Origin: a phage | DNA length: 64,000 bases | Assembly (NCBI GenBank): GCA_033286805.1 | Contig: GCA_033286805.1_4727.1 | Strand: one strand, 5' to 3' | Part shown: piece by piece, positions 1 to 64,000 of the stretch | How the letters are laid out: every line of letters begins with the position of its first letter | How positions within the stretch are numbered: position 1 is the stretch's first letter | The notes under the pieces: model-generated | Database searches by the model: none | Told to the model about the DNA's origin: nothing | The model's input: only the letters and a program-made list of their open reading frames with translations | Translations under genes and position numbers: made by a program

Positions 1-51
1 TGTTTCTGCGGGATTAAGTTCTTTATTGTCGATTGTGATGGTTAAAGCCAT
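1..51 (-). CDS. 5' end of a minus-strand gene that runs off the window start (partial)
   Basis: ATG at 49-51 on minus strand with GAGGT Shine-Dalgarno about 8 nt upstream; frame stays open to position 1. Confidence 0.3.
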   Translation of the reverse strand, partial: MALTITIDNKELNPAET

Positions 52-76
52 TTTATTATACCTCATCGAAATCAAA

Positions 77-418
77 TTAGTTCAGTTCTGGTTTATTAGC
101 AGCCAGACCAAGTCCAGCTAATATCACGTAGTCGTACCAAGTTTTTACTTTTGCTTTCGCTTCATCTAAACTATCTGCGTTGATGTGCTGAAACTCATCG
201 TTGACTGGGAAAGGTAAATCGCAGTCGTAGCTGGTATAATCCTTCCAACCTTTCCATTCGATAGTTAAAGAACCAAAAACGGTCTCAGCGACAACATGGT
301 TATAGCGACAGTTTTCACATGGCGTACGCTCTTCCGACCAAACAAGCTCATGCTGCGCTAAAAGTTGTTGTACGACCGATAACGGCTGCTCTTCATTAAG
401 TTCGATACTGTCTATCAT
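77..418 (-). CDS. hypothetical protein (113 aa)
   Basis: ORF in co-oriented block; stop/start overlap with upstream gene 415..1011. Confidence 0.55.
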   Translation of the reverse strand: MIDSIELNEEQPLSVVQQLLAQHELVWSEERTPCENCRYNHVVAETVFGSLTIEWKGWKDYTSYDCDLPFPVNDEFQHINADSLDEAKAKVKTWYDYVILAGLGLAANKPELN

Positions 419-1011
419 CGCATACCCTCCTTTTCCTTATCGTAATCACTGCAAATATTGACAAACGCCGTATTATCAGACAGCCTGCTGACCATCTGAC
501 GGATTGCGGCCAACGGTTCAAGTTTAGGATTGATTGATTCACCGGTCAACGCGCTTATCGCTCGTGTGATCTCAACCAAATCAACGTTCGGGTCTTTGTC
601 ATCAATAATGAGTAAACTCTTCGCCGGTTTCTGACGACGTTTGATGATCAACAAATACGTGATGAGGTTCTCACGCCAAGCGTCAGAATCCAGATTGCGT
701 ATCAGGGTTAACGCACGACGTTCTTCCGCCCACGATGGTTTCTCACGGATAACAGGCATGTAAGATAATTGCTCAGCAAGCCCTTTCAAGCTGACACGGT
801 TGGTGCCGCCAGGATGCTCGCTAATCCGCAACATCTCGGTTAACAGACGGACATAGGCGGCTGTTGTCGAAACACCCCTCAGCGGCAGAAACACATTATG
901 TCCTGGAACCCCATCGTGACTCAGCGGTGCGATATACGCCATGAATCGCCGAATATCATCATCGGTCTGTTCTCCAGCAACGAACTTAAACGCTTCACGT
1001 AAAACGCTCAC
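415..1011 (-). CDS. hypothetical protein (198 aa)
   Basis: ORF, operon-like 17-nt overlap with 995..1297; no recognisable motif. Confidence 0.6.
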   Translation of the reverse strand: MSVLREAFKFVAGEQTDDDIRRFMAYIAPLSHDGVPGHNVFLPLRGVSTTAAYVRLLTEMLRISEHPGGTNRVSLKGLAEQLSYMPVIREKPSWAEERRALTLIRNLDSDAWRENLITYLLIIKRRQKPAKSLLIIDDKDPNVDLVEITRAISALTGESINPKLEPLAAIRQMVSRLSDNTAFVNICSDYDKEKEGMR

Positions 1012-1297
1012 TATGAAGTCTCCTTAATGTTTCTTGCATACGTAGTCTCTCCGGCAGGTACAGACGTTTGTATAGATCAATTAACAGATAACGCATAACA
1101 GAAGCGACCACCAGGTATTCACCTTCAGCTTCCGAATAACGTATCATGTTAATTGGGTAATTCAAATAAGAATAAGAAAAGAGATCATCGTTGGTAAGGT
1201 GATGATCTTCAAGATACTGACGAAACAATTTTGCTAAGGCATCGTACTCCATTCCGTAGTAACACAACGACACCTGTCTTGCAGATAGTCGTTTCAT
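995..1297 (-). CDS. hypothetical protein (100 aa)
   Basis: ORF, 4-nt overlap with 1294..2136. Confidence 0.5.
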   Translation of the reverse strand: MKRLSARQVSLCYYGMEYDALAKLFRQYLEDHHLTNDDLFSYSYLNYPINMIRYSEAEGEYLVVASVMRYLLIDLYKRLYLPERLRMQETLRRLHSERFT

Positions 1298-2136
1298 GCT
1301 GGGTTACCTTTTAGTTTTCCACGTAACATGTCGACAACGCGTGAGGGATCAGAAATAACATTGGCGATAAGATGATCGATAGGTAGGTCGAGAATGATAT
1401 TCTTCAGCTGGAAAGCCGTATCTTTACGACGCACGCCGTAGAACACGCCATCTTTAAACACAACCTCGTACGAAATGGGGAGCTGGCTAATAACCGTGTT
1501 AGCGTAATCACCCAACCACATCGACCCCGCCATCAGATGCGCACAAACAGCATGACTAATACGCACATCTTTGTTCTTCCGGTTAACGTCTTTGGTTTTC
1601 GACATGGTAACCAGAAGCTCACCGATCTTACTCAGCATATCGTCGTATACCCCAAAGAACTTAATCAGTTGTCGGGCACCTAACGATATATATGTTTCTC
1701 GTGGTAAGACACAACACACCTGCGGTAACGTTCCAACACCATAGACACAACTGTGTGGTGATAATGGAAGCAAATCAGCAACCGCGTTCTTGATGTTGTT
1801 ATACTCAACGATATCGTTGAACGGTGAAAGACCTTTCGTAATCGGTTTATCAATCGCCACATCGAACTCCGCGAACGTCCATGCTGCTTTACGCGGTTCC
1901 CCTTTCTGGTACGGTGGAGCCAGTACCGCGACAACACGAAGTCGATGTTCATGGGTATCACGTAGCTTAAGTTGGATACCCTCACCGTCACCCTCACGCA
2001 CAAGTGAGTAGCGGCTTGCGCAGTCATCACATACCACCGTTGGTTCGTGTTGACCGTATGCTGCAAGCATCGGTTTACTAAGATCTTTATCACAGTGTTT
2101 ACAGCGATGATCCTGTTCCTGATAACTGATTTTCAC
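1294..2136 (-). CDS. hypothetical protein with N-terminal Cys4 zinc-ribbon (280 aa)
   Basis: CKHCD...CDDC pairs near N-terminus; long ORF, protein-like composition. Confidence 0.65.
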   Translation of the reverse strand: MKISYQEQDHRCKHCDKDLSKPMLAAYGQHEPTVVCDDCASRYSLVREGDGEGIQLKLRDTHEHRLRVVAVLAPPYQKGEPRKAAWTFAEFDVAIDKPITKGLSPFNDIVEYNNIKNAVADLLPLSPHSCVYGVGTLPQVCCVLPRETYISLGARQLIKFFGVYDDMLSKIGELLVTMSKTKDVNRKNKDVRISHAVCAHLMAGSMWLGDYANTVISQLPISYEVVFKDGVFYGVRRKDTAFQLKNIILDLPIDHLIANVISDPSRVVDMLRGKLKGNPA

Positions 2137-2151
2137 ACCGAGACCCCTTTG

Positions 2152-3108
2152 TTAATGCAAGACACGATCTGCTGGAATTATCGAGGCATTGCTGTCGGAC
2201 AGATTCGTCGCTTTACGATCAGGACTGAATCGACGAGCGTTCTCTTCATGGTAGTTGACGGGGTTATCCTGTTTTAACAGTTCCATTGCCTCATCAAACG
2301 TTAGTTCCCGAAATCCTCTTGGATAGAGGAACAGGGGTTCATCAACATCCAGCCCTTTAACAAACCCGTGTGACAACCAGACGCTACCATCAGCACTGTA
2401 AAGAACCGGCTCAACGTCATAATCCAAGACGTATTGATACCAGTAATTAAACAGTTGGGCGATCCATCGATTACGTAATAAATAATCGATTACAACCGCA
2501 CTACGCACGCTGTGGCACCAGCCGATCTTACCATCAACTTTCTGCAACAACGTACCCTCATTTGCTTGATGAATAACCGCATTAAATAACCACGCGAGAT
2601 CGGTTGCGAAAAGTGCGGCTTCTTGAATATCGCTAATGTAACGCACGGGTATCGTCAGATGCGTGCGGTAATGCGACATCGCCTCTTCGTAGTTGTCTCC
2701 TTCGATGCAGAGAGTCCCGTTTGGTGACAGATGTCCCTGATTCAACGACTGACCAATATAAAGATCAGCGATCGCGTTAATATATTCGACGGTGCCCAAG
2801 GTTAACTCAGACATAAAAGAATCGACATCAACAGCCATCGATGTGCTGGAAACAAACGGATTGGTTGGGCGAGTTGTATTAGAGAAAATAATCGACCAAA
2901 TCGCTTCGTGTTTTTCATCCGATGGCATAAACGAAATATGGCGTTCCGCGCTATTATCGACAACAAATACCTTTACGGTTTTCAAGCAGTTAGTACAAAC
3001 ATAGCACGTGTTCGGCAACGGCATATCCGAAAACATATCGTAACGAATAGATGCCAGCGAAATGTCATGTCCGCAATGAGGGCATGTCGTATCAATAAGC
3101 GTTTTCAT
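2152..3108 (-). CDS. hypothetical protein with N-terminal zinc-ribbon (318 aa)
   Basis: CPHCGH ... CYVCTNC motif pairs; long ORF. Confidence 0.65.
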   Translation of the reverse strand: MKTLIDTTCPHCGHDISLASIRYDMFSDMPLPNTCYVCTNCLKTVKVFVVDNSAERHISFMPSDEKHEAIWSIIFSNTTRPTNPFVSSTSMAVDVDSFMSELTLGTVEYINAIADLYIGQSLNQGHLSPNGTLCIEGDNYEEAMSHYRTHLTIPVRYISDIQEAALFATDLAWLFNAVIHQANEGTLLQKVDGKIGWCHSVRSAVVIDYLLRNRWIAQLFNYWYQYVLDYDVEPVLYSADGSVWLSHGFVKGLDVDEPLFLYPRGFRELTFDEAMELLKQDNPVNYHEENARRFSPDRKATNLSDSNASIIPADRVLH

Positions 3109-3371
3109 TATTGAATTCCTTTTGATAAGAATAACTGAATATCGGTAAACTGTTCTTCAGGAACATCGTCAGCAGCCGTTAGAACCTTAGAGCCATGTTC
3201 ATTGAGGTAAGCTTCCCGTAGACAACGATGACGTCGATTGGCTTCCTGGAACTCAGTGTCCGTCATGTAAACCAGCGTAAACTTCGAACGTTTATTCGGA
3301 TTGTATCTCTTATTACGTTTCTTTGGTTTCTTCGCCATAATAGCCTCGTGAAGGTGGATGGATACACCCAT
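3108..3371 (-). CDS. small basic protein (87 aa)
   Basis: ORF with Lys/Arg-rich segment AKKPKKRNKRYNPNKRSK; stop/start junction with 2152..3108. Confidence 0.45.
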   Translation of the reverse strand: MGVSIHLHEAIMAKKPKKRNKRYNPNKRSKFTLVYMTDTEFQEANRRHRCLREAYLNEHGSKVLTAADDVPEEQFTDIQLFLSKGIQ

Positions 3372-3386
3372 CCACCTTCCTCCATG

Positions 3387-3908
3387 TTAAAGTGCGTTCA
3401 ATTCTTCAGGTGTACGTACAGTACGCGTGTTGGGATCAACCATTGCTGGCACACCCGCTGGACATTTACGGACATCGATCCGCATCTCCGGTTCGATCGG
3501 ACGAACGCGATACGTTTTGCCATCATCGGTTAACACCGAAATGGTCAACGCTTGGTTCAATTCACTAACGAAGTTCACCAAACGTTGTTGTCCGCCCTTC
3601 GACCAGAAGTTAAGATCGGTTTCTCCATTGAAATAACTGATTCCATCAGCGGTTCCAATCGTGATTTTAACGATACCCGGATAGTCACGAAGAAGAGGTG
3701 CCTGATAACCTTCATCTTCCGTATCCAGTTTTACCCACACGCCTCCCGTAGACAAACAGTTAACTTCCAAGGCGGTTGGTGCGCTGACTTCCGCCGATGA
3801 CCAGGTATACATCGTGCCTAGTTTAGCGTGTCCGGTTTCCAGCTCGCTGTAATCCCAAGCATGTGCTGATGCCGTAACAAATAAAGCCGCAAGAAACAAC
3901 TTTTTCAT
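3387..3908 (-). CDS. secreted/periplasmic protein (173 aa) with Sec-type signal peptide
   Basis: N-terminus MKKLFLAALFVTASAHA followed by W: n-region, hydrophobic core, AxA cleavage site. Confidence 0.6.
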   Translation of the reverse strand: MKKLFLAALFVTASAHAWDYSELETGHAKLGTMYTWSSAEVSAPTALEVNCLSTGGVWVKLDTEDEGYQAPLLRDYPGIVKITIGTADGISYFNGETDLNFWSKGGQQRLVNFVSELNQALTISVLTDDGKTYRVRPIEPEMRIDVRKCPAGVPAMVDPNTRTVRTPEELNAL

Positions 3909-3963
3909 TCTTTTCGATTCCTATTAAAAGTGACCGATTTCTGTGGTCGAGATTGCTAATAAA

Positions 3964-4425
3964 TTAATTCCGGTTTTGTTTCCGTATTGCACGGTTACGT
4001 TTACGTTCTTGGTCTTTGACTGTACCAAGAAACTTCTTTAATTCTGACGGTTCGAGTGTACCCTCACGTACCACACCGTTTTGTTCGATATGGTACGACC
4101 AATAACCAACTTCAGCCGTTAAGGATAACGTTGTCGGTTGTTCGTCAGGTAACGATCGGGGTGAGAAAATAAAGAGTAATTCAAAAGGCGTTTCTCGGCT
4201 GATGGTGGGACGGATACTAACGTCAAGACCCTCCCATCGCTGAGGTTTAAATATTCCTCCAGCAGCAATGATTGTCTCCGAGCGTTGATCTACAAGCTCG
4301 GCTAATTCACGATCATCGTTGAAATAAATATCGTGAAGAATATCTGTGTCGATAAAAAACCCGCGTTCCAAATCGTGACGAACAATGGAATTCTTCATTC
4401 TGCTGCCTTTGTTGTTTGTTTTCAT
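3964..4425 (-). CDS. hypothetical protein (153 aa; start uncertain, ATG also at 4398)
   Basis: ORF; no motif recognised. Confidence 0.5.
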   Translation of the reverse strand: MKTNNKGSRMKNSIVRHDLERGFFIDTDILHDIYFNDDRELAELVDQRSETIIAAGGIFKPQRWEGLDVSIRPTISRETPFELLFIFSPRSLPDEQPTTLSLTAEVGYWSYHIEQNGVVREGTLEPSELKKFLGTVKDQERKRNRAIRKQNRN

Positions 4426-4474
4426 GTCCTATACGAACACGAAAAACCGTTAATTTTTACCATAACCACATGCG

Positions 4475-4750
4475 TTAAAATTCCACACCGCGACCCGTCA
4501 TCGACGAAGGAACCGCGCGATAATAGAAGTAGATGTAATGGTCACGATGGCTAAAATAGTTTTTGCAAGCATAGAACTCTCCAGATCCAATGAATGATTT
4601 AATACGTGTAACTTGAGGGTGTCGTGCGATTAACGCCTGTATGACGATTTCCATTTGGTGTGCGCTCAAACCAGGTCGAGCTGCAACATGATAATGAAGC
4701 TCCCTAAGAAATCGTTTCCAGGGATCAGGTTGTGTCGATGATCGAGACAT
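4475..4750 (-). CDS. hypothetical protein (91 aa)
   Basis: ATG preceded by AAGGAGATAAAG; lies directly after terminator hairpin 4789..4806. Confidence 0.5.
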   Translation of the reverse strand: MSRSSTQPDPWKRFLRELHYHVAARPGLSAHQMEIVIQALIARHPQVTRIKSFIGSGEFYACKNYFSHRDHYIYFYYRAVPSSMTGRGVEF

Positions 4751-4788
4751 CTTTATCTCCTTAACGGTTGCTGGTAACGCGGCATAAA

Positions 4789-4806
4789 CCCTCCCCGAAG
4801 GGAGGG
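4789..4806 (-). terminator. intrinsic terminator hairpin (minus-sense CCCTCCC-UUCG-GGGAGGG) with TTTATGCCG tail
   Basis: 7-bp GC stem with UUCG tetraloop 11 nt after the stop of 4817..5374. Confidence 0.6.
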
Positions 4807-4816
4807 TGATTAACGA

Positions 4817-5374
4817 TTACTCCATCCATACTTCTTCGTCGTAATGATTTTCTATCGCATTACGCCAAAAACGCACGGTGTCCAAACTAATCGGCGCATA
4901 AAAATGCTGATCAACGCCGACATTAAGTCCGTTGGCCTTCGCTAACATACAGCGATGAATATGACCGAATAGATTGAAGTAGCCTGGGTTTCTTTCGCTG
5001 GGCTTATGGCATAGCCAGTAGGATTCGTCATTGCTAATCGGCAACACCAACGGATGTTCATAAACCGCAGCAAACCCCATACCGAGCAATTTATCACGCC
5101 ATGCTTCAAAGCTTAATCCTGTTGCTTTGTATGCGTCTTCGTCCCAATTCCCCAATACCAATTGAACCTGGATATCAGAACGAATGGCTTCCACGAACTC
5201 GAACTTACCCCAATCACCTAAATGCCATAACACACTGTTCTTTGGAAGCTTGTTGATGGCTTTCAGCATATGCTGGTTCATATCGGCGACGCTTGCGAAC
5301 GGACGGCGTGAATACGTCCATGTACGCTCGCTATCAAAATGGGTATCCGACATAAAGAAGATGGACGGGGTCAT
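4817..5374 (-). CDS. metallophosphoesterase (calcineurin-like, possible Ser/Thr phosphatase type), 185 aa
   Basis: Ordered metal-binding motifs SDTHF (DxH), GDWG (GD), GNWDE (GNHD/E-like), GHIH (GHxH). Confidence 0.7.
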   Translation of the reverse strand: MTPSIFFMSDTHFDSERTWTYSRRPFASVADMNQHMLKAINKLPKNSVLWHLGDWGKFEFVEAIRSDIQVQLVLGNWDEDAYKATGLSFEAWRDKLLGMGFAAVYEHPLVLPISNDESYWLCHKPSERNPGYFNLFGHIHRCMLAKANGLNVGVDQHFYAPISLDTVRFWRNAIENHYDEEVWME

Positions 5375-5853
5375 TGATCTAATTGCTCCAGAAATGCACG
5401 ACCCGATTTACTTGCTTTTAAATGCTGTTCTGCGGAAGTAAGCAGAAGATCGGTTGGTGTATATGCAGCGCTACCTTTCCACGCTGTTTTCAGTTTACCC
5501 TTTTCGATACTGAACTGAATCAGTTGTTGGGTACCGAAGTTAAGCGTGTTCGTCGCGGCGCTAAATACACCACCCATCATGCTGTAACCAAAGACTTTCA
5601 CGTTTTCCGTGTAGAAGTCATTGTCGATCAATTTGTTCTGGAGCTCGAGTTGGTCGGACGGCAGCAATCCCCCATCGAAGACGCTTAAAATACCAGCCAG
5701 GCGATACATACTCACCTTTCCTGAAACGCCCACCACGTAGTTGCCGTACACGGTTTCTTCCAGTTTAGCAACAACGGTGCGATCGTCGGAGGTTTTCATC
5801 GAAACCTCAATACCATCACCAACTTCTGTTAACGTTAAATCAACGATACTCAT
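5371..5853 (-). CDS. hypothetical protein (160 aa)
   Basis: ORF with 4-nt overlap to 4817..5374. Confidence 0.55.
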   Translation of the reverse strand: MSIVDLTLTEVGDGIEVSMKTSDDRTVVAKLEETVYGNYVVGVSGKVSMYRLAGILSVFDGGLLPSDQLELQNKLIDNDFYTENVKVFGYSMMGGVFSAATNTLNFGTQQLIQFSIEKGKLKTAWKGSAAYTPTDLLLTSAEQHLKASKSGRAFLEQLDQ

Positions 5854-5875
5854 TCATTATTCTCCGCTTTCATGT

Positions 5876-6562
5876 TTAACACATGATTTCACCATGTTTC
5901 TTTTCAACATACGTATAAACGTCATCCAAATAAGCAATGAGTTTATCACGATCCGCACAGAGCGATTTAATCATCGCAATCTCTTTCATATAAAGCTGCT
6001 GACCTAACGCCGGATAGGTAATCCAAGCGTAGCCGTCAGGCGCAAATTTAGAAATAAGATAATCGGCGGTTTCCTGTAATGCGAACTCTTTGCTCATCTG
6101 GCCGTAACGATGTTCGATTGCACGGATACCAAAACGTTCGCTATCGAGACGACCCATATCCGCCAGACGAAGCACCTGAGAAGCAACAGAACTACGTGGA
6201 CCAGAGTGCGAGGCACGATGTTCAGCAATAAGTACGCGTATCTCCTCGATGTCTTCCGGTGTGAAAATATCCTGCTCGTTACGAAGCAGGATAACCGATG
6301 CACGAATACCACCGATAAGGTGGTGGTATGTTCTGTTTTCGTGGCAAGCGATATCATGCATAAAAGCAGCGGTTAATAGACGACGACGTTCCGTGGGTCT
6401 GATGATCCCAACCACATCAGCAAGTTCATTTGCCAGTTCAACAACAGCAAGCACATGTTCTTCTTGATGTGCAAGATCGTTCTTCCGAATATTTTCAATT
6501 ACTTCAGCGCGAGTTTCCTGAGATAAGAAATTTAAACAATCCAACGAATATAAAGATTTCAT
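5876..6562 (-). CDS. HD-domain phosphohydrolase (228 aa)
   Basis: H ... FMHDIACHE ... H ... LRLADM arrangement typical of the HD superfamily; early-promoter-like motif 49 nt upstream. Confidence 0.6.
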   Translation of the reverse strand: MKSLYSLDCLNFLSQETRAEVIENIRKNDLAHQEEHVLAVVELANELADVVGIIRPTERRRLLTAAFMHDIACHENRTYHHLIGGIRASVILLRNEQDIFTPEDIEEIRVLIAEHRASHSGPRSSVASQVLRLADMGRLDSERFGIRAIEHRYGQMSKEFALQETADYLISKFAPDGYAWITYPALGQQLYMKEIAMIKSLCADRDKLIAYLDDVYTYVEKKHGEIMC

Positions 6563-6603
6563 CGCACGTACCTCTTTGAATCTATTAATAAATTTTCTTT
6601 ACT

Positions 6604-6627
6604 CACGTAAGTAATATAGCCGTGAAA
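6604..6627 (-). promoter_or_regulatory. early-promoter-like motif (minus-sense TTTCACGGCTATATTACTTACGTG)
   Basis: One of four near-identical copies, each 49-94 nt upstream of a minus-strand start codon; core TATATTAC. Confidence 0.5.
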
Positions 6628-6706
6628 GGATTTGTGTTGGTCCGTTTCGATGCCCATCGTATTTTATGGATTGTCGAATGACGTCATTTTAAGGGACATC
6701 CCCGGC

Positions 6707-6740
6707 CTCCTCCCCAGGAAAGGTGTGGGGAGGAGTTTTT
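6707..6740 (+). terminator. GC hairpin plus T5 run (plus orientation); role unclear
   Basis: ctcctcccca / tggggaggag 10-bp stem, 9-nt loop, then ttttt; no upstream plus-strand gene. Confidence 0.35.
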
Positions 6741-6770
6741 ATCATACATTCTATTAAATCGAGCGCGATT

Positions 6771-8852
6771 ATGTTGGATAGAATCAATCGTTTAATGAAC
6801 CGAATAACGGTTAAAAATCAGAGTAACAATACCGTGCATATCGGGGGTATCGATGCCTGGCGTCTTTCAGATGACATTCAGCGAATATGGGGTACCTCCC
6901 GATTTATGAAACATATGTTTCGTAATTTCTCTTCTAGTGGACTCAGTCTCCACAATTTTTACCTTCCCGATTTCGTTTATATTCTCGAAACGATCATCGA
7001 AGCAAAGAATACCCGCAGTAATAAACGCATGCTGAAACACCTTATTGAGGTACTGCTGCAGGAAACCTGGTTGCAAAATACCACAATCGAGCAACCTGCA
7101 ATCCTCGATAAAGCACGCATGAACAAAATGCTAACGCTCTCCCTGTTCGATTATCAAGATGAGTTTATCGACATCTATAACCGTAACGTACCTAAATATC
7201 GACTGAAAGGATACGTGTGTGCGATGGGTGCGGGTGCTGGTAAAACAATCACCGCATTGGCTTTAAGCGCCGCAATGAACGTCGACGTATTTGTGGTCTG
7301 CTGTCCTAAGAACACCATGCGTTCAGCATGGCAATCCGATGTAAACAAAGCCATCGTTGACCCCGCAACAGAAACCGCATTCTGGTCAGATACAATGCCA
7401 CCATCACAGCTGCAGAAAAGCGATAAGTATTATTTTCTGCATTACGAGTCGATGGGTTTATTAAACGATGTAATGATCAAGCATAAACGCACCGCGAAGC
7501 GAGTTCTTATTGTTGTTGACGAAAGCCATAACTTCAACGACAAGAACAGCCAACGTTCCCAACGACTGGTTGATCTCGTACAGACGATGCGTCAGACCAT
7601 GAATGCTGATGTTCATGTCTTGTTTATGTCGGGTACGCCTGTTAAACAAATGGGTTCTGAGATGATCCCGTGTTTAGGTTGTATTGACCCAATGTTCCAA
7701 GGACAGGTGGTCGATAGCTTCAAAGCAATTTACGGTTTAACCAGCAGTCGCGCTAACGATATCCTCAGACATCGTCTTGGGTTCATGATGCATGTCGTAC
7801 CTAAAGAGGCTTATCGTAAAACCCGTCCGGAAGTTCAGGACGTTTACGTGAAGCTCCCTAACGGTAGCGATTATACCATCTCAAGTATCCGCGACGACAT
7901 GGCGATATTTGTACGCGATCGGGCAAAGTATTACAAGGATAACTGGGGGCATTACAGAAAGATTTTTGATGACGCCTTGGACTACTATCGTAAGACTATT
8001 CGTACCGATGGTGAACGTAAAGAGCTATCTCGATACGAATCGATTGTTGCTCGTTTCCAGAAAGGTTACGACCCCGTCAGAGACAAAGAAGATGCGATGT
8101 TCTGCAACGCGTTTGAAAAACGTTCCATCATGCCGGTTCTTCCTTCCGATTTAAGGGTTGCTTTCAAAGACGCCAAGAGCGTCATCAAGTACGTTGGGTT
8201 GAAAATTCAGGGTGAAGCGTTGGCACGTGTTCTAGGTGCAGCCCGCATTCGGTGTCATGTCGACATGGTGGAGTACATCGACTTCGAAGGGTACATCAAT
8301 AACGCCGAAGCCAAAGTGTTGATCTTCACGTCGTACGTTCAGGTGGTTGAACGCGTCGACAACATGCTTCGTGATGCGGGTTTCTTACCTGAACCCATTT
8401 ACGGGAAGACCAACAAGAACATCAACCAAATACTTGCTCGTCTACGCGATGATCCTGACAGCGGTCCCGCTATCGCAACATTTGATAGCTTAGCTGAAGG
8501 GGTTCCGATGCTGATGTGTAATGTCGGCCTTTTCCTGAACAATCCATGGCGTTCATCCGATGAAATCCAAGCCATCAGCCGTCTCGATCGTGTAGGGCAA
8601 ACGCAGCCCGTTCGGATTTATCGTTTCATGTTGGATACAGGAAGCGAGGGTAACGTTTCTACACGTAGCCACGAAATCATGGAGTTAAGTCGACAGCTTG
8701 TTGAAGAAATCACGGGTGTCAAATATGTAGTGAACAAGCAAGACGATGTTAACTTGCAAGAAACGTTGGCGATGGAAGGATACGATCAATACGTTACCGT
8801 AAACACCACGGAATACGATATTAAACCGCGACCTGCATTCTTGGAATGGTGA
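6771..8852 (+). CDS. SNF2/Rad54-like superfamily-2 helicase/ATPase
   Basis: Walker A GAGAGKT, DExH box VVDESHN, motif III MSGTP, C-terminal helicase domain with Q..R..R.GQ-like motif VI (AISRLDRVGQ); start moved to ATG 6771 because the GTG at 6723 lies inside a hairpin. Confidence 0.7.
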   Translation: MLDRINRLMNRITVKNQSNNTVHIGGIDAWRLSDDIQRIWGTSRFMKHMFRNFSSSGLSLHNFYLPDFVYILETIIEAKNTRSNKRMLKHLIEVLLQETWLQNTTIEQPAILDKARMNKMLTLSLFDYQDEFIDIYNRNVPKYRLKGYVCAMGAGAGKTITALALSAAMNVDVFVVCCPKNTMRSAWQSDVNKAIVDPATETAFWSDTMPPSQLQKSDKYYFLHYESMGLLNDVMIKHKRTAKRVLIVVDESHNFNDKNSQRSQRLVDLVQTMRQTMNADVHVLFMSGTPVKQMGSEMIPCLGCIDPMFQGQVVDSFKAIYGLTSSRANDILRHRLGFMMHVVPKEAYRKTRPEVQDVYVKLPNGSDYTISSIRDDMAIFVRDRAKYYKDNWGHYRKIFDDALDYYRKTIRTDGERKELSRYESIVARFQKGYDPVRDKEDAMFCNAFEKRSIMPVLPSDLRVAFKDAKSVIKYVGLKIQGEALARVLGAARIRCHVDMVEYIDFEGYINNAEAKVLIFTSYVQVVERVDNMLRDAGFLPEPIYGKTNKNINQILARLRDDPDSGPAIATFDSLAEGVPMLMCNVGLFLNNPWRSSDEIQAISRLDRVGQTQPVRIYRFMLDTGSEGNVSTRSHEIMELSRQLVEEITGVKYVVNKQDDVNLQETLAMEGYDQYVTVNTTEYDIKPRPAFLEW

Positions 8853-8858
8853 TTAAGA

Positions 8859-8884
8859 AGCTCTGCCTGACATCAGGCAGAGCT
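8859..8884 (+). terminator. hairpin terminator after the SNF2 helicase gene
   Basis: Perfect 11-bp stem agctctgcctg / caggcagagct with 4-nt loop; weak T-rich tail. Confidence 0.45.
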
Positions 8885-8951
8885 TCATGCTGTATTTGTT
8901 GCAAGATCGTATGACGTATATGCGTTGTACTTATTTAATAAGGCAGAATAA

Positions 8952-10403
8952 ATGAAACTTAAACAAAGCTGGAAAGACGAACTTCTCGCGTTAGTAAATA
9001 GCAAAAACAGTTTACAGCTGACATTAGCCGACGTAAAATTTGAGTTAACTGAACCGGTAAGCGAAGTGCCCGGAACGGTTGTTGTTACGATCAAACCGAA
9101 CGATGATAGCCGTTACTTTAACGAGCAGTCTCTGACCTACATTCGTCGAGACATCGCTAAAAACTTCACCGGGATCCCGTTACGGGTTATCGTTAAAAAT
9201 GATACCGCCGTAAGGGATATCATCAACACGATCGCTGAACGTTACGGATTGGTATTTGACACAACCGTCGACTTCCTCGAATCCGAACTGAATAAACAAA
9301 TTACGTTCGAAGACACCGGTATTAAAGACATTACGGTTCCGGTTGCAAACACGTCTTATGTTTGGGCTGGTAATCTTCAGTTCAATATCGCTAACGATAC
9401 GTTGAGCTTGATTACGATCATCAAGCAAACCAATCTTACGAATCTGGTTTATCTGGATGGTGTTGAATCTAACACATCGGGTTCGTTACTATTAGCAACG
9501 ACCTCGGTTATCGGCGAAAACGGAAATGCCGAAACAACTGAAGGTGTCCTTGACGCCGCGTACTTCCAGAATATCCTGAACGTCATGGTTCGTTATGGTG
9601 ATATTACCAGCGAACAAATGCAACAAGCAATGCAGACAATTAACGGAAGCGAAGACGCTCGTAGAGTAGAGGTGCGGTCATACGGTGACGCCGAATTATT
9701 GGTAACCACCAAGAAAGATTGGGTTATCGGTAGCCTTAAGGGTGCTATGGTTGTTGGTCACGCTTCACCTAAACCAATCCAATACGTTCTTAAAACAAAA
9801 GGCGGCACCATTATATTGTCATTAGATGGTTGGACAAATGTCAATATCGATTGGGGTGATGGGAATAAGACGACGCAGGACTCCGGCGATAATGAATATC
9901 AGCACAATTACGCGGACACTACAGAACGTACGATCGTCGCTACGGGTACCCCTACCAACGTTGAAGATACAGACGTACAGCAAAGCTTCACCGGTGGTAA
10001 CATCACTGAAATCGTTGACTGGAACAACGGATTACCTAAGGCCCCATCATTACTTGCGGCGAACAGTTTAATTAAGGTTCCCGATTATATCCCGGCATAC
10101 TGGACATCGTTAGAAGGTATGTTTACGCGATGCAGCGCTATTAACGACGTGAACATCACCAAATGGAACACCCGCAACATTACTTCAATGAAGGACCTCT
10201 TCTACGGTTGCGCTACGTTCAACCAACCGATCGGTTCGTGGGATGTTTCGTCTGTTAAGAATGCAGACAATATGTTGTCTGGGTGCTTCGCGTTCAATCA
10301 GGATCTGAGTGGTTGGACATTCCCGGCAGGCACTTCACACATCAACTACGACGCCATGACCGCCGCATGGCAGGCTGGTTATAAACCACACTTCACCGAG
10401 TAA
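8952..10403 (+). CDS. PKD-domain plus DUF285 (BspA/Mycoplasma-type surface repeat) protein, 483 aa
   Basis: IDWGDGNKT...YQHNY (PKD WxFGDG...HxY signature); C-terminal repeats FYGCATFNQPIGSWDVSSV / GCFAFNQDLSGW matching the DUF285 repeat. Confidence 0.65.
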   Translation: MKLKQSWKDELLALVNSKNSLQLTLADVKFELTEPVSEVPGTVVVTIKPNDDSRYFNEQSLTYIRRDIAKNFTGIPLRVIVKNDTAVRDIINTIAERYGLVFDTTVDFLESELNKQITFEDTGIKDITVPVANTSYVWAGNLQFNIANDTLSLITIIKQTNLTNLVYLDGVESNTSGSLLLATTSVIGENGNAETTEGVLDAAYFQNILNVMVRYGDITSEQMQQAMQTINGSEDARRVEVRSYGDAELLVTTKKDWVIGSLKGAMVVGHASPKPIQYVLKTKGGTIILSLDGWTNVNIDWGDGNKTTQDSGDNEYQHNYADTTERTIVATGTPTNVEDTDVQQSFTGGNITEIVDWNNGLPKAPSLLAANSLIKVPDYIPAYWTSLEGMFTRCSAINDVNITKWNTRNITSMKDLFYGCATFNQPIGSWDVSSVKNADNMLSGCFAFNQDLSGWTFPAGTSHINYDAMTAAWQAGYKPHFTE

Positions 10404-10459
10404 AAAAAAAAAAATAGATAGCATATCTTCCTCCCTACCCATAACGGGCGGGGAGGAAG
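10402..10459. terminator. bidirectional terminator between convergent genes (hairpin plus A13/T13 run)
   Basis: cttcctccc / gggaggaag stem at 10427..10459; 13-A homopolymer 10402..10414 gives a T13 tract for minus-strand transcripts. Confidence 0.55.
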
Positions 10460-10476
10460 GTTTATGTCAATTTAAT

Positions 10477-10815
10477 TTAGAACCAGAGTTCTTTCATGAG
10501 GTAAGCTTCCATATCGTAGATAAGCCACTCGTCAGGGATTTCTAAAGGATCGTCTTCGGTTAAGGTCAGCATGTGCAGGGCGAACGCACGCTTAATATCG
10601 TTCAGCAGTTTTTCGTCGTCGTAACCTTCTGGTAGTTTACGGTCTACCAGCTGGGTTTGTTTATAGACATCGCGGAATGCTTCAGGGCTGTGTTTGTCCA
10701 TCGGAAATTGTTCAGCAGCCTGAACCATAGAAAGCGTCCAGCTTACAACATTGTAACGCTCACCGTTAATTTCACTGAACTGATCATCGATTAAACAGAT
10801 TTGTTGTACATTCAT
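10477..10815 (-). CDS. hypothetical acidic protein (112 aa)
   Basis: ORF convergent with 8952..10403; terminator between them. Confidence 0.5.
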   Translation of the reverse strand: MNVQQICLIDDQFSEINGERYNVVSWTLSMVQAAEQFPMDKHSPEAFRDVYKQTQLVDRKLPEGYDDEKLLNDIKRAFALHMLTLTEDDPLEIPDEWLIYDMEAYLMKELWF

Positions 10816-11705
10816 TCATTTTCTCCATTCTTATCTTGGTCGCAATCACACTCTTCGACGTCTTTCTTACTTAAACGTAAGACGCCGAGTGCGGCATGCT
10901 TGAGTTCTTGCAACGCGCTTTTCAGCTGACCTTCTTCATCGAAATCAAAATACTTCTCGTTGTAGCTTAACGCTGGAATCATATTTACGAGAGGTTCGAT
11001 GGCGGGCATCAGCATTTCAATGACGACCTTAGGATCAACAAAGCGTTCGAACCCTTCAGGAAGTTTGCTCGCTACAACCTTATCGTTTTTGATGTAGAAT
11101 TTGTTCTTGAACAAATCGTCAAGAATAGCATTCTCTTCATCCGTACGTTTTGCGTGAGGACGATCGATCATCTGCACAAACACATCGCTCAACGCTTCAG
11201 GCAACGTCGGATTTTCACGAAGATAAGTTCCGGCTGGAATTTCAATATCGATCTTCGTCCACTCAACAACCTGGTGGTCTCGCGTATAGATGACGTCAAC
11301 TTCCCATGCCAGGCCATCAGCGCTTTCTACGGTGTAACGTGTTTTCGCCTGGCCTTCAGGAGCCATGCGTTCGATCGCGTCAAACATCTCGACTGGGATT
11401 TCGACTTCGCTTTCCGTCGCATCACCTGGACCACGATACACCTTCGTGGTCATGATGTATTTCGGCTCTTCGTTATCGATCTGGATCGCACGTGCGCGCA
11501 CCTGACCTTTCACGCCACCAACGGCCGTGTTATCAAACAACCACTGATGTTGCACCATATGTTCGATTTTTGATGCGACTTGACGAAGACGTTCAACACC
11601 GTCTTCAGCCAGTTTACCAAAGAAGACCAGCTCACGTTCCTGCTGTGTCTCACCACTTAACATCATTAAATTGGCGATTTGTTTCACGCCTCTTACTTGT
11701 GACAT
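10812..11705 (-). CDS. hypothetical protein (297 aa)
   Basis: Long ORF; 4-nt overlap with downstream gene. Confidence 0.6.
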   Translation of the reverse strand: MSQVRGVKQIANLMMLSGETQQERELVFFGKLAEDGVERLRQVASKIEHMVQHQWLFDNTAVGGVKGQVRARAIQIDNEEPKYIMTTKVYRGPGDATESEVEIPVEMFDAIERMAPEGQAKTRYTVESADGLAWEVDVIYTRDHQVVEWTKIDIEIPAGTYLRENPTLPEALSDVFVQMIDRPHAKRTDEENAILDDLFKNKFYIKNDKVVASKLPEGFERFVDPKVVIEMLMPAIEPLVNMIPALSYNEKYFDFDEEGQLKSALQELKHAALGVLRLSKKDVEECDCDQDKNGENE

Positions 11706-11773
11706 ACATGCTCCGGTTATAAGGGCCTACATCGAGGCCCCTCATTGATTTTTGATTCCACCAAACGCTATCG

Positions 11774-14404
11774 TTACAATTCAAAATCTTCATCGATAAC
11801 ACGCTGGGTAAGCACTTTGTCGCTGAAGAACTCCACCTTGCGCTGATGGTATTTACGGTGCGCTTCGATAGAAGTACATACCAGATACCAGAACGTTGGC
11901 GTCATTCCTTCAAACTTCCCTTTCAGCTGACGCAGTCGTCCCAACACCTGAATGTTGCCGGTTCGTGACCCCATCGCTAACGTCATGAACGTCATCACCA
12001 AGTCAGGAAGGTCGATACCGGTACCTGCCGATTTCACGGTTGTAACGCTAATATCGTTATCCAGCAAGACCATGAAATCTTCTTCAGCAGTATAAGGACC
12101 GATCTCTAGCTCAGGAATACGTTCACTGAGATAATGCGACAACGACTTACACATATCAACGGTTGCACAATACACCAGCATCTTCATACCTTCCTGATAC
12201 TGGTTCATAAAACCTTTGATAATAACGGTATAGATGAAGTTAAAGTACGCGAGTTTGAGTTGCTTGTTCTTCATGATAGACTGTTCAAATATCGTGTGCG
12301 AATAAGCTCCACCAAACCCTTTGTATCTGACTTTATCTGTACTGCGTAGTCGATATGTTACCGCATTTACCGCAATGTATTTCTTGTATTCGCCTTTCGC
12401 ATAACGGGCTTCTTTCGGATACATCAAATACAGCATCTGTTCGATAAACGGATCATCGGATACCGCTGTTGCCGACAGATAAATGATTTCCGGAATATTG
12501 GCGTAACACTTGACCTTAAACAAGAAATGCAATGCTTCGTGACACTCGTCATGAATCAGCAAACCTATGCCGGTCTTTTCCCAAAACTCAGCGGGATGGA
12601 AGGCATATGGCGCAACGCAGTTATTCTTCTCGTAGTCCGCAATATAACGTTGGAACATGTTCAAGGAGAACAATGCGATTTTGAAGTCGAGTTCACCCTG
12701 TTCAACCAAGGTTTGAAACTCCAGCATGCTGTAACGAGGAATGTCGGGATGCGGTGGATCCTCCTTAGCGTTCCCGCGTATCTCGATAACATCCCCTGGT
12801 TCCATCCCGAAGAAGTTCAGCAGCGAGCTTCGCCAACCTGGCATATACCGTGGAGAAAGTATAATGCCTGTGCGCACACCCCGTCTAAACACGATTTCCT
12901 GCGACATCGCGGTGTTGTGTGTGACGATAAAGTCTTTCACCACAAACAACGCTGAAGGATCATCGATCGTAATGCAACGTGCATCCGCAACACGGGAAGG
13001 TTTGATTGACAGTACACGCAGCATACTTTCGAAGTATTGTCCGTCGACAGGACAACGTTCCAGCTTCTTCGGAAGTGTAACGATTTCATGTGGACGTTTA
13101 TACCGTATCGTAACCATGTACGCCAATCGTCCCTTATGTCTTTCCCCCTTGTAGGTGTAATACGGTTGTTTAATACGTAGACGAGCATATCCACCGATCG
13201 AACGAACCAAGTAGATAACGTCATCTGAAAGCTGTTTGCTCGAAGTACAGAAAACAATAGATCCGCCTTTATCTACCGTTCCGTCGGTATCGATAAGACC
13301 TGCAAGTATTTCGCAACGCTGTCTATGCGACGCCATCATGTACTGTTTCGGAACAAACTTCTCCCAGGCTCGTTTACCCATCAACCCCAACTGATCAAGC
13401 GCGGATGCTGTCTCCGACCGCCCACCGTAATTGATTAACGTTGCGGCAGGCGTCTTCGTTACCGCATAGTCGTATTTGTCACGGTACTGTATTTCACAGT
13501 CATCAGGAAGACGACTTAACACCTTATTCAAGATGAAATCGTCAGGAGTTGTAATGATTGGAGATGTCGTTAAATGACCGTCCCCTAACAGAACACCAAG
13601 CACGTACGGATCAAGCGGTAAATCTGCATCAGGAGTATCCTCAGACTCACAATACGGAATGTAAAGTCGTTTATTGGACAGCTCCAGGATACGAATCATC
13701 TCAAGTGTATTGATAACCCGCATGGGATAAGGATTGTTTTTGTCCCATCCCCAGTTAGGTCTCATGCACGCCCAGAGATGCTCGCCGCAGGCTTCAACAC
13801 GACGACCGTCAGCAAAGACAATCTCATAGAGCTGTTTTGCTTTATGGTCGAAGATATTGGTTACCTTCGTTGGTCGGCCATTAGCAGCCGTGATGGTATC
13901 ACCTAGCTTCAAATCGCCTAATTGACGCCATCCGCCAGGGACTTTTACGAGCGTGGTAAGCGGATTCGCTTTACCAGACCCCGTTTGAGCGGTGTTTAGG
14001 CTCATTCTGAAGGGGGTATCCTTACCCCCGTTCATGTACTCCAGCCATTCTTGTTGATCTTCACGCCACGGAAACTTCCATTTCTTTACGAACTCCACTT
14101 CCTTACCTGGTACCGGATCGTGATAAACGATTTCCAACCACTCTTTTCGGATTCCTCGAGAGAAGATAAAATCCAAAAACGATTTCAACTGTTCGCGGAG
14201 TAAGTATACCTCGCTATAATCGCTTCTCGCTGCGGCGTAGGTGTTAATGGTATCGGTGACCATTCTCCGTGTACGAGGGTCGCGTCGTTTCCGTAGATGC
14301 AAACAACGGTCTCGAAGGTAATGGCCAATCAAATGGGCAAATCGAAGTCCGTATCCGCTCAGCCTCATGCCATGCGAGAAGACGTCGATACGAGCTAACT
14401 TCAT
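11774..14404 (-). CDS. SF2 DEAH-type helicase interrupted by an intein (876-aa precursor; mature helicase about 524 aa)
   Basis: Extein halves TGSGK / T reconstitute a P-loop GSGKT after removing residues 146-497; downstream DECH box and SAT motif; ATGA overlap with upstream RNAP gene. Confidence 0.75.
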   Translation of the reverse strand: MKLARIDVFSHGMRLSGYGLRFAHLIGHYLRDRCLHLRKRRDPRTRRMVTDTINTYAAARSDYSEVYLLREQLKSFLDFIFSRGIRKEWLEIVYHDPVPGKEVEFVKKWKFPWREDQQEWLEYMNGGKDTPFRMSLNTAQTGSGKANPLTTLVKVPGGWRQLGDLKLGDTITAANGRPTKVTNIFDHKAKQLYEIVFADGRRVEACGEHLWACMRPNWGWDKNNPYPMRVINTLEMIRILELSNKRLYIPYCESEDTPDADLPLDPYVLGVLLGDGHLTTSPIITTPDDFILNKVLSRLPDDCEIQYRDKYDYAVTKTPAATLINYGGRSETASALDQLGLMGKRAWEKFVPKQYMMASHRQRCEILAGLIDTDGTVDKGGSIVFCTSSKQLSDDVIYLVRSIGGYARLRIKQPYYTYKGERHKGRLAYMVTIRYKRPHEIVTLPKKLERCPVDGQYFESMLRVLSIKPSRVADARCITIDDPSALFVVKDFIVTHNTAMSQEIVFRRGVRTGIILSPRYMPGWRSSLLNFFGMEPGDVIEIRGNAKEDPPHPDIPRYSMLEFQTLVEQGELDFKIALFSLNMFQRYIADYEKNNCVAPYAFHPAEFWEKTGIGLLIHDECHEALHFLFKVKCYANIPEIIYLSATAVSDDPFIEQMLYLMYPKEARYAKGEYKKYIAVNAVTYRLRSTDKVRYKGFGGAYSHTIFEQSIMKNKQLKLAYFNFIYTVIIKGFMNQYQEGMKMLVYCATVDMCKSLSHYLSERIPELEIGPYTAEEDFMVLLDNDISVTTVKSAGTGIDLPDLVMTFMTLAMGSRTGNIQVLGRLRQLKGKFEGMTPTFWYLVCTSIEAHRKYHQRKVEFFSDKVLTQRVIDEDFEL
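12914..13969 (-). mobile_element. intein (352 aa) with LAGLIDADG homing endonuclease; class-3-like (Ala1, WCT triad)
   Basis: Hint block A-like N-terminus TLVKVPGG...GD...NGRP; two LAGLIDADG motifs (LGVLLGDGHL, ILAGLIDTDG); C-terminal FIVTHN followed by Thr+1; residue 1 is Ala; Trp in GEHLW, Cys in ARCITIDD and Thr before HN fit the class-3 WCT pattern. Confidence 0.65.
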
Positions 14405-16407
14405 AACGTGATTACATCCTCCGGTTTAGGTTCTTTACGCGGTAAAAGCATGTAGTCGATCGGATGATCCGGCTTCATGGTTGGGATATAACTGTTCGGG
14501 TTTTGGAACGCATCCAGTTGCTCTTGGTGAGCGAACTTCATACTCAAGGAGCGCATGTTCATGTTCTTCTTGAAGGTACTGAAGTATCGTGTTGTTCCCT
14601 GTTTCGGCATGCGATAATCTTTCGTGTGTGGCGAACGAATCATGCTGGCGTAGAGAATAACGTCGAGATGCGAAAGGTTCATTCGCAGACGCTGGGCACA
14701 CAGGCGATGCCAATAATACAGCACGTTTGCAACTTCTTCCGGTGTTGCTTCGTCTTCCGAGAGGAATCCGGCACTGAAAGAACCTTTCCCGAATTTGAAC
14801 TCACGTTCGATTTCTTTTGCGTATTCCATCATGTTTTTGTGGATTAACGGCATCTGGAATAACGTACGTGAATTGTCCCAATGTTTCAAGTCGAAAATCA
14901 CAATCCCGTCAGACGTCACTTCCCAGCTATGGCGTTTAAGATAACGGATAAACGCTTTACTCGGGACGACGGGACGTCCACAGAAATCGAAATTGACTTT
15001 GAGCTTACGATAGCTTTCATCTTTCCTGTCGTAAATCTCCATATCACAAAGCGTCATGTTAAACAGACGTTGCGGTATCAGCGAACTGATTTCTTCCGCT
15101 TCGGCTACATCGTACAACATGTTCGCAAGACCTAACTTCATCTTAATCAGCACGTGTTTACCTTTCAGCTCACGTGCGAGTTTGATGTCGTTCATGTTCT
15201 GGCTGTAGCGAAGGATATGTTGATATTCCGGCGGGATTGGTGCTGTGGATACCGTTGACGAACCATCGTGGTGTTTGGTGGAAAGAATGTTCTGCGTTAC
15301 CTGTTGCGAACAGGTACGCGCTGCGCCATCGCCAACATTATCGGTTAGTGCGAAGTTATGACTTAATTCACCATAACACGTTGTACATACCCCAGCAGGA
15401 TCGGGATGATGACAATAGTTAACGGAGCGCATGCGTACCGTCGTGCCGATCAATTCTTTCATGTGTGGTTGTATAGCTACCAACGAACCGTCATCACGAA
15501 TAATGAATCGACCATGGAAGCCACGCAGGTCGGTCTCATCGCGGATTGGCATCGGGATGGTCTCTTTACTACCACAATCACCAGGATGAAGTCGTTGTAC
15601 AACCGCTGTCGCTATCTGAAGTTCACGACCGAAATATTCAGACTTTTTAATCTGCTCTTTGTTGAACAGCAACGATTTCGCCGCAGAACGACTTTCTTTC
15701 AAGCTGTCGGGAAGAGAGATCAAACCAGCTGCGTATGACCGCATTACTGGATCACGGAATATCTCGGAGTTAATATCAGTCAAGAATCCACGCATCCCAA
15801 TACACTGTAGCACCTGCCCAATCGAAACGTGTTCGGTTCTTACCGCACGTGCAATAGGGTTTGCATGTAACGTTTTATCGGTGCTCAGTACCTTCGTCAG
15901 TTTCTTGTATGCGCTTTCGATACCTTCGCGGGTGGGTTCCGCTTCAGCGATGATTTTCTTAACTTCAGGGTGTACAGTAATCTGATAAAAATCATCCGCA
16001 CAAATAGTTGTTACGTATTCCTCCAACGCATACGTAAAGAAGTTATACACATTGTTAAACATATCGAACAATGCTTTCCAGAGAACCTCGCGATTCTCTT
16101 GTGGGTAAGCATACATACATTGACGATACGCTGCGCTTTGCAACGCAACCGACGAACCAGCAGTAAACTTGCGTTTATCGACCAGGTTCTCTTTTGTCAA
16201 CGGTGTCTCAGGATACATGCGATGCACAGACCAATGCATGTAACTAAAGAAAATGCGTCGCGCACGTAATTCATGAACGCCATCGTCCATCTCGATATAT
16301 ACACGGTCATTAGGCTGTGCCCATTCGAACACCTCATCAACCGGCCAGTGCATAAGCTCGCGTGCCCTCACACGACGTTTCGTGGTGGTCGTCTGTGTTG
16401 TATTCAT
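14401..16407 (-). CDS. multisubunit RNA polymerase beta' subunit, C-terminal fragment (668 aa)
   Basis: AGVCTTCYG matches the beta' GVCAHCYG zinc-binding segment; SQQVTQNILSTKHHDGSS resembles the trigger-loop GTQLTMRTFHIGGA. Confidence 0.65.
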   Translation of the reverse strand: MNTTQTTTTKRRVRARELMHWPVDEVFEWAQPNDRVYIEMDDGVHELRARRIFFSYMHWSVHRMYPETPLTKENLVDKRKFTAGSSVALQSAAYRQCMYAYPQENREVLWKALFDMFNNVYNFFTYALEEYVTTICADDFYQITVHPEVKKIIAEAEPTREGIESAYKKLTKVLSTDKTLHANPIARAVRTEHVSIGQVLQCIGMRGFLTDINSEIFRDPVMRSYAAGLISLPDSLKESRSAAKSLLFNKEQIKKSEYFGRELQIATAVVQRLHPGDCGSKETIPMPIRDETDLRGFHGRFIIRDDGSLVAIQPHMKELIGTTVRMRSVNYCHHPDPAGVCTTCYGELSHNFALTDNVGDGAARTCSQQVTQNILSTKHHDGSSTVSTAPIPPEYQHILRYSQNMNDIKLARELKGKHVLIKMKLGLANMLYDVAEAEEISSLIPQRLFNMTLCDMEIYDRKDESYRKLKVNFDFCGRPVVPSKAFIRYLKRHSWEVTSDGIVIFDLKHWDNSRTLFQMPLIHKNMMEYAKEIEREFKFGKGSFSAGFLSEDEATPEEVANVLYYWHRLCAQRLRMNLSHLDVILYASMIRSPHTKDYRMPKQGTTRYFSTFKKNMNMRSLSMKFAHQEQLDAFQNPNSYIPTMKPDHPIDYMLLPRKEPKPEDVITL

Positions 16408-16505
16408 TATTGCTTTCCGATTTAAATGGTTTTATCATACGGTTTACCAAATCCGTTGGACTTTACTATCGTTGTGATAGCATCGGGAATCCCTTCCCTT
16501 AGGTT

Positions 16506-16530
16506 ATGTAGGTGTTAATATATCTCCACT
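16506..16530 (-). promoter_or_regulatory. degenerate variant of the early-promoter-like motif
   Basis: taggtgttaatatatctcc; about 110 nt upstream of the beta' C-fragment start. Confidence 0.2.
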
Positions 16531-16552
16531 GCTGGCCTTTATGTCGGCAGCA

Positions 16553-17038
16553 TTATCCAGCTTTCTGTTGTAAAGCGTATGGATCCATAGCGTCAGACAT
16601 ATCCGCAAAAACGGTGAGAATAAACCCCTTTATCTGTCTCACCTCGGTTACACGAAGCCCTTTATCATTGCGATATACGTTTTCTTCACCGACCAACTTT
16701 GGTCGAATAACATAAACTCCATCAACAAGCGGGAATGTCGGATACGGATAAATACCGATACGAATGATGTTTGGGTGATCGCCTAGAAGGTCACGTCCAA
16801 ACTTATCGACTCGACCATAAATCGCCCCATCCACACCTTCCACTTCAATGAGATCGTTTCGAATATCCTGAAATAGCTGCTCTAACGTGTCGGCGGGGTA
16901 CGTATATGCGACACCTAACGCTGGATCCTCAATGGTTTTGACACTGAATCCGTTAAGCCAAACAATCTGTTCATCCGCCCATGTTTCTTCATATACCGTT
17001 AATCCATCGCCGTATATGTTGGCGTGTGCTATCTCCAT
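16553..17038 (-). CDS. hypothetical protein (161 aa)
   Basis: ORF bounded by terminator-like hairpins. Confidence 0.5.
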   Translation of the reverse strand: MEIAHANIYGDGLTVYEETWADEQIVWLNGFSVKTIEDPALGVAYTYPADTLEQLFQDIRNDLIEVEGVDGAIYGRVDKFGRDLLGDHPNIIRIGIYPYPTFPLVDGVYVIRPKLVGEENVYRNDKGLRVTEVRQIKGFILTVFADMSDAMDPYALQQKAG

Positions 17039-17152
17039 AATCTCATTTCCTCTTATACGTTAGGATAGATGACATGTTGGATATACGTTGCCTTTGCATA
17101 TATTGCTTTATTTCCGTCAGAAATAACGGAAAATAAAAACAACGACATAATT

Positions 17153-17182
17153 CCCTCCCACCTCCACATGGGAGAGGGAGGG
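17153..17182 (-). terminator. hairpin terminator (ccctccc / gggaggg)
   Basis: GC stem followed on minus sense by ATTATGTCG and a T-rich run. Confidence 0.45.
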
Positions 17183-17195
17183 TTATTCGTGTTTA

Positions 17196-17558
17196 TTATT
17201 CTACGCTGTCTTCTTCCGTATCTTCCTCTTCGGAACCATCGAATGTTTTCATTGTGACGGTGGTATCCCAGTTAGCCGCGTAATCAGCCATCGCTTCACG
17301 CAGCGCTTCTTCACCAGCATCACCAGCCAGGTCAAGTACAACCAAACCCTGTGCGACGTTTTGAGCAACGGTATCAATAACGGTTGCATCTTCTTCAAAA
17401 CTACGTACGGGTTCAATGGTACCTACATCAACAGCGTAGTTCGTGGTTGCTGTAAACACGGCGACTTGTAGCGCATTGCTATCTTCATCATGCAGTGCTG
17501 CTTCAATACCGATCGGACGAGCCAGTTCTTGTAGTGTTAATTTGCGAATTAAGTTCAT
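17196..17558 (-). CDS. hypothetical acidic protein (120 aa)
   Basis: ORF with Asp/Glu-rich C-terminal tail. Confidence 0.5.
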   Translation of the reverse strand: MNLIRKLTLQELARPIGIEAALHDEDSNALQVAVFTATTNYAVDVGTIEPVRSFEEDATVIDTVAQNVAQGLVVLDLAGDAGEEALREAMADYAANWDTTVTMKTFDGSEEEDTEEDSVE

Positions 17559-17590
17559 TATGTTTTCCTCAGGTGAATGTTAGCAATCGT

Positions 17591-18016
17591 TTAAAACTTT
17601 AAAACTTTTTCGATACGATGGTTGACGAGTTCATTGAACGACTCTTCAGCTTGTTCGATGATTTCATCAACGTCGATATCTAATTGTTGGGGTTGGATAA
17701 CATGCTCTTTCATGGTTTCCAGCCAGTATTCGGCTTTAATCATGACGTTAGCGACGTGTTCGACCTGGCTGCGTATGTCGACGATCTGGCAGTCAGGATT
17801 GTTAATATCGATGATGTGTCCGTGGTGGTTGATAAAACCTAGCTTATTTGATGCCCTTACCGCATCGCGGGTAAGTTCTTGCAAGATTAAATTATTAACG
17901 TAGTTCACTGCTACGGAACGATTTTCGTTATCACTCATACCAGGGATCCTCTTTAAGTCATCACATTCTAGTGTTAAGCAGTTAAAATAAACCGTTCCTT
18001 TTATCAGCATAAACAT
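17591..18016 (-). CDS. hypothetical protein (141 aa)
   Basis: ORF between hairpins. Confidence 0.5.
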   Translation of the reverse strand: MFMLIKGTVYFNCLTLECDDLKRIPGMSDNENRSVAVNYVNNLILQELTRDAVRASNKLGFINHHGHIIDINNPDCQIVDIRSQVEHVANVMIKAEYWLETMKEHVIQPQQLDIDVDEIIEQAEESFNELVNHRIEKVLKF

Positions 18017-18045
18017 CCTCCTCCCACCACATGGGTAGGAGGAGG
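18017..18045 (-). terminator. hairpin terminator (cctcctcc / ggaggagg)
   Basis: 8-bp stem followed on minus sense by TTTATGCTG. Confidence 0.45.
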
Positions 18046-18056
18046 CGTAATATGCA

Positions 18057-18467
18057 TCAGAAAGGAGGACGATCTTTAAATTCTAGCAACGTGTCTTCGA
18101 AGCAAGCGATGAGTTCAGACTGCAATTCGGTACGGCCTTGTTCACCGAAGAGTTCCAGCAACATTAACCCCCGAGCGGTCTTCGTAGCAACCTCTTCGCA
18201 GATGCGGAGATCGCGAACTTCATCATCGCCGACATCTTTACGTAACTGCGCTGCAATGGGCTTAAGATTACCGTTTTCATCGTGTTCGTCACGAAATGCA
18301 TCATAAGCCGCATCGATGTTCGCGATCCGTGTCAACCCTTCAGAATCCCGCCAGTCTCGATATAATCCAAGCAGACGGTTATGATTCTTCGTTTTGACGT
18401 TCGGTGCTGGAAGGTTGCGCAACAGATGTGGTGTAATCATTGCTATCACGCTATCCGAATGATCCAT
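18057..18467 (-). CDS. hypothetical protein (136 aa)
   Basis: ORF. Confidence 0.5.
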   Translation of the reverse strand: MDHSDSVIAMITPHLLRNLPAPNVKTKNHNRLLGLYRDWRDSEGLTRIANIDAAYDAFRDEHDENGNLKPIAAQLRKDVGDDEVRDLRICEEVATKTARGLMLLELFGEQGRTELQSELIACFEDTLLEFKDRPPF

Positions 18468-18478
18468 CGTATACCTCG

Positions 18479-20647
18479 TTAGCTTTCGCAGTCATCTGCG
18501 TCGATGATTTGTCCGCCAGCAACGTTCAGTTGATGATACAGAATCCTCAACGCACGGTTGCCGCCAATGGGATACTTCTCGAAGTTGGTCGCAATAGGAA
18601 TCGCTGACGGTTTATCGGTCGCATAGATGCTTTCAGTGATGCTATCCACCTGTTTTGGATTGTTCGCATAATCCATAAAGACGCTTGCGAACCATCCGCC
18701 AGCAAAGGCGGTAACTTCGCGATGTTCAGATTCACCACAGTAACGAGTTGGTTGCTCTTTACCCGGAGAACTGTATTTATCGCTATTACTGAGTTTCGAC
18801 GGTAATCCATGCGCTTGCAGTTTAGGGATGCCCACCGCTGACCAGTCGTTCGCCGTCTTCTCCAACATCATGATGTACGTGTCACCGATCGCAATATCGT
18901 TCTTGGTTGTCCGCCATTGCCCAGAACGTCCACGATACCGTACAGGACCTTTCTTCAACGGGAACTCACGAATCAGATTCTCCATACGTTCTGAACCTGC
19001 TGCGATACTGTCCGTCGGGATATAAACTTCCGTACCGTGGCGCTGTACGTACCGTAAATGATCCCATTTATCCTCATCCGTGATACAGTATTTTTCAACA
19101 ACCTGTTCCACGAACTCAGGACTGACGATATAGTAGTAGCGCATCAGTGTGTTCCAAGCGGTCTCCAGATCGCCTGCATCCATCACCGGTTTCAGTTCAC
19201 GCATGATCTGATCACCAACGCCGTTGATGTACGGTGCGTTAACACGACTTAAACTCATCCTTTTGATTACCGTACTATCGTCGAACATGAAGTCCGCAAC
19301 GTTACCCCATTGGTCGACCGGCATTTCATCGTCTTCCATGATGTCGGTTACGACGAATTTATCACCCGCCATACCGGTGAATTTAAACCCGATACCTGGA
19401 ACGACGTCGTACGTGTACGTGATGGTCACACGCCAATCATCGAGATTCTCTTTGCGGTAATCGCGAGTCGGTAGCACATGACGTAGCTGTCCGTTGGGAT
19501 TGCGGATATCAATACCATGTTCAGCATCAGCCAGGTTCAACCACCACATCACCGTTTGATGATGACGTATCGGCGTACCAACGCGTTCACGTTCGTACTT
19601 ACGAACAGCATCCTGAATCCGGGTGTAAAGCAAACCGATTGCGTTCTCGTATTTCAGGAATTGACGATACGGAGGACGCATCTTCTCTTCCATCATAATC
19701 GCACGCTCGCGGGCTTGACGTCCAGAACGACGATGTCGATCGCTGACAACATCGATATCCGTTACACGCGCATTCGGTTCCGCGTAAGTGAGGTCATCGT
19801 AAACATAATCCACGCGCTGAAGATTACACGTCATCATGTCAACAACGCTAAGGATAGGATCGATTTCGCGTGTTGCTGCGAGTAACCCATCCTTACGAAT
19901 ACGCTCACCGTTCTCGGGTATTGCTTGATATACCTCGTCATCACCGTAGAGATTGATTGGGTATCGCGATTTACCTGACGTGATTGTTCGCTTCTCAATA
20001 CCGGTACTGGTGAAATGCTTCAATACACCACGACGGGCAACGCCACCATCTTCAATACACTGATAGAAGCTACCGAAACACACCTTGCAATCGCGACCGT
20101 AGCCCCACTCGCGCGTTTCTTGATTGATCGCTGGGCTTTCCATCAAACGAGAATATCGCGGTACGATCTGGCCTCGACGGAGGGAATGGAACAAGTTGGT
20201 TGGTCGAAAACGGAAACCGTACTGCTGATGCATGATGTGATGCTCAGGCACTTCGAGCAAACGCAGTTCGTGACGGTTACCATCCTCTTGGTTTTCATAC
20301 AGCACGTAATGCATCGTGTTTGTTTTGATGCTGTTTGCTGTATGCCCCGGTTGGAAACGTGGGATGATATCTATGATGCGAGATTCAACTGGAAACTCTA
20401 CTGACCACGTGTTCTGTCCGTACTGGTATTCGATCCCCGTCGTCAGTCGGGACGGTTTCGCATCTTTGATAACCAACGCTTGGCTAAGATGTCCACCAAA
20501 CATCGCAGCGCGCTGTGCTGAGTTATAATGCAATAGCCCGTTAAGTCCTGTCCCTACGCCAGTATACTCCTGTTTAATGGGAATGATTTTACCTTCAGCG
20601 ATTGCCTGCTTCACAGATTCATAAAGAGGTTTTTCTTTATAATGCAT
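18479..20647 (-). CDS. multisubunit RNA polymerase beta subunit, C-terminal fragment (about 722 aa)
   Basis: SAQRAAMF...AKPSRLTTGIE resembles beta NMQRQAVP...DKPLVGTGME; GMAGDKFVV...DEMPVD resembles GRHGNKGV...EDMPYD; RYCGESEHREVTAFAGG resembles RFGEMEVWALEAYGAA; start moved to ATG 20647 (AGGAAG SD) because the 55-aa extension is Ser/Arg-rich and overlaps the plus-strand gene. Confidence 0.65.
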   Translation of the reverse strand: MHYKEKPLYESVKQAIAEGKIIPIKQEYTGVGTGLNGLLHYNSAQRAAMFGGHLSQALVIKDAKPSRLTTGIEYQYGQNTWSVEFPVESRIIDIIPRFQPGHTANSIKTNTMHYVLYENQEDGNRHELRLLEVPEHHIMHQQYGFRFRPTNLFHSLRRGQIVPRYSRLMESPAINQETREWGYGRDCKVCFGSFYQCIEDGGVARRGVLKHFTSTGIEKRTITSGKSRYPINLYGDDEVYQAIPENGERIRKDGLLAATREIDPILSVVDMMTCNLQRVDYVYDDLTYAEPNARVTDIDVVSDRHRRSGRQARERAIMMEEKMRPPYRQFLKYENAIGLLYTRIQDAVRKYERERVGTPIRHHQTVMWWLNLADAEHGIDIRNPNGQLRHVLPTRDYRKENLDDWRVTITYTYDVVPGIGFKFTGMAGDKFVVTDIMEDDEMPVDQWGNVADFMFDDSTVIKRMSLSRVNAPYINGVGDQIMRELKPVMDAGDLETAWNTLMRYYYIVSPEFVEQVVEKYCITDEDKWDHLRYVQRHGTEVYIPTDSIAAGSERMENLIREFPLKKGPVRYRGRSGQWRTTKNDIAIGDTYIMMLEKTANDWSAVGIPKLQAHGLPSKLSNSDKYSSPGKEQPTRYCGESEHREVTAFAGGWFASVFMDYANNPKQVDSITESIYATDKPSAIPIATNFEKYPIGGNRALRILYHQLNVAGGQIIDADDCES

Positions 20648-20678
20648 AGGACTTCCTATTATCGAATTGAGGTACGTC

Positions 20679-21032
20679 ATGTCTAACACGCCCCTGAACG
20701 ACTTTCTTAAGACAAACCCCGATGACCTCATCCACGATCTTGATTTCAGGAACGTTGTTGAGATGCATCTGGAATATTTCAAAAATGCCGGACTGGTCTC
20801 TACGATAGACATACCACCCGAACGCGCCTACGAATTCGATGGTAACTTTTATGGATTGTGTCGTGTTCTGCTCGGTGAGGGCAGTGAACCAATGCACTGG
20901 ATAACCATGAGACTCAATGGTTATCGCGACCCTACGGAATACACCGCCGATGTTCTAACCATGAGGATTGTCGATACAAGCGCAATCAACACATTAAAAC
21001 AACAGTACCGCACAATCCACTACAGCGCTTAA
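20679..21032 (+). CDS. hypothetical protein (117 aa), lone plus-strand gene
   Basis: ATG with GAGGT SD; followed by hairpin terminator 21038..21066. Confidence 0.5.
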   Translation: MSNTPLNDFLKTNPDDLIHDLDFRNVVEMHLEYFKNAGLVSTIDIPPERAYEFDGNFYGLCRVLLGEGSEPMHWITMRLNGYRDPTEYTADVLTMRIVDTSAINTLKQQYRTIHYSA

Positions 21033-21037
21033 GATAA

Positions 21038-21066
21038 CCCTCCCACAGCGTAAAGCGTAGGGAGGG
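21038..21066. terminator. hairpin terminator between convergent genes
   Basis: ccctccc / gggaggg stem; plus-sense tail CATTTATGCCG. Confidence 0.5.
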
Positions 21067-21097
21067 CATTTATGCCGTCGTTCGATGACTTAATACA

Positions 21098-22378
21098 TCA
21101 GAAACGATTCACAGTACGTCCTGTCCACGCGCTCAGGATGTTGTTACGTTCCATCTCAGCACGACGACGTAAACCGTTTGGCGACTGCGGTGCTTGCGGC
21201 ATCCCCCATCCAGCCGGTTGCATACCCATGCCCGGCCAAGCAGCGTTATTGAACATCGTACCGTTACGTTCCGCAACACGGTTCATCAGCGCATCAAACG
21301 TGCTATTACCTGCCGGTTGGTTACCGCCGCTTTCCCACTGATTAGGTTGGACAGGTGCGGTTTTACCTAACAGGTTATCGATCACACTGCCTGTTGAAGC
21401 AGGACGCGGTTGCATACCTTCATGTGCAGCTGCTGATGGATTTGGCTTAACCGTCGGCTGCGGACGACTGTTCAGCGTTACACCCATGTTGTATTTCGCT
21501 GGCGGAATCTGACCACGATGTTGATTGATCGGTTCAAAATCCTCAACCCAGGTAACATCACAATAACCGTTCTCTTTACCGTCGTACTTATCACCAAACA
21601 GTTTGATGAGATTGTTCAGCGGTTCCATCAGCTTAGCGAAGCTGTGGATAAGACAATCGAAATACGGAGCATGAGGATCGCTTGACCCAGCGTTGTACGT
21701 TTCGCTTACTTCACCCGCGTGCGGGATAACGTACTCAACCAGGTTTCTCAGCATGTTAAGATCTTTCTTGGAAATCTCAACACCACACCAGTACGTTTTC
21801 TTATCTTTCGTGCTGATATGTTCTTCTTCCATGAACGGGAAAGTAACGACCGCAACACGGGTCATCTTCTTACCCATGTAGGTTGCACCAGTACGACGAA
21901 GATAAATTTTAGACAACGTATACGGTGTGTCACGTTTCAACCAAACGGTGACCAGTTTACCTAACGTCGTTAGCGTTTTATCGCTGGCGTCCGCAAGGAT
22001 GTTGAAGAACTCTTTTTGCTTCGGTCCGAAACGTTTTGCTTCTTTAGGGTTGATTGCGGTTTCAACCATCCAAATCAACATGGAGCACAGCGTGGCATTA
22101 AAACGAACAACCATCGCACGACGCAGGAATTGAAGGACTTCCGATTCGCCGTTCATCACGTCTTCACTTAGCGGATGGAACAGCACACGTTCAGCCAGCT
22201 GATTTCCGGTACGGACTTCGGAAACCGGCATAAGCAACGGCATGCTTTCCACGGTAGCGGCAACTGCAACAACTTTACCATCCCCATCCGTAAAACGATA
22301 TTCTAATTCGTGGGCGTCATTCTCAAAATAGTTAACGCTCTGTAGTGCTTTGCGATAAGCTTCGATAAGCTTCGACAT
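21098..22378 (-). CDS. hypothetical protein with Pro/Gln/Gly/Met-rich low-complexity C-terminal tail (426 aa)
   Basis: Long ORF; C-terminal 110 aa rich in P, Q, G, N, M (GMGMQPAGWGMPQAPQ). Confidence 0.6.
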   Translation of the reverse strand: MSKLIEAYRKALQSVNYFENDAHELEYRFTDGDGKVVAVAATVESMPLLMPVSEVRTGNQLAERVLFHPLSEDVMNGESEVLQFLRRAMVVRFNATLCSMLIWMVETAINPKEAKRFGPKQKEFFNILADASDKTLTTLGKLVTVWLKRDTPYTLSKIYLRRTGATYMGKKMTRVAVVTFPFMEEEHISTKDKKTYWCGVEISKKDLNMLRNLVEYVIPHAGEVSETYNAGSSDPHAPYFDCLIHSFAKLMEPLNNLIKLFGDKYDGKENGYCDVTWVEDFEPINQHRGQIPPAKYNMGVTLNSRPQPTVKPNPSAAAHEGMQPRPASTGSVIDNLLGKTAPVQPNQWESGGNQPAGNSTFDALMNRVAERNGTMFNNAAWPGMGMQPAGWGMPQAPQSPNGLRRRAEMERNNILSAWTGRTVNRF

Positions 22379-22433
22379 ATTGTATTTCCTTTTCTTTACG
22401 TCAACGGTCCCCCTACAACAGGGGACCTATGGA

Positions 22434-24020
22434 TTAGAAGTTGCCTTTGGTAGTTACCGCATCCACCAGGTTAAACAAATCAACGCTCAGCTTATACACC
22501 TCCTGCTGGCTACGGTTGAGCAGCGGACTGTATGCAGATGGGTTGATGTTCGGCATGGTGTACGGAATCGGTGCAGAACCGTCAACGCTGATCTTGAACT
22601 GGCTGTCCAGGAACAGGTTAATCGCGCCGCTCACCATAACCGCATTCGGGTTGTTGCCCAACATGGAGGGTAGGATATTGGTAATCATGTCAGAACGCAT
22701 TTGTTCAGCAGCACGGTTACAATCGTATCCTTTAATGAACGGTACTGCGTCGGTAACCGCAACCGCCCACTGACCTGGCATGATACCGAGTTCTGGGTGA
22801 CCATGGTTGTCAGCAATGAAACGGAACGATTCCAACATGCGATACGTCATCGCAGCAGGCATCATTGCAGCAAGCGATGAACAATACAGCGTTGGATAAT
22901 CGATCACATCCCAGCTCTGGCTGTCGGTCGGCATCCAACCAAACTCGGTGGTTGCTGATGTACCACGACGAGCTTCCACATACGGGAATAACGTTAAGAC
23001 GTCACGGATATGTTCACCGAACATCCGTTTCATGTCAGCCCAACTCAGGCTACCGCTGAAAGCGAATCCTTCATCACGCATAATCGCACCGAATACCGGA
23101 TGCGCAACCAACGGTTCTTCACGAACAGCTTGAGCGGCTTCCACGTAAATATCCTCGTTCTCTGCGCTACCTGGATGAGACCCGCTTTCGTACGTCTGAC
23201 GAATAGCTCCAACATTATCGAAGGCTTTTCTCAGATAGATGGTTGGGATGTTCGTATCGGCACTAGCGGGTTTGATTTTCTCTGTCGCGAAACACATTGC
23301 TGCTTCCACACCACGGAAAACCGGTTCCGGTTGCGGTGGATAGGATGTACGATGAACCACATCAGCGTAGGCTGGATCGAACTGTTGCATCACGTTCTGC
23401 ATGGCTGGGTCCATGAACTGGTTATCAAAACCACCATTACCTACCCAACGTGCTGTTGATGCATAGGTCAGCGTATCCTGAACACGAGTACTGAACTGAA
23501 CATCACGATTAACAGGGTCGTATGCGCCGGTCAACAGGTTCGTTGCGTCCATCGGGGTCGCGCGAACGATTTGCTTACCGAACATATCTGTCGTGGTTGT
23601 TTCGGTTACCTGGATTACGTTCGTGAAGAAGAACACCAGTTCATTCGGCAGATCGATAGCACGCGTTGTAAACGCATCGAGGCTTACAGAATGGTCGGTG
23701 TATCCAGAAATGTAATGGACACGCTTGGTTCCTGGTGCAAGGGCCAAGGATTCTTCTACCGCCATCATGAAATGGAAACGGCGTGTGCCCCAACCATTCG
23801 CAATCTCCGAAACCCCCTCAGGTTCTGCAGACTGCTGCAACAAACCGGTTGCAAGCTTATTGATTGCTGATGGTGTTGTTGCCGTACCGAACCGCGTCGT
23901 GTTAATAAAGTCTTCGATGCTACGCATGCTATCTGCGTGGAATCGTAGTGGACGACGTTGTACGTTGTTGTACGGTGCGGTTTCAACCATCAGTATTTCA
24001 CGAACATTCATCGGGATCAT
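22434..24020 (-). CDS. hypothetical protein (528 aa), possibly abundant/structural
   Basis: Long ORF with preference for cgt/ctg/ggt-type codons. Confidence 0.6.
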   Translation of the reverse strand: MIPMNVREILMVETAPYNNVQRRPLRFHADSMRSIEDFINTTRFGTATTPSAINKLATGLLQQSAEPEGVSEIANGWGTRRFHFMMAVEESLALAPGTKRVHYISGYTDHSVSLDAFTTRAIDLPNELVFFFTNVIQVTETTTTDMFGKQIVRATPMDATNLLTGAYDPVNRDVQFSTRVQDTLTYASTARWVGNGGFDNQFMDPAMQNVMQQFDPAYADVVHRTSYPPQPEPVFRGVEAAMCFATEKIKPASADTNIPTIYLRKAFDNVGAIRQTYESGSHPGSAENEDIYVEAAQAVREEPLVAHPVFGAIMRDEGFAFSGSLSWADMKRMFGEHIRDVLTLFPYVEARRGTSATTEFGWMPTDSQSWDVIDYPTLYCSSLAAMMPAAMTYRMLESFRFIADNHGHPELGIMPGQWAVAVTDAVPFIKGYDCNRAAEQMRSDMITNILPSMLGNNPNAVMVSGAINLFLDSQFKISVDGSAPIPYTMPNINPSAYSPLLNRSQQEVYKLSVDLFNLVDAVTTKGNF

Positions 24021-24021
24021 T

Positions 24022-25608
24022 TTATTTTTTTCCTCTTAAATTTACTACGTGTTCATTTAATCGAACAACTAATTGCACAAGCTGCTGACGGATATCTGCT
24101 GGACAAAGCATCAATCCTTTACGATCAGCTGGGACTTTCTCAAGGATTTCCGGGCCTGCTGCTGAAACATCCCAGTCCCATTCACAAAACGCATCGGCCA
24201 CCATGTTAATACCGACAACCGGTAAAGTTGTACGTTCATCTTCATACATGGCGTGTGGATACAATTTATTGACAGTAATGATCTCCTGTGGTTTTAATTG
24301 GTGGATAATCTGATAAACATCGTCGCGTTTAACCTGGATACCTACGGTCAGCGCTGCTAGTTGAGGAAAACCCCAATGGTCTAATAAGCAAGCTGCGATC
24401 GCTAACGCTTTTGCTTGATGCACGGCTTCAATCGGTGCCAGACTTCTCGCCGGAAGATGGCTATCAAGCAACCATTGTGCCAGTGCTCGGCATCCACGGT
24501 TGATTGGTTTTAACTCAACGGTGTCATCATGTTTAGCGTACGTGTATCCGTCGTAACGTTTTGCGATACGCGCATACATGTCTTCAACTTTACCGTAAGG
24601 TGCTGTTTCGTCGACGTCGTGTAACACACGTTCCATCTGGGTAAGATACGCAATGTCGAGAATGAGTACACGTGGTGAACGTTTATCTTTCACCATCAAC
24701 GCATCAATCACGCCTTGACTATCTTCATCTTGCGCGTTCCCTCGCGGGGTTTTCTCACGAATCGGTCCGCTGAAACGTCGTTCCGTACAAAGGTTATTCA
24801 CATAGCTAAAGATCAGTGTTACCAGATGCGTACAACTCACCAACACCCCATCTTTAACGACAGGCTGTACGGCTTGGTCCAAGTCGCGTACGGCGAGGCG
24901 GCGGACGATGGCTTGTGAACGCAACCAGCCGGGCACTTTCTCCGTCGACATGTAATCCACGGTCATCGACAGTGTGATCTTTTTATCACCCGTCTGTGCG
25001 CGGATATAGTCTTCCAGTCGGTCGTAAGCGGCGATATCATGGATGCGTGTTTTATACATCAACGACATGGCCACTTCTTCTTTACGGACTGTCCCGTACG
25101 TTTTCCCTGCGTCAATCAGAAACTCTGCCCAAATCGGCACCATCAGACGGACGTAGATCGCTAACGCTGTTAACTCAACGTAATCATTTCGTAAATAGGT
25201 TTTCTCAGGTATGTCATCCTCACCTAATGTTGTTTTCATGTCTGGTGGTAATTTTACCCAACCTGGGGTATTACACAACGCCAGAATCTCTTCATACACA
25301 ACCGGTTTGTAAATTTCACCAACAGCGCGACTCAACTCCTCCATTTGTTGTTGTGGAGCAATGTAGTTATCCATCGCTTCACGTGCTTTAACGAACCCTT
25401 CGAAGATGTCGTCAATTCGACGTGGGTTCTTTTGTTCTATCCAGGCGAGATACTTGTTAATCTCCCGCATCTGATTGCTAGCCATATCCCCATCAATCTT
25501 GATGTAACCCTGACCTGAAAATTCTACAGTACGTCCATCACGATGTTTGATGAGATAGTGATCCAGCTTTTCTTTTCCTTGCGTCGTAATGACGGGCACT
25601 ATGTGCAT
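24022..25608 (-). CDS. hypothetical early protein (about 528 aa)
   Basis: Start moved to ATG 25608 (AGAGG SD); early-promoter-like motif at 25659..25682 lies inside the track-extended N-terminus. Confidence 0.6.
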   Translation of the reverse strand: MHIVPVITTQGKEKLDHYLIKHRDGRTVEFSGQGYIKIDGDMASNQMREINKYLAWIEQKNPRRIDDIFEGFVKAREAMDNYIAPQQQMEELSRAVGEIYKPVVYEEILALCNTPGWVKLPPDMKTTLGEDDIPEKTYLRNDYVELTALAIYVRLMVPIWAEFLIDAGKTYGTVRKEEVAMSLMYKTRIHDIAAYDRLEDYIRAQTGDKKITLSMTVDYMSTEKVPGWLRSQAIVRRLAVRDLDQAVQPVVKDGVLVSCTHLVTLIFSYVNNLCTERRFSGPIREKTPRGNAQDEDSQGVIDALMVKDKRSPRVLILDIAYLTQMERVLHDVDETAPYGKVEDMYARIAKRYDGYTYAKHDDTVELKPINRGCRALAQWLLDSHLPARSLAPIEAVHQAKALAIAACLLDHWGFPQLAALTVGIQVKRDDVYQIIHQLKPQEIITVNKLYPHAMYEDERTTLPVVGINMVADAFCEWDWDVSAAGPEILEKVPADRKGLMLCPADIRQQLVQLVVRLNEHVVNLRGKK

Positions 25609-25658
25609 AACAACCTCTTTTCGCGGTTCCCTGTTAAAACGTCTTCTGTGACGTCTAC

Positions 25659-25682
25659 CACAAAGGTAATATAAGCGTGAAT
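25659..25682 (-). promoter_or_regulatory. early-promoter-like motif (minus-sense ATTCACGCTTATATTACCTTTGTG)
   Basis: Same motif, 58 nt upstream of ATG 25608. Confidence 0.5.
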
Positions 25683-25812
25683 AATTTTGGATTCCGGCTG
25701 AGTTATCGCTCAGCATGCAAGGCATCCCGCCGAAGCGAGACACCTTGCACTAACGGAAAATATTCGCGTTACCTTCTGAATCGAAGACTCAGAATGCGAT
25801 ACTAAAGCATCA

Positions 25813-26601
25813 TTAGAATGCTAAACCATCAAAGGCGATTGACGGATCATCGTCGTCATTTGCGCTAGGCGCGTCCCAACGTGTGTCAGGGGCTGCTGAA
25901 GCCGAACTTGAGGCATTAGAGTTACCGTTGTACTGGCCGTTACCAGCATTACGGTTACCGCCACCGTTGTTATTGTTACGATTGTAGCTGTTGTTACCAT
26001 TGCTTACGCTACGACTTTCACCGTCAAAGTTGGTTGCGAGGATGCTTGGTAACACCGCACGATGGATACGTACGAATTCCAGCGCACAAAGCGGAGAAAC
26101 AACACCGATCTGCAAAGGTTGTCCAGACTCATCAACCAAAGCGTGGAAACGCGGCGGTTTGAACACGAATTGGATGTTCGGTTTTTGGTACGCGGTTACC
26201 GCGATGTACACCGAACCATCGTCATTCTTACCCACCCACGTTGTGCTCTCGGTAATCTGCTTTTTCTTACCTGGGTTATTGCGATCATCGATAACCTTTT
26301 CGTTCTTCATCGCAAAGCGTTGACCAGGTTTACCCTTAGCAACCTGCTCGAGGATCGCAAGCAGGTTATAGAACGCGTATGAGCTCATGCGTGCCCAAAT
26401 GCTTTCAGCGCGACCCTGCTGGTCTTTACGACCGGTGTAAACCGTGATACGCGGTTGATTCTTAGCAACGCTAATTTTCAATGAGGGGACTGAATTACCG
26501 CCCTCAACCTTTTCGTCCGCCCACAGTTTCCAGTTGTTGTCGTCATACGCTGTAGGAATAATGTTTCCTTGTGGTTTACTGCCCGAATTCCAATTGCTCA
26601 T
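25813..26601 (-). CDS. putative nucleic-acid-binding protein with disordered Asn/Gly-rich linker and acidic tail (SSB-like architecture), 262 aa
   Basis: Folded N-terminal ~180 aa, then NGNNSYNRNNNNGGGNRNAGNGQYNGNS low-complexity, ending NDDDDPSIAFDGLAF; architecture only, no fold evidence. Confidence 0.4.
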   Translation of the reverse strand: MSNWNSGSKPQGNIIPTAYDDNNWKLWADEKVEGGNSVPSLKISVAKNQPRITVYTGRKDQQGRAESIWARMSSYAFYNLLAILEQVAKGKPGQRFAMKNEKVIDDRNNPGKKKQITESTTWVGKNDDGSVYIAVTAYQKPNIQFVFKPPRFHALVDESGQPLQIGVVSPLCALEFVRIHRAVLPSILATNFDGESRSVSNGNNSYNRNNNNGGGNRNAGNGQYNGNSNASSSASAAPDTRWDAPSANDDDDPSIAFDGLAF

Positions 26602-26674
26602 TTTCAGCCTCGTTACGTAGTGTGAATCAATTTCTGGTTCAGATGATAGTTAATATTAGTTAAAAATTACAGCC

Positions 26675-27472
26675 TCAGCGGAACATGTCCAACAGAAAAC
26701 GTTTTGCAAAGGGGTCACGTAACTGGTTGACGCCAAAGCGCGTACGGTCTTCCGTTGTTAATGGATTCCACTGACTCTGTTTCGCAAGATCTAACAGCAT
26801 CCTTTTTATTTTCACCGGCCCACTGTTAAACTGTACGGCTTGGTCACCGAACGTTCCCAAGGTCATCTTTGTAAATGGAAGATTCGCAACCTCTGGACGA
26901 TCCCCACCAGTAAGTTTAGTCGACCACTGATGTTTTCGTTTCAAGGTTCCGGTATGGCTCTCTACCAAAATAAGTTCACCAAAACCGGTTCTTGCCAACA
27001 AGTCAGAAACATAGTGCGTGGTGATATACGATGTCTTGGTTATCGCGGGTAATTTACAATCCATCGATTCGATATTAGGGAGTCGATCTACAGACGCCAT
27101 TAACCCACGATAAAGTGTCGCGAGTCCTTTTTGTTTTTCGGTGTGTGGCTCCTTATGTATAGCGTGCGGATAAACACGCTTTATTGATGCGTAGGTTGGC
27201 GCATATATCCGCAAGCGAATATGAGGAACGAGTTCATTCACCAGCTGCCTTAGCTGCAGTAATTCGTTTTGAAAATCCCCCGTTATCGTCGACAACGGTA
27301 ATTTATGTTGTTCAACGTCTTCAAAGCTTTCAACGAAATTGCGTGCTAAAGTACGCAGGTTGAACAACCAATCCATCGGTGTTTCTGGCTGTTGCTGCAC
27401 TGCGGATAGTGTTGCTGATGTCCCTACCGATAAAGGATAATCACCTAACGTGCGGGCGTACATATCGCTCAT
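26675..27472 (-). CDS. hypothetical protein (about 265 aa)
   Basis: Track start is TTG at 27508; first ATG with AAGGAG SD is at 27472. Confidence 0.5.
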   Translation of the reverse strand: MSDMYARTLGDYPLSVGTSATLSAVQQQPETPMDWLFNLRTLARNFVESFEDVEQHKLPLSTITGDFQNELLQLRQLVNELVPHIRLRIYAPTYASIKRVYPHAIHKEPHTEKQKGLATLYRGLMASVDRLPNIESMDCKLPAITKTSYITTHYVSDLLARTGFGELILVESHTGTLKRKHQWSTKLTGGDRPEVANLPFTKMTLGTFGDQAVQFNSGPVKIKRMLLDLAKQSQWNPLTTEDRTRFGVNQLRDPFAKRFLLDMFR

Positions 27473-27491
27473 ACCCCACAACTCCTTCTTA

Positions 27492-28634
27492 TCATGGCAA
27501 CGTATCAAGCCAAGCAGAAACCTTTAAGGCGTCAACGTTCGGGTATTTATTACGGATGCGTTCAACCAACAAACGCTTAACGTTGTCCTTTGTCAAGTCC
27601 CCACCTTTCTCGATAACGTTATTGACAAAACTGTTCTTTAATAGCGACTGGTTGTTCTTGGCATCCGTTTTAATTGACCAGACAAAGCCCGGATACAAAG
27701 AAGGGATAGAACGAAACGTTTTCGCTGCGTCGTCTTCCTTATCGCAGCGTATTCGAATATGATCGCCCTTCTTCAATGGAGCCAATTCCCGTTCCAACAC
27801 ACGGACAATTTCATCTCCAACAAGACCATGCAGTTTTATCGTCTTATAGACATCTGCTTTCTTGTTCTCAACAAATTCCCACTGGTCGTTAAACGATTCT
27901 GTTAACGTATAACGGAGATACCCCTTTGGACCTTCTTCGCCATGCGCCAAGCGACCAAACGAACCGCCAACCATGATACGTCCTTTCTGGGATTGTAAGT
28001 GGATATGCCCGCTCACAATCCATCCCTGGGTCTTCTCTACCATTGAGTTATACGCATCACTGCTATGAACACATGTTGCTTTTAACGCTTCTGGTGGAAG
28101 CTGATATTCAAACGCACCGTGCATCAGAATGAAGTCTGGCGATCCCTTCTCATCAATAAGTCGGTTCACGGCCGACAACGTCACATCCGGATCGTGGCTG
28201 TAGTTATCTGGAAGATAAAGCACTTTTAAACCAAAGTCTTCATCAACCATGCAGAGGTCATCGTAATAACGAACTTTCGCTCCTATCTCCATGACCTCGT
28301 TCTGTTCAACGAACCACTGACTTTGCTTCTGGTCGTGTAAATTGGTACCCTCAAGAAAGATCAACGTAATATCGTGTTTTCTCGCATACCGTAACAACCA
28401 GGTACCCCAGGCACGAACAGCAACCACATCACTCGTCACAAATGTCGTAATACGATCGAAGACATCGCCACTGAACGTAATCACATCAAGCAGCGCAGGA
28501 TCTTCTTTTGTAATGTAATAACGCAGTTGGCTAATCAGGTTTACTGTCGGTGTTTGACGATGGATAAAGTGAATATCCGACAAATTGATTCCACGTAATA
28601 CCCCAGGCGTTTTATTTCGACTGAAGTCTCGCAT
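27492..28634 (-). CDS. Mre11/SbcD-like metallophosphoesterase nuclease (380 aa)
   Basis: Ordered phosphoesterase motifs DIHF, GDVFD, GTNLHD, H, GHIH. Confidence 0.6.
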   Translation of the reverse strand: MRDFSRNKTPGVLRGINLSDIHFIHRQTPTVNLISQLRYYITKEDPALLDVITFSGDVFDRITTFVTSDVVAVRAWGTWLLRYARKHDITLIFLEGTNLHDQKQSQWFVEQNEVMEIGAKVRYYDDLCMVDEDFGLKVLYLPDNYSHDPDVTLSAVNRLIDEKGSPDFILMHGAFEYQLPPEALKATCVHSSDAYNSMVEKTQGWIVSGHIHLQSQKGRIMVGGSFGRLAHGEEGPKGYLRYTLTESFNDQWEFVENKKADVYKTIKLHGLVGDEIVRVLERELAPLKKGDHIRIRCDKEDDAAKTFRSIPSLYPGFVWSIKTDAKNNQSLLKNSFVNNVIEKGGDLTKDNVKRLLVERIRNKYPNVDALKVSAWLDTLP

Positions 28635-29416
28635 CAGAATTCCTCTAGGTTGCTGCTGCTAATAGTCCCCGTCGTAGACGGCATGTTTCTACTGCTCGCT
28701 GACGCAGTTGTTGAAGAAGTTCTGGCTAGATTCAATCCATTTAATAACCCACGCTCTTTTACTGTACGACGTGAACCATCACGAACGTCGTAAAGGGGTA
28801 CGTTATAATGGTCAAAAATCCGAAGCCATTGCACGTAATCAGCAACAACATGGTCTTTGCTTTCATTCGGGGCAAAGCGATCAAGCTGATGGTCGACGTA
28901 AGCTTTAGCGCTTTCAGGATTGAAGTTATACTGTCGACGTGCTTTGTCCACCATCGCGAGGAAACACGTGTTGGGGTCACGATTGATGTATGAACGCGTC
29001 CTGATAAAGATAGCCGGTACCGTAAACAGAACCTTGTTGTTATTCCCATCAGCAACGATGTTAACCGCACGATGTGGTTGGCCTGCTATCTTGCACCAAT
29101 CGTGAACAATGGTGCTATTACTCAGCATCTCCGCGTATTCAGGATCCTGCGAAAACATTCCTGCGAACGGATACAAGAAATGTTTAACAAACAGCGACTC
29201 AGGCAGGATGTTGGGACGCGTCATCTCCTGTAAACCTTTTCGTAGAAGCTCGCTGTTGTCTACCAGCTCCTGCCACATGTCCGGTCGTGTTTTCGGGATG
29301 GACGGATCCTGAGCGCGGCGAATGCGCTCTTCCTCATTTACAACCACTACCCCAGCCGGATACCCCAATAAATCCGTTCCTTCGCTAACGTTGCTGTTAG
29401 TTTGGCGCGCCTTCAT
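28634..29416 (-). CDS. hypothetical protein (260 aa)
   Basis: ORF; stop overlaps start of 27492..28634. Confidence 0.55.
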   Translation of the reverse strand: MKARQTNSNVSEGTDLLGYPAGVVVVNEEERIRRAQDPSIPKTRPDMWQELVDNSELLRKGLQEMTRPNILPESLFVKHFLYPFAGMFSQDPEYAEMLSNSTIVHDWCKIAGQPHRAVNIVADGNNNKVLFTVPAIFIRTRSYINRDPNTCFLAMVDKARRQYNFNPESAKAYVDHQLDRFAPNESKDHVVADYVQWLRIFDHYNVPLYDVRDGSRRTVKERGLLNGLNLARTSSTTASASSRNMPSTTGTISSSNLEEF

Positions 29417-29804
29417 TTACTTCCTCCTGCCACTTGATAAAATTACCACGCTCGGATCGCAGAACACCGCCCAAATCGTACGATATACCTTTCTCTGTGA
29501 CAATCCCACCAATCTGGAGATCAACACGTTCCGTCGTCGGATCGATATACTTGACACGGACTTTCAATTCCACGCGATCGTAATAACGCATTAAATAATC
29601 ATACAACATCCGGTATGTCGCATCTTCCAATTTGGGTGCGCTATACTGCGATGTTGCAATGAGGTACGGTAGTGAAACGATAGAGCCTTGGTAGCAATAC
29701 GACTGGGAATAATTCGATATTGCAAAATTGGTCATTAATCCATCCAGCTTTTTTCCCGACGCGGTTAAAAAGCTCGACAGTCCCGGTAACGGATTCGATG
29801 CCAT
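29397..29804 (-). CDS. hypothetical protein (135 aa)
   Basis: ORF. Confidence 0.5.
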   Translation of the reverse strand: MASNPLPGLSSFLTASGKKLDGLMTNFAISNYSQSYCYQGSIVSLPYLIATSQYSAPKLEDATYRMLYDYLMRYYDRVELKVRVKYIDPTTERVDLQIGGIVTEKGISYDLGGVLRSERGNFIKWQEEVNEGAPN

Positions 29805-29817
29805 GAGGAACTCCTCT

Positions 29818-30291
29818 TTAAGCGTAATTCATTCCAACCAATCTATCGTAGTTAGGCATATGCCCTAACTCCAGTTCGACGGGCATGGATACATTGGTGC
29901 GTGGCGCGTAAAATGTTCGCGTATGCATATCGATATACCCACAGTCCAAATAAACAATATCGGACAACTCCGCTGGATGTTTAGGTGCGGGAATCTTTAA
30001 GCGATTGTAACACTCAAGCTGCCACCAGGCATGAAAAAAGTTATTGTAGGCGTACGATTTACTGTTGGCAACTTTAAGTCCGTAGATCACCCATAACGCC
30101 GCCATGAAGTTGGTCGCGTTAATTCGCATCGGTTGTTCATTATTGAGCATGTGCGTGTAGGTAAACAACGGTGTGTTACCATCACCGAAACGTCCGACTA
30201 AGGTATTGTTCGTGTGTTCGACCTCAAAGGAAAAATGCTGGCTGCTATTGCCATCAAAATGGATCATTCCGTTCTCCTCAAGCTTTTTCAT
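29818..30291 (-). CDS. hypothetical protein (about 157 aa)
   Basis: Track start 30357 lies inside the terminator hairpin; start moved to ATG 30291 (MKKLEENG). Confidence 0.45.
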   Translation of the reverse strand: MKKLEENGMIHFDGNSSQHFSFEVEHTNNTLVGRFGDGNTPLFTYTHMLNNEQPMRINATNFMAALWVIYGLKVANSKSYAYNNFFHAWWQLECYNRLKIPAPKHPAELSDIVYLDCGYIDMHTRTFYAPRTNVSMPVELELGHMPNYDRLVGMNYA

Positions 30292-30351
30292 TTCATAGAG
30301 TGGTGGAAATTCGTAGAAAGTTACAAAAATAAAAAAGAATGGGCAGCCCCT

Positions 30352-30369
30352 CCCCACCCGAAGGTAGGG
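30352..30369 (-). terminator. hairpin terminator with UUCG tetraloop
   Basis: minus-sense ccctacc-ttcg-ggtgggg (one U-G wobble), T-run 12 nt downstream. Confidence 0.45.
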
Positions 30370-30386
30370 AGAGACCGCAAATATAC

Positions 30387-30851
30387 TTAAACCAAAGCTG
30401 CGATAACGTCGTTAACATTACGGCCTCGCAACTCTGCCGCTAAACGAATAACCTCATCCAGGGAACGGTTTGTACGAATCTTGGCCACTTTCCAATTTTC
30501 AGGATACTGTTCGAAGTTAAGCAACCAAGTCATTACCTTTGCTTGTTCCATACCGTTGAGTTTGATTGTCGTGCGCGGATTGGCTTTGAACCACTTCTTG
30601 CTCAGCTGCGCCATACGGCGAACAGGGTAAGCGTAAGCGCGAGTCCAGTCTTTGGACAGATTGTCGAGTAATTCACGGTAGCTGCTGTCGTAGTCTTTGT
30701 TGATACGACGTAATAACCAGTTGGCGGTCATCTGGTAAAGTTTATCATCTTCACGTAACCGCATACCCGCTACTGCTAAATAAATGATAAGACCTGCGCC
30801 CAGGATGAGAGACAGGATAAACAGAATTTGGGTTTCTTGTGCTAAAGTCAT
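30387..30851 (-). CDS. small membrane-anchored protein (154 aa), early-promoter-driven
   Basis: N-terminal hydrophobic helix ILFILSLILGAGLIIYLAVAGM; promoter-like motif 94 nt upstream. Confidence 0.55.
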   Translation of the reverse strand: MTLAQETQILFILSLILGAGLIIYLAVAGMRLREDDKLYQMTANWLLRRINKDYDSSYRELLDNLSKDWTRAYAYPVRRMAQLSKKWFKANPRTTIKLNGMEQAKVMTWLLNFEQYPENWKVAKIRTNRSLDEVIRLAAELRGRNVNDVIAALV

Positions 30852-30937
30852 TTTATTATCCTCGGATTTCGTTAGGATTTAATTTCCAATATAAGGGCAA
30901 TGTGATATGCCTTATACAGTCGATTGATGTTGTACAT

Positions 30938-30961
30938 CACTTAAGTAATATAGCCGTGAAA
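30938..30961 (-). promoter_or_regulatory. early-promoter-like motif (minus-sense TTTCACGGCTATATTACTTAAGTG)
   Basis: Same motif, 94 nt upstream of the membrane-protein gene. Confidence 0.5.
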
Positions 30962-30970
30962 AATGTTGGA

Positions 30971-31768
30971 TTAACGTGTTCTCCTATCACGATGCGTATA
31001 CGACTGAAGACCGATGTCCATATGCGGTAACGTCAGCGTCTGCCAGATCTGTCGTGCGTAGCGATCGAGCGTATGATCATCAGTAACACAATCGACGGGT
31101 TCGATGAGGTGAGTCGTATACTGGCTTTTCTCAGAGAAAGGTTCGATGTTAGCTGTATCTCCTAATCCGCTTTTCACCGTGAAGACAAGACGTGTGACTA
31201 TCATCGCCTTATGTTGCTGTTCGTTATAACGAAGGCTGCGGTATACGGCATAGCTTCCTCCTTTTAGGCTTCGGGTATAACGAAGGTCGGAGGTCGTCTC
31301 GGAAATCTGATACAGCATCCAGTCCAACGTATCACGCCAGTACGCATCATCCACATCAGGAACCGTGATACCGTATCGCGTAGGCAGCAGTTCTAAAAGC
31401 AATTTATAAAGTCCGCGACGCAGACCATGCTCTTCTGTTTCCGATAAACCGTTTCCAACGTAACGTGAAATACGCGTACGTAAATACGTACGGATGAACA
31501 TATTCGCCATCAGTGTTTTCACTCTGCTACTTGTATCCTCAAAGCGATCAACGCTGAAACTCGTTTCAATCAGCCGTCCATTAAAATACAATGCGGCAAC
31601 ATACATCGCGTTATTGCTATCACGTTCAATGTTTAAACGACCGCAGATATTGGCTGCGTCGTTCATGGTAAATTCTAATTTATCGTGTTCGATACGATAG
31701 ATAATATCCTCTTGGGTTGCCAGGCTCGCAATGCGACGGTAGCCCGGAGAAGTACGTTTTACACTCAT
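30971..31768 (-). CDS. hypothetical protein (about 265 aa)
   Basis: Track ATG at 31807 is the ATG inside the terminator tail TTTATGCCG; ATG 31768 has GAGGA SD. Confidence 0.5.
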   Translation of the reverse strand: MSVKRTSPGYRRIASLATQEDIIYRIEHDKLEFTMNDAANICGRLNIERDSNNAMYVAALYFNGRLIETSFSVDRFEDTSSRVKTLMANMFIRTYLRTRISRYVGNGLSETEEHGLRRGLYKLLLELLPTRYGITVPDVDDAYWRDTLDWMLYQISETTSDLRYTRSLKGGSYAVYRSLRYNEQQHKAMIVTRLVFTVKSGLGDTANIEPFSEKSQYTTHLIEPVDCVTDDHTLDRYARQIWQTLTLPHMDIGLQSYTHRDRRTR

Positions 31769-31810
31769 GATTGTCCTCGTTTTCAATTTTAAGATTGCAT
31801 GCGGCATAAA

Positions 31811-31835
31811 CCCTCCCCGCCTTATGCAGGGAGGG
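31811..31835 (-). terminator. hairpin terminator with TTTATGCCG tail
   Basis: ccctccc / gggaggg stem. Confidence 0.55.
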
Positions 31836-31850
31836 TAGCCATTAAATGGA

Positions 31851-32489
31851 TTAACCTAATTTACCACCGGCGATGTTGGTGAAATCTTCGCCATCAGGAA
31901 CTTGCAGTAGGATACGTGCCATGTCCCAGTTGGTTAATGTAATTGCTTTATCATCGATACTCAGTTCTGGTAGGTCGAGTTCATGATCATCAAACTCGTA
32001 GGAAATACTCCACGTTTCGTCTGTTTTAGGATCGGTTATCAACACACCGTCTGTTACACGCATGTAGTCCGGATGCAATTCATTACTGAATGTGCTGAAC
32101 GGATCGGTGTAACACTCAGCATACCCCTCGATCTGCTGACGCTGTGCCTTCGTACGTAATTCAGGGCACGCCATGATCAGTTGTCGAGATATGCCGTTTG
32201 CAGCACGGAAGTCTTCCACGGTGTTACATGGCATAACCACATCGTCATGGAAGATGTTCTCCGATTGTCTCAGCAAAGTCTTACGGAGTTCAGCATAGTT
32301 TATCTGATTGAATGCATCGAACGTTGCTAACGATTCAGCGTAAAAATGCTTTACGTGTTCGCTCGCGCCGCCGAGGCTATTCATCAACTTGTGTCCATAC
32401 TCCATGAAGCTTTTATCGAGACCGGAGGACATTTCTCCGAACCTCAGTGCACGATAACTGTCTCGTCCACCTGTAAATATTTGCGCCAT
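31851..32489 (-). CDS. hypothetical protein (212 aa)
   Basis: ORF; protein-like composition. Confidence 0.55.
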   Translation of the reverse strand: MAQIFTGGRDSYRALRFGEMSSGLDKSFMEYGHKLMNSLGGASEHVKHFYAESLATFDAFNQINYAELRKTLLRQSENIFHDDVVMPCNTVEDFRAANGISRQLIMACPELRTKAQRQQIEGYAECYTDPFSTFSNELHPDYMRVTDGVLITDPKTDETWSISYEFDDHELDLPELSIDDKAITLTNWDMARILLQVPDGEDFTNIAGGKLG

Positions 32490-32504
32490 TACAGGCGTCC
32501 TCCT

Positions 32505-32741
32505 TTAGCAATGGTTGTTAGTTGCTTCTATTTCGTCAAGATAAGGTTCTACGTCATCGCCCTCCACGAATTCGTTGAACCAACAGTCAATGGTAGAAAT
32601 AACCGGTGACTGGTGTTCACATTTCTTAGATACCTTAAAAGGTACGTTATTATCCATCATACCGAGTTCGGGTCGGAATCTCCCGAAATGTTTCGCAGTC
32701 CAAATGTCTGGGACGATATGGTTGTTCATCAATATCTTCAA
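32505..32741 (-). CDS. small hypothetical protein (78 aa), doubtful
   Basis: TTG start in track, no convincing SD; abuts tandem structured element A. Confidence 0.3.
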   Translation of the reverse strand: MKILMNNHIVPDIWTAKHFGRFRPELGMMDNNVPFKVSKKCEHQSPVISTIDCWFNEFVEGDDVEPYLDEIEATNNHC

Positions 32742-32749
32742 TACGAATC

Positions 32750-33122
32750 GCTACTTCGTATCCGCAGCATTACCTGCAGCTCCTGGTGTTACCAGGATGT
32801 TGAGAGTATATCATGTCCATATTCCAAATGGAACGTAGGACTTCCGCGCTGGATCTCGCTTGAGACCGCTTACTCGTTGAACGTTCTCCTAAACGGAGCT
32901 TCGCTGCTGATTGGACATTGTTACGTACGGTAGGCGTCCCATTAAAGGGATTTTCATTGAAGCCGCGTACATCCGTTACCTTGTTTCTACCTTATCGGTT
33001 CCTCTTACGAGGCGTAACGGCTTTAGCCTATTCCAGCAATTCACGGAATGCATATTCTCCTTTTCAGGAGATAAGGCCATGGCTCTGGCATCACCGTCAA
33101 AGTCCACGTATCTTCAGTATGG
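32750..33122. repeat. structured element A (about 373 nt), unit 1 of a diverged tandem pair
   Basis: Shares collinear conserved blocks with unit B (ccgcagcattacctgcagctcctggtgttaccagga, gctgctgattg, ccttatcgg, ggctttagcc, cagcaattcacggaat); no ORF above 61 aa. Confidence 0.6.
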
Positions 33123-33480
33123 TTCGCTACTCCATACCCGCAGCATTACCTGCAGCTCCTGGTGTTACCAGGACGGAGAGATCATCTCATCACCCACGAA
33201 GGGTGTTCCGCGCTACCCTCAGCGAATTCGAGGGACATGATCGTTGAACCTTCCACCGATAATCGGCGGCTAGGCTGCTGATTGAACATTGTACGTTGGG
33301 GTGGCATCCTGGTGCAGGACTGTCGTTGAAGCCTCCCAACATCCACTCACTTATTTCCGCCTTATCGGCTCCCACAAGGGCAGAGTGGCTTTAGCCCGTC
33401 TCAGCAATTCACGGAATTCAAGCTCTTCCTTTCGGAAGGCAGGGCCTCATTTGAAGCGTTGTATCCCTTAAGGATCATCA
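33123..33480. repeat. structured element B (about 358 nt), unit 2 of the tandem pair; overlaps last ~26 codons of the beta' N gene
   Basis: Collinear with unit A; stems differ by compensatory changes (aggc/gcct vs gggc/gccc; tctcc/ggaga vs cttcc/ggaag). Confidence 0.6.
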
Positions 33481-34705
33481 CGCTTAACCCGATGGTGTTA
33501 TCCTGCGGATCGCGTTTAACCTTGGTGATTTCAAGACATTGGTTACTGCTTCGGTCAAGTGATGGGTTTCGAACAAAGCCGCACACAATCCCATCGAACG
33601 GTGTATCAGCAATAAGCTCATCGTGCAGCTCGCTCATCATCGGATGATAATTACGGACATGTTCCGCAACGAACGCACGTGCCGCTCTTGGCGAATAACC
33701 ACGATGGAATAACTTGGATTGGATATGTTCTTTATTGGTTAAAGTAAATGGTGCGTATGGGAAATGCAGATGATAATAACGATGGTTCGCTGTTATCGAA
33801 CTGATTACAGTACGCGTGGTGAATGGATGTAATGTACCTAATATGTTTTTACGTGTGATACCTTTCTTCTTACCGATGAACTCATCGAAAATTGCTGCGT
33901 GGTATTGCAGTAGCTTCAGTTGTACTTTCGCCATCCAGTTTTCTTTCTTTCTGGCGCTCAAAGGTGTTGTTGGGTGATAGATACTATTCAACGTACCGAT
34001 AGCATCGATCGCACCTTCCATTTTGCTATCTGCATAACGACCGGTCGGCGTATTTTCGATAACGAACATCATGGCCGCAGGAAAGCTGATATACTGACTG
34101 AAGAACTTATCACGATGGATACGGATGAATTCTCGTAGCGTGTCAACTTTCTCCGTGTTCTTCGGTCCACGTAACGTGGGTCCTTTATACAAGATCTCCA
34201 TGATACGATCGAAGTTCTGTATAAAGCTATTTACGCCACGTCGTATCCCGAATGCATCAAATTGCTGCTCTAGATAGTTCTTGAGTTCAATGGGTCGTTT
34301 TACATTTGGACGGTAACTGGCATCAATGAGCCACGTCATCGTTTCAAAGCTTTTGATATTCAACTCGCTTGCCAGCACGAGATGGACCAACGGGTTAATG
34401 AACGCATCGATTCCTTCAGGGACACGCGCCCAGACCGTCGAACGAATCTCTTGTTCTGCTGGGTAGGTTACAACCGTTTTACAGTTTGGACACACCGTGC
34501 CGAGTAGCTCACCACGATTGTAGAAACCACAACCACATTGTGGTGTGATATCCAACGTATCGCTGGAGTAAACACGGGTGATAAAACTGTTTAATTTCTT
34601 CTTCTCTTCGACGACTTTTGTATCGTAATCATTCAACAAAATCGGCGTAAAAGGAAGTTCTGCGAGCTGTCTATCGAAACTCACGATATCGAGCATGATG
34701 GCCAT
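33401..34705 (-). CDS. multisubunit RNA polymerase beta' subunit, N-terminal fragment (434 aa)
   Basis: CGCGFY...CPNCKTVV matches the beta' N-terminal zinc finger; GTLHPFTTRTVISS resembles GKRVDYSGRSVITV; EHVRNYHPMM...IVCGFV resembles EVIREHPVLL...LVCAAY; ORF ends where NADFDGD would follow. Confidence 0.65.
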   Translation of the reverse strand: MAIMLDIVSFDRQLAELPFTPILLNDYDTKVVEEKKKLNSFITRVYSSDTLDITPQCGCGFYNRGELLGTVCPNCKTVVTYPAEQEIRSTVWARVPEGIDAFINPLVHLVLASELNIKSFETMTWLIDASYRPNVKRPIELKNYLEQQFDAFGIRRGVNSFIQNFDRIMEILYKGPTLRGPKNTEKVDTLREFIRIHRDKFFSQYISFPAAMMFVIENTPTGRYADSKMEGAIDAIGTLNSIYHPTTPLSARKKENWMAKVQLKLLQYHAAIFDEFIGKKKGITRKNILGTLHPFTTRTVISSITANHRYYHLHFPYAPFTLTNKEHIQSKLFHRGYSPRAARAFVAEHVRNYHPMMSELHDELIADTPFDGIVCGFVRNPSLDRSSNQCLEITKVKRDPQDNTIGLSVMILKGYNASNEALPSERKSLNSVNC

Positions 34706-34747
34706 GGGGTATCTCCTACAAATGAAAAAGAACGTTAGGACGTATAA

Positions 34748-34771
34748 GGGAGGGAGGTTGCCCTCCCTCCC
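34748..34771 (-). terminator. strong hairpin after the candidate chimallin gene
   Basis: Perfect 10-bp stem gggagggagg / cctccctccc with 4-nt loop, 27 nt after the stop. Confidence 0.55.
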
Positions 34772-34797
34772 GTCAGATTACATCGAACGTTCTTCCA

Positions 34798-36693
34798 TTA
34801 GAACAGGTTGAATGCCCCACCCATGTTGTTAACGCCAACATTCGGACGATCGCTACGTGCGTAGATGTTACCGGAGATGTTACCCAGACCACGAGCACGT
34901 GCTGCCATGTTACCACGAACGGCGGTACCTGCCAGATGCTGGATGTTCTCAGGACGGATGGTGAAGCCAGCATCAGCCGCAGCTTCGATCAGCGCCTGCA
35001 GTGCTAACGGATCGAAGTCGTAACGCATTGCCCAGCCGGTTTGTTCCCAGCTACCAGACAGAACACGATCGATGATTTCGTGACGAGCGACAACACGCTG
35101 AGACATCGTCATATCGGTACGGTCGAAGCTGTCTTCCCAAGCTTCTACGGTATCCGGGTTAGTGATGTTCATCATGTACAGATCGTCCATATCACGAATA
35201 TCGTGACGGTGACCATCCTGGTGGTTGTAGTAACCCAGCGGGATACGGTTACCGGTAGCGTAGACCAGCGGTTGGCCGTATTGATATTTCTTGCTGAAGC
35301 AACCCAGGGTAGTATCATCGAAGGCACGGTAGAGTGCTTTGTAACCTTCGGAGATTTCCCGGACTTCACCTTCAACTTTGCCCGTAAAGATCTTCTCAGC
35401 CGCCGGGATCATACGCAGCAGCCAGCTATACTCGCCTTCTTCTGGTACGTCGATAGAAATCAGCAGAGACGGATACAGAACCTGTTGCAGGAACTTGTAA
35501 ATCTGCTCGTTGGTTTGCGTAGACAGATCCAGCGGTGCAGTCACTTCAGGATCCAGCACCATCGCCAGAGCACCTGGGTTATGCGGACCAATACCACGAG
35601 CCGCGTTGCTGATTAAAGACTGTGCCCATGCCATGCCGCTGTTCAGCGTAGCGATGGTACCAATCAGACCCAGCACGAAGCTGTTCGGTGTGAACGCATC
35701 CAGCTCCAGCGGGTAAACGCTGGTCATCACGTAACGCGGCTGGTATTGTACAGTCGGCGGTACCGGATAGCCGTTAACCAGAACAGGGCCTTGGTTGAAG
35801 GTCGGGTTCTGCGGGCTGTAGGTCAGGTCAATGTAACCGGTGGTGGCGACCAGACGCTGTTGACTATCGTAATCGCTCATCGCTTGACGGATGCGGTTAG
35901 AGATAGTTACAGTGATGTCAGAACGCACAGGGTTACCAACAATATCGCTGTCCTGCATACCGCTGGTGTTGTACTGAACGCTGCTGATTGGCTGATCGCT
36001 TGCCATCATGCCCAGGTTGAACTGCGGCAGACCCAGTTTATCACCGAGACGGATTTCGATCGCGGTTTGGATTGCGTTATCTGCAGCAGACAGCAGGGTG
36101 GTTGCCAGATGCGCAGATTCAGCGGTGATTTCATTGGTCACCACAGCCAGACCAGCGATACGAACAGTACCGTTAGACTTACCGCCAATAGCTGAATACA
36201 TTGCCGCCATGACTTCGTTGATGAACGTACCGTTCAGGTTATCAACCCAGGTACGCGGTACCAGAATGTTACCATGCGGACCTTGTTCTTCACGACGCGG
36301 CAGCGGAGCCAGACCAGCAACCAGCGGCAGGACGTAACCGAAGAAGTGGTTATGATCACCAACTTTTGCACCGCTCATAACAACCAGGGTCGGATACGGT
36401 ACGCTGTACTGGTTCGGGTCAACCGCAACAAAGATGAAGTCGTCTTTGAACTGGGTATCTTCCAGATATTTCTCCATCAGACGACGGAGATTCAGTACCT
36501 GCTCGGAGCCGGTATTACGGCTGATACGACGGCTCAGTGTACGGTTGATCGTACGCATCGTATGAGTTACTTTAGGACGGTCGGCAAAATCTGCAGCGGT
36601 TTCCAGCGCCTCATCAGCACGTTGTGCGGTGCGGGTTTCAGCTGCACGAATTTCTACATTATCGTTACCGTTATTACGTACGTCTAAGCCCAT
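34798..36693 (-). CDS. chmA: candidate chimallin (phage-nucleus shell protein), 631 aa
   Basis: Length matches recalled chimallin size; strong codon bias; early-promoter-like motif 73 nt upstream; GC hairpin terminator just downstream; PhuZ-like gene 11 genes away; no alignment done. Confidence 0.5.
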   Translation of the reverse strand: MGLDVRNNGNDNVEIRAAETRTAQRADEALETAADFADRPKVTHTMRTINRTLSRRISRNTGSEQVLNLRRLMEKYLEDTQFKDDFIFVAVDPNQYSVPYPTLVVMSGAKVGDHNHFFGYVLPLVAGLAPLPRREEQGPHGNILVPRTWVDNLNGTFINEVMAAMYSAIGGKSNGTVRIAGLAVVTNEITAESAHLATTLLSAADNAIQTAIEIRLGDKLGLPQFNLGMMASDQPISSVQYNTSGMQDSDIVGNPVRSDITVTISNRIRQAMSDYDSQQRLVATTGYIDLTYSPQNPTFNQGPVLVNGYPVPPTVQYQPRYVMTSVYPLELDAFTPNSFVLGLIGTIATLNSGMAWAQSLISNAARGIGPHNPGALAMVLDPEVTAPLDLSTQTNEQIYKFLQQVLYPSLLISIDVPEEGEYSWLLRMIPAAEKIFTGKVEGEVREISEGYKALYRAFDDTTLGCFSKKYQYGQPLVYATGNRIPLGYYNHQDGHRHDIRDMDDLYMMNITNPDTVEAWEDSFDRTDMTMSQRVVARHEIIDRVLSGSWEQTGWAMRYDFDPLALQALIEAAADAGFTIRPENIQHLAGTAVRGNMAARARGLGNISGNIYARSDRPNVGVNNMGGAFNLF

Positions 36694-36758
36694 TTGGGAT
36701 TCCTCTTTTCTTAAACTTTATTAAATGACGTCATTGAATCAGCTTCTACTCGCTCATT

Positions 36759-36782
36759 CACCTAGGTAATATAACCCTGAAA
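36759..36782 (-). promoter_or_regulatory. early-promoter-like motif (minus-sense TTTCAGGGTTATATTACCTAGGTG)
   Basis: Same motif, 73 nt upstream of the candidate chimallin gene. Confidence 0.5.
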
Positions 36783-36947
36783 TTTTTTTCAATATTGGTG
36801 TAACCACATTGAACGATATAAACCCCCAGGCGAACGCTGCCGAGAAGCAACATTCTTTCTACATATAATCAGGATATGTCTGTAAACTTTTACTTCTCTT
36901 ATTGAGAGTAAAGTCATATCCGTTTACCATCTTCTTACGGAGTTCGT

Positions 36948-38042
36948 ATGTTTCGTGTTTTAAATAACCTCCCGCGAACATCATCGGGTGTGCAACCCGT
37001 CCCTCAGAAAGACTATCTAATACGTGAAGTTCAAAGAAACCTACAGACAATCCAGAACCACTATCAAGGTTTTACCTTCGCGGTTCAGAGCGATCACATC
37101 CTTGCATTGCTGCTCGCACAGCTCCCTATGAGATACGACATCTCAGTACAAACTTACTACGACATGATTCTCGATCTTACGCCAGAATTGGGTAATCGTG
37201 TCAAGTTGACAACATCAAGATACGCGGGTAAGTTATTCGACGGTGCTTTCTATCCGGGATTGCACGAAGCTATTATCGCAACCGGTGAAAGTCGTCTTAT
37301 TTCACGTGATGTTCTTGACAACTGGCGTAATTGGTCACCAGTTAGAATCGTGACGCACCCATACGCAAATCTTCGTTACATTCCTCTTCACCAAAAGCAG
37401 GTTGAAGAAGGACGAGGTTTTGCGGTCATTATGGTTGACGTACCTTTATTAGCGCTACAGTATCGAATGTGGTCTTTGGTCATGGGTCATAACGTCGACG
37501 GTAAATGGGTGGTTAAAGAACCGGTTACAAGCTTCCTTGCGAGTTTTCCGTTGGTTAACGTATTATACTCACACAACGATGTTGTTATACGTAATCGTTG
37601 TTTGTGGGTATCTCCGGCTAAGAATCCACTCAAATCACCAATTTACGTTAACGACCTTGATAACGTATTCAGCCAAGTCGTTCTGTCCGTACAGCATCAT
37701 TTATTACGAAGAAGACGAAGCTACACCGACATGCTTAAACAGATACCGAGTTTATACGGGGATCAGTACCAAGCAACCCGGATGGGCTATACCGTCGATC
37801 TTCGACAAACACGATGGGCAAGGGATCTGGGTTGTCTGTCATTATGGCAACAACTCGTCACACTACAAAACGTATCTGAAAGCGTCGGGTTCAGCAGTCA
37901 AATCGATAACGACCTGTATCGTGCCGCCGACCGAAGTCTAAAAGAAGGTAACTGGGAATCCTCTCCGTTACCTGGCGATTTAAGACGTGAAGTTATCGCA
38001 CAGGTTGCCGACCTCTTAAAAATTCTTCCTGCTGGTACATAA
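36948..38042 (+). CDS. hypothetical protein (364 aa)
   Basis: ATG with ACGGAG SD; convergent with 38109..40262, hairpin between. Confidence 0.55.
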   Translation: MFRVLNNLPRTSSGVQPVPQKDYLIREVQRNLQTIQNHYQGFTFAVQSDHILALLLAQLPMRYDISVQTYYDMILDLTPELGNRVKLTTSRYAGKLFDGAFYPGLHEAIIATGESRLISRDVLDNWRNWSPVRIVTHPYANLRYIPLHQKQVEEGRGFAVIMVDVPLLALQYRMWSLVMGHNVDGKWVVKEPVTSFLASFPLVNVLYSHNDVVIRNRCLWVSPAKNPLKSPIYVNDLDNVFSQVVLSVQHHLLRRRRSYTDMLKQIPSLYGDQYQATRMGYTVDLRQTRWARDLGCLSLWQQLVTLQNVSESVGFSSQIDNDLYRAADRSLKEGNWESSPLPGDLRREVIAQVADLLKILPAGT

Positions 38043-38046
38043 TCAC

Positions 38047-38090
38047 CTCCCTCTTCCCTTGCATCCTCCCAACCCGTAAGGGAAGGGAGG
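38047..38090. terminator. extended imperfect hairpin between convergent genes
   Basis: tccctcttccct / agggaagggagg arms. Confidence 0.4.
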
Positions 38091-38108
38091 ATGGGGTGGT
38101 GGATTATG

Positions 38109-40262
38109 TTACTCTGCGGTTTCTCGCTTCGGTAAATAACTTGCTGCGATGTCTTGGGCCAACAATGTATTGTTTTTATTCGAGATGAAAATACCGTAAC
38201 TTTCCATTAACGCGTAATACGAACGCACGAGCGTAGAGATCAATCGACGAATATCCATACCTTGAATAAAGATATCGGGAAGCCCGGAGGCTTCGATCAC
38301 CGGTAATGGTATCGTTAAGTTGCTTATCGTTTTCTTATCGTTACGTACAATCCAATCACGGAAACGTTGTTGTAACCCTTTATCCTCCCAGGAATCAATC
38401 CAATCGTTAAGAAGCGTTTTGTTCTTCGTCGCCAACGGCACACGAACCCCAACATAGGGTGGTTCCTGGCAATGGCCGTACGATTGAGCAAACACCTCTT
38501 CCCACATATCGTAAGACTGTTTCGTTACTGCAACATGCGGTTTCACTTTAACACGTGTTAAGAAATCAGGATCACCACGTTTCATGGACTCAACGATTTC
38601 GTTTTCTAACGAGATAATATCATCAAGAACCAATCGAATGCTGATCTTCTCATTACGTAACAGCTTATCCATGATACCACACATCATGCGTTCAACACGT
38701 TTGACGATCATTTTTGGTGCTGACGCATCGCGCATAACCGGACCTTTCAATTCCAGCTTCGGTGGATTGATAGGAACCCCCTCACGCATGGTCATGTAAC
38801 CGTAATAGTTTTTACCCATCGAGGTTAACGACAGAATCAAGAACATATATTCGTTCTTCATTTCCATTACGTACATATGCTCTTTCGCCACACCGATATT
38901 ACCAGAACACATCGCCATCAGATGGACTGTAATCTGCGTAACCAGATAGATAAGCGTGTTTGCTAAGCGCGTCGAAACTGGATTGATCTCCATATTTCCA
39001 AATCGCCACTGAACCCACTCCTGGCAGGTAAACACCGTCGAGTCGGTATCAGACAACACGCCCACTTCACGGATTGCTGATGGGAAAGCATAAACACCAG
39101 CCGGTTGGTTCTCGGTACGCCAGAACGCCATAATCAAATCAGCATAGCTTTGAATACGCTGTAGCATTAATTTTGTCGTTGCTGCAGTAAGACGATAACC
39201 AAGCTCATTTCCTTTTTCTAGCGCTACGTAAATCGCTTCCCCATTCAAGAACTCCGTACATTGTGCTGTAATCCAAGCGACCGTGTTGTTATCCATGGAA
39301 GCAATAATGGCTTTAGCCTCTTCCATCGTTTCAACAGGTTCGGATGCCAGCTCGCATAACGAATCAAGAAAATCTCGAACAAATTCAGGATTAAGCTCAC
39401 GTAACGAGTACAGGTTATTGCTGTACATGTAGCAGGCGCGTTCCAGTGGGGTTAAACCGGTAATTAACTCCCGGATAGTCAGTTCTTTCTCTGGGTCGAA
39501 AGTATACCGATGCAAGCATTTCGATACGTTAGCCCAAACCTCTTCCGGCGTAGGGTAATGTAGTTTGTATTTTACCATTACCTGTTCAATGGCTTTACGA
39601 TCGCTGTTGCGGACAATACTCACGATGTTTTCAATTGCGATATCACAATCGTAATAATGGAAATTGCCCGCAAGGAAGCGTTCGTTGTTCGCATTGGCTG
39701 AACCTGAAGCACAGCGACATGTTGTCGTTAAACTTGGATGTGCGATCGGATTATAAAAAGGGTTAAACTTGGACGCCTGGGTTCCTGACAAACTGTTGTT
39801 ATCTAACTTGGTGTTGGTTTGTCGTTTATCGTGTAACTCAGCTTCATCTTTACGTCCGTGTGCTTGTGCTATCGACATTTGTTTCTTTTGTTTCTTACGC
39901 AACTTACCGTTTTCAACCGCGAAATCGCTTAGCACACTGGAACGTGTTTCACGTGGATAACAGTTAGCCCATACCGGCGTGATAATTAAATTATTTTCTT
40001 TAATATCATTGAAGTATTGGCTGAACTTAATGACTTCTTTTTCTCGATTTCCTTCGGTACGCTGTGTTAATACAAGACAGTCGGGATCAACCATCCCGTA
40101 TTTTCCACCGGGACGAACCGTATCAAGGACAAACTGTAACGCTTCCTGCTGTGATATCCCACGCATGCGCATTAAGAACAGGGTATAATCCTGTACCGCT
40201 TCTTTGGTCATATCCAACGTACGACCATATCCGTTTTCATCGTAAAAGAACGGATTTTCCAT
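38109..40262 (-). CDS. large hypothetical protein (717 aa); function unassigned
   Basis: Long ORF with GGAGG SD; contains LSDTDS and KNYYGY motifs but in the wrong order for a family-B polymerase. Confidence 0.6.
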   Translation of the reverse strand: MENPFFYDENGYGRTLDMTKEAVQDYTLFLMRMRGISQQEALQFVLDTVRPGGKYGMVDPDCLVLTQRTEGNREKEVIKFSQYFNDIKENNLIITPVWANCYPRETRSSVLSDFAVENGKLRKKQKKQMSIAQAHGRKDEAELHDKRQTNTKLDNNSLSGTQASKFNPFYNPIAHPSLTTTCRCASGSANANNERFLAGNFHYYDCDIAIENIVSIVRNSDRKAIEQVMVKYKLHYPTPEEVWANVSKCLHRYTFDPEKELTIRELITGLTPLERACYMYSNNLYSLRELNPEFVRDFLDSLCELASEPVETMEEAKAIIASMDNNTVAWITAQCTEFLNGEAIYVALEKGNELGYRLTAATTKLMLQRIQSYADLIMAFWRTENQPAGVYAFPSAIREVGVLSDTDSTVFTCQEWVQWRFGNMEINPVSTRLANTLIYLVTQITVHLMAMCSGNIGVAKEHMYVMEMKNEYMFLILSLTSMGKNYYGYMTMREGVPINPPKLELKGPVMRDASAPKMIVKRVERMMCGIMDKLLRNEKISIRLVLDDIISLENEIVESMKRGDPDFLTRVKVKPHVAVTKQSYDMWEEVFAQSYGHCQEPPYVGVRVPLATKNKTLLNDWIDSWEDKGLQQRFRDWIVRNDKKTISNLTIPLPVIEASGLPDIFIQGMDIRRLISTLVRSYYALMESYGIFISNKNNTLLAQDIAASYLPKRETAE

Positions 40263-40337
40263 AAATCCTCCAAAAGTTATTTAGTCTGTCTACATCATCT
40301 CGTATATCTGTTAAAAAAGAAGGACGGCATAAAAAAG

Positions 40338-40365
40338 AACCGATCCAGCCGAAGCCAGATCGGTT
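40338..40365 (-). terminator. intrinsic terminator: 12-bp stem, UUCG tetraloop, U-tract then TTTATGCCG
   Basis: minus-sense aaccgatctggc-ttcg-gctggatcggtt with two G-U wobbles that are valid only on the minus-sense RNA. Confidence 0.65.
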
Positions 40366-40561
40366 AAAAAAGGATAATAACTGACAGAAAGATATCGATG
40401 ATGTTCGTGAAACAAGATCTTCTCTCGTGTACAATGATGCTAGATCAGAGGGAGGTTGTAACACGAGAGGTGGTCCGCCAAAGAAGGAATAAAAACACGA
40501 ACCTATCTTATTTCACTGATGGCACTAACCACTCAAAATATATAGTACCGTATGTAAAAGT

Positions 40562-40975
40562 TTACTGATTAATCAAGTCGTTAGCAACAATCTTGGTGTA
40601 ACCTGCTTGATTAAGAATTTGATTAATTTTCGTCACGTCGGTCGCATCCTCAATAACGATGCTGGGTTTATAGATCAGCGTCTTGGTAACGACGATTGTA
40701 CTCTCCTTAATCCAAGGAATCCCTAGAATCACATACTCACCATCGGCTGTAATGACCTCGACGTAATTGTATTTCGTCGGATCGTTCGGTACACTAGACG
40801 GGAGCCGGGAATAAATCTGTTGGTGAATGGCATCTACATCACGACCGTTACGTACAGCTGTGCGATAATTGTACACAGCGCTAATTTCTACTCCGTTGAA
40901 GTTAACCCCAAGTTCTGGGGCGTACACATCAAAACTCACAACAGAGCCAATCTTTTCTAAATCAGAAGCTGGCAT
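40562..40975 (-). CDS. hypothetical protein (137 aa)
   Basis: ATG with AAGGA SD. Confidence 0.5.
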   Translation of the reverse strand: MPASDLEKIGSVVSFDVYAPELGVNFNGVEISAVYNYRTAVRNGRDVDAIHQQIYSRLPSSVPNDPTKYNYVEVITADGEYVILGIPWIKESTIVVTKTLIYKPSIVIEDATDVTKINQILNQAGYTKIVANDLINQ

Positions 40976-40990
40976 AATAGCATCCTTTAT

Positions 40991-41386
40991 TTAAAAAATG
41001 TATTCATATCCGAAAGTCGTCGCTGACCAGACCCGGATAGATGATAGTGTTCCGCCACGATAAAACGTTTTTGTGAATTCCATATCCTGGACAACACGAT
41101 AATAAACACGTCCGATAATACGTACGATAAGGTTTCGTGATAACGATCTCTCCTCGCAGTATTCATCGATAAAGTCATCGTCGATATCCGATAAGACAAC
41201 ATCCGCAATTTCTTGCAGTAGATTCCTCATCAGCATCTGCCTTCCTTCGGTACCCCACCCAGACAAACAGTAATCGTCTTCTGCCTGACTATAGATGTCG
41301 TTAACCGCCTGTTCGAGCAGTTGCTCAAGATAGTAGTCATCGCGTTTTATAACGTGGCGACGGCGCTCAGTGGCGTATTTTTCCAT
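40991..41386 (-). CDS. hypothetical protein (about 131 aa; start uncertain, track start 41509)
   Basis: Overlaps 41347..41835 in another frame. Confidence 0.35.
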   Translation of the reverse strand: MEKYATERRRHVIKRDDYYLEQLLEQAVNDIYSQAEDDYCLSGWGTEGRQMLMRNLLQEIADVVLSDIDDDFIDEYCEERSLSRNLIVRIIGRVYYRVVQDMEFTKTFYRGGTLSSIRVWSATTFGYEYIF

Positions 41387-41835
41387 CCTGTGTTTCTCTT
41401 GTTCGGCGTATGTATTAACGACGCCACAGTCTTTTCTGGATCGTCCCACAATGCACGACGAAAACTGGATACTACCATAACGGTAGGATAGATTTGTACA
41501 ACCTCCCATCCGTAACGATGTGCGTTAGTCGTACGTCCGACATTGAACAGACATAGCTGATTTAAGAAACAGAGCTGCATCTTCGTAAATAACACCATGT
41601 CTTCACGTTTAACGTATCCGAGGATATACGCATTCTCGAACGCCTCGCGCGACAAGACGGGACGATTAAGATACCGCAACGACAGTACCAACAACGTTGT
41701 TATACGCAACGGATCTTCTGGGTCATTCATGGTGCTCAGCTCTGCTTGTAACCAGTCAGGGATAGTAACCGTCAGACGATAGGTATCTGTTCCACGATCA
41801 ACCACATTCAATGTTGAAAAAGGCAACATATCCAT
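41347..41835 (-). CDS. hypothetical protein (162 aa)
   Basis: ATG with GAAGGA SD. Confidence 0.45.
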   Translation of the reverse strand: MDMLPFSTLNVVDRGTDTYRLTVTIPDWLQAELSTMNDPEDPLRITTLLVLSLRYLNRPVLSREAFENAYILGYVKREDMVLFTKMQLCFLNQLCLFNVGRTTNAHRYGWEVVQIYPTVMVVSSFRRALWDDPEKTVASLIHTPNKRNTGWKNTPLSAVATL

Positions 41836-42292
41836 GAATTCCTTCTAGCTCGAGGTTATTCTCGCCCGTCTTCGGTAATAACCCACTGGCCGTTAACATC
41901 TGCGTCATCGAGTAGTCAAAGCACGGAAATATCAGGTTAACGGTTTCCTGGATCGCGTCAACATAACTATAAATGGCTTCATAATACTCACCGTCATGAT
42001 CTACACTAACCAGTTCCTGACACAGTTCTTCGCTTATCATTTCATATACCGGTGGATACCATGATTGAAATGGTCGCTGCATACGTAACGACCAATACTC
42101 GTACGTCGTATACTGAAGCACGTCGTAAGCCGATACGTTAATGCGGTCGAAGAAAGCATACTTGTCCATATGCTGATACAACATCGCCAGCACGGTTTCC
42201 AAGCACACCGATATCCGCACGCCGTCATCTTTCCCGTTAAGAAAATTAGGTTTCTGCCGATAACGCACAAATGCCGACGGCTTTGATTGCAT
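41798..42292 (-). CDS. hypothetical protein (about 164 aa)
   Basis: Start moved to ATG 42292 in a TAATG stop-start junction with the upstream gene. Confidence 0.45.
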   Translation of the reverse strand: MQSKPSAFVRYRQKPNFLNGKDDGVRISVCLETVLAMLYQHMDKYAFFDRINVSAYDVLQYTTYEYWSLRMQRPFQSWYPPVYEMISEELCQELVSVDHDGEYYEAIYSYVDAIQETVNLIFPCFDYSMTQMLTASGLLPKTGENNLELEGIHGYVAFFNIECG

Positions 42293-42777
42293 TATTCCAC
42301 CACCAACCATAACGTCATACTCGTATCTAACGTAAAATTGAAATGCCACCAATCTTCTACACGTGGAATCCACGTACGAAGGATTTGGTTAACTTCGCTT
42401 CGCATCACCGATAAACGACAACGAAAATCGAACTTCTCATCATGACCGTAGTCTTCATGCATGAAAACTTCATCCAAAACGAACTCAAGTTGCATGTCGA
42501 CATCACGACCAGAGATATTCCGTTTGTACAAATACAACTCAATCGTGTCGTAAAGCAACGTATGAATATCATAATTTCCGTTCGGTGAGAAATAAGGTAA
42601 TCGCTCATCGAACATCGAAAACAGATATTCGCTGTAGTTTAATAACGGGATGATGTACCGACGCCCTGTCTGTGGTGTGCGAATATGTATCGAAACCTGA
42701 CTTGGGCGCGGAATAACCGACGGCTTAGAATCGTCTCTCTGAAATTGCTCTAAAGATCGCAACAAAGGTGGCCGCAT
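42292..42777 (-). CDS. hypothetical protein (about 161 aa)
   Basis: Start moved to ATG 42777 with GGAGAG SD. Confidence 0.45.
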   Translation of the reverse strand: MRPPLLRSLEQFQRDDSKPSVIPRPSQVSIHIRTPQTGRRYIIPLLNYSEYLFSMFDERLPYFSPNGNYDIHTLLYDTIELYLYKRNISGRDVDMQLEFVLDEVFMHEDYGHDEKFDFRCRLSVMRSEVNQILRTWIPRVEDWWHFNFTLDTSMTLWLVVE

Positions 42778-43021
42778 TGTAACTCTCCAACGCCCAATTG
42801 TAAGGCCCTTCCAACATGTGTTCCCATACGTGAATAAACTCACTACCGAAGACAGGCTCTAGCGCCATAGTGAGATTCGTAAGTTCTGACGCGGCCGCAT
42901 GGTAAGCATCAACATGTCTTTCCATTGACGGATCGTCTTCATTGAAAATACGTTCTGTATCGCCAGCGCGCTCAATAAGTTCGGTAATGAGATCTGTCCA
43001 TGTCTCGTGACACGTCATCAT
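42725..43021 (-). CDS. hypothetical protein, or the C-terminal part of a frameshifted 42725..43949 gene
   Basis: Protein-like sequence begins upstream of the first plausible ATG, inside the overlap with 42972..43949. Confidence 0.3.
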   Translation of the reverse strand: MMTCHETWTDLITELIERAGDTERIFNEDDPSMERHVDAYHAAASELTNLTMALEPVFGSEFIHVWEHMLEGPYNWALESYNAATFVAIFRAISERRF

Positions 43022-43949
43022 TTCCTGTTCTCGACTTAGTATGCCGATGTCTGCGTGGACGCTGGACTCGAACCGGTCTAAAAGGACCCGAAGAACGTGC
43101 ACCTTGTCGATGTATTTCACCGTTATCCAAGAAAGCGGTTGCCACCGACTCAGCATCCATCCGGTACTCGGGAACCCCAAACTCATATAGTACGGGTTGC
43201 ACCGGACCGAAGACGGAGCGACGTTGTTTAAATCGCTCCTTAAGGGCAAGGCCTTGTTTAATATAAACGGGTTCATTGGCGAGTTGTTCCGCTTTTCGTT
43301 TTGCGTGAGCCAATCGAAGTTCTTCCAATTGCCCAAGCCATTCAAATTGTTCATCTGTTAGCTCCTGGGGACGTTCAACAATCGCGCCAGACGGGCAGAT
43401 ATTGATCGTAATGTTAATTGACGGCATCGCCATCACTCGAGGATTACTATTACGTACGCGGACAACGTGTTCGGTTGCTGATTTACGATCGACGCAATAC
43501 TCTGTTTCTTGGAACTCAAATGCTTTTAACGGCGCTGGTTTTGTTTGACGTTTAGGAACGCGACCAAGATCAACAATATAGGCATAATCGCACACACGTT
43601 CTATTCCGTAAATACGGTTATCCGACCAGTTCTTACCAAACAGCTTGTTGTGATGATAAGACAAATATTCGGTTACCATACCCTGGACAACATCGAAGTC
43701 TTCTCGAAATTCGGGTTGGTACCAAATCGGGCCGAGAATATCTGCGAACGATTCATGACGATATCGAGGATCATGTCGAGTCCAGGTCATTCTCTGGTTA
43801 AGATCGAAATCCACCAACAACTCGGTTAATTGCAATTTTTCCTTCGGAGAAAGCTGGCGTTGATGATGCAAACTCAGGCAATCGATAAGCGGTAATGAAA
43901 CCCACGATGCTAATGTGTACAAATCGATCCTGGCTAATCTCTTGGTCAT
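42972..43949 (-). CDS. hypothetical protein (325 aa; Arg-rich C-terminal ~50 aa may be out of frame)
   Basis: Protein-like until about 43127, then Arg-rich tail; the +1 frame becomes protein-like at the same point. Confidence 0.45.
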   Translation of the reverse strand: MTKRLARIDLYTLASWVSLPLIDCLSLHHQRQLSPKEKLQLTELLVDFDLNQRMTWTRHDPRYRHESFADILGPIWYQPEFREDFDVVQGMVTEYLSYHHNKLFGKNWSDNRIYGIERVCDYAYIVDLGRVPKRQTKPAPLKAFEFQETEYCVDRKSATEHVVRVRNSNPRVMAMPSINITINICPSGAIVERPQELTDEQFEWLGQLEELRLAHAKRKAEQLANEPVYIKQGLALKERFKQRRSVFGPVQPVLYEFGVPEYRMDAESVATAFLDNGEIHRQGARSSGPFRPVRVQRPRRHRHTKSRTGNDDVSRDMDRSHYRTY

Positions 43950-44040
43950 ACTCTTTTCCTAAGTCCCCATTGTTTATACACACGATATCTGGGAATAGTT
44001 AAAATATACGGCGTAAAACGAAGCAGGAGAGTTTCTGACG

Positions 44041-44361
44041 TCATTTTCTCCCTCTTCGAATACCACCGATACCTCTTTCGTCTAAGACGTCCCAAGCACG
44101 CTTTATTTCATCCTCCGTTGCTCTGGTATCTGGAGGGACAACCATAACACAGTCGTGGAATGGCCAATGTGTAGGTCTGGGGTTAGCGAACAAATCATCC
44201 CATTCAAATGTCCATTCTTTCTTTGAGCGATTGTAGTAGAGCGTAAGGTACGTGTTGGTATACGCCGGATAACCGCGCATAACTTCAATATCCTTACGAT
44301 CTTGCCGTTCCTGATTCCAATCGTTAAACCGCTTTCTTATTTTCTCCCACCACTTTCCCAT
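44041..44361 (-). CDS. hypothetical protein (106 aa)
   Basis: ATG with AGGAG SD directly after terminator 44385..44404. Confidence 0.55.
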   Translation of the reverse strand: MGKWWEKIRKRFNDWNQERQDRKDIEVMRGYPAYTNTYLTLYYNRSKKEWTFEWDDLFANPRPTHWPFHDCVMVVPPDTRATEDEIKRAWDVLDERGIGGIRRGRK

Positions 44362-44384
44362 GCTTTCTCCTAGACGGCATAAAA

Positions 44385-44404
44385 GCCTGCCCCGAAGGAC
44401 AGGC
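44385..44404 (-). terminator. intrinsic terminator: 8-bp stem, UUCG tetraloop, TTTTATGCCG tail
   Basis: minus-sense gcctgtcc-ttcg-gggcaggc (one U-G wobble). Confidence 0.6.
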
Positions 44405-44414
44405 TCGATAGAAC

Positions 44415-44615
44415 TTAACGACCATCCAATTTCAATGAAGGATGGTTGACGATATGTGCGTGTTTTGCTGGGTCATATAGCTGATATGGAAAATAGCCAT
44501 GCCATTGACGGCCTTGGCATTTCGTACACAGGAACTGACCAACACCTTGTCGATTCTCGTAAGCGAGTTCGGTACTATCAACATGTCCGCAACGTTCGCA
44601 GATAAACAGCGACAT
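44415..44615 (-). CDS. small zinc-ribbon protein (66 aa)
   Basis: CERCGH ... CTKCQG Cys pairs. Confidence 0.5.
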   Translation of the reverse strand: MSLFICERCGHVDSTELAYENRQGVGQFLCTKCQGRQWHGYFPYQLYDPAKHAHIVNHPSLKLDGR

Positions 44616-44652
44616 AGCGCATCCCCATTCACTTGAACCTTTTGGTTCGGCA

Positions 44653-45633
44653 TTAGAAAAGCAAGAAACCGCTATTCTTCGCTTCCGCTACAGTTTCGTC
44701 ACCAACTTTCGGTGCTTGTTGACGTGCGTTACGATGTTCGATGTAACGTTTCGCTTCGTCCGCGATCTGTTTGATAATACCCCCTAAACGATCGGTACTT
44801 AAAACAAACGACGTCGCTTCACGAATCGGGCTGCTTTCAGGCACAAAACCATCACAGCTATAAATAGCGCTAACACCCATGACTTTTGTCGCGTCTTTCG
44901 GATAAAGCGTACAGAAAGCAATCGGGCTATCGTTCTCTTTCGTCCAATCGTATCCCATGAACGTATTCAGTTCGGTGATCGTTGGTTCCAAACCGGTAAC
45001 ACGTGGATGGTTTAAGAAGTTTTCCAGGTCGGCGCTGTCAAGACGACGGTTCTCGCCAGAAAACAGAACACAAAGCTGGCTAATAACAACCTGGACGTCC
45101 AGGTTGACATCCTGCTCCGATTTCCCATTTTCGCCATTCATGTGATAGCTAACAATCACCGGACGTTTCAATCCTTCTGCGGCTGCCATCAGTCCTTTGA
45201 AGGTGCGATCGGCGTTGATCGTCTGGCGCTCATCATCGAACGAGGCAACGATACAACACACCACACGTTCACCGCGTTCCAGCAGGTTAGCAACCAACGC
45301 AGGACCGGCAACAGAACCTGAACCACCGCTCAAACTAAAGACCACGATATTAAATTTACCCGGCGTATGCTTATTGAGAATACCTGGGATTTGTGAACAG
45401 ATCAGTTCAGCGTTCTCATCACGCTTCTTACCAGAACCGTCTAACTCACGACCAGCTGCATCTTTAAAGATGTAAATATGATCGTCGCCCAGTGTGCTAT
45501 CGCGTAGGTTAGCGCGGCTGGTATCAACATACGTCATGCTGTGTAATCCTTTCGCGACTTCGCCTTCAAATGCTGAGCCGATTTCGCCACCACAACCACC
45601 GACAGCCCAAATATGTACTTGGTTCTCTTGCAT
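44653..45633 (-). CDS. phuZ: PhuZ-type phage tubulin (TubZ/FtsZ-like GTPase), 326 aa
   Basis: N-terminal nucleotide loop AVGGCGGEIG; tubulin signature-like SLSGGSGSVAGP (GGGTGSG family); strong AGGAG SD. Confidence 0.75.
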   Translation of the reverse strand: MQENQVHIWAVGGCGGEIGSAFEGEVAKGLHSMTYVDTSRANLRDSTLGDDHIYIFKDAAGRELDGSGKKRDENAELICSQIPGILNKHTPGKFNIVVFSLSGGSGSVAGPALVANLLERGERVVCCIVASFDDERQTINADRTFKGLMAAAEGLKRPVIVSYHMNGENGKSEQDVNLDVQVVISQLCVLFSGENRRLDSADLENFLNHPRVTGLEPTITELNTFMGYDWTKENDSPIAFCTLYPKDATKVMGVSAIYSCDGFVPESSPIREATSFVLSTDRLGGIIKQIADEAKRYIEHRNARQQAPKVGDETVAEAKNSGFLLF

Positions 45634-45697
45634 GTGAACTCCTAACTTAATATGTATTTAACGCACAATGAATCTTTCTTTGCTAAAGGGGTGACCC

Positions 45698-46540
45698 ATG
45701 GGTGCTATTGACTACAGTGTAGATCGTATCTGTCGTACAATACCGGCAGATATCCTACAGTATTGCTATATCGATCGTTACGACTGGCGTAATCGCTATC
45801 CTCGTTCCGTAGAAGACATCATTACCGATTGGGTAATCCGTAAACGGGTTATCGGCGACATCGATATATACGGGGGACTACAAACCGTTATCCCCCTTGA
45901 TGATGCCGGTGTCACTATCGAAGAAGTCACCATTAACTGTTATGTTTTCCACATCCCGTTGGAAGCCACACAGGGACGTTATATCACGTCTGCATTATCC
46001 ATTATTTCAGGGAGCGTGAACAACTACGGAATAAACTATAACGGGCAATGGGGTGCTTTCAACCAAACCCAGTTTCAACGTCAGCTTTGTGGGTGGAACC
46101 CTGCAAGCAACACGTTACAGCAGGGGATGAACGCGTTCGGTCCTATGAACGTTCTTAGTACAGCCAACGTTGATATCATCGCCCCTAACACCATCATGGT
46201 GAACAACGTCACGCCGGTACAATTTCCCCTGAGCCTACGTTGTTTCCTTGCCCACGATCCGGAACTTACTAACCTCAGCATGGAGGTTTGGAACGACTTC
46301 TACAAACTCTGTTTATACGCCACACAAAGTGACATCTATAACAGAACCGTTATCCGTCTCGATAGAGGTGTTACAGCACAAGGACAAGAAGTCGGTGCAT
46401 TCAAGGAATACATCGATCGCTTTGCCGATGCTGAAAACACATATCAGGAATTCCTCAACGAAACGTGGGCAGGCGTTGCCGCCTGGAACGATCCGCAAAC
46501 TAAACGTCGCGCCATTCGACTACAAACCGGTTACTTCTGA
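45698..46540 (+). CDS. hypothetical protein (280 aa)
   Basis: Divergent from phuZ; followed by plus-strand terminator 46554..46578. Confidence 0.55.
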   Translation: MGAIDYSVDRICRTIPADILQYCYIDRYDWRNRYPRSVEDIITDWVIRKRVIGDIDIYGGLQTVIPLDDAGVTIEEVTINCYVFHIPLEATQGRYITSALSIISGSVNNYGINYNGQWGAFNQTQFQRQLCGWNPASNTLQQGMNAFGPMNVLSTANVDIIAPNTIMVNNVTPVQFPLSLRCFLAHDPELTNLSMEVWNDFYKLCLYATQSDIYNRTVIRLDRGVTAQGQEVGAFKEYIDRFADAENTYQEFLNETWAGVAAWNDPQTKRRAIRLQTGYF

Positions 46541-47067
46541 TTAACGACAGCTTCCTCCCTCGGAGTTTTCGAGGGAGGTATTTGCCGCTTGAACACTTTC
46601 AGCATGTTCGCAAAATCAGCAGCAATAATACAGGCCGAGGTTGACAGCTTATTGCTGAAAATGAGATCGTCCGGTAAACAATCGAACTGAATACCGTATT
46701 GCGTCTTTGTCTCATCAACGATCAATGATGGTGTCGATCTTGTCTTCGCGATGTCGGTGATATACAAACGTAAAAATAATTCACCGTCTTCGCTATCCAT
46801 AAAACGATAAGCGTTACCAGAAAATGCAGCATGTGGCGTAACGATAAATTGAACACGATCGTCGGTCGGATGGATATTTAACCAACGTTCGATATCACTG
46901 CTACTCACATTTTGCATATTTACTACGGTAAAAGCAAATAGCGTATCGTGATGTTTGGAATAATGCAGCACATACGCCGCATCTTTCTTTCCGTGAATCC
47001 CTTCAATGTATTCTATTGTCGTATAGCCGGATTTATATAGCTTTACTTGCGGTTTATCACTCATCAT
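46531..47067 (-). CDS. hypothetical protein (about 178 aa)
   Basis: Start moved to the ATGA stop-start junction at 47064-47067. Confidence 0.45.
   Translation of the reverse strand: MMSDKPQVKLYKSGYTTIEYIEGIHGKKDAAYVLHYSKHHDTLFAFTVVNMQNVSSSDIERWLNIHPTDDRVQFIVTPHAAFSGNAYRFMDSEDGELFLRLYITDIAKTRSTPSLIVDETKTQYGIQFDCLPDDLIFSNKLSTSACIIAADFANMLKVFKRQIPPSKTPREEAVVNQK
46554..46578 (+). terminator. hairpin terminator after plus gene 45698..46540
   Basis: Perfect 9-bp stem cctccctcg / cgagggagg, loop gagtttt, tail TATTTGCCG. Confidence 0.55.
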
Positions 47068-47363
47068 AACAACCCTTCCCGTTTCATCGCAGCACGCATA
47101 CTTGCGTAAAGCGCATTCCTCATTGCACCCGGACGCAACGGATAACAAATCTCATATCGACGTCCTTGTTTTACAGCAATTTTCCTTCCATTCAGAAACA
47201 ACGTGCCATTATCCAGCAACAACTCACCTTGTAGTACCATGAGTCCTGCTTTAACATGACGTCCTTCTTCTTTAGTTAAGACCTTATAGCCGTGTTTATC
47301 CAATAACCACAATTCGTAGATACCATGCGCAGCCTTCGGCATTACTTTCTTCTTCGTCGTCAT
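47064..47363 (-). CDS. hypothetical protein (99 aa)
   Basis: ORF. Confidence 0.45.
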   Translation of the reverse strand: MTTKKKVMPKAAHGIYELWLLDKHGYKVLTKEEGRHVKAGLMVLQGELLLDNGTLFLNGRKIAVKQGRRYEICYPLRPGAMRNALYASMRAAMKREGLL

Positions 47364-47375
47364 GGAAGATCCTCC

Positions 47376-47750
47376 TTAAACTCCTTGTCGGATCATCACC
47401 AACCGGAGCATGTTGTATTCCAATGTAGCGCTTTCTAATTCGAATTCATATCGATACCAGAAATTCGGCTCTAATTGACCTACAACACATTTACGAACAT
47501 CTGTCTGCACCTTCCTCGACAACACCTGTAACAGTTGTGTTATCTCCGGCTTGAAGTAATGCGCCAAACCTAACTGATCAGAATAAAACAGGCCACAATC
47601 AAAGATGGCCTGTAAAATAACATATTCAACCATCAGGTGACGCGCATCGGGGTCAGGGAATGGCGAACGTAAAGCGAGGTCTAACACATCGACAATTGGG
47701 CCGACATAAATGGCGGCACGGTACTCACGAATAACACTGATGTTATCCAT
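47376..47750 (-). CDS. hypothetical protein (124 aa)
   Basis: ORF. Confidence 0.5.
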   Translation of the reverse strand: MDNISVIREYRAAIYVGPIVDVLDLALRSPFPDPDARHLMVEYVILQAIFDCGLFYSDQLGLAHYFKPEITQLLQVLSRKVQTDVRKCVVGQLEPNFWYRYEFELESATLEYNMLRLVMIRQGV

Positions 47751-47763
47751 GATAACCTATTCG

Positions 47764-48588
47764 TTAACTGTCGCTTTCTGACGTATCGACGTAGTTGAAA
47801 ATACGATCCCGCAAACACTCATAACGAGGCAACGCACTAAGAATGATCATCTTCAACTGCATCGCGATCGATACACGTTCTTCATCCGACGCATCGTCTC
47901 CCCATTTACCTGGCTTAACCTGAATAGGTTCGTGCGGATCCTGCGGGAATATAAAACTTAACAACAGATAATCCGTACGGAACTCCCATACTTCTCGACC
48001 GTTGTTATCGGTTTCTTTACGCAACGTGAAGAGTTGGCGTTCGGTGGTTGGATCCAGCATCAGCGGTCGGCCACGAACAATCTCCAGTTTACGTGGGCTG
48101 ACGAACGTCGTACGTTCAGGAAGGTATTTTTCAACATCATCCGTATCCAACAAGAACAAAATGATGTCGTCGAAATACTTCGGTGCGTACGTGTGTATCG
48201 GTTCGCCGTCGCTATACGAAGAGATCTCTTGAAGTATTGGTGTCTTACACGAAAAGTTCTGGCACGAACCACGGGTGATCGGTAAGGTGGTCCATTGATG
48301 TTCTGTAGACAATTCAACAGGCACCAACGGATAATCATCGATGAAGACCACGCACGTTGTGCTAATGGGTATTCTTCCATCATTACCTGGTTCAAAAACC
48401 AAACGTATCTTACCAGTAATCAGCGCCATCTCATCTGGCATTAAATGGCTTGCTGAACGAGCAAGTCTGAAACCGGCCGCCTGTTTATAAGGTTCGGGTT
48501 TATAGCCACGGACAATAAGAGAGACATCCGCAAGTTCAACGCTCACGAACGCATCTTTGGTGTCTTCATTGTTCGTCGTTAACGTCAT
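47764..48588 (-). CDS. hypothetical protein (274 aa)
   Basis: ORF; 23-nt overlap with upstream gene. Confidence 0.55.
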   Translation of the reverse strand: MTLTTNNEDTKDAFVSVELADVSLIVRGYKPEPYKQAAGFRLARSASHLMPDEMALITGKIRLVFEPGNDGRIPISTTCVVFIDDYPLVPVELSTEHQWTTLPITRGSCQNFSCKTPILQEISSYSDGEPIHTYAPKYFDDIILFLLDTDDVEKYLPERTTFVSPRKLEIVRGRPLMLDPTTERQLFTLRKETDNNGREVWEFRTDYLLLSFIFPQDPHEPIQVKPGKWGDDASDEERVSIAMQLKMIILSALPRYECLRDRIFNYVDTSESDS

Positions 48589-49603
48589 TGCTCATTTTCT
48601 CCACTGCAACAAATCGTTCAAGCTCGCGTAATAAACGCTCTTTTAACGCAGGATCAACTTCCGGAGCATGTTTATCACGATACCATTCGGTCCCGTTGTA
48701 TTGCAGGCTAACATGCCATGTTCCTAACGGGCTTTCCTCTGCAGCGGCGATGAAATTCTTAACGCCGGTTTTGGTAGGATACTCCATGATAGGAACAGCC
48801 TGCTTCAGATCCATTACGGTAAGATCCTGGAAGTTGTAGTCCAGGAGCGTTAATGCACGTTTGTCGCGTAGCAGTAACCCGCAATCCAAGATGGTGAAAT
48901 CAATACCCCAGAAACGTAACTTACCTCCAACCCCAACAGGAGTGTGACCACGATAAACCGCGAGATAAATCTCACCTTTATCGGTTTCTTTGTTGTATCC
49001 AGCAATGAAAGCGGCTGTGATTAATGGTTGGTGTCCTTTCGCTAAGAAGACAGGGTGGTTATGATACAACCAGTCACTACGAATCAGATCGGTAACCTGA
49101 CCTAAACGTGCTGTTGGTACCATCACCGATCCCAGAGTTTCATCAACAGGAACCTGGTAATATTCAAACAGAACACCATCGATTTCTTCGGTAGCGTAAG
49201 GGGTACGTGCTGGATCGTTAAGGAGTTTACGGAGTTTTGTGTCGATTTCGTTAACACGGCTACCCTGTTCTTTCTCGCGACTACCGATCACAAAAGCAAC
49301 AAGATTGCGTACGCTAACAAAAACATCATCTTTCTCGGTGTCGCTGAGATCAGCTTCATCAGGCATTGTTGTCCAATGTAACGGGCCTTCAACAACCTTA
49401 AGCCATCTATCTTCACGTCCCGGATAAACAAAAGGCTTATGCACAGGAACACTGGTATGCTGAACCCGTAATAACAGGCTACATAACGGTGGTAATGTTT
49501 TCTCTAGAGGAGGAACAATACCTGATGTAACAGCGATGACGTGACGGTTAAGAACAAGAGAAGCTGAATAGGTGATGTTATCTAATCCTGGTAATTGATC
49601 CAT
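48566..49603 (-). CDS. hypothetical protein (345 aa)
   Basis: ATG with AAGGA SD at the end of a 308-bp AT-rich gap. Confidence 0.55.
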   Translation of the reverse strand: MDQLPGLDNITYSASLVLNRHVIAVTSGIVPPLEKTLPPLCSLLLRVQHTSVPVHKPFVYPGREDRWLKVVEGPLHWTTMPDEADLSDTEKDDVFVSVRNLVAFVIGSREKEQGSRVNEIDTKLRKLLNDPARTPYATEEIDGVLFEYYQVPVDETLGSVMVPTARLGQVTDLIRSDWLYHNHPVFLAKGHQPLITAAFIAGYNKETDKGEIYLAVYRGHTPVGVGGKLRFWGIDFTILDCGLLLRDKRALTLLDYNFQDLTVMDLKQAVPIMEYPTKTGVKNFIAAAEESPLGTWHVSLQYNGTEWYRDKHAPEVDPALKERLLRELERFVAVEKMSNDVNDEQ

Positions 49604-49763
49604 GATAGGAATCCTTAGTATGTTTGATATGTTGTTTAATTGACATATTAAGTTTAAAAGAGGTTATGTTTTACGTATGGTTAATAAAGTATTCTTATCT
49701 CTATTAAGTTATATTCTATCTAAAGATAGTAAACAGATATAATGCTCCCCACCTCCCCATTCT

Positions 49764-49780
49764 CCCAAGTAATACTGGCC
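49764..49780 (-). promoter_or_regulatory. degenerate variant of the early-promoter-like motif
   Basis: cccaagtaatactggcc (11 of 14 core positions match) inside the AT-rich gap. Confidence 0.2.
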
Positions 49781-49858
49781 TACCGGCCCTCTCCTTTTTA
49801 AGGGAGAGAGTAAGCATTCAGTATTGCTCAAATGAATAAGCAAAACAGTATAAACTTA

Positions 49859-49882
49859 CCGTCTCGAGTCGTCTCGAGACGG
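49859..49882. terminator. perfect 10-bp hairpin after gene 49912..50265
   Basis: ccgtctcgag-tcgt-ctcgagacgg, T-rich flanks on both strands. Confidence 0.55.
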
Positions 49883-49911
49883 CGTAGTAGTATCTGTTTA
49901 TCTCTTTTATG

Positions 49912-50265
49912 CTAACAGCCTATTTCTGCATGAACCTTTAACGATTCGAATACATCTTCCTTCTTTGTCATCGTCTTGTATAAACGTGATTGAGCAATGA
50001 TCTTTATCCATTGTTGTGGATCGCGTAAATTCACATTTTCAAAACGGGGTGGGGTATTATCTCCGTCGAGTCGGATATACCCTAAGAGCAATCCTTCATG
50101 GTCTCCTCGACGGATTTCGATATGCGGTTTGAGGAAGACACGATTGTCTGGTGGATACCAGCTTACGGTGTAGTAATGGTTTCCTGAAACAACGAATTCG
50201 TGAACGGTTTTTGTCTCATCGTCAATGACCGCATTTACGCTGGGAATCATTAATTTTTGAAGCAT
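49912..50265 (-). CDS. hypothetical protein (117 aa)
   Basis: ORF followed by perfect 10-bp hairpin terminator. Confidence 0.5.
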   Translation of the reverse strand: MLQKLMIPSVNAVIDDETKTVHEFVVSGNHYYTVSWYPPDNRVFLKPHIEIRRGDHEGLLLGYIRLDGDNTPPRFENVNLRDPQQWIKIIAQSRLYKTMTKKEDVFESLKVHAEIGC

Positions 50266-50849
50266 GGGACATAAACCTCCATCAACATCGCATAAAGCGC
50301 ACCAAGCCCATGCAGGACTTGGTTAGGTGCAAAGGTCGGAGTGTAACATACTTGTTCGGTTGGTGCTTGTTGACGTAAGTCTAACGGATCTCCGTTGATA
50401 AGCATCTGCAGGAGATCAGCATCATCTTGCAATGTGTCTTCATCGATATACGCATCAACACAAAGCAGTCGGTGTAACTGTTCGGGTTTAATTGAAATAC
50501 CTACAACCATGCAGTTGTTGTAGGTGGCGTTGTCCAGAAAGAAGTGGATGACGCCCGCTTGAGGATCGCCACCGTAGTGAAGCCAACGCGTAAAACCAGC
50601 CGACATCATCCATAGCGGGTTGTGTTGTAACGCACTGACGACACGGGTCTCGAAATCCAAACCAAACTTCTGGAAGATTGCACCCATCTGGAAACGATCT
50701 TCATCGAGACGGTAGCGGAATATACAGGCATCCGATCCCGTTGAGTTATCGTACACCGAAAGATACCCACGATGGATTTCCACAGTAACATTGTTGTCGT
50801 CAAGCGTAGCGCTCGCAACGCCGTTAGAAAAGGTTGGAACAAAGCTCAT
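50250..50849 (-). CDS. hypothetical protein (199 aa)
   Basis: ORF; 4-nt overlap with upstream gene. Confidence 0.55.
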   Translation of the reverse strand: MSFVPTFSNGVASATLDDNNVTVEIHRGYLSVYDNSTGSDACIFRYRLDEDRFQMGAIFQKFGLDFETRVVSALQHNPLWMMSAGFTRWLHYGGDPQAGVIHFFLDNATYNNCMVVGISIKPEQLHRLLCVDAYIDEDTLQDDADLLQMLINGDPLDLRQQAPTEQVCYTPTFAPNQVLHGLGALYAMLMEVYVPCFKN

Positions 50850-51397
50850 CTTGTAATCCTTAATTTACCTGAATGAATTATCGTTGACGGGTCCACGACG
50901 CGACCGTATTTCGCGTTACGTAATACACGATGCCCAAAGAAGTCAGCGGTTTCCAAAACAACCGTATAACAACCCAGCTGATGTTGATGTCCCCAAAACC
51001 GTTCAATGGGAATCCAGCAGGGCGACATGCCTTTGTGTCGCCAATCCGTAACACAACCGAATTCAGCAAACTGTTCAGTAAACCACTCGTCAATATCGGT
51101 ATCCGTAAAGAGAAACACGTGGTTTTTAACCAGATAAGCGAACCCAGGATAAAAAAGCTGAGGGTCATCCGGGTCACGGAGATAAACACGAAGTTTGTCT
51201 AGCGTACCCTCGACAACGATTGTATCGGGTAATCCTGGCGGCGTGAACCGAAGTTGGAAGTTATCCTCGTTTGCCGAGGCGTTAACCAAATACCCCAGTT
51301 GAAGGGGTCGATGCAGTTCGAAAAGGTTAAACGTTAATGCATATTCGATATACTCTAATCCTATATTCATGTCTGGCCTATGTGGTATGGACGGCAT
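50846..51397 (-). CDS. hypothetical protein (183 aa)
   Basis: ORF. Confidence 0.55.
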   Translation of the reverse strand: MPSIPHRPDMNIGLEYIEYALTFNLFELHRPLQLGYLVNASANEDNFQLRFTPPGLPDTIVVEGTLDKLRVYLRDPDDPQLFYPGFAYLVKNHVFLFTDTDIDEWFTEQFAEFGCVTDWRHKGMSPCWIPIERFWGHQHQLGCYTVVLETADFFGHRVLRNAKYGRVVDPSTIIHSGKLRITR

Positions 51398-51508
51398 TGC
51401 ATTGCCTTCCGCGAGTGTAATCAGGAAGGTAATGTAGGTTTATTTTAATCTCCATTTCGCGATGATATGACAGTCTTTATTACGTTTACCATCTGAGGGA
51501 GCATGCTC

Positions 51509-52747
51509 ATGTCTTCTATTTTACAGGTGTTTAATGCGCATGCGGAAGGCATTGACATCGACGAGTATTTTGTTAATCAGGTTATCCGTTACGCGACACG
51601 CTTCCGTACGCAAGACCAAGAACACATGCGTTTTTTCGGTGGGGTTCTGTTAGGTGTACAGAAAATCCGATTCACAACAAGACATAACGATACATGGTTT
51701 TCCGACGTCTTGATGATGGATGAAGAAAGCTTACGGCGCGATTTGAGTAAACTGCCCTTCTACAATACGCAGACCAACCGTGTTGCCTCAAACGCCTTTA
51801 ACCTAAGTTGCTGTTGGTTGCTTTATGCGATCTTCCACAGCAAACAAATCAAAAAAGAAAAGGTTCGTGAAGCCGGGATGCTTGCAGCAATGCAAGTCCT
51901 CCATTATAAATTCATTTGTGGTCTGGTAGCACGACGTTATCCTTATAACGCCGATCCGGCTATCGCCATTAAGGCGTACGATGAGTTAACACTCAAATCA
52001 GGCATCAAGCGCATGAATAGCTGGAATGAGTACATCGACGAACGCTGTAACGCCATCATCGCGCGTAATAGTACACATTTCAGTCGTTGGTCAACCCTGG
52101 AACCTGATAGCGTCGCCGAACGTTTTGTGCGTGATGTGAATACCGGAATCCGTAAGGTTATCAACCGTATCACCGATACGTACTACGCGATGTACGAAGA
52201 AGGTAAGAAGATAGGCACGTCTTCTCAAACTGTAGAATTAGACGATGGTCTCGCTGTCCGCGATATTAAACGCAACGAAACCACTTATCGTCAATATCTG
52301 TTCGAAATCGCTTATGACCGAACGAGTTTCGTTAAACGTGAACTCATGATCGTCATCCTCGACGTGCATCATACTACCAATCTTTTATCCCTTGAGCGAG
52401 CGTTAAGCTATATCAGCGCTAACGTAGAACGACCGACAAGAGACGGAAAACAGGTCTCTCAGATGTTGCGGCTTGTAATGGAGCATGCTATCGAGTATAT
52501 CATCTTGAATAAGGTCGATATGCGCGATCTTACGTTCTTATTCTACATGCGTAACGTGTACACGTCTAACCGCACTAGCAACCCGAAACTGTTAGAACTG
52601 CGTAAAATTGGCTCTGAAGTCATTAAGAAAGCAACCAATGCGAGAAACGACGCTGAAGCTGCAGCGACACGTACTGGTGTCTTTCTGTATATCCTACTTC
52701 GTGTGTTTAGCCGTAACTATTACGTTCGACGTGCGATGTCACGTTAA
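51509..52747 (+). CDS. hypothetical protein (about 412 aa), lone plus-strand gene
   Basis: GAGGGA SD 8 nt before second in-frame ATG at 51509; followed by 11-bp hairpin 52900..52928. Confidence 0.55.
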   Translation: MSSILQVFNAHAEGIDIDEYFVNQVIRYATRFRTQDQEHMRFFGGVLLGVQKIRFTTRHNDTWFSDVLMMDEESLRRDLSKLPFYNTQTNRVASNAFNLSCCWLLYAIFHSKQIKKEKVREAGMLAAMQVLHYKFICGLVARRYPYNADPAIAIKAYDELTLKSGIKRMNSWNEYIDERCNAIIARNSTHFSRWSTLEPDSVAERFVRDVNTGIRKVINRITDTYYAMYEEGKKIGTSSQTVELDDGLAVRDIKRNETTYRQYLFEIAYDRTSFVKRELMIVILDVHHTTNLLSLERALSYISANVERPTRDGKQVSQMLRLVMEHAIEYIILNKVDMRDLTFLFYMRNVYTSNRTSNPKLLELRKIGSEVIKKATNARNDAEAAATRTGVFLYILLRVFSRNYYVRRAMSR

Positions 52748-52899
52748 CAATGTAACGGTAAAACTTTACTGACGTTGGTTATTATTTGAAGCATAGGGCT
52801 TCACCCAGGAGTACCATCCCTTTAAGTCGTTTGTCCTCTCCTGGTTAACTGTCGTTCTCTCACAGTGCTCGACAGACCAAAAATGCTCAGGCCTCATAG

Positions 52900-52928
52900 C
52901 CTCCTCTGGGAATGGAACCCAGAGGAGG
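52900..52928. terminator. hairpin between convergent genes
   Basis: Perfect 11-bp stem cctcctctggg / cccagaggagg with 7-nt loop. Confidence 0.5.
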
Positions 52929-52940
52929 ACTATGTTTGCC

Positions 52941-53249
52941 TTAAAATTCAATGCGACCTTTTGTCGTAAACAATACGCCTCTTTGCCAACAGAAAAGATC
53001 CTCCGATTGAGCGCAAACACGAATACCTGCATCGAATAGATGTTTTGTTCTGGCGCTTAAACAATCTGGATCTTCTATATACAACAGAAGACGCTGGCAT
53101 TTATTTTGAATGCGTTCGACAAGGATGTTCTTATCGCTTAAAATAAAATGCGCGTTATCTGTTAAGTTATCGTCGGTTTCCAGCTGCCCGACAAGTTTGA
53201 TTAAAATACGTAATTGCTCAAGTGTGTCATGATCAAGTGAATCACCCAT
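52941..53249 (-). CDS. hypothetical protein (about 102 aa)
   Basis: Track start is TTG at 53261; ATG 53249 has GAGGT SD. Confidence 0.4.
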   Translation of the reverse strand: MGDSLDHDTLEQLRILIKLVGQLETDDNLTDNAHFILSDKNILVERIQNKCQRLLLYIEDPDCLSARTKHLFDAGIRVCAQSEDLFCWQRGVLFTTKGRIEF

Positions 53250-53296
53250 GGCGTACCTCAACGTTATACGTCGTTTGTATTATAATACGCTATCGT

Positions 53297-53320
53297 CTCC
53301 CCGCCTGTATTAACGGGGAG
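53297..53320 (-). terminator. hairpin after the terminase gene
   Basis: ctccccg / cggggag stem, 10-nt loop. Confidence 0.4.
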
Positions 53321-53334
53321 TCTGCAAACTACTC

Positions 53335-55566
53335 TTAGAAAAAACCGCCCGGACGGTATTGACCCATCGTCATCCACGCATTACGAGAAATATTCCGTTC
53401 ATTCGAAGAGCGGCTTATTTGACGATAAGTATTCGCTCGTTCCTCCCTTGCTTTCGTGATCATCGCATCAATAGAAACAGCCGCTGAATCTTCCCCACGT
53501 ATTTTTCCTTTATACGTAAGAAGCTCTGCCTCCAATCGATCCAAGATAAGACCGTTGGTTTCGGTCTTAAGCAACTCATAGATTTCAGCAACGCGTTGAC
53601 GCAGCTTCGCCTGCTGTTGGTTAAGATACGCTTCATACGGATCGATTTCACCCGTCACAGATGCCGGTAAACGACTCATGACTTTAAGTGGATCGATACC
53701 GTAATGAATCTGTTTCTTAGCACGCTTGATGAACCACATCGCTAACATCCAGGCGAACGTCATGTCATCGTGCATTCCATCCTGGTGGTCGACACGCCCA
53801 TCTTTGATAACCAATCCAAGGATCTCGGAACACAACATCTTATCACGTAATTGCCCACGGGTTTCTACAATACCTTCCATCAAGATGTCGGAATACAACT
53901 CCATACGTTTGCGCGCATCCGTTGTGAAGCCCAGGTGCCGTTTACGTTGAGCGTACCAACTTTCATCACGCATACTCAATGGTAATTTCAGGTCTTCGAA
54001 CATCGCTGGGTTATCAGCATGTCTGTCCACAATAGTGTTGTACACGCGTTTGAACACGTCGATGCCCGCTTGTCTCAGGAACTCTTCAATTGCGTCTAAC
54101 AGCATGATTGCACTGCTTTTACGTTCAGGAATCAACGTAACGTTCTTAAAACGCATCATGAAGTTGGCCATCCAACGAGCAAAAGAAAGCAGGCTCAGTT
54201 TATTAAAACGTCCTGTCGCAACAACTTCTGCTGTTTCCACATCCACCATCACCAAACCGATCGCGTCACGACCGATCGCGTCACTGGTGTCTAAACCAGC
54301 AACCACCTTATTGTTCTGCATGTATGTCTCGATTTGACCTCGAGGTATATACCAGTTAATGCAGTAGCCTTCAGGTGAGATCTCGATATGGTCGATTTCA
54401 CGTTGTCCTGCCATGATCATTTCAACCATCTCAGCGGTTAACGGGCTTTCTGCTGAACCGTTGGTCCAGATGTTCATGTAGTCACGGTCTTTCTGAAGTT
54501 TATCACCTTCCGTTTCGTTCATGGTTTTTGCTAACCATTCGTCACTGAATCCCAATTGGGCATGGTTCCATTGTGCCCCGATCCTGACGGTCGCTTTGCT
54601 GAGCTCGCACGGTACGTTGTTCAATACCGTCTGATGCAGATGCTTTTCGTTACGGCAGTCAAAGAAACTTTCAGAGAACGGCGCGGAACGCATGAAAACT
54701 TCATAAGCCCATTTGCCTTCGCGTTTATCCAACTCACCTGCCGTTGTCGTATAGATGATACTTGTCAGGTCGCCGTTGCTTAATGCTTCATCGCGTGCCG
54801 CACCCATCGCACCGATACCAGCAGGAACAATAATTTCGATATACTTCGTAAATGCGGTTTCGTCGCTATGGAATATCGGGGTTGTTAGGCCACGACCGAT
54901 GTTCGTTGCTTGTTTCTTATCCGAACGTGGAATCTTTACCGATAACTTGTTCTTGAAACGTGTGTAGGTTACGTTCTCTTTGTTCGATGAATCGCGACTA
55001 TCCAGCGTCCAGAGATATGCAGGCAACAGATCGCGTATACTACGCACGTCTTCTACCGTTTTCGTACGGGCGTCACCGTCTTTTGTTAACTGAATAACCT
55101 CGGTGTTTCGACTACGAACGTAGGTTAGATAACAGAACAATCCTAACATGGTCATGGATTTACCCGTCTGACGTATCTGTATCTGATACCAGTTCGTTCG
55201 GGTAAATATCCCCCAGAGCATCGGAATGTTACCGCGGTTAGCACGGAATGAGATTTTGTTATCACCCGCTTTAGCCGGAACGCGCATCACTTCACGGAAG
55301 AAGTACCATGGATTAAGATAGCATTCCGCACTGATCATCTGAATCTGTTCTGACGTCAAATTCGGTGCGTGGGGATCAACACCAATCAATCTTGGGTTTA
55401 ATAACGCCATGAAAAACGCAGAGTTCCGGACACCGAATTCACGACGATATAAGATCGCTAAATCACGCCAACTTGTGTTTGTTGTTTCCCAGTGTGGAAC
55501 AGCCTGAGGAAAATAATCCCAATCTTCCTCAAACAGGATGATTTTCTTCGGATCGACAATCGACAT
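53335..55566 (-). CDS. terL: terminase large subunit (743 aa)
   Basis: Terminase-type P-loop IRQTGKS (T4 gp17 has SRQLGKT); C-terminal nuclease-like acidic motifs GLDTSDAIG and HDDMTFAWMLAMW; strong GGAGGAG SD. Confidence 0.65.
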   Translation of the reverse strand: MSIVDPKKIILFEEDWDYFPQAVPHWETTNTSWRDLAILYRREFGVRNSAFFMALLNPRLIGVDPHAPNLTSEQIQMISAECYLNPWYFFREVMRVPAKAGDNKISFRANRGNIPMLWGIFTRTNWYQIQIRQTGKSMTMLGLFCYLTYVRSRNTEVIQLTKDGDARTKTVEDVRSIRDLLPAYLWTLDSRDSSNKENVTYTRFKNKLSVKIPRSDKKQATNIGRGLTTPIFHSDETAFTKYIEIIVPAGIGAMGAARDEALSNGDLTSIIYTTTAGELDKREGKWAYEVFMRSAPFSESFFDCRNEKHLHQTVLNNVPCELSKATVRIGAQWNHAQLGFSDEWLAKTMNETEGDKLQKDRDYMNIWTNGSAESPLTAEMVEMIMAGQREIDHIEISPEGYCINWYIPRGQIETYMQNNKVVAGLDTSDAIGRDAIGLVMVDVETAEVVATGRFNKLSLLSFARWMANFMMRFKNVTLIPERKSSAIMLLDAIEEFLRQAGIDVFKRVYNTIVDRHADNPAMFEDLKLPLSMRDESWYAQRKRHLGFTTDARKRMELYSDILMEGIVETRGQLRDKMLCSEILGLVIKDGRVDHQDGMHDDMTFAWMLAMWFIKRAKKQIHYGIDPLKVMSRLPASVTGEIDPYEAYLNQQQAKLRQRVAEIYELLKTETNGLILDRLEAELLTYKGKIRGEDSAAVSIDAMITKAREERANTYRQISRSSNERNISRNAWMTMGQYRPGGFF

Positions 55567-55577
55567 ATAAACTCCTC

Positions 55578-55606
55578 CGATGGAGGGTGCCGGGCACCCT
55601 CCATCG
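55578..55606 (-). promoter_or_regulatory. 29-bp perfect palindrome in the leader of the terminase gene
   Basis: cgatggagggtgcc-g-ggcaccctccatcg (14-bp arms); 3' arm is 12 nt upstream of the terminase SD. Confidence 0.4.
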
Positions 55607-55616
55607 TTGTATTACC

Positions 55617-57356
55617 TTATGCGACTTTACTAATAACGACTGCAGTGATACCAAGATGTAGGTCGACGCCATTCTGTACTTTAATCCAGCGGATATACAG
55701 GTTAGCGTTATCCTGTCCCGTACCACCTGGGACGTTATTGTTCCTATTCCATTGCGAGATTTCGAAACGTTTCTGCACGTTAGGACCAACCATGATTTCA
55801 AAGTGGGTCGGTTCTGGTGCTTTCGATTCCGTTTTCTCAAGATAGAGCGGATGCGTCGGGTAGTAAAGTTGGTTCAACCATTCACCCAGATCTGAGTGTT
55901 TGTTCGTCAAGTCAACATACGCGTTACCAGCAACATCGTAAGTAAACAGCGCTTTCGTGTTACGACCGTACACATCCGTTGTTGTCGGCGTTGTTTGCGA
56001 ACTGAACGTTACTGTCCAGTAATCACCGGATGTTGCCGAACCTGCTTGCAGTAACGTCATTCGAATCGTCTGCGTATGACGTACGCGTTTGTAAACAGTA
56101 GGATCGACTTCATCTAACCAGATGTTGTACGCAAATTCCTGAGGTTGTCCGTATTTCTTCGGATTAAACTCAGGGCTGTTCAGCGCCAATTGTACTTTAT
56201 CGGTTACGTTGTAGTAACGTTCACGGTCGACGTTGTACAACCAGAACACCAGCTCGTACCCCACAGCATCAGATACCCATTGTGGATAGCAGAACAGTTT
56301 AACACTGTAAGCCCCTTTCGCTTCTTTAGAAACGACGGTATAAGGGACACTGATATGTTTCACTGCGCCAGGTAACGCGTAGGATGTGTCCTCATCGTCG
56401 TCCAGGTAGTAGTGTAACGCCAACGGATGTTTGCTGTTGATGACCTGGGACGTGAAGACGTTAAGGCCGTCCAACACAACCTTGTTACCAGTAACCGGCC
56501 AATGTTTAATGGAACCGTCACTGTAGGTGACTTCAGCCTGAAGGTCAACAGAGTCCAGGTTGACATTAATCGGCAGCTCGAGTAGTTTGGTATCGCTGCT
56601 GCTCAGCCATGTTGACTTCAGTCGTACCCCGTCTTCCAGAATATATTTAATACCCTGGTCTGGTGTGCGTACATAGTCGGTGATACGAACGATCATACGT
56701 TTCATGGATAGCGGCTGTGGACCATCGCCATAACCTACTACCATCACCTGCTCAAAATCTTCGACGGGCTTAATGCAGTAACCTTCACGAGGTGCCCAGA
56801 TAGCTTTATTCGTTCCGTCTTTGTAAGCGATAAGCTGACACGGAATGAAATCGCTGATCTTATTCCCGCTGTTGTCATACATCGCACTGATGATTTCGCC
56901 TTTGGCGCTGATATCAGAACCACGGAACACAGCAATACGTCGAATATCTGATCCATGCAAATGGAAACGACGATCGATATTCATTGTAGCAGGGATCGTG
57001 TTCGTATTAATCAATACACGCCATGTATCGTACGACCACGTCGGATCAATACCTTCGAAGGTTGTCGTCCCATCGTCCTGACCATCGAACGGAGCAGAAA
57101 GCTGACCGATAAGTTTAAGGGTACTTAGTTTAGTGCGATCGTCTACGGCGATAACACGGTATACTGCGTTGGTATCCCAGTCTTCAACTTTATCGTCCAC
57201 GTTGGGAACGTAAAGTTTCCAGTCTTCTTCAACGCCATTATAGATCTCTTTATACGCATAGGTGGTATAGCGTCTGTCGAGATCCTGAATAGCGAGTTTA
57301 TCCGGATGCTGTTGTGCATAAAGCACCGGATTGGTAATCTCTCTTCCCATTATCAC
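55617..57356 (-). CDS. hypothetical protein (579 aa), possibly virion-associated
   Basis: Long ORF directly upstream of terminase; Thr/Ser/Asp-rich. Confidence 0.55.
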   Translation of the reverse strand: MIMGREITNPVLYAQQHPDKLAIQDLDRRYTTYAYKEIYNGVEEDWKLYVPNVDDKVEDWDTNAVYRVIAVDDRTKLSTLKLIGQLSAPFDGQDDGTTTFEGIDPTWSYDTWRVLINTNTIPATMNIDRRFHLHGSDIRRIAVFRGSDISAKGEIISAMYDNSGNKISDFIPCQLIAYKDGTNKAIWAPREGYCIKPVEDFEQVMVVGYGDGPQPLSMKRMIVRITDYVRTPDQGIKYILEDGVRLKSTWLSSSDTKLLELPINVNLDSVDLQAEVTYSDGSIKHWPVTGNKVVLDGLNVFTSQVINSKHPLALHYYLDDDEDTSYALPGAVKHISVPYTVVSKEAKGAYSVKLFCYPQWVSDAVGYELVFWLYNVDRERYYNVTDKVQLALNSPEFNPKKYGQPQEFAYNIWLDEVDPTVYKRVRHTQTIRMTLLQAGSATSGDYWTVTFSSQTTPTTTDVYGRNTKALFTYDVAGNAYVDLTNKHSDLGEWLNQLYYPTHPLYLEKTESKAPEPTHFEIMVGPNVQKRFEISQWNRNNNVPGGTGQDNANLYIRWIKVQNGVDLHLGITAVVISKVA

Positions 57357-59947
57357 TCACCTTTGATTGTGTAAAACTTCGTGAAGTCCACGCGATCTTT
57401 CAAGAACTCACGACTGACACGTTCTAAGAACCGCAGTTGTTTAACCGTAACTTCAAGCGGCGTCCAACTGTCATGTGGATGAATAGAGACCATCCGCCAA
57501 TCGTACTTACGTAACGCAGGATCGTAGTCATAGAACCATTTATACGGCTCCATGAAATCCATCAGTTTAACGTCCTGCATATCAGGATCGGGATCGATAA
57601 CACCATTGATAAGATCGTACGTTACCGCCATCAACGTTGGGCTGATAAGCTGGTATTTGTTTTCAATCGTTACCGGCGTATCGTACTTCACACGAGGGAA
57701 ATACAAGGACATATAGTCTTCAACGCGTTTATCGGTTTCAAGACTTTTGTCGCGTAGATAATACGTGTCTGTGTTCACGAGACCACGGATAGGGGCAATA
57801 ACGTGGTAAATCGCATAAGGTACCCCATCGTTGACTTTGATGTCGGCAGGGTATTGCGTGTCCTCAGCTGTAACCACTTCGCTACGATCGTAAATGCGTC
57901 CACCAACCACAATACGAACAACATGGTCGTCACGAACATTGAACACATCGTCGTAAGAAAGCTGATTATGCATCGTCCAACCGGTATCGTAAACGTCTTC
58001 GCCGGTTAAGTCCGTGCGTGGAAAACCGGTGCATCTCACGGTAACCGTGTGCGTGTTCCCTTCACTGAAATACCGTTTCGCGTTGATTACGATCGTTGGC
58101 CATTTTACGATATAATCGATATCGCGTACCAAGCTGTAGCTTTTGGTTGCTCGCTCGTCACCTAACCATACTTCGATTTGACCAGGTTCGAAAGGCAGCG
58201 GATATTCAACATCAATACCCGTCGTAACATCCAACCATACGGTGTGATTACGATGCTGTATCGTGGTCTTATACGCTAAGAAGTAGGTGTCGAACAATAC
58301 TAAACCGGTTTGCTTTCTTCCATCCAACGACCATTTTATTACCCCGTTCTCTTCCGTTACCACAGAAGCATCGTCGGTAACGTCCTTCCATGTGTTCGCA
58401 ACAGGTTGTCCGTTACGAAGGTTTACGCTATAACAGCGGTAACTCGCCCATTCACGGATTGGGACGTCAGCAACACCCATTACGTAATCAAGCGTTCTCC
58501 CACCAACACCCGATCGACCCTCAACATAGGACGTGGTTTCATATTGCGGATAAAAATGTCGGCCTGCCGGATGTTGCGTGATACCCAATAATAGACCGTC
58601 ACTGTCGTACTCAAAGAACGTCGCATTTGCACGCAAACCCCATGGTACTTCAGCGGTAGGGGTACCCATATCGTCAGTAACGCGTTGTGGACTATCTGCA
58701 ACCAGTTTTGCCATCGCGTTATACCCGTAAGCGGAGGTCACCATGTCGATCGTGATATTGCTTTCCTTATTACGCATGACGCGTGTATAATCACTGGCTT
58801 CAAGCGTGCGTGCAAAGAACTCGGGTATATTCGCGTTCTGTTCTAACATCGCACCGACGATGACGTCGTCTGGAAGTTTATACAATTCGTGGATGCGGTT
58901 ATGTTCAAAGGTTAACTGCGTTTTCAAACCGCTATCACGGACAACCACTTCCAGGGTTAAATCACGAAGCGATTCTGCACCATCAACTCGTTCGACGAAG
59001 TAACTGACATAATCAACAGGAATCCCGTAATCACGATGCGTGAGCATGCGGATACTATTTTCCTGGTTGGTATGGTAATAACGTCCTTTTCCGTTAGGCC
59101 CTTTCACGTAGATATCAACGTCATCACGATACCGGATCTTGGTATCCACTTCATCTTTCGGTGGATGAATAAGATACTTCACTTTTTTGTCCAGATCGCT
59201 GTTGTACGTTTTAAGATCTTCTACACGGAAGCTGTACCGATGAACAACGGTACCGTCATAGACGACCTGAATGCTATCACCGATCTTAAAACTTGACGGT
59301 GGGATGTCTTCAACCGCTTCACCATTGATACTGCAGTGCGTCCAGCCGATACCGGTTTCCTGGATCTTTTTACGCCAGGCGTATAGCTGACGCTGCCACT
59401 GTAGAACCTGTGTCGAGCTGGTTACAATCCCCCCAAGGACATGCACTTCACGCCCCGTCGGTTTCGTATATGCCGGATAGCCTTCTGCGAAGTCAGCGTT
59501 GAGATAAGTTCGCCAGTAATAATCACCAACGCCAAGATCGGCGATATTCGGTTGGTCGAGCACACAGACCAGCATCGTTTCGTTTTCCAGATTACCCGTC
59601 CACGTTAATGTCAACGGGAATTCTTTACCGTCCTCGGTATAGATGTTGTAATACGATCCCTTCACCTCACAGAACTTGCTGAGTTCTCGCCACCATAACC
59701 GCCCAGCCCCGACATTAAAATCCTCCCCCATATGTCGTCCAATAACAAACACATGGAACGTATTGGTATCATCAGGAAGATTGAAGGTTCGATGCCAAGC
59801 GGTAAAATTTTTTACAGCGCCGGTTTTTCCGGTGATACGACGCATCTTGATACGATGCTGGTTGTCCATTAATGGACGGCAGTTCACATTCAGCGCAGCA
59901 TGATTTATCAAGTATTGCGCTGTAGGATTAGAAGCGTTCAACACCAC
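57353..59947 (-). CDS. hypothetical protein (864 aa), possibly virion-associated
   Basis: Long ORF, 4-nt overlap with downstream gene. Confidence 0.55.
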   Translation of the reverse strand: MVLNASNPTAQYLINHAALNVNCRPLMDNQHRIKMRRITGKTGAVKNFTAWHRTFNLPDDTNTFHVFVIGRHMGEDFNVGAGRLWWRELSKFCEVKGSYYNIYTEDGKEFPLTLTWTGNLENETMLVCVLDQPNIADLGVGDYYWRTYLNADFAEGYPAYTKPTGREVHVLGGIVTSSTQVLQWQRQLYAWRKKIQETGIGWTHCSINGEAVEDIPPSSFKIGDSIQVVYDGTVVHRYSFRVEDLKTYNSDLDKKVKYLIHPPKDEVDTKIRYRDDVDIYVKGPNGKGRYYHTNQENSIRMLTHRDYGIPVDYVSYFVERVDGAESLRDLTLEVVVRDSGLKTQLTFEHNRIHELYKLPDDVIVGAMLEQNANIPEFFARTLEASDYTRVMRNKESNITIDMVTSAYGYNAMAKLVADSPQRVTDDMGTPTAEVPWGLRANATFFEYDSDGLLLGITQHPAGRHFYPQYETTSYVEGRSGVGGRTLDYVMGVADVPIREWASYRCYSVNLRNGQPVANTWKDVTDDASVVTEENGVIKWSLDGRKQTGLVLFDTYFLAYKTTIQHRNHTVWLDVTTGIDVEYPLPFEPGQIEVWLGDERATKSYSLVRDIDYIVKWPTIVINAKRYFSEGNTHTVTVRCTGFPRTDLTGEDVYDTGWTMHNQLSYDDVFNVRDDHVVRIVVGGRIYDRSEVVTAEDTQYPADIKVNDGVPYAIYHVIAPIRGLVNTDTYYLRDKSLETDKRVEDYMSLYFPRVKYDTPVTIENKYQLISPTLMAVTYDLINGVIDPDPDMQDVKLMDFMEPYKWFYDYDPALRKYDWRMVSIHPHDSWTPLEVTVKQLRFLERVSREFLKDRVDFTKFYTIKGE

Positions 59948-60875
59948 GGCATGCCTCCAGGAGGTATTTCATGTTGGCTTGGAAATCATTGACGTCACGC
60001 GCCATACGACGCTGATCCGCCATGAGACGAGCCAACACGGTATCACGGTAACCACGATCGTGGTCAGCAGCAGAGCATAAAAGAATAAATGTTGGTGGAT
60101 GCTCTAAAGCAATCCCGGCAACTTCTTTACTATAACCCCCAACCCAACTGTAAGCGGTGATTTCAAACAACAACGCCTGGGTTAACGTGTTCAAACGGGG
60201 ACTAATATTACTTTCTTTTAGTGCGGTTACAAAAGCTGCCATGTTAGGGATATAACCCAGGTTTTCGGTTACGATACCGATGCTCGCAAAATCGTAACGA
60301 AGCGTTGTCTGGATGGTGCGCACCATAGTTAGTCTTTCATTATTTGTAAGGCTATCTTTAAACAAGCAAAGATAATACCATGCTGTTATGATGGCAACAT
60401 CACGACGTTGTTGAAGGTCCAGACCTAAACGCTGTGTGATTTGTCCGCTAATCCAATCACAAAAGACACGCATCGGGATAGGGCCAAGACGTTCAAAAGG
60501 ACGTGTGCCCAAGGATTCCCATCCTACCTGAAGATACGCACGTGATTGAAGAAAGTTATATTCACGTTCGTTAACAACGGTAGTACGCGATCCTGGGCGT
60601 GAAGTATCTGTTGGGGTGCGCGCGTAAGCGCGTTGGTCGATAACAACGCGCTGTCCGTCCATCACTGTTTTAATGACCAACGGATGGCCGAAAGAAGGGA
60701 TATCGTCCAACGTATTTTTGTTGCCGATGACTTCGAGAACGGGAGTGTTTACGCCACTTTCTTCACCGGGTGCACTTAACAATCCGCCGACGTAAGCAAC
60801 TTCGATAGCGGTTCGGATACGGTCAATGCCTTTTAGTTTTGTTCCAACAGTTGTGTCGTAAGGAGAGATGAACAT
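59928..60875 (-). CDS. hypothetical protein (315 aa)
   Basis: ORF; divergent from 61019 plus gene. Confidence 0.55.
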   Translation of the reverse strand: MFISPYDTTVGTKLKGIDRIRTAIEVAYVGGLLSAPGEESGVNTPVLEVIGNKNTLDDIPSFGHPLVIKTVMDGQRVVIDQRAYARTPTDTSRPGSRTTVVNEREYNFLQSRAYLQVGWESLGTRPFERLGPIPMRVFCDWISGQITQRLGLDLQQRRDVAIITAWYYLCLFKDSLTNNERLTMVRTIQTTLRYDFASIGIVTENLGYIPNMAAFVTALKESNISPRLNTLTQALLFEITAYSWVGGYSKEVAGIALEHPPTFILLCSAADHDRGYRDTVLARLMADQRRMARDVNDFQANMKYLLEACRGVERF

Positions 60876-60930
60876 ATGTAATTCCTTTATTACGGCATAT
60901 AAGAAAACGGGTTAAGCACACAGATTTACG

Positions 60931-60950
60931 CATAATTGTAATATTTTACG
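60931..60950 (-). promoter_or_regulatory. degenerate variant of the early-promoter-like motif
   Basis: cataattgtaatattttacg; about 75 nt upstream of gene 59928..60875. Confidence 0.2.
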
Positions 60951-61018
60951 TTATGCCTATGACATTGTGTCACGTGTGCAATTATGTCATACAATTTCCT
61001 TAAATTAAGGAGAGTTCC

Positions 61019-63091
61019 ATGAGGCTTAAGAATAGCACGCCTCGCGCGATTTTTACGGGCTTTAAAGAGGGTCTTACCACGGATCCGGTTACAGCCCCTG
61101 AGATCACGCCCATTCACCTCCCGTATGTATTCATTCAGGGCGGTCGTGGTAAAGAGGACACCTTGCTGTTAACAGGGGACGCCCTGTCTACAGTCTACGG
61201 TGAAGATACGCTGAACTACCGCAGTAAGTACGCTTCTCCAGCAACACTGATTGCTCGCCAGGCGGCTTCTACAGGTAGCGCGATCTTCACAAAACGTTTG
61301 GTTGCGCCGGATGCAACGGCAGCACGCATCCGTATCGGTGTTGAAGTGGTCGCCGATAAACTGGTCGTTTACCAGCGTAACGCTGACGGGTCCTTTATGA
61401 AGGACACGCTCGGCAACAAAATCCCTGACGGCGATAAAACCGTTGATGGGTTGAAAATGCGTTGGGTTGTTAACCACGACAAAGATGCCGAAACACCTAA
61501 TGCTTTCGGTAAAGATGAAGTGGTTCTCGGACAACTGACTGCAACGGATGGTGCCCAGAGCAACTACTATCCTATTCTGGATGGATTGGTGAGCTGGCGT
61601 GGTGCTGAAGGGGACAACATCGGCTTACGTCTGGAAGCACCGACCGCGCTGAGCAGTAACCCTACCCGTACCGATATCATCGAACGTATCGGTGCTTTCC
61701 TGTACCGCATTCAGTTCGTGGAACGTAAGTCTTCACGTACTGCGCCGACGGTCATTCGTACGATCAGCGGTATGGAACAAGAAACCTTCGCGTTGCAGGA
61801 AGGTGTTATCCAGCCTGATGACGAAACCGATCTGTCCTTCGGTAAAGTGGTGGTTGATGCCTACGAGTATAATGAGACGGGTAATACCCCGATCTTTGCT
61901 CCGATGGATCAGATGCATCTTTATCAGAAGAACATCGACGAAATCGTCAAGAAGCTGTACGAATCTGAAAGCAAAGTTAACAACGATCTGTTAACCGACG
62001 TCGAATTCGTCGAAGGTCAGATGAACATCTTCACCGGTGTCGATTACAACGGCATTCCGTATCAAACCATCGAAGTTCTCGATGCGGATCAGGGTGGTGC
62101 TATCTTCGACGGTACCAGCACCTTCTACGCAATTGATGGTAGCGACGGTGACGTCGACTGGGATACCTTCGATGCGTTAGCGAAACAGCAGTTCGAATCG
62201 TTCGGCAAAATGGGTGAAGATCTGGAAGACATGGCTTTCTATCCGTTCTCCATCGTGTATGACATTGGTTACAAAGTCGACACGAAGAAAGCGATGGCAA
62301 ACGTCTTGTCTCTGCGTCCGGATGTCATGATCATTGCGTCAACCCATACCTGGAAGGGTGTGGAACTGAATGTCGATGAAGAAAGCTCCATGGGCGCGAT
62401 GCTGCGTAACTACTACCGTCTGCATCCAGAAAGCGTGCTTTACAATACCCCAGCTTGCCGTGCTGCTGTATTCATGCAATACGGTGAAAGCATCGAAGCG
62501 CCAAGCCTGGGTAAAGTTCCGTTGACGCTGGAAGTTGCGAATAAACTTGCAACTTACATGGGTGCTTCGGATGGTGTTATCCGTGGTACTCGCATCGATA
62601 ACAACCCTGGTAACGTTGTCACAACGATGCGTAAAATCAACAAGACGTATCGTAACGCAACGGTCCGTGATCGTGATTGGGAAAACGGCTTGAACTATGT
62701 TCAGACCTACAACCGTAATTCCAACTTCTTCCCGGCTTGGGGCACGATCTACAATAACGACCGTTCGGTATGGCGTTCGTTGATCAACGTGATCATCGGT
62801 TGCGATCTGACTCGTGTCTGCTATCGTCTCTGGGCAGAAACCACCGGTACTACAGGAATGGATGAAACGCTGTTCCTGAAACTGATGGGCGAACGCTTCC
62901 TGGAATACACCACGGGTCGTTACAACGACCACGTGACTGTTAAGGGACGTTTCTACCTGGATAAAGAAGACGGTTACAACGGCTTCAGCTATCACGGCGA
63001 TATCAGCCTGATCGGCGATCCAGGCATGACCGTGGGTACGTTTACCATCACCGGGCTGCGTCGTAACACCGAAGCAGCAGAAGCGGCGTAA
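61019..63091 (+). CDS. candidate tail sheath protein (690 aa)
   Basis: Strong SD TAAGGAGAG; high-expression codon bias; followed 15 nt later by a ~300-aa gene (sheath-then-tube order); size is in the myovirus sheath range; no alignment done. Confidence 0.4.
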   Translation: MRLKNSTPRAIFTGFKEGLTTDPVTAPEITPIHLPYVFIQGGRGKEDTLLLTGDALSTVYGEDTLNYRSKYASPATLIARQAASTGSAIFTKRLVAPDATAARIRIGVEVVADKLVVYQRNADGSFMKDTLGNKIPDGDKTVDGLKMRWVVNHDKDAETPNAFGKDEVVLGQLTATDGAQSNYYPILDGLVSWRGAEGDNIGLRLEAPTALSSNPTRTDIIERIGAFLYRIQFVERKSSRTAPTVIRTISGMEQETFALQEGVIQPDDETDLSFGKVVVDAYEYNETGNTPIFAPMDQMHLYQKNIDEIVKKLYESESKVNNDLLTDVEFVEGQMNIFTGVDYNGIPYQTIEVLDADQGGAIFDGTSTFYAIDGSDGDVDWDTFDALAKQQFESFGKMGEDLEDMAFYPFSIVYDIGYKVDTKKAMANVLSLRPDVMIIASTHTWKGVELNVDEESSMGAMLRNYYRLHPESVLYNTPACRAAVFMQYGESIEAPSLGKVPLTLEVANKLATYMGASDGVIRGTRIDNNPGNVVTTMRKINKTYRNATVRDRDWENGLNYVQTYNRNSNFFPAWGTIYNNDRSVWRSLINVIIGCDLTRVCYRLWAETTGTTGMDETLFLKLMGERFLEYTTGRYNDHVTVKGRFYLDKEDGYNGFSYHGDISLIGDPGMTVGTFTITGLRRNTEAAEAA

Positions 63092-63106
63092 TGAGAGGAG
63101 TCCATA

Positions 63107-63997
63107 ATGCGTCCTGATAATACCCTACTCGGTGAACAGGGTGTTGGTGCTCTTAGCAACGCGGCTATGGTCGATATTCGTGCAGGTGCCCAAAACGGGT
63201 ACATCAGCAATATCGGTACGTACGTTGCTAACGCCAACTACATTCCGAACCAAATGTTCTGTCTCCTGCTGGAGGCACCACGTGGTTTCAACTATCTGCC
63301 TAACCCGGATGTACAGATTGGTTATCTGAAGGCGCTGGTAGAAGAAGTTGCGCATTCGATTACCGGTCTGCAACGTGGACTGGAAGTTGAATTCGTTAGC
63401 GTCCCGGTTTCTGGTTCCGGTGAAATCCAGGAAGAAGTCTCTGACGTTAAACGTCCTCGCTCTAACCCGACTTTCGGGATCTATGAGAAAGAAGGTCGTT
63501 CCGTTAGTTACTTCCTGGAACAATGGATCACGTATCTGTTGATGGATCCGGACGCCAAATATCCGATGTTGTCGTCTATCGTATCCACCGGTGGTCCAAC
63601 CGACCTGCTGGCGGATTATCGTAGCGCAACAATGCTGTTCGTTGAGCCAGACCGTCAACACAAGAAAGTGGTTAACGCCTGGCTGTGCACGAACATGATG
63701 CCTCACGGTACCGGTGACTGGACATCACGTCGTAACAAGAACGATGCGCCAAACGTGGTAGAATTGAGCATTCAGTTCACTGCGTTAACACAGACCAACT
63801 ACGGTGTGCGTGCTTTTGCACAACGTCTGCTGGATAAGATGAACCTGCTCAAAGTGAACCCGGATTTCCGTCCGGCTTATCTGAGCGACATCGATCCGGC
63901 TGTGGCAGCGCAGAAGGTTGGCTATACCTTCGACTTTGATAACAACGATACCTTTGAGGTACCGAATACTTATCAAAACGTAACACCTCGCGTGTAA
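63107..63997 (+). CDS. candidate tail tube protein (296 aa)
   Basis: GAGAGGAG SD; strong codon bias; position immediately after the candidate sheath gene. Confidence 0.35.
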   Translation: MRPDNTLLGEQGVGALSNAAMVDIRAGAQNGYISNIGTYVANANYIPNQMFCLLLEAPRGFNYLPNPDVQIGYLKALVEEVAHSITGLQRGLEVEFVSVPVSGSGEIQEEVSDVKRPRSNPTFGIYEKEGRSVSYFLEQWITYLLMDPDAKYPMLSSIVSTGGPTDLLADYRSATMLFVEPDRQHKKVVNAWLCTNMMPHGTGDWTSRRNKNDAPNVVELSIQFTALTQTNYGVRAFAQRLLDKMNLLKVNPDFRPAYLSDIDPAVAAQKVGYTFDFDNNDTFEVPNTYQNVTPRV

Positions 63998-64000
63998 CGT

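Follow-up and report, generated by a model that had tools for sequence, protein, structure and literature searches.

Class 3 inteins were defined in PMC2807308 and were first described from phage cases and from cases in helicase-type ATPases and P-loops. The prototype is the DnaB intein of mycobacteriophage Bethlehem, and structures have been solved for M. chimaera DnaB1 (MchDnaB1; 6RIX and 6RIY) and M. smegmatis DnaBi1 (6BS8). The catalytic roles of Cys124, His65, Thr143 and Trp67 in MchDnaB1 have been described (PMC7664689). The same study grafted the class 3 Trp-Cys-Thr (W-C-T) triplet onto the class 1 gp41-1 intein and obtained no productive splicing, so that the triplet by itself is no proof of mechanism. 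Three W-C-T inteins that start with Ser or Cys are listed in PMC2807308. The position between K and T is the 'classic' P-loop intein site (PMC5050341). In nucleus-forming phages a homing endonuclease of a different kind is known, the intron-encoded PhiPA3 gp210, which is used in competition between such phages (PMC11620839, PMC12908238). The word 'intein' is absent from the text of a 2025 Annual Review on nucleus-forming phages.

We analyzed a 64,000-nt stretch of phage DNA (contig GCA_033286805.1_4727.1), referred to here as the window, that contains an interrupted helicase gene (Table 1). The insert is probably a functional class 3 intein whose LAGLIDADG homing endonuclease is intact and which separates Lys from Thr in Walker A of a predicted SF2 helicase; we give this reading a probability of about 85%. 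The features common to class 3 inteins and this insert are a non-nucleophilic residue 1, a Trp that follows the block B His at a distance of two residues (block B position 12, B12), a Cys at F4, a Thr at G5, a terminal THN followed by Thr+1, and insertion into the P-loop of a helicase-type ATPase (PMC2807308). The element nevertheless differs from the solved class 3 structures, which are mini-intein constructs, in being full-length and carrying a LAGLIDADG domain, and its host is a predicted jumbo-phage SF2 helicase rather than DnaB. It also has a Cys at block B position 7 (B7, Cys61). The 'classic' P-loop inteins in mycobacteriophage terminases (TerL1-a, PMC5050341) are likewise phage-borne with LAGLIDADG endonucleases, but their extein family and phage lineage differ.

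Table 1. Features of the interrupted helicase gene, in window coordinates
Feature	Position	Strand	Remarks
Precursor ORF	11774..14404	-	876 aa; predicted SF2 helicase interrupted by the putative intein
N-extein, aa 1-145	13970..14404	-	Ends with first half of Walker A, GSGK
GSGK	13970-13981	-	Located by translation
Putative intein	12914..13969	-	352 aa (39.9 kDa); precursor residues 146-497; HINT domain split by LAGLIDADG endonuclease domain
Block B, GEHLW	13772-13786	-	His64 (B10) 13778-13780; Trp66 (B12) 13772-13774
First LAGLIDADG motif, YVLGVLLGDG	13577-13606	-	Catalytic Asp130
Second LAGLIDADG motif, ILAGLIDTDG	13280-13309	-	Catalytic Asp229
Block F, ARCITIDD	12959-12982	-	Cys332 (F4) 12974-12976, predicted initiating nucleophile
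End of block G, THN	12914-12922	-	Thr350 (G5), His351, Asn352; then Thr+1
Thr+1 (Thr498 of precursor)	12911-12913	-	Located by translation
C-extein, aa 498-876 and stop codon	11774..12913	-	Thr+1 completes Walker A as GSGKT
DECH motif	12539-12550	-	C-extein
SAT motif	12467-12475	-	C-extein
Divergent extein haplotype block	12457..12913	-	12-29 differences per 100 nt vs Goslar

The boundaries of the insert were assessed by alignment to gp164 (524 aa) of Escherichia phage Goslar, which is uninterrupted at this site (...GTGSGK/TAMSQ..., the slash marking the insertion point). The alignment contained a single gap corresponding to exactly residues 146-497, and the exteins were 97.5-98% identical to gp164. 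Translation confirmed the DNA limits of the insert and demonstrated that it lies in frame between the Lys and Thr of Walker A, so that its removal restores GSGKT as a preliminary description of this DNA had proposed. In the empty Goslar allele the DNA at the insertion point is GGGTCTGGTAAA followed directly by ACAGCCATGTCG, and the gp164 site spanning this point reads GGGTCTGGTAAA followed by ACAGCCATGTCGCAGGAGATCACC. The downstream DECH and SAT helicase motifs, the Hint-type N-terminus, the two LAGLIDADG motifs, the THN followed by Thr, and the Ala in place of Cys or Ser as first intein residue (Ala146 of the precursor, Ala1 of the intein) were all found at the places given in that description. 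Predicted masses were 101.1 kDa for the precursor, 61.2 kDa for the spliced helicase and 39.9 kDa for the intein. A tblastn search with the intein found no second copy in the whole window. The GC content of the insert (0.45-0.51) did not stand out from that of the DNA around it (0.39-0.54), and thus composition gave no sign of recent foreign origin.

The extein matched PHROG 16 'DNA helicase' at E 6.4e-26. Its scores against Pfam ResIII, DEAD and Helicase_C were all below cutoff and it scored 28.7 bits against NCBIfam XPB (cutoff 610). The host protein is a probable XPB/UvsW-like SF2 helicase orthologous to Goslar gp164, and the host phage is a Goslar-like nucleus-forming jumbo phage (E. coli/Salmonella). 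At its start the precursor ORF shares nucleotides with the stop of the RNA polymerase beta-subunit gene that lies upstream (14401..16407). Clustering at 90% identity placed the precursor with a total of 66 member sequences, and several of the listed full-length (876-aa) members were on contigs of ~234-241 kb. Among the public entries listed for the precursor, the product was named either 'hypothetical protein' or 'LAGLIDADG family homing endonuclease'. At the DNA level the precursor gene matched only Goslar in the phage collection, and megablast of the gene found no match in complete E. coli genomes or PLSDB plasmids.

The splicing domain was compared to solved inteins using phmmer. The top matches were the class 3 inteins 6RIX, 6RIY and 6BS8 (E 3.5e-9 to 1.7e-7), with gp41-1 next, a class 1 intein that likewise has Thr at G5 (PMC7664689); the alignments to the class 3 inteins cover the ends of the intein only, ~64 N-terminal residues and a weak C-terminal stretch of ~27-32 residues. 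HMMER aligned His64, Trp66, Cys332 and Thr350 to His65, Trp67, Cys124 and Thr143 of MchDnaB1 (6RIX). The triad of block B Trp, block F Cys and block G Thr pointed out in the preliminary description therefore held up residue for residue against both MchDnaB1 and Msm DnaBi1. The Pfam comparison that it had suggested was borne out for LAGLIDADG_3 (30.3 bits, cutoff 22.5) but not for Intein_splicing, where the score of 14.8 bits was below the cutoff of 35.8 and was left out of the evidence, so that the HINT assignment rests on the PDB sequence matches and the predicted fold. The AlphaFold2 model of the intein had a mean pLDDT of 95.7 and a pTM of 0.93, and Foldseek matched it to PI-SceI (E 6e-18) and to MchDnaB1 (target TM 0.77-0.81), a predicted HINT fold. 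PI-SceI, PI-PfuI and TliVMA have two domains and resemble the model in overall fold (Foldseek E 5.5e-18 to 7.6e-13, TM at most 0.75) but are class 1 inteins that use Cys1 as nucleophile and are only 13-17% identical to this intein in sequence.

The inserted domain is predicted to be a two-motif LAGLIDADG monomer with a catalytic acidic residue in each motif. In addition to LAGLIDADG_3, Pfam Hom_end scored above its cutoff (22.9 bits), and Foldseek matched the intein model to I-DmoI at E 1e-5. Residues G129-D130-G131 of the first motif and D227, D229 and G230 of the second were near-invariant across the intein family. Selection was assessed using dN/dS between the window and variant L010. The HINT part gave 0.049, the endonuclease part 0.063 and the intein as a whole 0.059, and both domains are under purifying selection.

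Three alleles were found at the helicase site in Goslar-like phages: empty, a 229-aa class 3 intein with no recognizable endonuclease, and the 352-aa class 3 intein. The 229-aa allele forms the largest 90%-identity cluster at the site, with 158 member sequences as compared to the 66 that include the precursor; the three clusters at the site together comprise roughly 360 variants. This larger cluster, together with a D130G change in the first LAGLIDADG motif of one of 14 variants, would fit an intein that splices but has lost mobility, its endonuclease inactive or kept for folding and the element carried as a vertical passenger. We consider this unlikely, as the window's intein retains the conserved Lys204 and both catalytic aspartates, dN/dS is as low in the endonuclease part as in the splicing part, and the three alleles occur side by side on a mixture of flanking haplotypes, implying ongoing exchange at the site.

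These flanking haplotypes differ in a 0.45-kb block that is roughly 20% divergent from Goslar, mostly at synonymous positions, as compared to ~3 differences per 100 nt in the 9.5 kb around it. From the insertion point the block reaches ~40 nt upstream (~14012) and ~450 nt downstream. Val at +8 was present in 24 of 29 intein-bearing variants and in 0 of 15 empty variants. We considered whether the block was the co-conversion tract of this intein's arrival. This was weakened by the occurrence of both haplotypes with empty and occupied sites: in L015 and P0112 the Goslar-type block accompanies the 229-aa intein, and in P0095, P0098 and P0104-P0108 the window-type block flanks an empty site. Because block and intein are not in strict linkage, the block gives no date for the arrival, and the sequences point to a recombining polymorphism anchored at the intein site. 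Separately, the phage with the helicase intein has neither the HNH gene of Goslar nor the intron beside that gene.

Intein homologues were detected by tblastn in 872 of 50,697 phage records (E down to 5e-86). Class 3 inteins had been called uncommon in the preliminary description; they are a minority of all inteins, but helicase-type ATPases and P-loops are their original setting (PMC2807308) and with this number of phage homologues the term should be softened. Conservation was quantified in a family alignment of 79 rows (query and 78 relatives). The block B His was present in 73 rows and the Trp in 62, the block F Cys in 62 of 71 ungapped rows, the C-terminal Asn in 66 of the 79, and Thr or Ser at +1 in 66. 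Covariation was counted in the 55 relatives with both junctions aligned, 39 of which carry the insertion after GK. A non-nucleophilic residue 1 was combined with (W/F/Y)-C-T in 46 relatives, and Cys1 occurred without the triplet in four, all with Leu or Ile at B12 and Gly at F4. A nucleophile coexisted with the triplet in two, and the remaining three were poorly aligned exceptions. This family-wide covariation and the alignment to solved class 3 inteins uphold the earlier class 3-like assignment. Within the 14 variants from Goslar-like phages His64, Trp66, Cys332, Thr350, His351 and Asn352 were invariant, and residue 1 was Ala in 10 and Ser in four, a variation expected when residue 1 is not the nucleophile.

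The identity of residue 1 also bears on whether splicing could follow another route, either class 2 (KlbA-like) attack by Thr+1 or, in the Ser1 variants, class 1 chemistry, leaving Cys332 a structural role only. Ala1 also occurs in class 2 inteins, Ser1 and, in E. coli phage EC001, Cys1 do occur, and the failed graft demonstrated that the triplet is insufficient for class 3 chemistry (PMC7664689). However, class 2 inteins are by definition without W-C-T (PMC2807308), the triplet is invariant in this lineage while residue 1 varies, and the best solved matches are class 3 inteins, then a class 1 intein with the G5 Thr. We therefore regard another route as improbable.

Other jumbo phages have allelic inteins in their orthologous helicases, namely Erwinia phage Rebecca (gp251), E. 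coli phage EC001 (gp39; SPN3US group) and Xanthomonas phage RTH11. All three carry the W-C-T signature, with Ala as residue 1 in the two other than EC001, and their records name a helicase without marking an intein. The PhiPA3 gp233 intein was grouped with these three, and the group has the same GxGK/T site, architecture and CGEHLW, CI and FIVTHN-T blocks as the intein described here. The upstream RNA polymerase beta-subunit gene is also found in Rebecca and EC001. Identity to these relatives was only 42-45% for the intein and ranged from 15% to 38% for the extein; intein identity does not track extein identity, which suggests horizontal movement between P-loop sites. A further reading is that the insert does not splice at all: it would be an endonuclease domain fused for good, or an intein that has decayed, and the helicase would be dead or would function with the insert retained. 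This reading has nothing more specific than the sub-threshold Pfam Intein_splicing score in its favor and is very improbable given that the insert splits Walker A and its removal restores the motif exactly, that all splice-junction residues are conserved and under purifying selection, and that helicase and gene order are conserved in related jumbo phages, three of which have an intein at the same site.

For the functional class 3 intein we infer splicing, the order of chemical steps and endonuclease activity, with the Cys332 thioester branch read from the signature residues. With 352 residues between GSGK and T, the 101-kDa precursor would bind ATP poorly. Cys332, activated by His64 together with Trp66 and Thr350, would attack the Lys145-Ala146 bond and form an internal thioester branch, and the N-extein would then be transferred to Thr+1 through transesterification. 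Cyclization of Asn352 would set the 40-kDa intein free and an O-to-N shift would produce the 61-kDa helicase with GSGKTAMSQ. The free intein or the precursor would cut the empty allele at the insertion point, and during co-infection repair of the cut allele from the intein-bearing genome would copy the element in. The low dN/dS of the endonuclease part, the polymorphism with three alleles and the haplotype block at the site are only indirect signs of such cleavage and homing. Cys61 at B7 could conceivably pair with Cys332 and make splicing redox-dependent, a weaker additional idea. Redox-dependent splicing has reportedly been seen for mycobacterial DnaBi1.

In nucleus-forming phages translation is cytoplasmic and the phage DNA is sealed within a protein shell. 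The intein endonuclease must therefore enter the phage nucleus to home or to attack a rival genome. It may enter on its helicase host, with splicing inside the nucleus, or by an import signal of its own, and may be a weapon aimed at Goslar-like phages with the empty helicase allele that infect the same cell, a role demonstrated for the PhiPA3 intron endonuclease; we consider this reading improbable. Like PhiPA3 gp210, the intein is a homing endonuclease in an essential chimallivirus gene with an empty allele in close relatives; the host gene of gp210 encodes an RNA polymerase subunit and excision takes place at the RNA level, whereas the intein would be removed at the protein level. If the weapon reading is true, the three alleles, the haplotype block linked to the junction and the reciprocal content of mobile elements would be traces of phage warfare.

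The element is well preserved and is another textbook case of the known class 3 inteins of phage and helicase P-loops, and the main gain from this single element is a correction of annotation. To the class 3 inteins it contributes a full-length, apparently active member from an E. coli/Salmonella phage. Of greater use, the near-identical genomes provide at a single site a natural series of empty, short endonuclease-less and full alleles, the last with Ala1 or Ser1, that suits study of the homing cycle and of residue 1 in class 3 splicing, as well as the question of how an intein endonuclease reaches DNA in the phage nucleus.

The helicase gene was compared with its intein-less counterpart in Escherichia phage vB_EcoM_Goslar, a nucleus-forming jumbo phage. 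The window is collinear with Goslar (NC_048170 positions 136172-200203) at 96-97% nucleotide identity, and a nuclear shell protein and the tubulin PhuZ are annotated within the matching stretch of the Goslar record. Goslar gp164 (524 aa, annotated 'DNA helicase') is the gene immediately after one for an RNA polymerase beta subunit, and its product is 97.5-98% identical to the exteins of the window protein. Exactly residues 146-497 are missing from gp164, where the junction reads GTGSGK/TAMSQ, and this gap defines the 352 aa insert with the same limits that had been proposed from the sequence in the preliminary description. Excision yields GSGKTAMSQ and restores GSGKT with DECH and SAT downstream. 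Overall, the earlier observation is confirmed and its class 3 interpretation supported. The extein matched PHROG 16 'DNA helicase' (E 6.4e-26) and was too divergent to reach Pfam cutoffs. The precursor has a calculated mass of 101.1 kDa, which splicing would divide into a 61.2-kDa helicase and a 39.9-kDa intein.

Coordinates of the features described (L008-L015 are other Goslar-like loci compared at the helicase site)
Feature	Position	Strand	Basis or remark
Precursor ORF, 876 aa	11774..14404	-	ORF call
Intein insert, 352 aa	12914..13969	-	Gap versus Goslar gp164, and translation
DECH	12539-12550	-	Downstream of insert
SAT	12467-12475	-	Downstream of insert
Intein Cys61	13787-13789	-	Block B position 7
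N-terminal splice junction	13949-13981	-	Hypervariable
Second large difference from Goslar	32782-33465	-	Adjoins ORF 33401..34705 (-)
Putative group-I-intron-like element, ORF-less	32782-33102	-	Rfam RF00028
Putative group-I-intron-like element, ORF-less, tandem	33158-33465	-	Rfam RF00028
229-aa intein	L008:3436-4122		IMGVR_UViG_3300011560_000001; also L011, L012, L013, L015

We put the probability that the insert is a functional class 3 intein at roughly 85%. Its block positions agree with the class 3 definition (PMC2807308): Trp two residues past His in block B (B12), Cys then Ile in block F with Asp at +4 and an aromatic residue at +10, and Thr at G5 followed by His-Asn, with Thr at +1. The top PDB sequence matches were the class 3 inteins MchDnaB1 (6RIX/6RIY, E 3.5e-9) and Msm DnaBi1 (6BS8, E 1.7e-7), ahead of the class 1 intein gp41-1. 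His64, Trp66, Cys332 and Thr350 align with His65, Trp67, Cys124 and Thr143 of MchDnaB1, its catalytic triad plus Trp (PMC7664689). Pfam detected LAGLIDADG_3 (30.3 bits, cutoff 22.5) and Hom_end (22.9 bits, cutoff 21.1), with Intein_splicing scoring below threshold. AlphaFold2, given 79 sequences, produced a model with a mean pLDDT of 95.7 and a pTM of 0.93; Foldseek matched the whole model to TliVMA, PI-SceI and PI-PfuI (E 5.5e-18 to 7.6e-13), the endonuclease domain to I-DmoI and the splicing domain to MchDnaB1 (target TM 0.77-0.81). The catalytic Asp is kept in both LAGLIDADG motifs (Asp130 and Asp229), as is the K204-x-x-P207 conserved across the family. At block B position 7 the window intein carries Cys (Cys61), as do 33/78 relatives, four aligned jumbo-phage inteins among them, whereas the Bethlehem prototype has Ser; speculatively, Cys61 might pair with Cys332 in a regulatory disulfide.

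Variation within the 352-aa lineage was assessed next to this signature. Against L010, another Goslar-like locus, dN/dS was 0.059 over the whole intein, with HINT at 0.049 and the endonuclease part at 0.063, and from these low values both splicing and endonuclease activities appear to be maintained. His64, Trp66, Lys204, Asp229, Cys332 and THN were unchanged among 14 variants, one of which carries D130G, a predicted endonuclease knock-out. The first seven residues were ANPLTTL in ten of the 14 and SLINSTP (Ser1) in the other four; a varying residue 1 with a fixed W-C-T (Trp B12, Cys F4, Thr G5) is the pattern expected from a class 3 mechanism. Among the window and L008-L015, phages otherwise 95-98% identical, the N-terminal splice junction is hypervariable: synonymous differences affect the four GSGK codons in nearly every genome, and the intein starts seen were ANPLTTL, ANPHTTL, SLINSTP, AIPLNTP, AIPLTTP and ALALHTP.

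Relatives were found by tblastn in 872 phage records (first word of the organism name Mycobacterium in 300, Salmonella in 185, Vibrio in 68, and others), with a best identity of only 44%, reached in jumbo-phage genes for helicases and terminases. A large protein collection gave 78 relatives with varied exteins, mostly P-loop NTPases (PhoH, ClpX-type AAA, ResIII/DEAD/SNF2 helicases, terminase, DnaB, thymidine kinase) along with a handful of other enzymes of nucleic acids or nucleotides. Among the 55 with both junctions aligned, insertion follows GK in 39, and in 46 a residue 1 that is no nucleophile (mostly Ala) goes together with (W/F/Y)-C-T; four have Cys1 and no triplet, B12 being Leu/Ile and F4 Gly. 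The covariation that defines class 3 is thus reproduced.

Three alleles occupy the helicase site in Goslar-like phages. A public collection contains the exact 876-aa protein, which clusters at 90% identity into a group of 66 sequences. Contigs of ~234-241 kb carry several of the full-length members listed, and those with names come from Salmonella and E. coli assemblies. The empty allele forms a cluster of 140 members, and a 753-aa precursor with a 229-aa intein the largest, with 158. By its signature (A1, CGDHLW, ARCITVD, IVTHN/T) the 229-aa intein is also assigned to class 3, and its best PDB match was 6BS8 (E 3.8e-11). No endonuclease domain was recognised in it, its ~95-aa middle segment having no Pfam match, and its identity to the window intein is confined to the N- and C-terminal splicing segments, at 61% and 53%. 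Contigs of Goslar-like genomes (~234-259 kb) recur in assemblies of isolates labelled Salmonella enterica and E. coli, which suggests culture carriage or contamination by these lytic jumbo phages; they were absent from complete RefSeq E. coli genomes and PLSDB.

Window and Goslar differ by ~3 per 100 nt over 9.5 kb, rising to 12-29 per 100 nt, mostly synonymous, from ~40 nt upstream to ~450 nt downstream of the insertion point. This block forms two deep haplotypes among ten genomes, associated strongly, not absolutely, with intein state: the 229-aa intein sits on a Goslar-type block in L015 and in the variant P0112, and several window-type blocks have an empty site. Given these mixed combinations, the block is not a dated footprint of the window intein's arrival; it is a polymorphism that recombines and has its anchor at the intein site. 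Codon +8, GTG (Val) versus ACC (Thr), is a tighter marker (Val in 24/29 intein-bearing and 0/15 empty variants), indicative only because the variants are not phylogenetically independent.

Only one other large difference from Goslar occurs in the 64 kb. Goslar is longer there by 1,466 nt, an annotated group I intron and the HNH endonuclease gp186 at the 3' end of the RNA polymerase subunit gene gp247, both missing from the window. The phages thus differ reciprocally, the window having the intein and lacking this HNH gene and adjacent intron, and Goslar the opposite. The two putative intron-like elements in the window matched RF00028 over its full length with scores of only 28 and 26 bits against a cutoff of 50. 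They share ~71% identity, a similarity that takes in ~55 nt of duplicated 3' flank. The Goslar copy of the downstream element has a compensatory terminal-hairpin change from CCTGG..CCAGG to CCGG..CCGG.

Inteins with the same blocks were found at the identical site in orthologous helicases of Erwinia phage Rebecca, E. coli phage EC001 (SPN3US group) and Xanthomonas phage RTH11; in Rebecca and EC001 the gene upstream again encodes an RNA polymerase beta subunit. The EC001 intein has Cys at residue 1 and retains W-C-T. PhiPA3 gp233, a different helicase, is also intein-bearing. Identity to the window is 42-45% for all four inteins against 15% to 38% for the exteins, which is better explained by inteins moving from one P-loop site to another than by vertical descent alone.

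Splicing would most likely follow the class 3 route (PMC2807308, PMC7664689), judging from signature, fold and conservation: a thioester branch would form at Cys332, followed by transfer to Thr+1, cyclisation of Asn352 and an O-to-N shift. Since the intein splits the Walker A motif, the helicase would be inactive until spliced. K/T is the classic P-loop insertion (PMC5050341), so the window intein belongs to a known family and is ordinary in kind. The chimallivirus literature searched did not mention inteins, the word 'intein' is absent from a 2025 Annual Review on nucleus-forming phages, and two jumbo-phage reviews mention inteins in passing only, with a non-chimallivirus example. A tie to the endonuclease-mediated competition between nucleus-forming phages (PMC11620839, PMC12908238) is no more than a lead.

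Follow-up and report, generated by a model that had tools for sequence, protein, structure and literature searches.

Two ORF-less group I introns probably bracket an 18-nt micro-exon for the catalytic aspartates of a jumbo phage RNA polymerase

In the phage DNA analysed here, the gene for the β′ N-terminal subunit of a phiKZ-type non-virion RNA polymerase (nvRNAP) is very probably interrupted twice by related group I introns without an open reading frame (ORF), which bracket a micro-exon encoding DFDGDA; splicing would yield a 497-aa subunit. The Mg2+-binding aspartate triad is located on this 18-nt exon, between the two interruptions of the gp55-like gene, and the NADFDGD Mg2+-binding loop (residues 416-422) is present only once the three exons are joined. 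The elements of the locus, as predicted within the 64-kb window (the whole stretch of DNA that was analysed), are the following:

34798..36693, minus strand: chimallin, the nuclear shell protein (Pfam PF25677, E 1.3e-27)
33455..34705, minus strand: exon 1, nvRNAP β′ N-terminal subunit (phiKZ gp55 orthologue), 417 codons, ending ...ILKGYNA (AAC GCU)
33105..33454, minus strand: intron W1, 350 nt, ORF-less group I (full-length RF00028 match, 26.4 bits)
33087..33104, minus strand: micro-exon, 18 nt, GAC UUU GAC GGU GAU GCC = DFDGDA (residues 418-423)
32730..33086, minus strand: intron W2, 357 nt, ORF-less group I (full-length RF00028 match, 28 bits)
32505..32729, minus strand: exon 3, 74 codons and stop codon, MNNHIVPD...NNHC

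Non-virion RNA polymerase genes in the window

The window shares 96.9% nucleotide identity with the E. coli jumbo phage Goslar and appears to be a portion of the genome of a Goslar-like chimallivirus, a nucleus-forming jumbo phage. Three of its ORFs had been labeled in a preliminary description as pieces of a split multisubunit RNA polymerase. This label is correct, and the enzyme is the known phiKZ-type nvRNAP: PDB searches match the ORFs to phiKZ gp74, gp71-73, and gp55, and PHROG RNA polymerase families agree, with E-values of 1e-131 to 1e-180 for the three products (the gp55-like one as spliced). By these matches the three ORFs are true subunits, and the window carries four of the five nvRNAP genes. 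The β′ N/C and β N/C splits are gene-level divisions and a separate matter from the introns. The genes other than the gp55-like one are:

14401..16407, minus strand: nvRNAP β′ C-terminal subunit (phiKZ gp74 orthologue), uninterrupted (PDB 7OGP_D, E 1.3e-86, phmmer; phrog_3015, E 4.7e-170)
18479..20647, minus strand: nvRNAP β C-terminal subunit (phiKZ gp71-73 orthologue) with the second DPBB, uninterrupted (PDB 7OGP_C, E 6.1e-86, phmmer; phrog_3295, E 1.5e-180)
24022..25743, minus strand: nvRNAP sigma-like, fifth subunit (phiKZ gp68 orthologue; PDB 9RJS_B and 7OGP_B, E 4.6e-28, residues 68-563)

The gp68 orthologue, absent from the list in the preliminary description, has a start annotated in Goslar that corresponds to about 25608. 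The ORF at 22434..24020 was considered as a gp68 homologue and rejected, as it has no PDB match and 24022..25743 takes that role. The gp71-73-like ORF shows a weak Pfam Rpb2_6 match; it can be extended to an ATG at 20812, and the start annotated in Goslar is equivalent to 20647. Pfam returned no match for the gp74-like ORF or for the raw 434-aa gp55-like ORF, for which PDB and PHROG searches were needed. PHROG scans covering 39 ORFs of the window, comprising nearly all those of at least 250 aa and a few shorter ones, returned no orthologue of gp123 (β N); for the DNA polymerase and chimallin, identification came from Pfam instead. Chimallin adjoins the gp55-like gene in the order of phiKZ gp54-gp55, the gene order at this locus being equal to that of phiKZ, and this neighbor therefore marks the adjoining gene as the gp55 orthologue.

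Three predicted exons give a complete gp55-like subunit

The preliminary description had equated IVCGFV/RNPSLDRSSNQ in the 434-aa ORF with LVCAAY/NADFDGD, and had suggested that the catalytic loop lies on a subunit outside the window or that the gene is interrupted at that point. Alignment to phiKZ gp55 and 15 homologues instead places RNPSLDRSSNQ at the invariant R-N-P-x-L motif (NRxPxLH), upstream of the catalytic loop. Homology runs 38 residues past it, to ...SVMILKGYNA, and true divergence starts after codon 417 (33455/33454), 114 nt 3′ of the point first proposed. Despite the earlier statement that no DFDGD occurs elsewhere in the window, a six-frame regular-expression search of the 64 kb for D[FYWLIMV]DGD yields a single match, located at 33104..33090 (minus strand), on the same strand as the 434-aa ORF and 297 nt downstream of its stop. 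The loop is encoded inside the window, in frame after the predicted splicing. The suspected interruption does exist, but there are two (33455/33454 and 33087/33086) rather than one at about 33568.

The exon-joined product (34705..32505) has 497 aa and reads ...ILKGYNA-DFDGDA-MNNHIVPD... through the joins. It matches phiKZ gp55 (7OGP_A, phmmer against PDB) with an E-value of 1.6e-73 over residues 21-475, and phrog_2987 with an E-value of 2.3e-131 over residues 1-473 of 478 profile positions. Moreover, it aligns gap-free to phiKZ gp55 and to the intron-less homologues P0002 and P0003, the 18-nt micro-exon giving a gap-free fit to “YNADFDGDAMNHH” of P0002. DFDGD occupies residues 418-422, matching the 417-DFDGD-421 carried by phiKZ GP55 (PMC7618050), and N416, A417, and D418 show almost no variation (at least 90% conservation) among 16 aligned sequences, truncated ORFs included. 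Exon 1 is 99.8% identical in amino acids to Goslar, and exon 3 appears in the Goslar annotation as “gp185,” a hypothetical protein.

The two-intron and micro-exon arrangement is common to the 12 independent near-complete genomes compared, of 235-241 kb each. Among them, exon 1 has 83 variable sites, almost all at codon position 3, and the micro-exon is identical in all 12; it differs from Goslar and from the relative L002 at five positions, all third positions and all synonymous. The exons are under purifying selection.

Fold and splice sites of the two introns

Within the 64 kb, no Rfam match other than W1 and W2 reaches E < 0.05, and both of these alignments span positions 1-253 of the 253-position model. 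Their E-values are 2.6e-4 locally and 0.012 over the whole window for W1, and 8.9e-5 and 0.004 for W2. Both scores (26.4 and 28.0 bits) are below the RF00028 gathering threshold of 50 bits, at which Rfam reports no RNA in the window, and the introns appear only under E-value thresholds. Among related introns, that of phiKZ gene 55 scores 75.6 bits, and intron A of Goslar and of L002 scores 46.9-47 bits. The MFE z-scores are -2.43 for W1 and -3.25 for W2.

RNAalifold applied to W1, W2, Goslar B, and L002 B, with P7 added manually, recovers P1-P9 with 104 pairs. In this alignment 98.5% of cells are paired, compared to 37-42% in slid controls, and both-side changes occur in 32 of the 104 pairs, compared to 9.3 ± 2.5 in shuffles and 1-2 in slid controls. 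These include the P7 pseudoknot, which varies as GAUCA with UGAUC, GAGUA with UACUC, and GAAUA with UAUUC. Covariation thus backs a conserved P3-P4-P5-P6 plus P7-P8 core with a P3/P7 pseudoknot, and the 32 compensatory pairs between W1 and W2/B imply that selection maintains the ribozyme fold. Paired changes are also seen among the 12 genomes in the P9.2 hairpin of W2.

W1 and W2 have an identical stretch of 42 nt in common and belong to the same group I family, of which nhmmer with the intron alignment matched no other member in the window. Neither intron contains a homing endonuclease ORF: within 32730..33454, the coding strand stays free of stops for at most 73 codons, and no minus-strand ORF reaches 80 aa. 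By blastn against the phage collection, Goslar is the only close relative of the introns. The core motif TTCCGTGAATTGCTG, tried as a family tracer, is shared by a wide range of viral group I introns (120+ contigs) and is therefore not useful for tracing this family.

The boundaries are fixed because intron-less alleles read contiguously: the W1 site is empty in Goslar and L002 (AAT GCC GAC TT, i.e., AAT GCN GAY TT), and the W2 site is empty in L133 (GAC GCA ATG AAC). P1 sets the splice site exactly after GCU in W1, where GCU/UC (slashes mark splice sites) is paired with GAGGC and a U.G pair stands at the splice site, and exactly after GCC in W2, where GCC/A is paired with UGGC and C-G takes the place of the usual U.G. 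Both introns end in a terminal G (...GAUACGUG/GAC for W1 and ...GAUAUUG/AUG for W2). The W2 guide sequence, CAUGGC, is fully complementary to GCC/AUG, the sequence of the ligated exons; W1 has no obvious contiguous P10 pairing. W2 and Goslar intron B are orthologues, 84% identical overall and 87% identical outside the first 37 nt. The C-G pair of W2 is fixed in all 12 genomes examined, while U.G stands at the aligned position in its orthologues, introns B of Goslar and L002. In model introns, the first step of splicing is slower when C-G replaces U.G at the 5′ splice site; W2 presumably works despite its C-G pair.

Each intron would excise itself from the pre-mRNA by two transesterifications, in which a guanosine attacks the P1 splice site and the exons are then ligated after the terminal G. 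The predicted junctions are AACGCU/GACUUU and GAUGCC/AUGAAC, and the predicted tryptic peptide of the joined nvRNAP subunit is GYNADFDGDAMNNHIVPDIWTAK. Judging from these features, splicing at W1 and W2 probably occurs and is likely autocatalytic. Points against this model include the sub-threshold Rfam scores, the C-G pair of W2, and the lack of an obvious contiguous P10 pairing in W1. The phiKZ long-read transcriptome, with no spliced reads at the gp56, gp72, and gp179 introns (PMC10914365), also counts against it.

Alternative readings of the locus

Decay of the locus would mean that splicing of at least one of the two introns has been lost, or that the 725-nt block is removed with exon skipping, leaving this gp55 copy a pseudogene or inactive. 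The Rfam scores below threshold, the C-G pair of W2, and the absence of a homing endonuclease ORF are compatible with this, and the 42-nt identity between W1 and W2 could promote mis-pairing or deletion. However, this phage family has no middle/late transcriptase other than nvRNAP (PMC7618050), in line with what is known of phiKZ; the arrangement is kept in 12 independent near-complete genomes, the exon 1 variation is almost all synonymous with an unchanged micro-exon, and the compensatory pairs point to a ribozyme fold under selection. We consider decay very improbable.

Equally slim are the chances of a 15-nt micro-exon, in which the W2 5′ splice site would follow GAU and the product (...DFDGD-MNNH...) would have one residue fewer. 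It would keep the reading frame and provide the canonical U at position -1, but that U faces C in the only P1 helix able to form, and the guide sequence offers no G to pair with it. Furthermore, a single residue (A, E, or Q) separates DFDGD from [ML]N in 15 of 15 full-length homologues, the natural intron-less allele of L133 carries GCA between GAC and ATG, and the position aligned in Goslar B and L002 B is GCU/ with its U.G pair. Neither spliced sequence, of 497 or 496 aa, occurs as an exact match in a collection of 15 billion proteins.

Finally, the idea that the 434-aa ORF is the complete subunit and that the NADFDGD loop lies on another polypeptide outside the window can be set aside almost with certainty: although the ORF is reported by gene callers, exists as an NCBI protein, and occurs in 151 blocks of the protein collection, DFDGD follows on the same strand 297 nt downstream, the last 17 residues of the ORF (SNEALPSERKSLNSVNC) are read-through into W1 with no counterpart in any homologue, the phiKZ motif is on GP55 itself (PMC7618050), and exon 3 extends the gp55 homology to residue 475.

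Implications of the double-intron arrangement

In gene-caller output and in the Goslar annotation, this essential subunit appears as two separate products, a truncated “hypothetical protein” and an orphan of 80 aa, and the three-exon join is needed for proteomic, structural, and phylogenetic use of the Goslar-like nvRNAP. With splicing as proposed here, a multisubunit RNA polymerase would have its aspartate triad encoded on an 18-nt exon, and expression of the triad would depend on two independent ribozyme reactions, one of them with a non-canonical C-G pair at the splice site.

Relatives carry other intron sets, with six insertion points within about 30 nt and one to three introns per allele at the catalytic-loop codons, counts that leave out the truncated homologues L127-L130, whose contigs end soon after an HNH gene. 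A speculative reading, which we regard as rather unlikely, is that in Goslar-like phages introns contend for these codons as a “landing strip.” W1 would have arisen by transfer of a P1-P2 guide module of the B family to a diverged core, retargeting the ribozyme to an upstream ...CGCU/ site, either through reverse splicing directed by the guide sequence or through recombination of one intron with the other. With ORF-less introns stacked 5 nt before and 13 nt after the insertion point of intron A, the HNH endonuclease of a Goslar-type intron A would lose its target, and, if so, the stacked introns would confer immunity in co-infection. The same 30 nt with different intron combinations in near-identical phages offers a natural, tractable system (E. 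coli host, known competing HNH) in which to follow how ORF-less introns spread, how guide sequences are retargeted, and how introns mediate phage competition in viruses whose transcription is separated from translation.

Comparison with known systems

A double intron or micro-exon in Goslar-like phages is not described in the literature searched, most subscription-journal papers lying outside that search. In phiKZ (gene 55, gp56 HNH, and gp56.1), a group I intron likewise lies in the nvRNAP β′ N gene beside chimallin, and the PDB chain named PHIKZ055 + PHIKZ056.1 is the spliced product. That intron is inserted at AAU/GCU (N/ADFDGD), 3 nt upstream of the W1 site, and by eye, unaligned, its 3′ domain looks similar to that of W1 and W2 (P9.1 ...GCUGCACGUAAUGGUGCGG, then the P9.2 hairpin followed by CUGAA). 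However, phiKZ has one intron with an HNH homing endonuclease and DFDGD in a long 3′ exon, whereas here two ORF-less introns flank an 18-nt exon.

Goslar (vB_EcoM_Goslar, NC_048170; gp247, Intron_gpI, gp186 HNH, and gp185) has exons 99.8% identical in amino acids to those of the window. Its intron B occupies the W2 site with U.G at the splice site, but it is without W1 and carries an unrelated 1440-nt intron A with an HNH endonuclease 5 nt further 3′ (GACTT/C). The extra 1.08 kb in Goslar is the gp186 HNH gene of intron A, a different intron from W1 and W2. The Goslar record annotates only the intron A core, leaving out intron B and the true CDS join.

Similarly, the group I intron of PhiPA3 gp210 directly follows the conserved catalytic aspartates of a chimallivirus RNA polymerase subunit; unlike the present case, it is a single intron in the virion RNA polymerase β-like gene and encodes an HNH endonuclease, which acts in phage-phage competition (Birkholz et al. 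2024, PMC11620839).

The C-G pair replacing the conserved U.G in W2 resembles the C.G at the 5′ splice site of natural group I introns that Hur and Waring are said to have described in 1995, reportedly in fungal mitochondria. Multi-intron phage genes (Twort orf142 and nrdE; T4 td, nrdB, and sunY) likewise place several self-splicing group I introns, some of them ORF-less, in a single essential gene; similarly, the metagenomic contig L007 has four introns in about 1.8 kb. The present locus differs from these in that the exon between introns is only 18 nt long (the introns of L002 being separated by 13-nt exons) and encodes the catalytic triad.

The split RNA polymerase and its phage

Interval 14000..35000 of the window matched only Escherichia phage vB_EcoM_Goslar (megablast; 96.9% identity, query coverage 99%), a chimallivirus, or nucleus-forming jumbo phage. 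The window, Goslar and phiKZ share a gene order in which chimallin and the beta' N fragment are followed, further on, by gp68-, gp71-73- and gp74-like genes and the helicase. The preliminary description had recognized three RNA polymerase fragments, and this assignment is borne out by PDB matches, with which the RNA polymerase families of PHROG concur:

Window genes matching subunits of the phiKZ non-virion RNA polymerase
34705..32505, minus strand: gp55 match of the joined product (PDB 7OGP_A, E 1.6e-73)
24022..25743, minus strand: gp68 orthologue (E 4.6e-28)
18479..20647, minus strand: gp71-73 match (PDB 7OGP_C, E 6.1e-86)
14401..16407, minus strand: gp74 match (PDB 7OGP_D, E 1.3e-86)

In the phiKZ enzyme, gp55 is beta' N, gp74 is beta' C, gp71-73 is beta C with the second DPBB, GP123 contributes the beta lobe and the fifth subunit, GP68, resembles sigma (PMC7618050). 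The split polymerase is a known enzyme and ordinary for this phage family. PHROG scans of 39 window ORFs (nearly all of at least 250 aa) returned no further polymerase piece, so the gp123 orthologue probably lies outside the window. The gp71-73-like ORF (18479..20812, minus strand) is uninterrupted, unlike its phiKZ orthologue, into which the gp72 intron is inserted. Starting at 20812 it would encode 777 aa and at 20647, the start annotated in Goslar, 722 aa; PHROG similarity sets in at residue 24 of the 722-aa form.

The catalytic segment lies between two group I introns

The catalytic beta' segment, reported as missing, is present; two introns account for its apparent absence, an artefact of annotation and reading. 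Despite the earlier statement that the window holds no DFDGD, a six-frame regular expression search located a single occurrence at 33104..33090 on the minus strand. Similarly, RNPSLDRSSNQ does not stand in place of NADFDGD: in alignments to phiKZ gp55 and 15 database homologues it falls on the R-N-P-x-L motif, which is invariant, precedes the catalytic loop and reads NRAPTLHRLGIQ in E. coli. In the same alignments, the homology of the 434-aa ORF extends to ...IGLSVMILKGYNA, after which 17 unrelated codons precede a stop. A database entry from the assembly of an E. coli isolate (235-kb contig) has exactly this ORF's product, and a near-identical ORF occurs in 151 blocks of the protein collection.

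Predicted structure of the gp55-like gene downstream of exon 1
33454..33105, minus strand: intron W1
33104..33087, minus strand: micro-exon encoding DFDGDA
33086..32730, minus strand: intron W2
32729..32505, minus strand: exon 3

Direct repeats spaced about 370 nt apart in 32730..33454 (82 nt at 84% identity, plus three more) indicate that this interval holds two related elements. Both aligned over the full length of RF00028, the group I intron model, at 28.0 and 26.4 bits, below its gathering score of 50 bits (local E 9e-5 and 3e-4, cmscan), and they were the only matches with E<0.05 when the whole window was scanned with all 4227 families. Neither has room for an endonuclease gene. From an alignment of W1, W2, Goslar intron B and the same intron in L002 (a Logan contig), RNAalifold independently recovered P1, P2, P3, P4-P6, P8, P9, P9.1 and P9.2. 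With P7 put in as a pseudoknot, 98.5% of cells were paired, versus 37-42% with partners slid by 1-3 columns, and both-sided changes affected 32 of 104 pairs, a count that was 9.3 +/- 2.5 for shuffles and 1-2 for slid controls. Since W1 and W2 share only 66% identity, they are old paralogues and the covariation is real. Single-sequence folds gave z-scores of -2.4 and -3.3.

Splice junctions and the length of the micro-exon

In W1, exon GCU and intron UC pair with GAGGC in P1, which sets the U.G pair exactly after AAC GCU (N-A), and the intron ends in a G directly before GAC UUU. Where W1 is absent the sequence is contiguous, AAT GCC GAC TT in Goslar and AAT GCA GAT TT in L002. In W2, the aligned splice-site position in P1 is the C of GAU GCC, the guide CAUGGC is exactly complementary to the ligated GCC/AUG, and a terminal G directly precedes AUG AAC. 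A metagenomic allele (L133, ENA scaffold, 1..560) carries W1 and an empty W2 site, reading GAC TTT GAC GGC GAC GCA ATG AAC. Because of the W2 P1 and guide pairing and this allele, the predicted micro-exon is 18 nt long and encodes DFDGDA. A 15-nt micro-exon was rejected, as the P1 position, the guide and L133 all place the junction after 18 nt.

The resulting 497-aa product aligns without gaps to its closest intron-less homologues (P0002, ...YNADFDGDAMNHH...; P0003, ...YNADFDGDEMNNH...). DFDGD occupies residues 418-422, and residues 417-421 in phiKZ GP55 (PMC7618050). The spliced subunit would yield the junction-spanning tryptic peptide GYNADFDGDAMNNHIVPDIWTAK.

The C-G pair of W2 occupies a position that is almost always U.G in group I introns, and U.G is kept there in the Goslar and L002 orthologues of W2. 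The C is fixed in 12 of 12 genomes. C-G slows the first splicing step of model introns; a natural precedent for C-G at the splice site was reportedly described by Hur and Waring in 1995.

Constraint on the gene and possible exchange between the introns

The same layout and an identical micro-exon occur in eleven further near-complete genomes (235-241 kb, different samples). Variable sites among the 12 number 83 in exon 1 (nearly all of them third codon positions), 23 in W1, 19 in W2 and zero in the micro-exon; in the P9.2 hairpin of W2, two base pairs are substituted on both sides, A-U becoming G-C and C-G becoming U-A. Comparing the micro-exons of the window, Goslar and L002 gives five differences, each of them synonymous. 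Such variation is what would be expected of an expressed, spliced gene rather than a pseudogene.

W1 is 84% identical to Goslar intron B over its first 37 nt (P1 guide strand and P2) and 63% beyond them, whereas W2 shows the opposite, 54% followed by 87%. W1 follows AACGCU, and Goslar B follows GACGCU. This mosaic would fit a swap of the specificity module between paralogous introns, together with an insertion steered by the guide to another ...CGCU site. W1 and W2 agree at 30 of 30 columns in P9/P9.1, and the identity of this block suggests that gene conversion between them may be ongoing. Their direct repeats (about 370 bp apart, 32730..33454) include a 42-nt identical stretch; homologous recombination between W1 and W2 would remove the exon for DFDGDA, an outcome expected to be lethal.

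An intron hot spot in the catalytic loop

Among phages, six different intron positions fall within the 30 nt encoding G-Y-N-A-D-F-D-G-D-A-M:

Intron positions in the catalytic loop (slash, insertion point)
GGG T/AT: intron X, L002
AAT/GCT: intron of phiKZ (with HNH) and KpGz_1 (without HNH)
GCT/GAC: intron W1, window
GAC TT/C: intron A, Goslar (with HNH) and L002 (without HNH)
GAC GGT/: intron of pEa_SNUABM_54, then a 335-aa ORF
GCY/ATG: intron B/W2

In the near-identical phage L002 (Logan SRR5130533_29614, 1468..2590), two 13-nt exons, ATAATGCAGATTT and CGACGGGGATGCT, lie between the three group I introns X (366 nt), A (376 nt, lacking HNH) and B (355 nt). Over its 3'-terminal 35 nt, intron X is almost identical to the end of W1, although the two cores differ. 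A protein homologue, P0060, has yet another read-through sequence, ILKG/STLICNFV. With this read-through and the W1-only allele L133, Goslar-like phages have at least five allele types in circulation.

Most sequenced chimalliviruses have an uninterrupted gene (259 of 290 records). About 15 of 53 gp55-family clusters (P0016-P0048) end in or just after NADFDGD (after NAD, DFD, DFDG or DFDGD), P0037 ends in the RNPSL motif, and those neighbouring ORFs that were checked encode HNH endonucleases. Intron-interrupted catalytic loops appear widespread and systematically mis-called. The Goslar record annotates one Intron_gpI at this locus:

Features of the Goslar record (NC_048170)
22724..23078, minus strand: unannotated intron B
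22499..22738: gp185, 80 aa, 'hypothetical', predicted exon 3 of the beta' N subunit
24516..25787: gp247 CDS, extending into intron A

This reference annotation is incomplete, and the true beta' N CDS is predicted to be a three-part join.

The helicase and terminase genes

The helicase ORF (11774..14404, minus strand) encodes 876 aa, versus 524 aa in Goslar gp164, and carries a 352-aa insertion (approximately 12914..13969) exactly within the Walker A motif (TGSGK/ANPL...IVTHN/TAMSQE). Because of its LAGLIDADG/Hom_end Pfam matches, C-terminal HN and +1 Thr, it is identified as an intein with a homing endonuclease; it begins with Ala, not Cys or Ser. The terminase large subunit ORF (53335..55566, minus strand; 743 aa) is covered by PHROG terminase profiles only at residues 9-212, and either the remainder has diverged strongly or something else is present in it.

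Comparison with known systems

On an unrelated viral contig (L007, IMGVR_UViG_3300031689_000283, 2318..4084, minus strand), what is apparently a gene for a capsid-like structural protein holds four group I introns with strong scores (83-91 bits) in roughly 1.8 kb, and several also occur on the contigs L038 (three) and L080 (two); close stacking is therefore not unique to the gp55-like locus. Our literature search, whose coverage was incomplete, found no account of the paired ORF-less introns, catalytic micro-exon, C-G splice site or multi-site polymorphism seen at this locus. Group I introns are known in chimallivirus RNA polymerase genes, namely phiKZ gp56, gp72 and gp179 (PMC10914365) and PhiPA3 gp210 (PMC11620839), and the phiKZ GP55 chain in the PDB is already the spliced PHIKZ055 + PHIKZ056.1.

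Follow-up and report, generated by a model that had tools for sequence, protein, structure and literature searches.

A Goslar-like chmC (imp6) gene encoding a predicted Whirly-fold protein, and an SSB-type C-terminal peptide across the ChmC family

We identify the open reading frame (ORF) at 25813-26601, on the minus strand of a 64,000-nucleotide stretch of phage DNA (the window), as the chmC (imp6) gene of a Goslar-like chimallivirus; its product would comprise a basic Whirly domain and a disordered tail that is apparently built like that of bacterial single-stranded-DNA-binding proteins (SSBs), ending in a tip that we infer to be a docking peptide, and we put the probability of this reading at roughly 90%. 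Since this gene has already been described as chmC/imp6, the finding as given is an ordinary one, and the annotation "hypothetical protein" should become chmC/imp6. The remaining interest lies in an SSB-type C-terminal peptide that recurs throughout the family; in the window protein this peptide has diverged, and the feature is to that extent less directly relevant to the window itself. Among large phages, the phiKZ-like phages stand out by their lack of a detected SSB, and the conserved tip of the ChmC family matches the peptide through which SSB recruits its partners; the questions raised are which factor takes the place of SSB in the phage nucleus and what the essential tail of ChmC contacts.

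The identity of the gene is established by its closeness to Escherichia phage Goslar, a nucleus-forming jumbo phage. The 5.5 kb around chmC is 97.7% identical to Goslar at the nucleotide level, and the phage of the window, as a relative of Goslar, is therefore nucleus-forming. The window protein and Goslar_00176 (gp176) are identical at 260 of 262 residues (99.2%); the other two positions are conservative changes, V38 in place of I and, inside the tip, I255 in place of V. Goslar gp176 occupies the same locus and has the same neighbors. Goslar gp176, PhiPA3 gp61, and phiKZ gp67 are all ChmC (Enustun et al. 2024, NAR, PMC11077065). A tblastn search with the window protein reached phiKZ gp67 (E 4e-11) and PhiPA3 gp61 (E 1e-7), which are approximately 29 to 32% identical to it over the domain and share its arrangement of Whirly domain, N/G linker, and acidic end; 201phi2-1 gp123 is a further distant homologue. 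In PHROGs, the protein falls into phrog_3284 ("unknown function"; E 5.7e-36), and by these homology relationships the minus-strand ORF is a member of the ChmC/Imp6 family of chimalliviruses. An earlier note on this DNA, unaware that the protein had been characterized, had offered, as one possibility, a nucleus-associated nucleic-acid-binding factor, and this proposal has been borne out: the phage is a relative of Goslar and the protein is the published ChmC, a binder of RNA and single-stranded DNA (ssDNA). The published properties of Goslar ChmC, namely, the nuclear and shell puncta, the knockdown phenotype, and the rescue failures of the Rmut and deltaC variants, should apply to the window protein, given the near-identity of the two sequences.

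A Pfam scan of the window protein and five neighbors returned nothing for ChmC, with no family, Whirly and PurA included, at E <= 1, and searches of PDB sequences, run both with the protein alone and with a profile of 121 sequences, gave chance matches only (e.g., WD40 and HEXIM1) and found no solved structure of any member of the ChmC family. A profile of the folded domain alone retrieved 120 homologues, and 1,187 clusters at 50% identity were counted in a library of 1.8 billion proteins. A disordered, N/G-rich C-terminal region followed by an acidic end, both of which the window protein has, is a layout common to 121 homologues. A close relative in a Salmonella assembly has a one-Gly insertion within the N/G tract, and a few members of the family are tandem duplications in which two Whirly units share one tail.

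The locus is arranged as in phiKZ, in the order SbcD-like, gp66-like, ChmC, gp68-like, and Imp1-like, with all five genes on the minus strand. The conserved block starts with a gene for an SbcD/Mre11-like nuclease subunit (27492-28634; phrog_100, E 1.7e-40, with a weak Metallophos match), corresponding to phiKZ gp65, which is annotated as SbcD-like, and continues with the upstream neighbor of chmC, which encodes a gp66-like protein of unknown function (26675-27508; phrog_3229) in the position of phiKZ gp66. On the other side of chmC lie a homologue of phiKZ gp68, a non-virion RNA polymerase subunit (24022-25608; BLASTP E 4e-34 to PHIKZ068; phrog_3209), and an Imp1/PicA-like homologue of phiKZ gp69 (22434-24020; BLASTP E 2e-14 to PHIKZ069). 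The block from the SbcD-like to the Imp1-like gene is also present in two uncultured jumbo-phage contigs.

The coding sequence consists of 262 codons and a TAA stop at 25813-25815, and a GAGG ribosome-binding site, seen directly in the sequence, lies 6 nt 5' of the ATG at 26608-26611 on the minus strand. The earlier note had given the correct length of 262 amino acids without a strand; on the plus strand, the same interval contains many stops. Following a lead-in of lower confidence (residues 1-19, 26545-26601, minus strand; mean pLDDT of 52-73 in the first two 10-residue blocks), the predicted Whirly-type nucleic-acid-binding domain occupies residues ~20-195 (26017-26544, minus strand). The tail then consists of an Asn/Gly-rich disordered linker (residues 199-228, 25918-26007, minus strand; 67% N+G, pLDDT <50), a Ser/Ala-rich spacer (residues 229-247, 25861-25917, minus strand; 58% S+A, pLDDT mostly <50), and an acidic tip with a hydrophobic end and a net charge of -5 (residues 248-262, 25816-25860, minus strand). 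Both of the strings quoted for the tail in the earlier note are present, NGNNSYNRNNNNGGGNRNAGNGQYNGNS as residues 201-228 and NDDDDPSIAFDGLAF as residues 248-262, but they are not directly consecutive, since the 19-residue spacer NASSSASAAPDTRWDAPSA, which the note passed over, stands between them. The linker contains the Tyr/Arg "stickers" SYNR, GNR, and QYNG. The N/G composition of the protein is far from chance: N+G amounts to 67% over residues 199-228 and to 70% in the best 30-residue segment, against a background of 10.9% in the 50 ORFs of at least 150 amino acids in the window and 40% in the runner-up ORF. The net charge is +7 for residues 1-198 versus -5 for residues 248-262.

The fold was predicted with AlphaFold2, run with the 121-sequence alignment. 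Block-mean pLDDT values were 94-98 for residues 21-190, stayed above 90 to approximately residue 195, and fell below 50 across most of residues 199-262, a profile that speaks for a disordered tail behind a folded domain. In the model, residues ~20-195 are a Whirly fold, a repeated module of beta sheet plus helix, in which the first repeat comprises strands 40-46, 49-59, and 65-71 and helix 74-89 and the second comprises strands 95-105, 113-125, 131-137, and 143-146 and helix 165-190. The best structural matches of the model are plant ssDNA-binding Whirly proteins, at a sequence identity of only 7-10% over the structural alignments; Foldseek gave no match at E <= 0.001, so that Foldseek support for the Whirly assignment is weak. 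The earlier note had looked to structure prediction for an OB or Whirly-like fold, and it is the second of these that the model returned; no OB-fold SSB appears among its strong structural matches. Compared with the Whirly/PUR superfamily (plant p24/PBF-2, StWhy2, Trypanosoma brucei MRP1/MRP2, and Pur-alpha), ChmC differs in having three strands, not four, in its first repeat, and the long SSB-like tail is its own.

The last residues of the family are strongly constrained. Among the 121 homologues, 94 end in P-[F/W] and 87 in [DE][ILMVF]P[FW], while the final residue is F or W in 114 and hydrophobic ([FWLIM]) in 119; in a set of 150 representatives at <=50% identity, the corresponding counts are 91, 79, 115, and, with Tyr included ([FWLIMY]), 145. 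A P-[F/W] ending would be expected in approximately 0.4% of cases from composition alone, and the exceptions to it in the non-redundant set are mostly close variants such as DDFPM, DDLPM, and DDIPL. At each of the last five positions, the motif, D-D-[I/L]-P-[F/W], has an information content of 2.2-3.0 bits, and it is kept across clusters that share less than 50% identity, while the linker is hypervariable: in the 121 homologues, the linkers are rich in G/N/Q and range from 25 to 91 residues with variable composition, and RGG/GNR-type motifs are found in 92 of them.

We scored tips with a position-specific matrix of the last nine residues built from 149 representatives outside the cluster of the window protein. 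The E. coli SSB peptide MDFDDDIPF (MG1655 record) reached 23.3 bits, compared with a 90th percentile of 22.5 bits and a median of 17.3 bits for the ChmC family itself, and by this measure the family consensus tip is essentially the bacterial SSB C-terminal peptide, indistinguishable from MDFDDDIPF. The tip of the window protein, SIAFDGLAF, scored 7.0 bits, near the 10th percentile of the family, against maxima of 1.4 bits for the C termini of 328 other ORFs of the window and 10.7 bits for the best of 20,361 internal 9-mers; on sequence scores, it is well above the null yet a diverged form of the SSB-type peptide of the family. In DDDDPSIAFDGLAF, the acidic run and the terminal Phe are kept, and the Pro-Phe pair is absent. 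PhiPA3 gp61 and phiKZ gp67 have tips of their own (GFDDEIPNF and AFDEDMPSF), and cultured phages as a group end in DDEIPNF, DEDMPSF, or FDTDVPM. The SSB tips of the hosts are DDDIPF or DDDLPF, and mimicry of the host SSB is unsupported as a general rule, the tips of the cultured phages being unlike those of their hosts. A beta-clamp-binding motif in AFDGLAF or AFQGLPL was considered by eye and dropped, since the spacing misfits the consensus QL[SD]LF or QxxLxF.

In some homologues the likeness to SSB reaches upstream of the tip. The tail of one of them, P0195 (QQPAAPAAPSVTEPPLDFDTDIPF), matches that of E. coli SSB (QQSAPAAPSNEPPMDFDDDIPF) with a z score of 7.4 when the last six residues of the tail are removed, and 18 of 259 homologues have a z score of at least 4 to the SSB tail without the tip. 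A recent transfer of an SSB tail into P0195 was rejected, as its tail DNA is identical to E. coli ssb at only 52 of 75 positions.

In bacterial SSB, a conserved binding domain is followed by a disordered linker that is not conserved and by a C-terminal peptide of nine residues that is highly conserved; this peptide binds at least 18 genome-maintenance partners as well as the OB fold of SSB, and phase separation draws on each of the three regions (PMC7584906). ChmC and E. coli SSB (PF00436) are alike in having a tetrameric core that binds single-stranded nucleic acid, a disordered G/N/Q-rich linker, and a conserved acidic C-terminal peptide, which ends in Pro-Phe in the ChmC consensus but is matched only weakly by the tip of the window protein; the linker of the window protein is of variable composition, as in bacterial SSB, and tail-dependent phase separation is common to both systems. 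They differ in that the core of ChmC is predicted to be Whirly, not OB, and in that ChmC prefers RNA and is sited at the shell of the phage nucleus. The tandem two-Whirly variants of ChmC recall the dimeric SSBs, which have four OB folds per functional unit (PMC7584906). The SSB-like architecture put forward in the earlier note has thus held up in each of its elements, with a pLDDT-confident domain, a disordered linker of 67-70% N+G, and an acidic tip, and the tip of the family matches the SSB peptide. The paper on ChmC (PMC11077065) contains no mention of SSB and is, in the literature searched, the sole jumbo-phage paper that names Whirly; no paper in the phage literature searched names ChmC together with SSB, recent reviews are silent too, and searches on an acidic autoregulatory tail of Whirly proteins or on "DDDIPF" yielded nothing usable. 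Within the literature searched, the SSB-type tip across the ChmC family is the one new point, and the atypical tips of the three phages of the ChmC paper (DDEIPNF, DEDMPSF, and DDDDPSIAFDGLAF) may explain why the motif went unnoticed.

ChmC has been described as an early, abundant, phage-nucleus-associated protein with a predicted Whirly fold; PhiPA3 ChmC is a homotetramer in solution and binds nucleic acid with a Kd of ~58 nM for single-stranded RNA (ssRNA) versus ~184 nM for ssDNA, an approximately 3-fold preference for ssRNA, and binding takes place on a basic sheet surface (PMC11077065). Phage mRNAs are bound by ChmC in vivo, as determined by eCLIP, and the condensates that ChmC forms with RNA need the C-terminal 50-70 residues and are abolished in deltaC (PMC11077065). 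Goslar ChmC is needed for mRNA export from the nucleus, growth of the nucleus, protein production, and plaques; its knockdown leaves phage mRNA trapped in a stunted nucleus, with less phage protein, and neither the RNA-binding variant Rmut nor deltaC rescues the titer, while PhiPA3 deltaC ChmC loses its shell localization (PMC11077065). The chmC/imp6 orthologue is essential in phiKZ.

We suggest that the disordered tail of approximately 65 residues, with its N/G linker bearing Tyr/Arg stickers, Ser/Ala spacer, and acidic tip with a hydrophobic end, would divide its functions among its parts. The linker, of variable composition, would make the weak multivalent contacts that favor condensation. 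The conserved terminal peptide, which the family has canonically as D-D-[I/L]-P-[F/W] and the window protein as the diverged DDDD-PSIAFDGLAF, may be where a conserved partner docks, either at the shell or within the nucleus, and it probably tunes binding as well by folding back over the basic surface that holds nucleic acid. The docking role is a proposal, because the published deltaC variants delete the linker and the tip together; for the same reason, the lost shell localization in PhiPA3 and the failed rescue of titer in Goslar are not assignable to condensation alone, and the published deltaC phenotypes cannot yet be put down to condensates alone.

A competing account holds that the SSB likeness of the tip is functionally irrelevant and that the tail is a condensate promoter with an electronegative cluster that favors solubility and lessens non-specific binding, as proposed in PMC11077065, and we consider it possible but somewhat doubtful. 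The S/D/E-rich end of the tail was read by those authors as an "electronegative cluster," condensates are lost in deltaC (PMC11077065), and the tips of the Goslar clade and of the cultured phages lie off the canonical motif in proteins that still function. A generic acidic cluster would, however, account neither for the conservation, position by position, of D-D-[I/L]-P-[F/W] at the C terminus nor for those matches to the tail of E. coli SSB that reach beyond the tip.

The locus and the published interactions bear on a second account, in which ChmC is primarily a structural cofactor of the import machinery, Imp6 acting with Imp1/PicA at the shell, with nucleic-acid binding and condensation playing a secondary part or merely anchoring the complex. 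Protein gp67 of phiKZ owes the name Imp6 to its stable complex with Imp1/PicA (gp69), an import factor that binds Imp6/ChmC directly; the complex is stable in size exclusion chromatography (SEC) with a stoichiometry of ~2:1, the Imp1/PicA homologue is found two genes away from chmC at all loci examined, and reviews credit ChmC/Imp6 with a contribution to the import of some cargos. Imp6 is, however, missing from the genetic selections for import and came instead from a candidate pull-down, and the failure of RNA-binding mutants to rescue, together with the direct alteration of mRNA localization on knockdown, speaks against a secondary role for RNA binding, so that we regard this account as unlikely.

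It is also conceivable, if improbable, that ChmC is, or is in addition, the "missing" ssDNA-binding protein of the chimalliviruses, a Whirly-based, non-orthologous replacement for SSB that would coat ssDNA in the nucleus while its tip organizes replication and recombination enzymes. In a global survey of viral replication proteins, no SSBs were detected in phiKZ-like phages, an absence that the authors found surprising and for which non-orthologous displacement was raised (PMC4889955), and in a survey of jumbo phages the classic OB-fold SSB typified group 2, not the phiKZ group, and the recruitment of unique single-strand binders was suggested as a possibility (PMC7824862). The top structural matches of ChmC are to ssDNA-binding proteins of plants, the consensus tip of the family is identical to the SSB peptide, and the tandem variants parallel the four-OB dimeric SSBs; moreover, ChmC is tetrameric and highly abundant, binds ssDNA at 184 nM, was found through proximity labeling with the recombinase UvsX (PMC11077065), and gives small nuclei on knockdown. 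Against this stand the roughly 3-fold better binding of ssRNA and the binding of mRNA by eCLIP, the position of PhiPA3 GFP-ChmC at the shell and in the cytoplasm, not throughout the DNA-filled lumen (PMC11077065), the binding of ChmC to the shell-associated Imp1, and the diverged tip of the window protein.

A related and likewise improbable proposal is that the Whirly tetramer of ChmC gained a bacterial-type SSB tail by capture or convergence and that D-D-[I/L]-P-F serves as a hub recruiting replication, recombination, or import partners, whether of the phage or from the SSB interactome of the host; if so, the published deltaC phenotypes would result partly from loss of the hub and not only from lost condensation. 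That the window protein is a canonical OB-fold SSB homologue too diverged to be recognized by eye is scarcely credible, since only its tail architecture speaks for this, there is no Pfam SSB match and no PDB sequence relative even with the 121-sequence profile, and the Whirly model refutes the reading as far as the predicted fold goes.

Of the residues altered in PhiPA3 Rmut, R44 aligns with R51 of the window protein, which is conserved (93% in the family), and R35 and R63 align with K42 and R71. The residues altered in PhiPA3 Kmut, K30, K48, and K59, align with S37, Y55, and E66, and the basic surface is therefore redistributed in the Goslar clade; the net charge of the folded part is +7 in the window protein versus a family median of +4. 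Several lysines that the family conserves are replaced, at N23, S37, and Q144, and a somewhat different mode of action in the Goslar clade is therefore possible.

The intergenic RNA between chmC and the gp68-like gene is likely a putative 3'-end or terminator structure of the abundant chmC mRNA, followed by a putative promoter for the next gene. This 204-nt gap (25609-25812, minus strand) is highly structured, with a minimum free energy of -75.1 kcal/mol (z -5.25), folds far better than shuffled controls, and contains a 91-nt core with a z score of -5.58; a 16-bp hairpin capped by a UUCG tetraloop lies at 25715-25750 and the motif TATATTAC at 25666-25673, both on the minus strand. A scan around chmC found nothing resembling a sigma-70 promoter and, on the coding strand, nothing resembling an intrinsic terminator, and an Rfam scan of 25300-26900 gave no family, with only a sub-threshold istR match (18 bits versus a gathering score of 45). 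The motif TATATTAC occurs 4 times in the window versus 2.3 expected, which is not significant on its own. In other phages, a stable hairpin right after the chmC stop codon was also seen in phiKZ, PhiPA3, 201phi2-1, and Bacillus phage AgentSmith; TATATTAC is situated past the hairpins and ahead of the next gene, both in the window and in the three Pseudomonas phages among these.

The surface with which ChmC binds nucleic acid appears to have been remodelled in the Goslar clade, together with the acidic tip of the protein. Members of this clade lack lysines that are 81 to 93% conserved in the family, the corresponding residues of the window protein being N23, S37 and Q144 (codons at 26533-26535, 26491-26493 and 26170-26172, respectively), and the absent lysines include K30, one of the residues altered in Kmut, the published lysine mutant of PhiPA3 ChmC; additional basic residues are present at other positions and the net charge is higher, and it is therefore this combination that points to remodelling. 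The closest database cluster to the window protein (protein P0001; 145 member sequences) includes a sequence found in an assembly of Salmonella enterica, where the contig measures 241 kb, and Goslar-like phages are therefore also present in Salmonella data. This relative carries one extra glycine in the Asn/Gly tract, SNGGNNSY versus SNGNNSY (residues ~201-203, in the region of window positions 25996-26001), which is a slippage-type length polymorphism in a low-complexity linker.

The intergenic region downstream of chmC and before the gp68-like gene (25609-25812, minus strand) is strongly structured (minimum free energy of -75.1 kcal/mol, z score of -5.25) and contains a perfect 16-bp hairpin capped by a UUCG tetraloop (25715-25750, minus strand). 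A strong hairpin directly 3' of the chmC stop codon is also found in phiKZ, PhiPA3, 201phi2-1 and AgentSmith, and an Rfam scan of the region downstream of chmC returned no family match. We suggest that this region may serve as a terminator or as a 3'-end stabilizer of an abundant chmC mRNA. Between the hairpins and the gp68-like gene lies the octamer TATATTAC (25666-25673, minus strand), which resembles the early-promoter motif of phiKZ and which occupies the same location in phiKZ, PhiPA3 and 201phi2-1 (within L002 4700-4824, L003 1294-1422 and L004 1291-1416, respectively); the window contains four copies, every one of them minus-strand, compared with an expected 2.3, a count that is not significant when taken alone.

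The gp68-like ORF could be extended upstream by 45 codons to a GTG (573 aa; 24022-25743, minus strand), and this extension would cross the structured region; the Goslar annotation and alignment with phiKZ gp68 agree in supporting the ATG at 25608 as the probable start (528 aa). The 17-nt overlap between the SbcD-like and gp66-like genes (27492-27508 in ORF-list coordinates) arises because the gp66-like ORF was extended to an upstream TTG; in the Goslar annotation gp177 starts further downstream (798 nt) and there is no overlap. In L007, a 277-kb uncultured jumbo-phage contig, an additional 263-aa gene (6957-7748) with no detectable similarity to the window block separates chmC from the gp68-like gene.

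Several ChmC homologues (P0005, P0006, P0009, P0010, P0012 and others) carry the JGI label "uncharacterized membrane protein YgcG," almost certainly a misannotation caused by the Gly-rich tail. Five others (P0125, P0158, P0195, P0202 and P0213; about 400-466 aa) are tandem duplications with two Whirly units and one SSB-like tail each, encoded in the same syntenic slot as chmC (4459-5718 in the uncultured jumbo-phage contig L009). A dimer of such proteins would total four Whirly units, in parallel with the dimeric bacterial SSBs whose subunits contain two OB folds each.

Follow-up and report, generated by a model that had tools for sequence, protein, structure and literature searches.

Group I introns in the RNA polymerase genes of phiKZ-like phages are already known, as are tandem introns separated by a short middle exon. 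Introns in phiKZ gp55 are reported in PMC11512511, which cites Ceyssens 2014. A group I intron is also present in the vRNAP gene of phage PhiPA3, and an intron endonuclease mediates competition between phiKZ-like phages (PMC11620839). Gene 55 of phiKZ contains a single intron with the HNH endonuclease gp56 inside it, and gp56.1 constitutes exon 2; the spliced gp55/gp56.1 protein is a chain of the solved enzyme (PDB accession number 7OGP). Introns 2 and 3 of phage Twort orf142 are similar group I introns of one phage gene that enclose a very short exon of 23 nt, for which exon skipping was shown experimentally (Landthaler & Shub 1999, as given in PMC10136302). The tandem introns of the Coxiella burnetii 23S rRNA gene enclose a 34-nt internal exon, phage phiNIT1 has a 'small exon' between group I introns, and phage SIOphi, which like phiNIT1 belongs to the Bastillevirinae, is also multi-intron (PMC10136302, PMC11878797).

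The window, by which we mean the whole 64-kb stretch of DNA analysed here, appears to match the Twort orf142 type of tandem, with an 18-nt exon between introns of 350 and 357 nt, and the introns interrupt the gene that the phiKZ intron also interrupts, again around the catalytic site. The putative exon here (18 nt, and 13 nt in relatives) encodes the catalytic triad. Coxiella, phiNIT1 and SIOphi involve other genes and other intron subgroups, and their accounts report no case of three introns packed into 27 nt of coding DNA. A literature search found no description of the Goslar-type tandem or triple intron arrangement presented below; one paper mentions Goslar as well as group I introns but does not connect them. 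The locus is set apart by the shortest phage micro-exons among those we found reported, by their metal-binding triad content and by the density of competing insertion sites.

The interrupted polymerase gene

By sequence comparison the window belongs to a nucleus-forming jumbo phage of the Goslar type. The region shares 94.7% identity with Escherichia phage vB_EcoM_Goslar (NC_048170), in which the locus sits directly downstream of the nuclear shell (chimallin) gene. In a blastn search in 'distant' mode against isolate phages, Goslar was the sole orthologue and elsewhere just short universal cores aligned. The Goslar annotation at this locus comprises an 'RNA polymerase beta subunit' (gp247), one 'Intron_gpI', an HNH endonuclease and the hypothetical protein gp185. 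Uninterrupted homologues are PhiPA3 gp054 and the DT01 'non-virion-associated RNA polymerase subunit beta/beta'', and through them the interrupted gene is identified as the phiKZ gp55 homologue, that is, the N-part of beta' of the non-virion RNA polymerase (nvRNAP).

The flanking genes all lie on the minus strand; one is an ORF of 434 aa (33401..34705), the other an ORF of 78 aa (32505..32741). The 0.7-kb gap between them is very probably not intergenic but a tandem pair of group I self-splicing introns without ORFs, both transcribed from the minus strand inside one gene. The predicted fold, its covariation, the homology to known introns, the collinearity of the spliced product and the existence of intron-less alleles together lead to this reading. 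The predicted parts of the gene, in the order of transcription and with splice sites marked ↓ hereafter, are as follows.

Exon 1: 33455..34705, minus strand, nvRNAP beta' N-part, 417 codons, end ...ILKGYNA (AAC GCT)
Intron B: 33105..33454, minus strand, putative ORF-less group I intron of 350 nt, end ...ACGUG
Micro-exon: 33087..33104, minus strand, 18 nt, GAC TTT GAC GGT GAT GCC = DFDGDA
Intron A: 32730..33086, minus strand, putative ORF-less group I intron of 357 nt, end ...AUAUUG
Exon 3: 32505..32729, minus strand, 74 codons plus stop, MNNHIVPDIWTAK...NNHC and stop

Called mechanically, the ORF of exon 1 extends over the first 54 nt of intron B and ends with the TGA 33401..33403. Exon 3 opens with ATG AAC AAC CAT (MNNH..., reading MNNHIVPD) and was called mechanically as the separate 78-aa ORF; its counterparts are phiKZ gp56.1 and Goslar gp185. 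Joining exon 1, the micro-exon and exon 3 at the predicted junctions AACGCT↓GACTTT and GATGCC↓ATGAAC gives 497 aa, and the peptide expected in the beta' N-subunit after the predicted splicing is GYNADFDGDAMNNHIVPDIWTAK. The exon 1 protein is 98.3% identical to Goslar gp247. In the spliced product, the Pfam domain RNA_pol_Rpb1_2 occupies residues 371-428 and covers both junctions, and residues 21-476 align with 7OGP chain A, labelled with both PHIKZ055 and PHIKZ056.1 (E 8.6e-75). This alignment is gapless through NADFDGD and both predicted junctions. The micro-exon codes for the three aspartates that bind Mg in the active site of beta'.

An earlier sequence-only reading of this DNA had correctly noted that the beta' frame ends at the catalytic segment (...GYNA stands right before DFDGD). 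Its unit limits of 32750..33122 and 33123..33480 give way to elements at 32730..33086 and 33105..33454, with 33087..33104 between them and the minus strand as the functional one; the micro-exon was missed because a single intron was looked for. The beta' overlap, put at about 26 codons of unit B, amounts to 17 codons plus stop in intron B, and the downstream ORF, which that reading took not to continue beta', does so as exon 3 after DFDGDA, without gaps against homologues and 7OGP. The statement that no ORF exceeds 61 aa holds for the minus strand inside either intron but fails on the plus strand of the gap, where ORFs of 106-109 aa with GTG/TTG starts are present; a Pfam search of these ORFs gave no match. 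Nor was a homing endonuclease found in either window intron by ORF and Pfam search.

The gene model is thereby corrected, in that a 'truncated' subunit and a small hypothetical protein separated by a gap become one essential gene. The Goslar GenBank record is split in the same way as the window gene, with intron 1 annotated and intron 2, the micro-exon and the exon joins missing, and expression or engineering of a Goslar-type nvRNAP would need the spliced sequence.

In the proposed splicing reaction, the internal guide of each intron would pair with the 3' end of the exon before it, which is GCU at intron B and GCC at intron A. The 5' splice site would be attacked by an external guanosine, and the freed exon would then attack behind the terminal G of the intron. 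The two reactions would join exon 1 (...GYNA), DFDGDA and exon 3 into the 497-aa protein with NADFDGD intact, whereas only a truncated subunit missing the metal-binding aspartates would be possible without splicing. We infer that both introns self-splice in vivo. An 18-nt exon between two ribozymes of ~350 nt may hinder their simultaneous folding, and such tandem ribozymes bear on the independent folding of neighbours and on when exon skipping occurs. Exons of 18 and 13 nt also bear on the minimum exon length that group I splicing tolerates.

Group I core, predicted fold and covariation

A permissive Rfam scan over 32000..34500 aligned both units on the minus strand to RF00028 (Group I intron) over model positions 1-253. 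Intron A matched at 32782..33102 with 28.0 bits (E 1.6e-4) and intron B at 33158..33465 with 26.4 bits (E 4.7e-4), which corresponds to E values of 0.004 and 0.012 for the 64-kb window; these two were the only hits at E<=1 anywhere in it, and no other Rfam family matched. The gathering score of RF00028 is 50 bits, so the default scan is empty and returned nothing for either unit at the gathering threshold, which overlooks this intron family. The large P5 insertion and a variant P7 lower the score. The P, Q, R and S cores, which the sequence-only reading could not find, are all present on the minus strand (AAUUGCUGG, AAUCAGCAGC, GUUCAACGA and a AUGAUAUACUC-type S element). The core pattern GAATTGCTG...ATCAGCAGC...GTTCAACGA is matched in the window by these two units alone and in 0 of 100 shuffles. 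The family was surveyed using nhmmer with a family HMM on 95 loci; one locus from the core-pattern scan, L012, was rejected as a chance match.

The fold was predicted with RNAalifold from four sequences, namely the two window introns and the orthologues of intron A in Goslar and in L014, another Goslar-like genome. The unconstrained consensus contains P1, P2, P3, P4, P5 bearing a two-branch extension, P6, a P7.1-like hairpin, P8, P9, P9.1 and P9.2, with 100 pairs, 31 of which show compensatory double changes. For the final model, two seemingly spurious terminal pairs were dropped and the P7 pseudoknot was added by hand, yielding 98 + 5 = 103 pairs. The hairpin between P7 and P3' and the large P5 extension make the subgroup of the modelled fold look IA-like. 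Helix positions in the model are given below.

Intron B, minus strand: P3 33416..33410/33212..33206; P4 33406..33401/33281..33276; P7 33242..33238/33184..33180
Intron B, 3' helices, minus strand: P9 33173..33157; P9.1 33155..33138; P9.2 33137..33117; omega-G 33105
Intron A, minus strand: P3 33048..33042/32848..32842; P4 33038..33033/32910..32905; P7 32875..32871/32808..32804
Intron A, 3' helices, minus strand: P8 32841..32815; P9 32797..32781; P9.1 32779..32762; P9.2 32761..32741; omega-G 32730

On the 103-pair model, 98.8% of the cells of the four-sequence alignment are paired. Double changes occur in 32 of the 103 pairs, compared to 9.6 +/- 2.5 in column shuffles (0 of 500 reach 32), and slid controls give just 1-2 such pairs. 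An alignment of ten sequences is 96.8% paired with the same 32 double-change pairs; the missing pairs are in three helices of the P5 extension, in which MAFFT displaces the rows of the B type by one column, and the four-sequence set is the cleaner one. The P7 helix of the P3/P7 pseudoknot is 100% paired and includes two covarying pairs. It reads GAGUA/UACUC in intron A, GAUCA/UGAUC in intron B and GAAUA/UAUUC in Goslar intron 2, and has the canonical form GACUA/UAGUC in phiKZ and in intron 0 of L014. The first P7 pair is G-C in all ten sequences and, judged by its position in the model, is presumably the guanosine-binding pair. Single-sequence MFE folds likewise give the group I topology (z -2.7 for intron B and -2.8 for intron A). 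A terminal omega-G ends both introns (...ACGUG↓, ...AUAUUG↓). P1 of intron B, GCU↓UC/GAGGC, has the canonical U.G pair; no convincing P10 was seen for this intron.

The phiKZ intron shares with the window introns homologous P3/P4/P6/P7 cores and the P9-P9.1-P9.2 tail, at 52-55% identity. Covariation this far above chance agrees with the earlier proposal that selection maintains a structured RNA here and that the units are no decaying duplication, and the compensatory stem changes on which that proposal was based recur in the model. Of the stems that it named, tctcc/ggaga versus cttcc/ggaag is P2 and cctc-ttac-gagg versus ccc-acaa-ggg is a hairpin of the P5 extension, but aggc/gcct versus gggc/gccc is absent from the model. 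Its statement that a self-splicing intron is unsupported is not sustained, as group I fold, covariation and junction evidence point to introns.

Predicted splice junctions and the relation between the introns

The spliced product is gapless against DT01, PhiPA3 and the phiKZ chain of 7OGP solely with DFDGDA included (NADFDGDA-MNNHIVPD). The junction alignment is gapless with the alanine codon (NADFDGDAMNNHIVPD / NADFDGDALWGELPLD / NADFDGDQLNLTLMPD), and leaving this codon out opens a one-residue gap after DFDGD relative to DT01 and PhiPA3. Three alternatives for intron A were rejected: a 5' site at GGU↓ drops the third aspartate, GAU↓ with AUG makes the product one residue shorter than all homologues, and GAU↓ with the upstream AAG↓ acceptor adds one residue too many. 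GCC↓AUG is the sole fitting intron A junction, in agreement with L097 and L100. These two Goslar-like metagenome contigs of ~238-240 kb contain intron B alone and are uninterrupted at the intron A site (GAC TTT GAC GGY GAC GCR ATG AAC). Goslar and the L014-type genomes are without intron B and read AAT GCN GAY TT uninterrupted at its site, and an independent 237.5-kb assembly, L009, has the same arrangement as the window. Such presence/absence polymorphism at fixed sites among relatives bears out the earlier suggestion of a mobile element in the polymerase gene.

That suggestion had been offered alongside a duplicated non-coding RNA. Stand-alone duplicated non-coding RNA genes between two protein genes would also appear as two similar structured units with covariation, but their probability is practically negligible: the units are full-length RF00028 alignments with no match to any other Rfam family, their exact removal restores one conserved ORF, and the coding sequence is continuous in relatives that are without one or the other unit.

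The micro-exon codons vary synonymously only, across six allele types. Over the 30 nt surrounding the sites, Goslar-like alleles show differences at no more than 7 of 30 positions, every one of them synonymous, and exon 1 overall is 97-98% identical. The purely synonymous variation around the sites implies translation of the micro-exon. The micro-exon itself lacks both a start codon and an RBS, and its frame contains a TGA 4 codons upstream, inside intron B. At the sequence level this variation fits co-conversion or target-site escape.

It is also conceivable that both introns are decayed and no longer splice, such that the gene is broken or split into the 434-aa and 78-aa ORFs, without DFDGD. 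The sub-threshold Rfam scores, the absence of a homing endonuclease ORF and the listing of the Goslar pieces as separate proteins in GenBank would be in keeping with relics of this kind. Nonetheless, decay is very improbable given the 98.8% pairing with 32 compensatory pairs, the catalytic P7 among them, the invariant P7 G-C at the expected guanosine-binding position, the purely synonymous change in a micro-exon that has no start codon, and the fused gp55/gp56.1 chain of the phiKZ enzyme. To our knowledge, DFDGD is an essential metal site in all multisubunit RNA polymerases, which further argues against its loss.

The relationship of the two units was examined by comparison with each other and with Goslar intron 2. 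Direct repeats within 32650..33520 fall into four blocks of 82, 60, 34 and 24 nt, with 75-88% identity and a spacing of 368-376 nt, in line with the two collinear units recognized earlier. Overall, introns A and B are about 63-65% identical, while intron A and Goslar intron 2 are 84% identical and are orthologues. The similarity is distributed unevenly. In P1-P2, intron B resembles Goslar intron 2 (84%) and intron A is unlike both (53-55%), whereas from the P5 extension to P8, intron A resembles Goslar intron 2 (91-96%) and intron B is distant (41-64%). In P9-P9.1, introns A and B are 93% identical and both are unlike Goslar. The identical core of 36 nt described in the sequence-only reading comprises the P9 hairpin TCCTGGT-AAC-ACCAGGA plus P9.1 (32762..32797 in intron A and 33138..33173 in intron B, minus strand) and differs from its Goslar orthologue at 5 positions. 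This identity suggests sequence exchange between the tandem introns, and by their sequences A and B appear to be old paralogues with mosaic exchange rather than products of a recent duplication.

Intron B is preceded by ACAACGCT and Goslar intron 2 by GTGACGCT; these 5' exons both terminate in ACGCT, so that the P1-P2 modules would be interchangeable between the two sites. A rather unlikely possibility, prompted by this common ACGCU and by the 84% identity of the intron B P1-P2 to that of Goslar intron 2, is that an element of the intron-2 type transposed ectopically to the first ACGCU upstream and became intron B.

The 5' splice site of intron A is anomalous. Its P1, GCC↓A/UGGC, has C-G instead of U.G, which is kept in 9 of the 10 aligned family members, window intron A being the exception; the orthologues in Goslar, L014, L096, L098 and L101 all have U.G. 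The independent L009 assembly contains the same C-G sequence, which is therefore not a sequence error. P1 of intron A is extended by UGA/UUA in the MFE fold, and its guide CAUGGC, as read from the sequence, can pair over its whole length with GCC↓AUG, the junction after ligation. A C-G pair in place of U.G slows the first splicing step in Tetrahymena. Design rules for circularisation with the Anabaena intron accept a pyrimidine at -1 (PMC12355055).

Intron A might splice poorly or need a helper, or the two introns might cross-react, in which case the micro-exon would be skipped in some transcripts and a catalytically dead subunit encoded by them. The confinement of C-G to the window-type intron A is compatible with impairment, and cross-reaction could be promoted by 5' splice sites that both pair with GGC (GCU and GCC) and by the identical P9/P9.1. 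Moreover, Twort orf142, the Coxiella 23S gene and the SIOphi terminase are known cases of exon skipping (PMC10136302, PMC11878797), and engineered tandem introns with identical splice-site sequences skip the middle exon (PMC10136302). However, the recurrence of this arrangement in L009 fits a phage that is viable, the protein sequence of the micro-exon is strictly conserved, and the perfect complementarity of the guide to the ligated junction argues against an impaired intron A. We thus regard impaired or cross-reacting introns as unlikely. Should skipping nevertheless take place, the phage would tune, or bear the cost of, a dead beta' subunit without DFDGDA.

Insertion sites around the catalytic codons

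The window can be placed among the arrangements of its relatives. The catalytic-site codons of the gp55 family appear, from the alleles compared, to be an intron insertion hot spot, with at least 8 insertion sites within about 33 nt of these codons and the nearest positions 3 nt apart. The phiKZ intron is inserted 3 nt upstream of the intron B site. Unlike phiKZ, the window contains a pair of introns without ORFs, one at A↓D and one at DFDGDA↓, with the micro-exon between them. Goslar, like the window, has tandem introns around a micro-exon at the orthologous locus; its upstream intron is a different group I intron, located 8 nt further downstream (after GAC TT), with P9 containing an HNH gene. 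The Goslar micro-exon measures 13 nt compared to 18 nt in the window, and Goslar intron 2 has the canonical U.G. Four further genomes, L014, L096, L098 and L101, have three introns, and the two micro-exons that these enclose, each of 13 nt, fall within 27 coding nt.

Four configurations thus occur among Goslar-like genomes: B only, B+A, 1(HNH)+2 and 0+1+2. How introns without an ORF would spread is a matter of speculation; recombination during co-infection is the probable route, possibly with help in trans from the HNH endonuclease of the neighbouring intron in Goslar-type phages, and reverse splicing is another candidate. The crowding of different introns in the metal-binding aspartate codons offers a small-scale example of competition among mobile elements for a single conserved target. 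One may go further and regard the catalytic codons as a battleground of competing introns, in which the window pair yields both exon-including and exon-skipping mRNA with the C-G pair setting the ratio. The common splice-site code (5' exons GCY, guides with GGC) would make both mRNA forms possible, but we consider this extended scenario distinctly unlikely. The arrangements in the relatives are listed below, with Rfam bit scores.

phiKZ: one homologous intron at N↓ADFDGD, HNH gp56 in the P1 loop, 75.6 bits
Goslar: intron 1 after GAC TT, HNH in P9, 46.9 bits; 13-nt micro-exon CGACGGTGACGCT; intron 2
L014, L096, L098 and L101: GGG T, intron 0, ATAATGCAGATTT, intron 1, CGACGG(T/G)GA(C/T)GCT, intron 2
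L043 and L044 (more distant phage): 21-nt exon for PNADFDG, flanked by two strong introns of 68.7 and 83.7 bits
L032: intron after DFDGD↓
L039 and L041: interruption of ~2.2 kb after DFDG↓, no Rfam match

The DFDG↓ break of L039 and L041 is also seen in L042; the downstream exon was located in L039 and L041 only.

Tandem introns in Goslar-like polymerase genes

The gene for the homologue of phiKZ gp55, a non-virion RNA polymerase β' subunit fragment, carries a third intron in some Goslar-like genomes.

L014 400..1548, minus strand: three tandem group I introns in the gp55-homologue gene

The same three-intron arrangement occurs in L096, L098 and L101, all Goslar-like genomes. In this gene type 27 nt of coding sequence hold three introns, of which intron 0 lies inside a Tyr codon (GGG T–AT, the dash marking the insertion), and the two micro-exons are 13 nt each: ATAATGCAGATTT and CGACGG(T/G)GA(C/T)GCT.

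In Goslar (NC_048170, 1596..4884) the public annotation renders the polymerase gene as gp247, an HNH endonuclease and a "hypothetical protein", gp185. A single intron is marked, and the record shows neither the 13-nt micro-exon, nor the second intron (Rfam score 16.7 bits), nor the exon joins.

The alleles of the window (33087..33466), Goslar, L014, L097 and L100, the last two being Goslar-like loci with intron B only, differ from one another at as many as 7 positions of the 30-nt stretch that codes for GYNADFDGDA. All differences within these codons are synonymous, and exon 1 outside them is 97–98% identical between alleles. The differences at these codons suggest co-conversion tracts, or else changes that evade recognition by an endonuclease.

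By eye, a CCUACG...UAUGG motif in P8 of the window's intron A (32815..32841, minus strand) departs by a single base from the classical 11-nt GAAA-tetraloop receptor; L2 of this intron (33061..33066, minus strand) is a GAAA loop. The P8 of intron B appears short and without such a receptor-like motif.

Further interrupted gp55 homologues

L043 3300..5680: two group I introns around a 21-nt exon (Rfam 68.7 and 83.7 bits, both strong)
L039 and L041 3355..~5600, L042 from 3355: gp55 homologue broken after DFDG

The arrangement of L043 recurs in L044, another contig of a more distant jumbo phage. The 21-nt exon of both, CCAAATGCTGATTTTGACGGT, encodes PNADFDG, and the first L043 intron contains a 532-aa ORF (3375..4973). 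In L039 and L041 the break is ~2.2 kb long with an ORF inside; the exon beyond the break was not found in L042. A group I core turned up neither in Rfam (E ≤ 0.1) nor with the profile HMM of this intron family. The interruption may represent a diverged intron or an insertion of some other type.

Antisense reading frames and the upstream neighbour

Window 32613..33247, plus strand: three ORFs antisense to the introns, 106–109 aa, with GTG/TTG starts
Window 34798..36693, minus strand: 631-aa ORF directly upstream of the polymerase gene

No Pfam family matches the three plus-strand ORFs, which probably arose by chance in G+C-balanced structured RNA. Synteny with the Goslar annotation identifies the 631-aa ORF as the nuclear shell protein (chimallin), and the window therefore belongs to a nucleus-forming phage.
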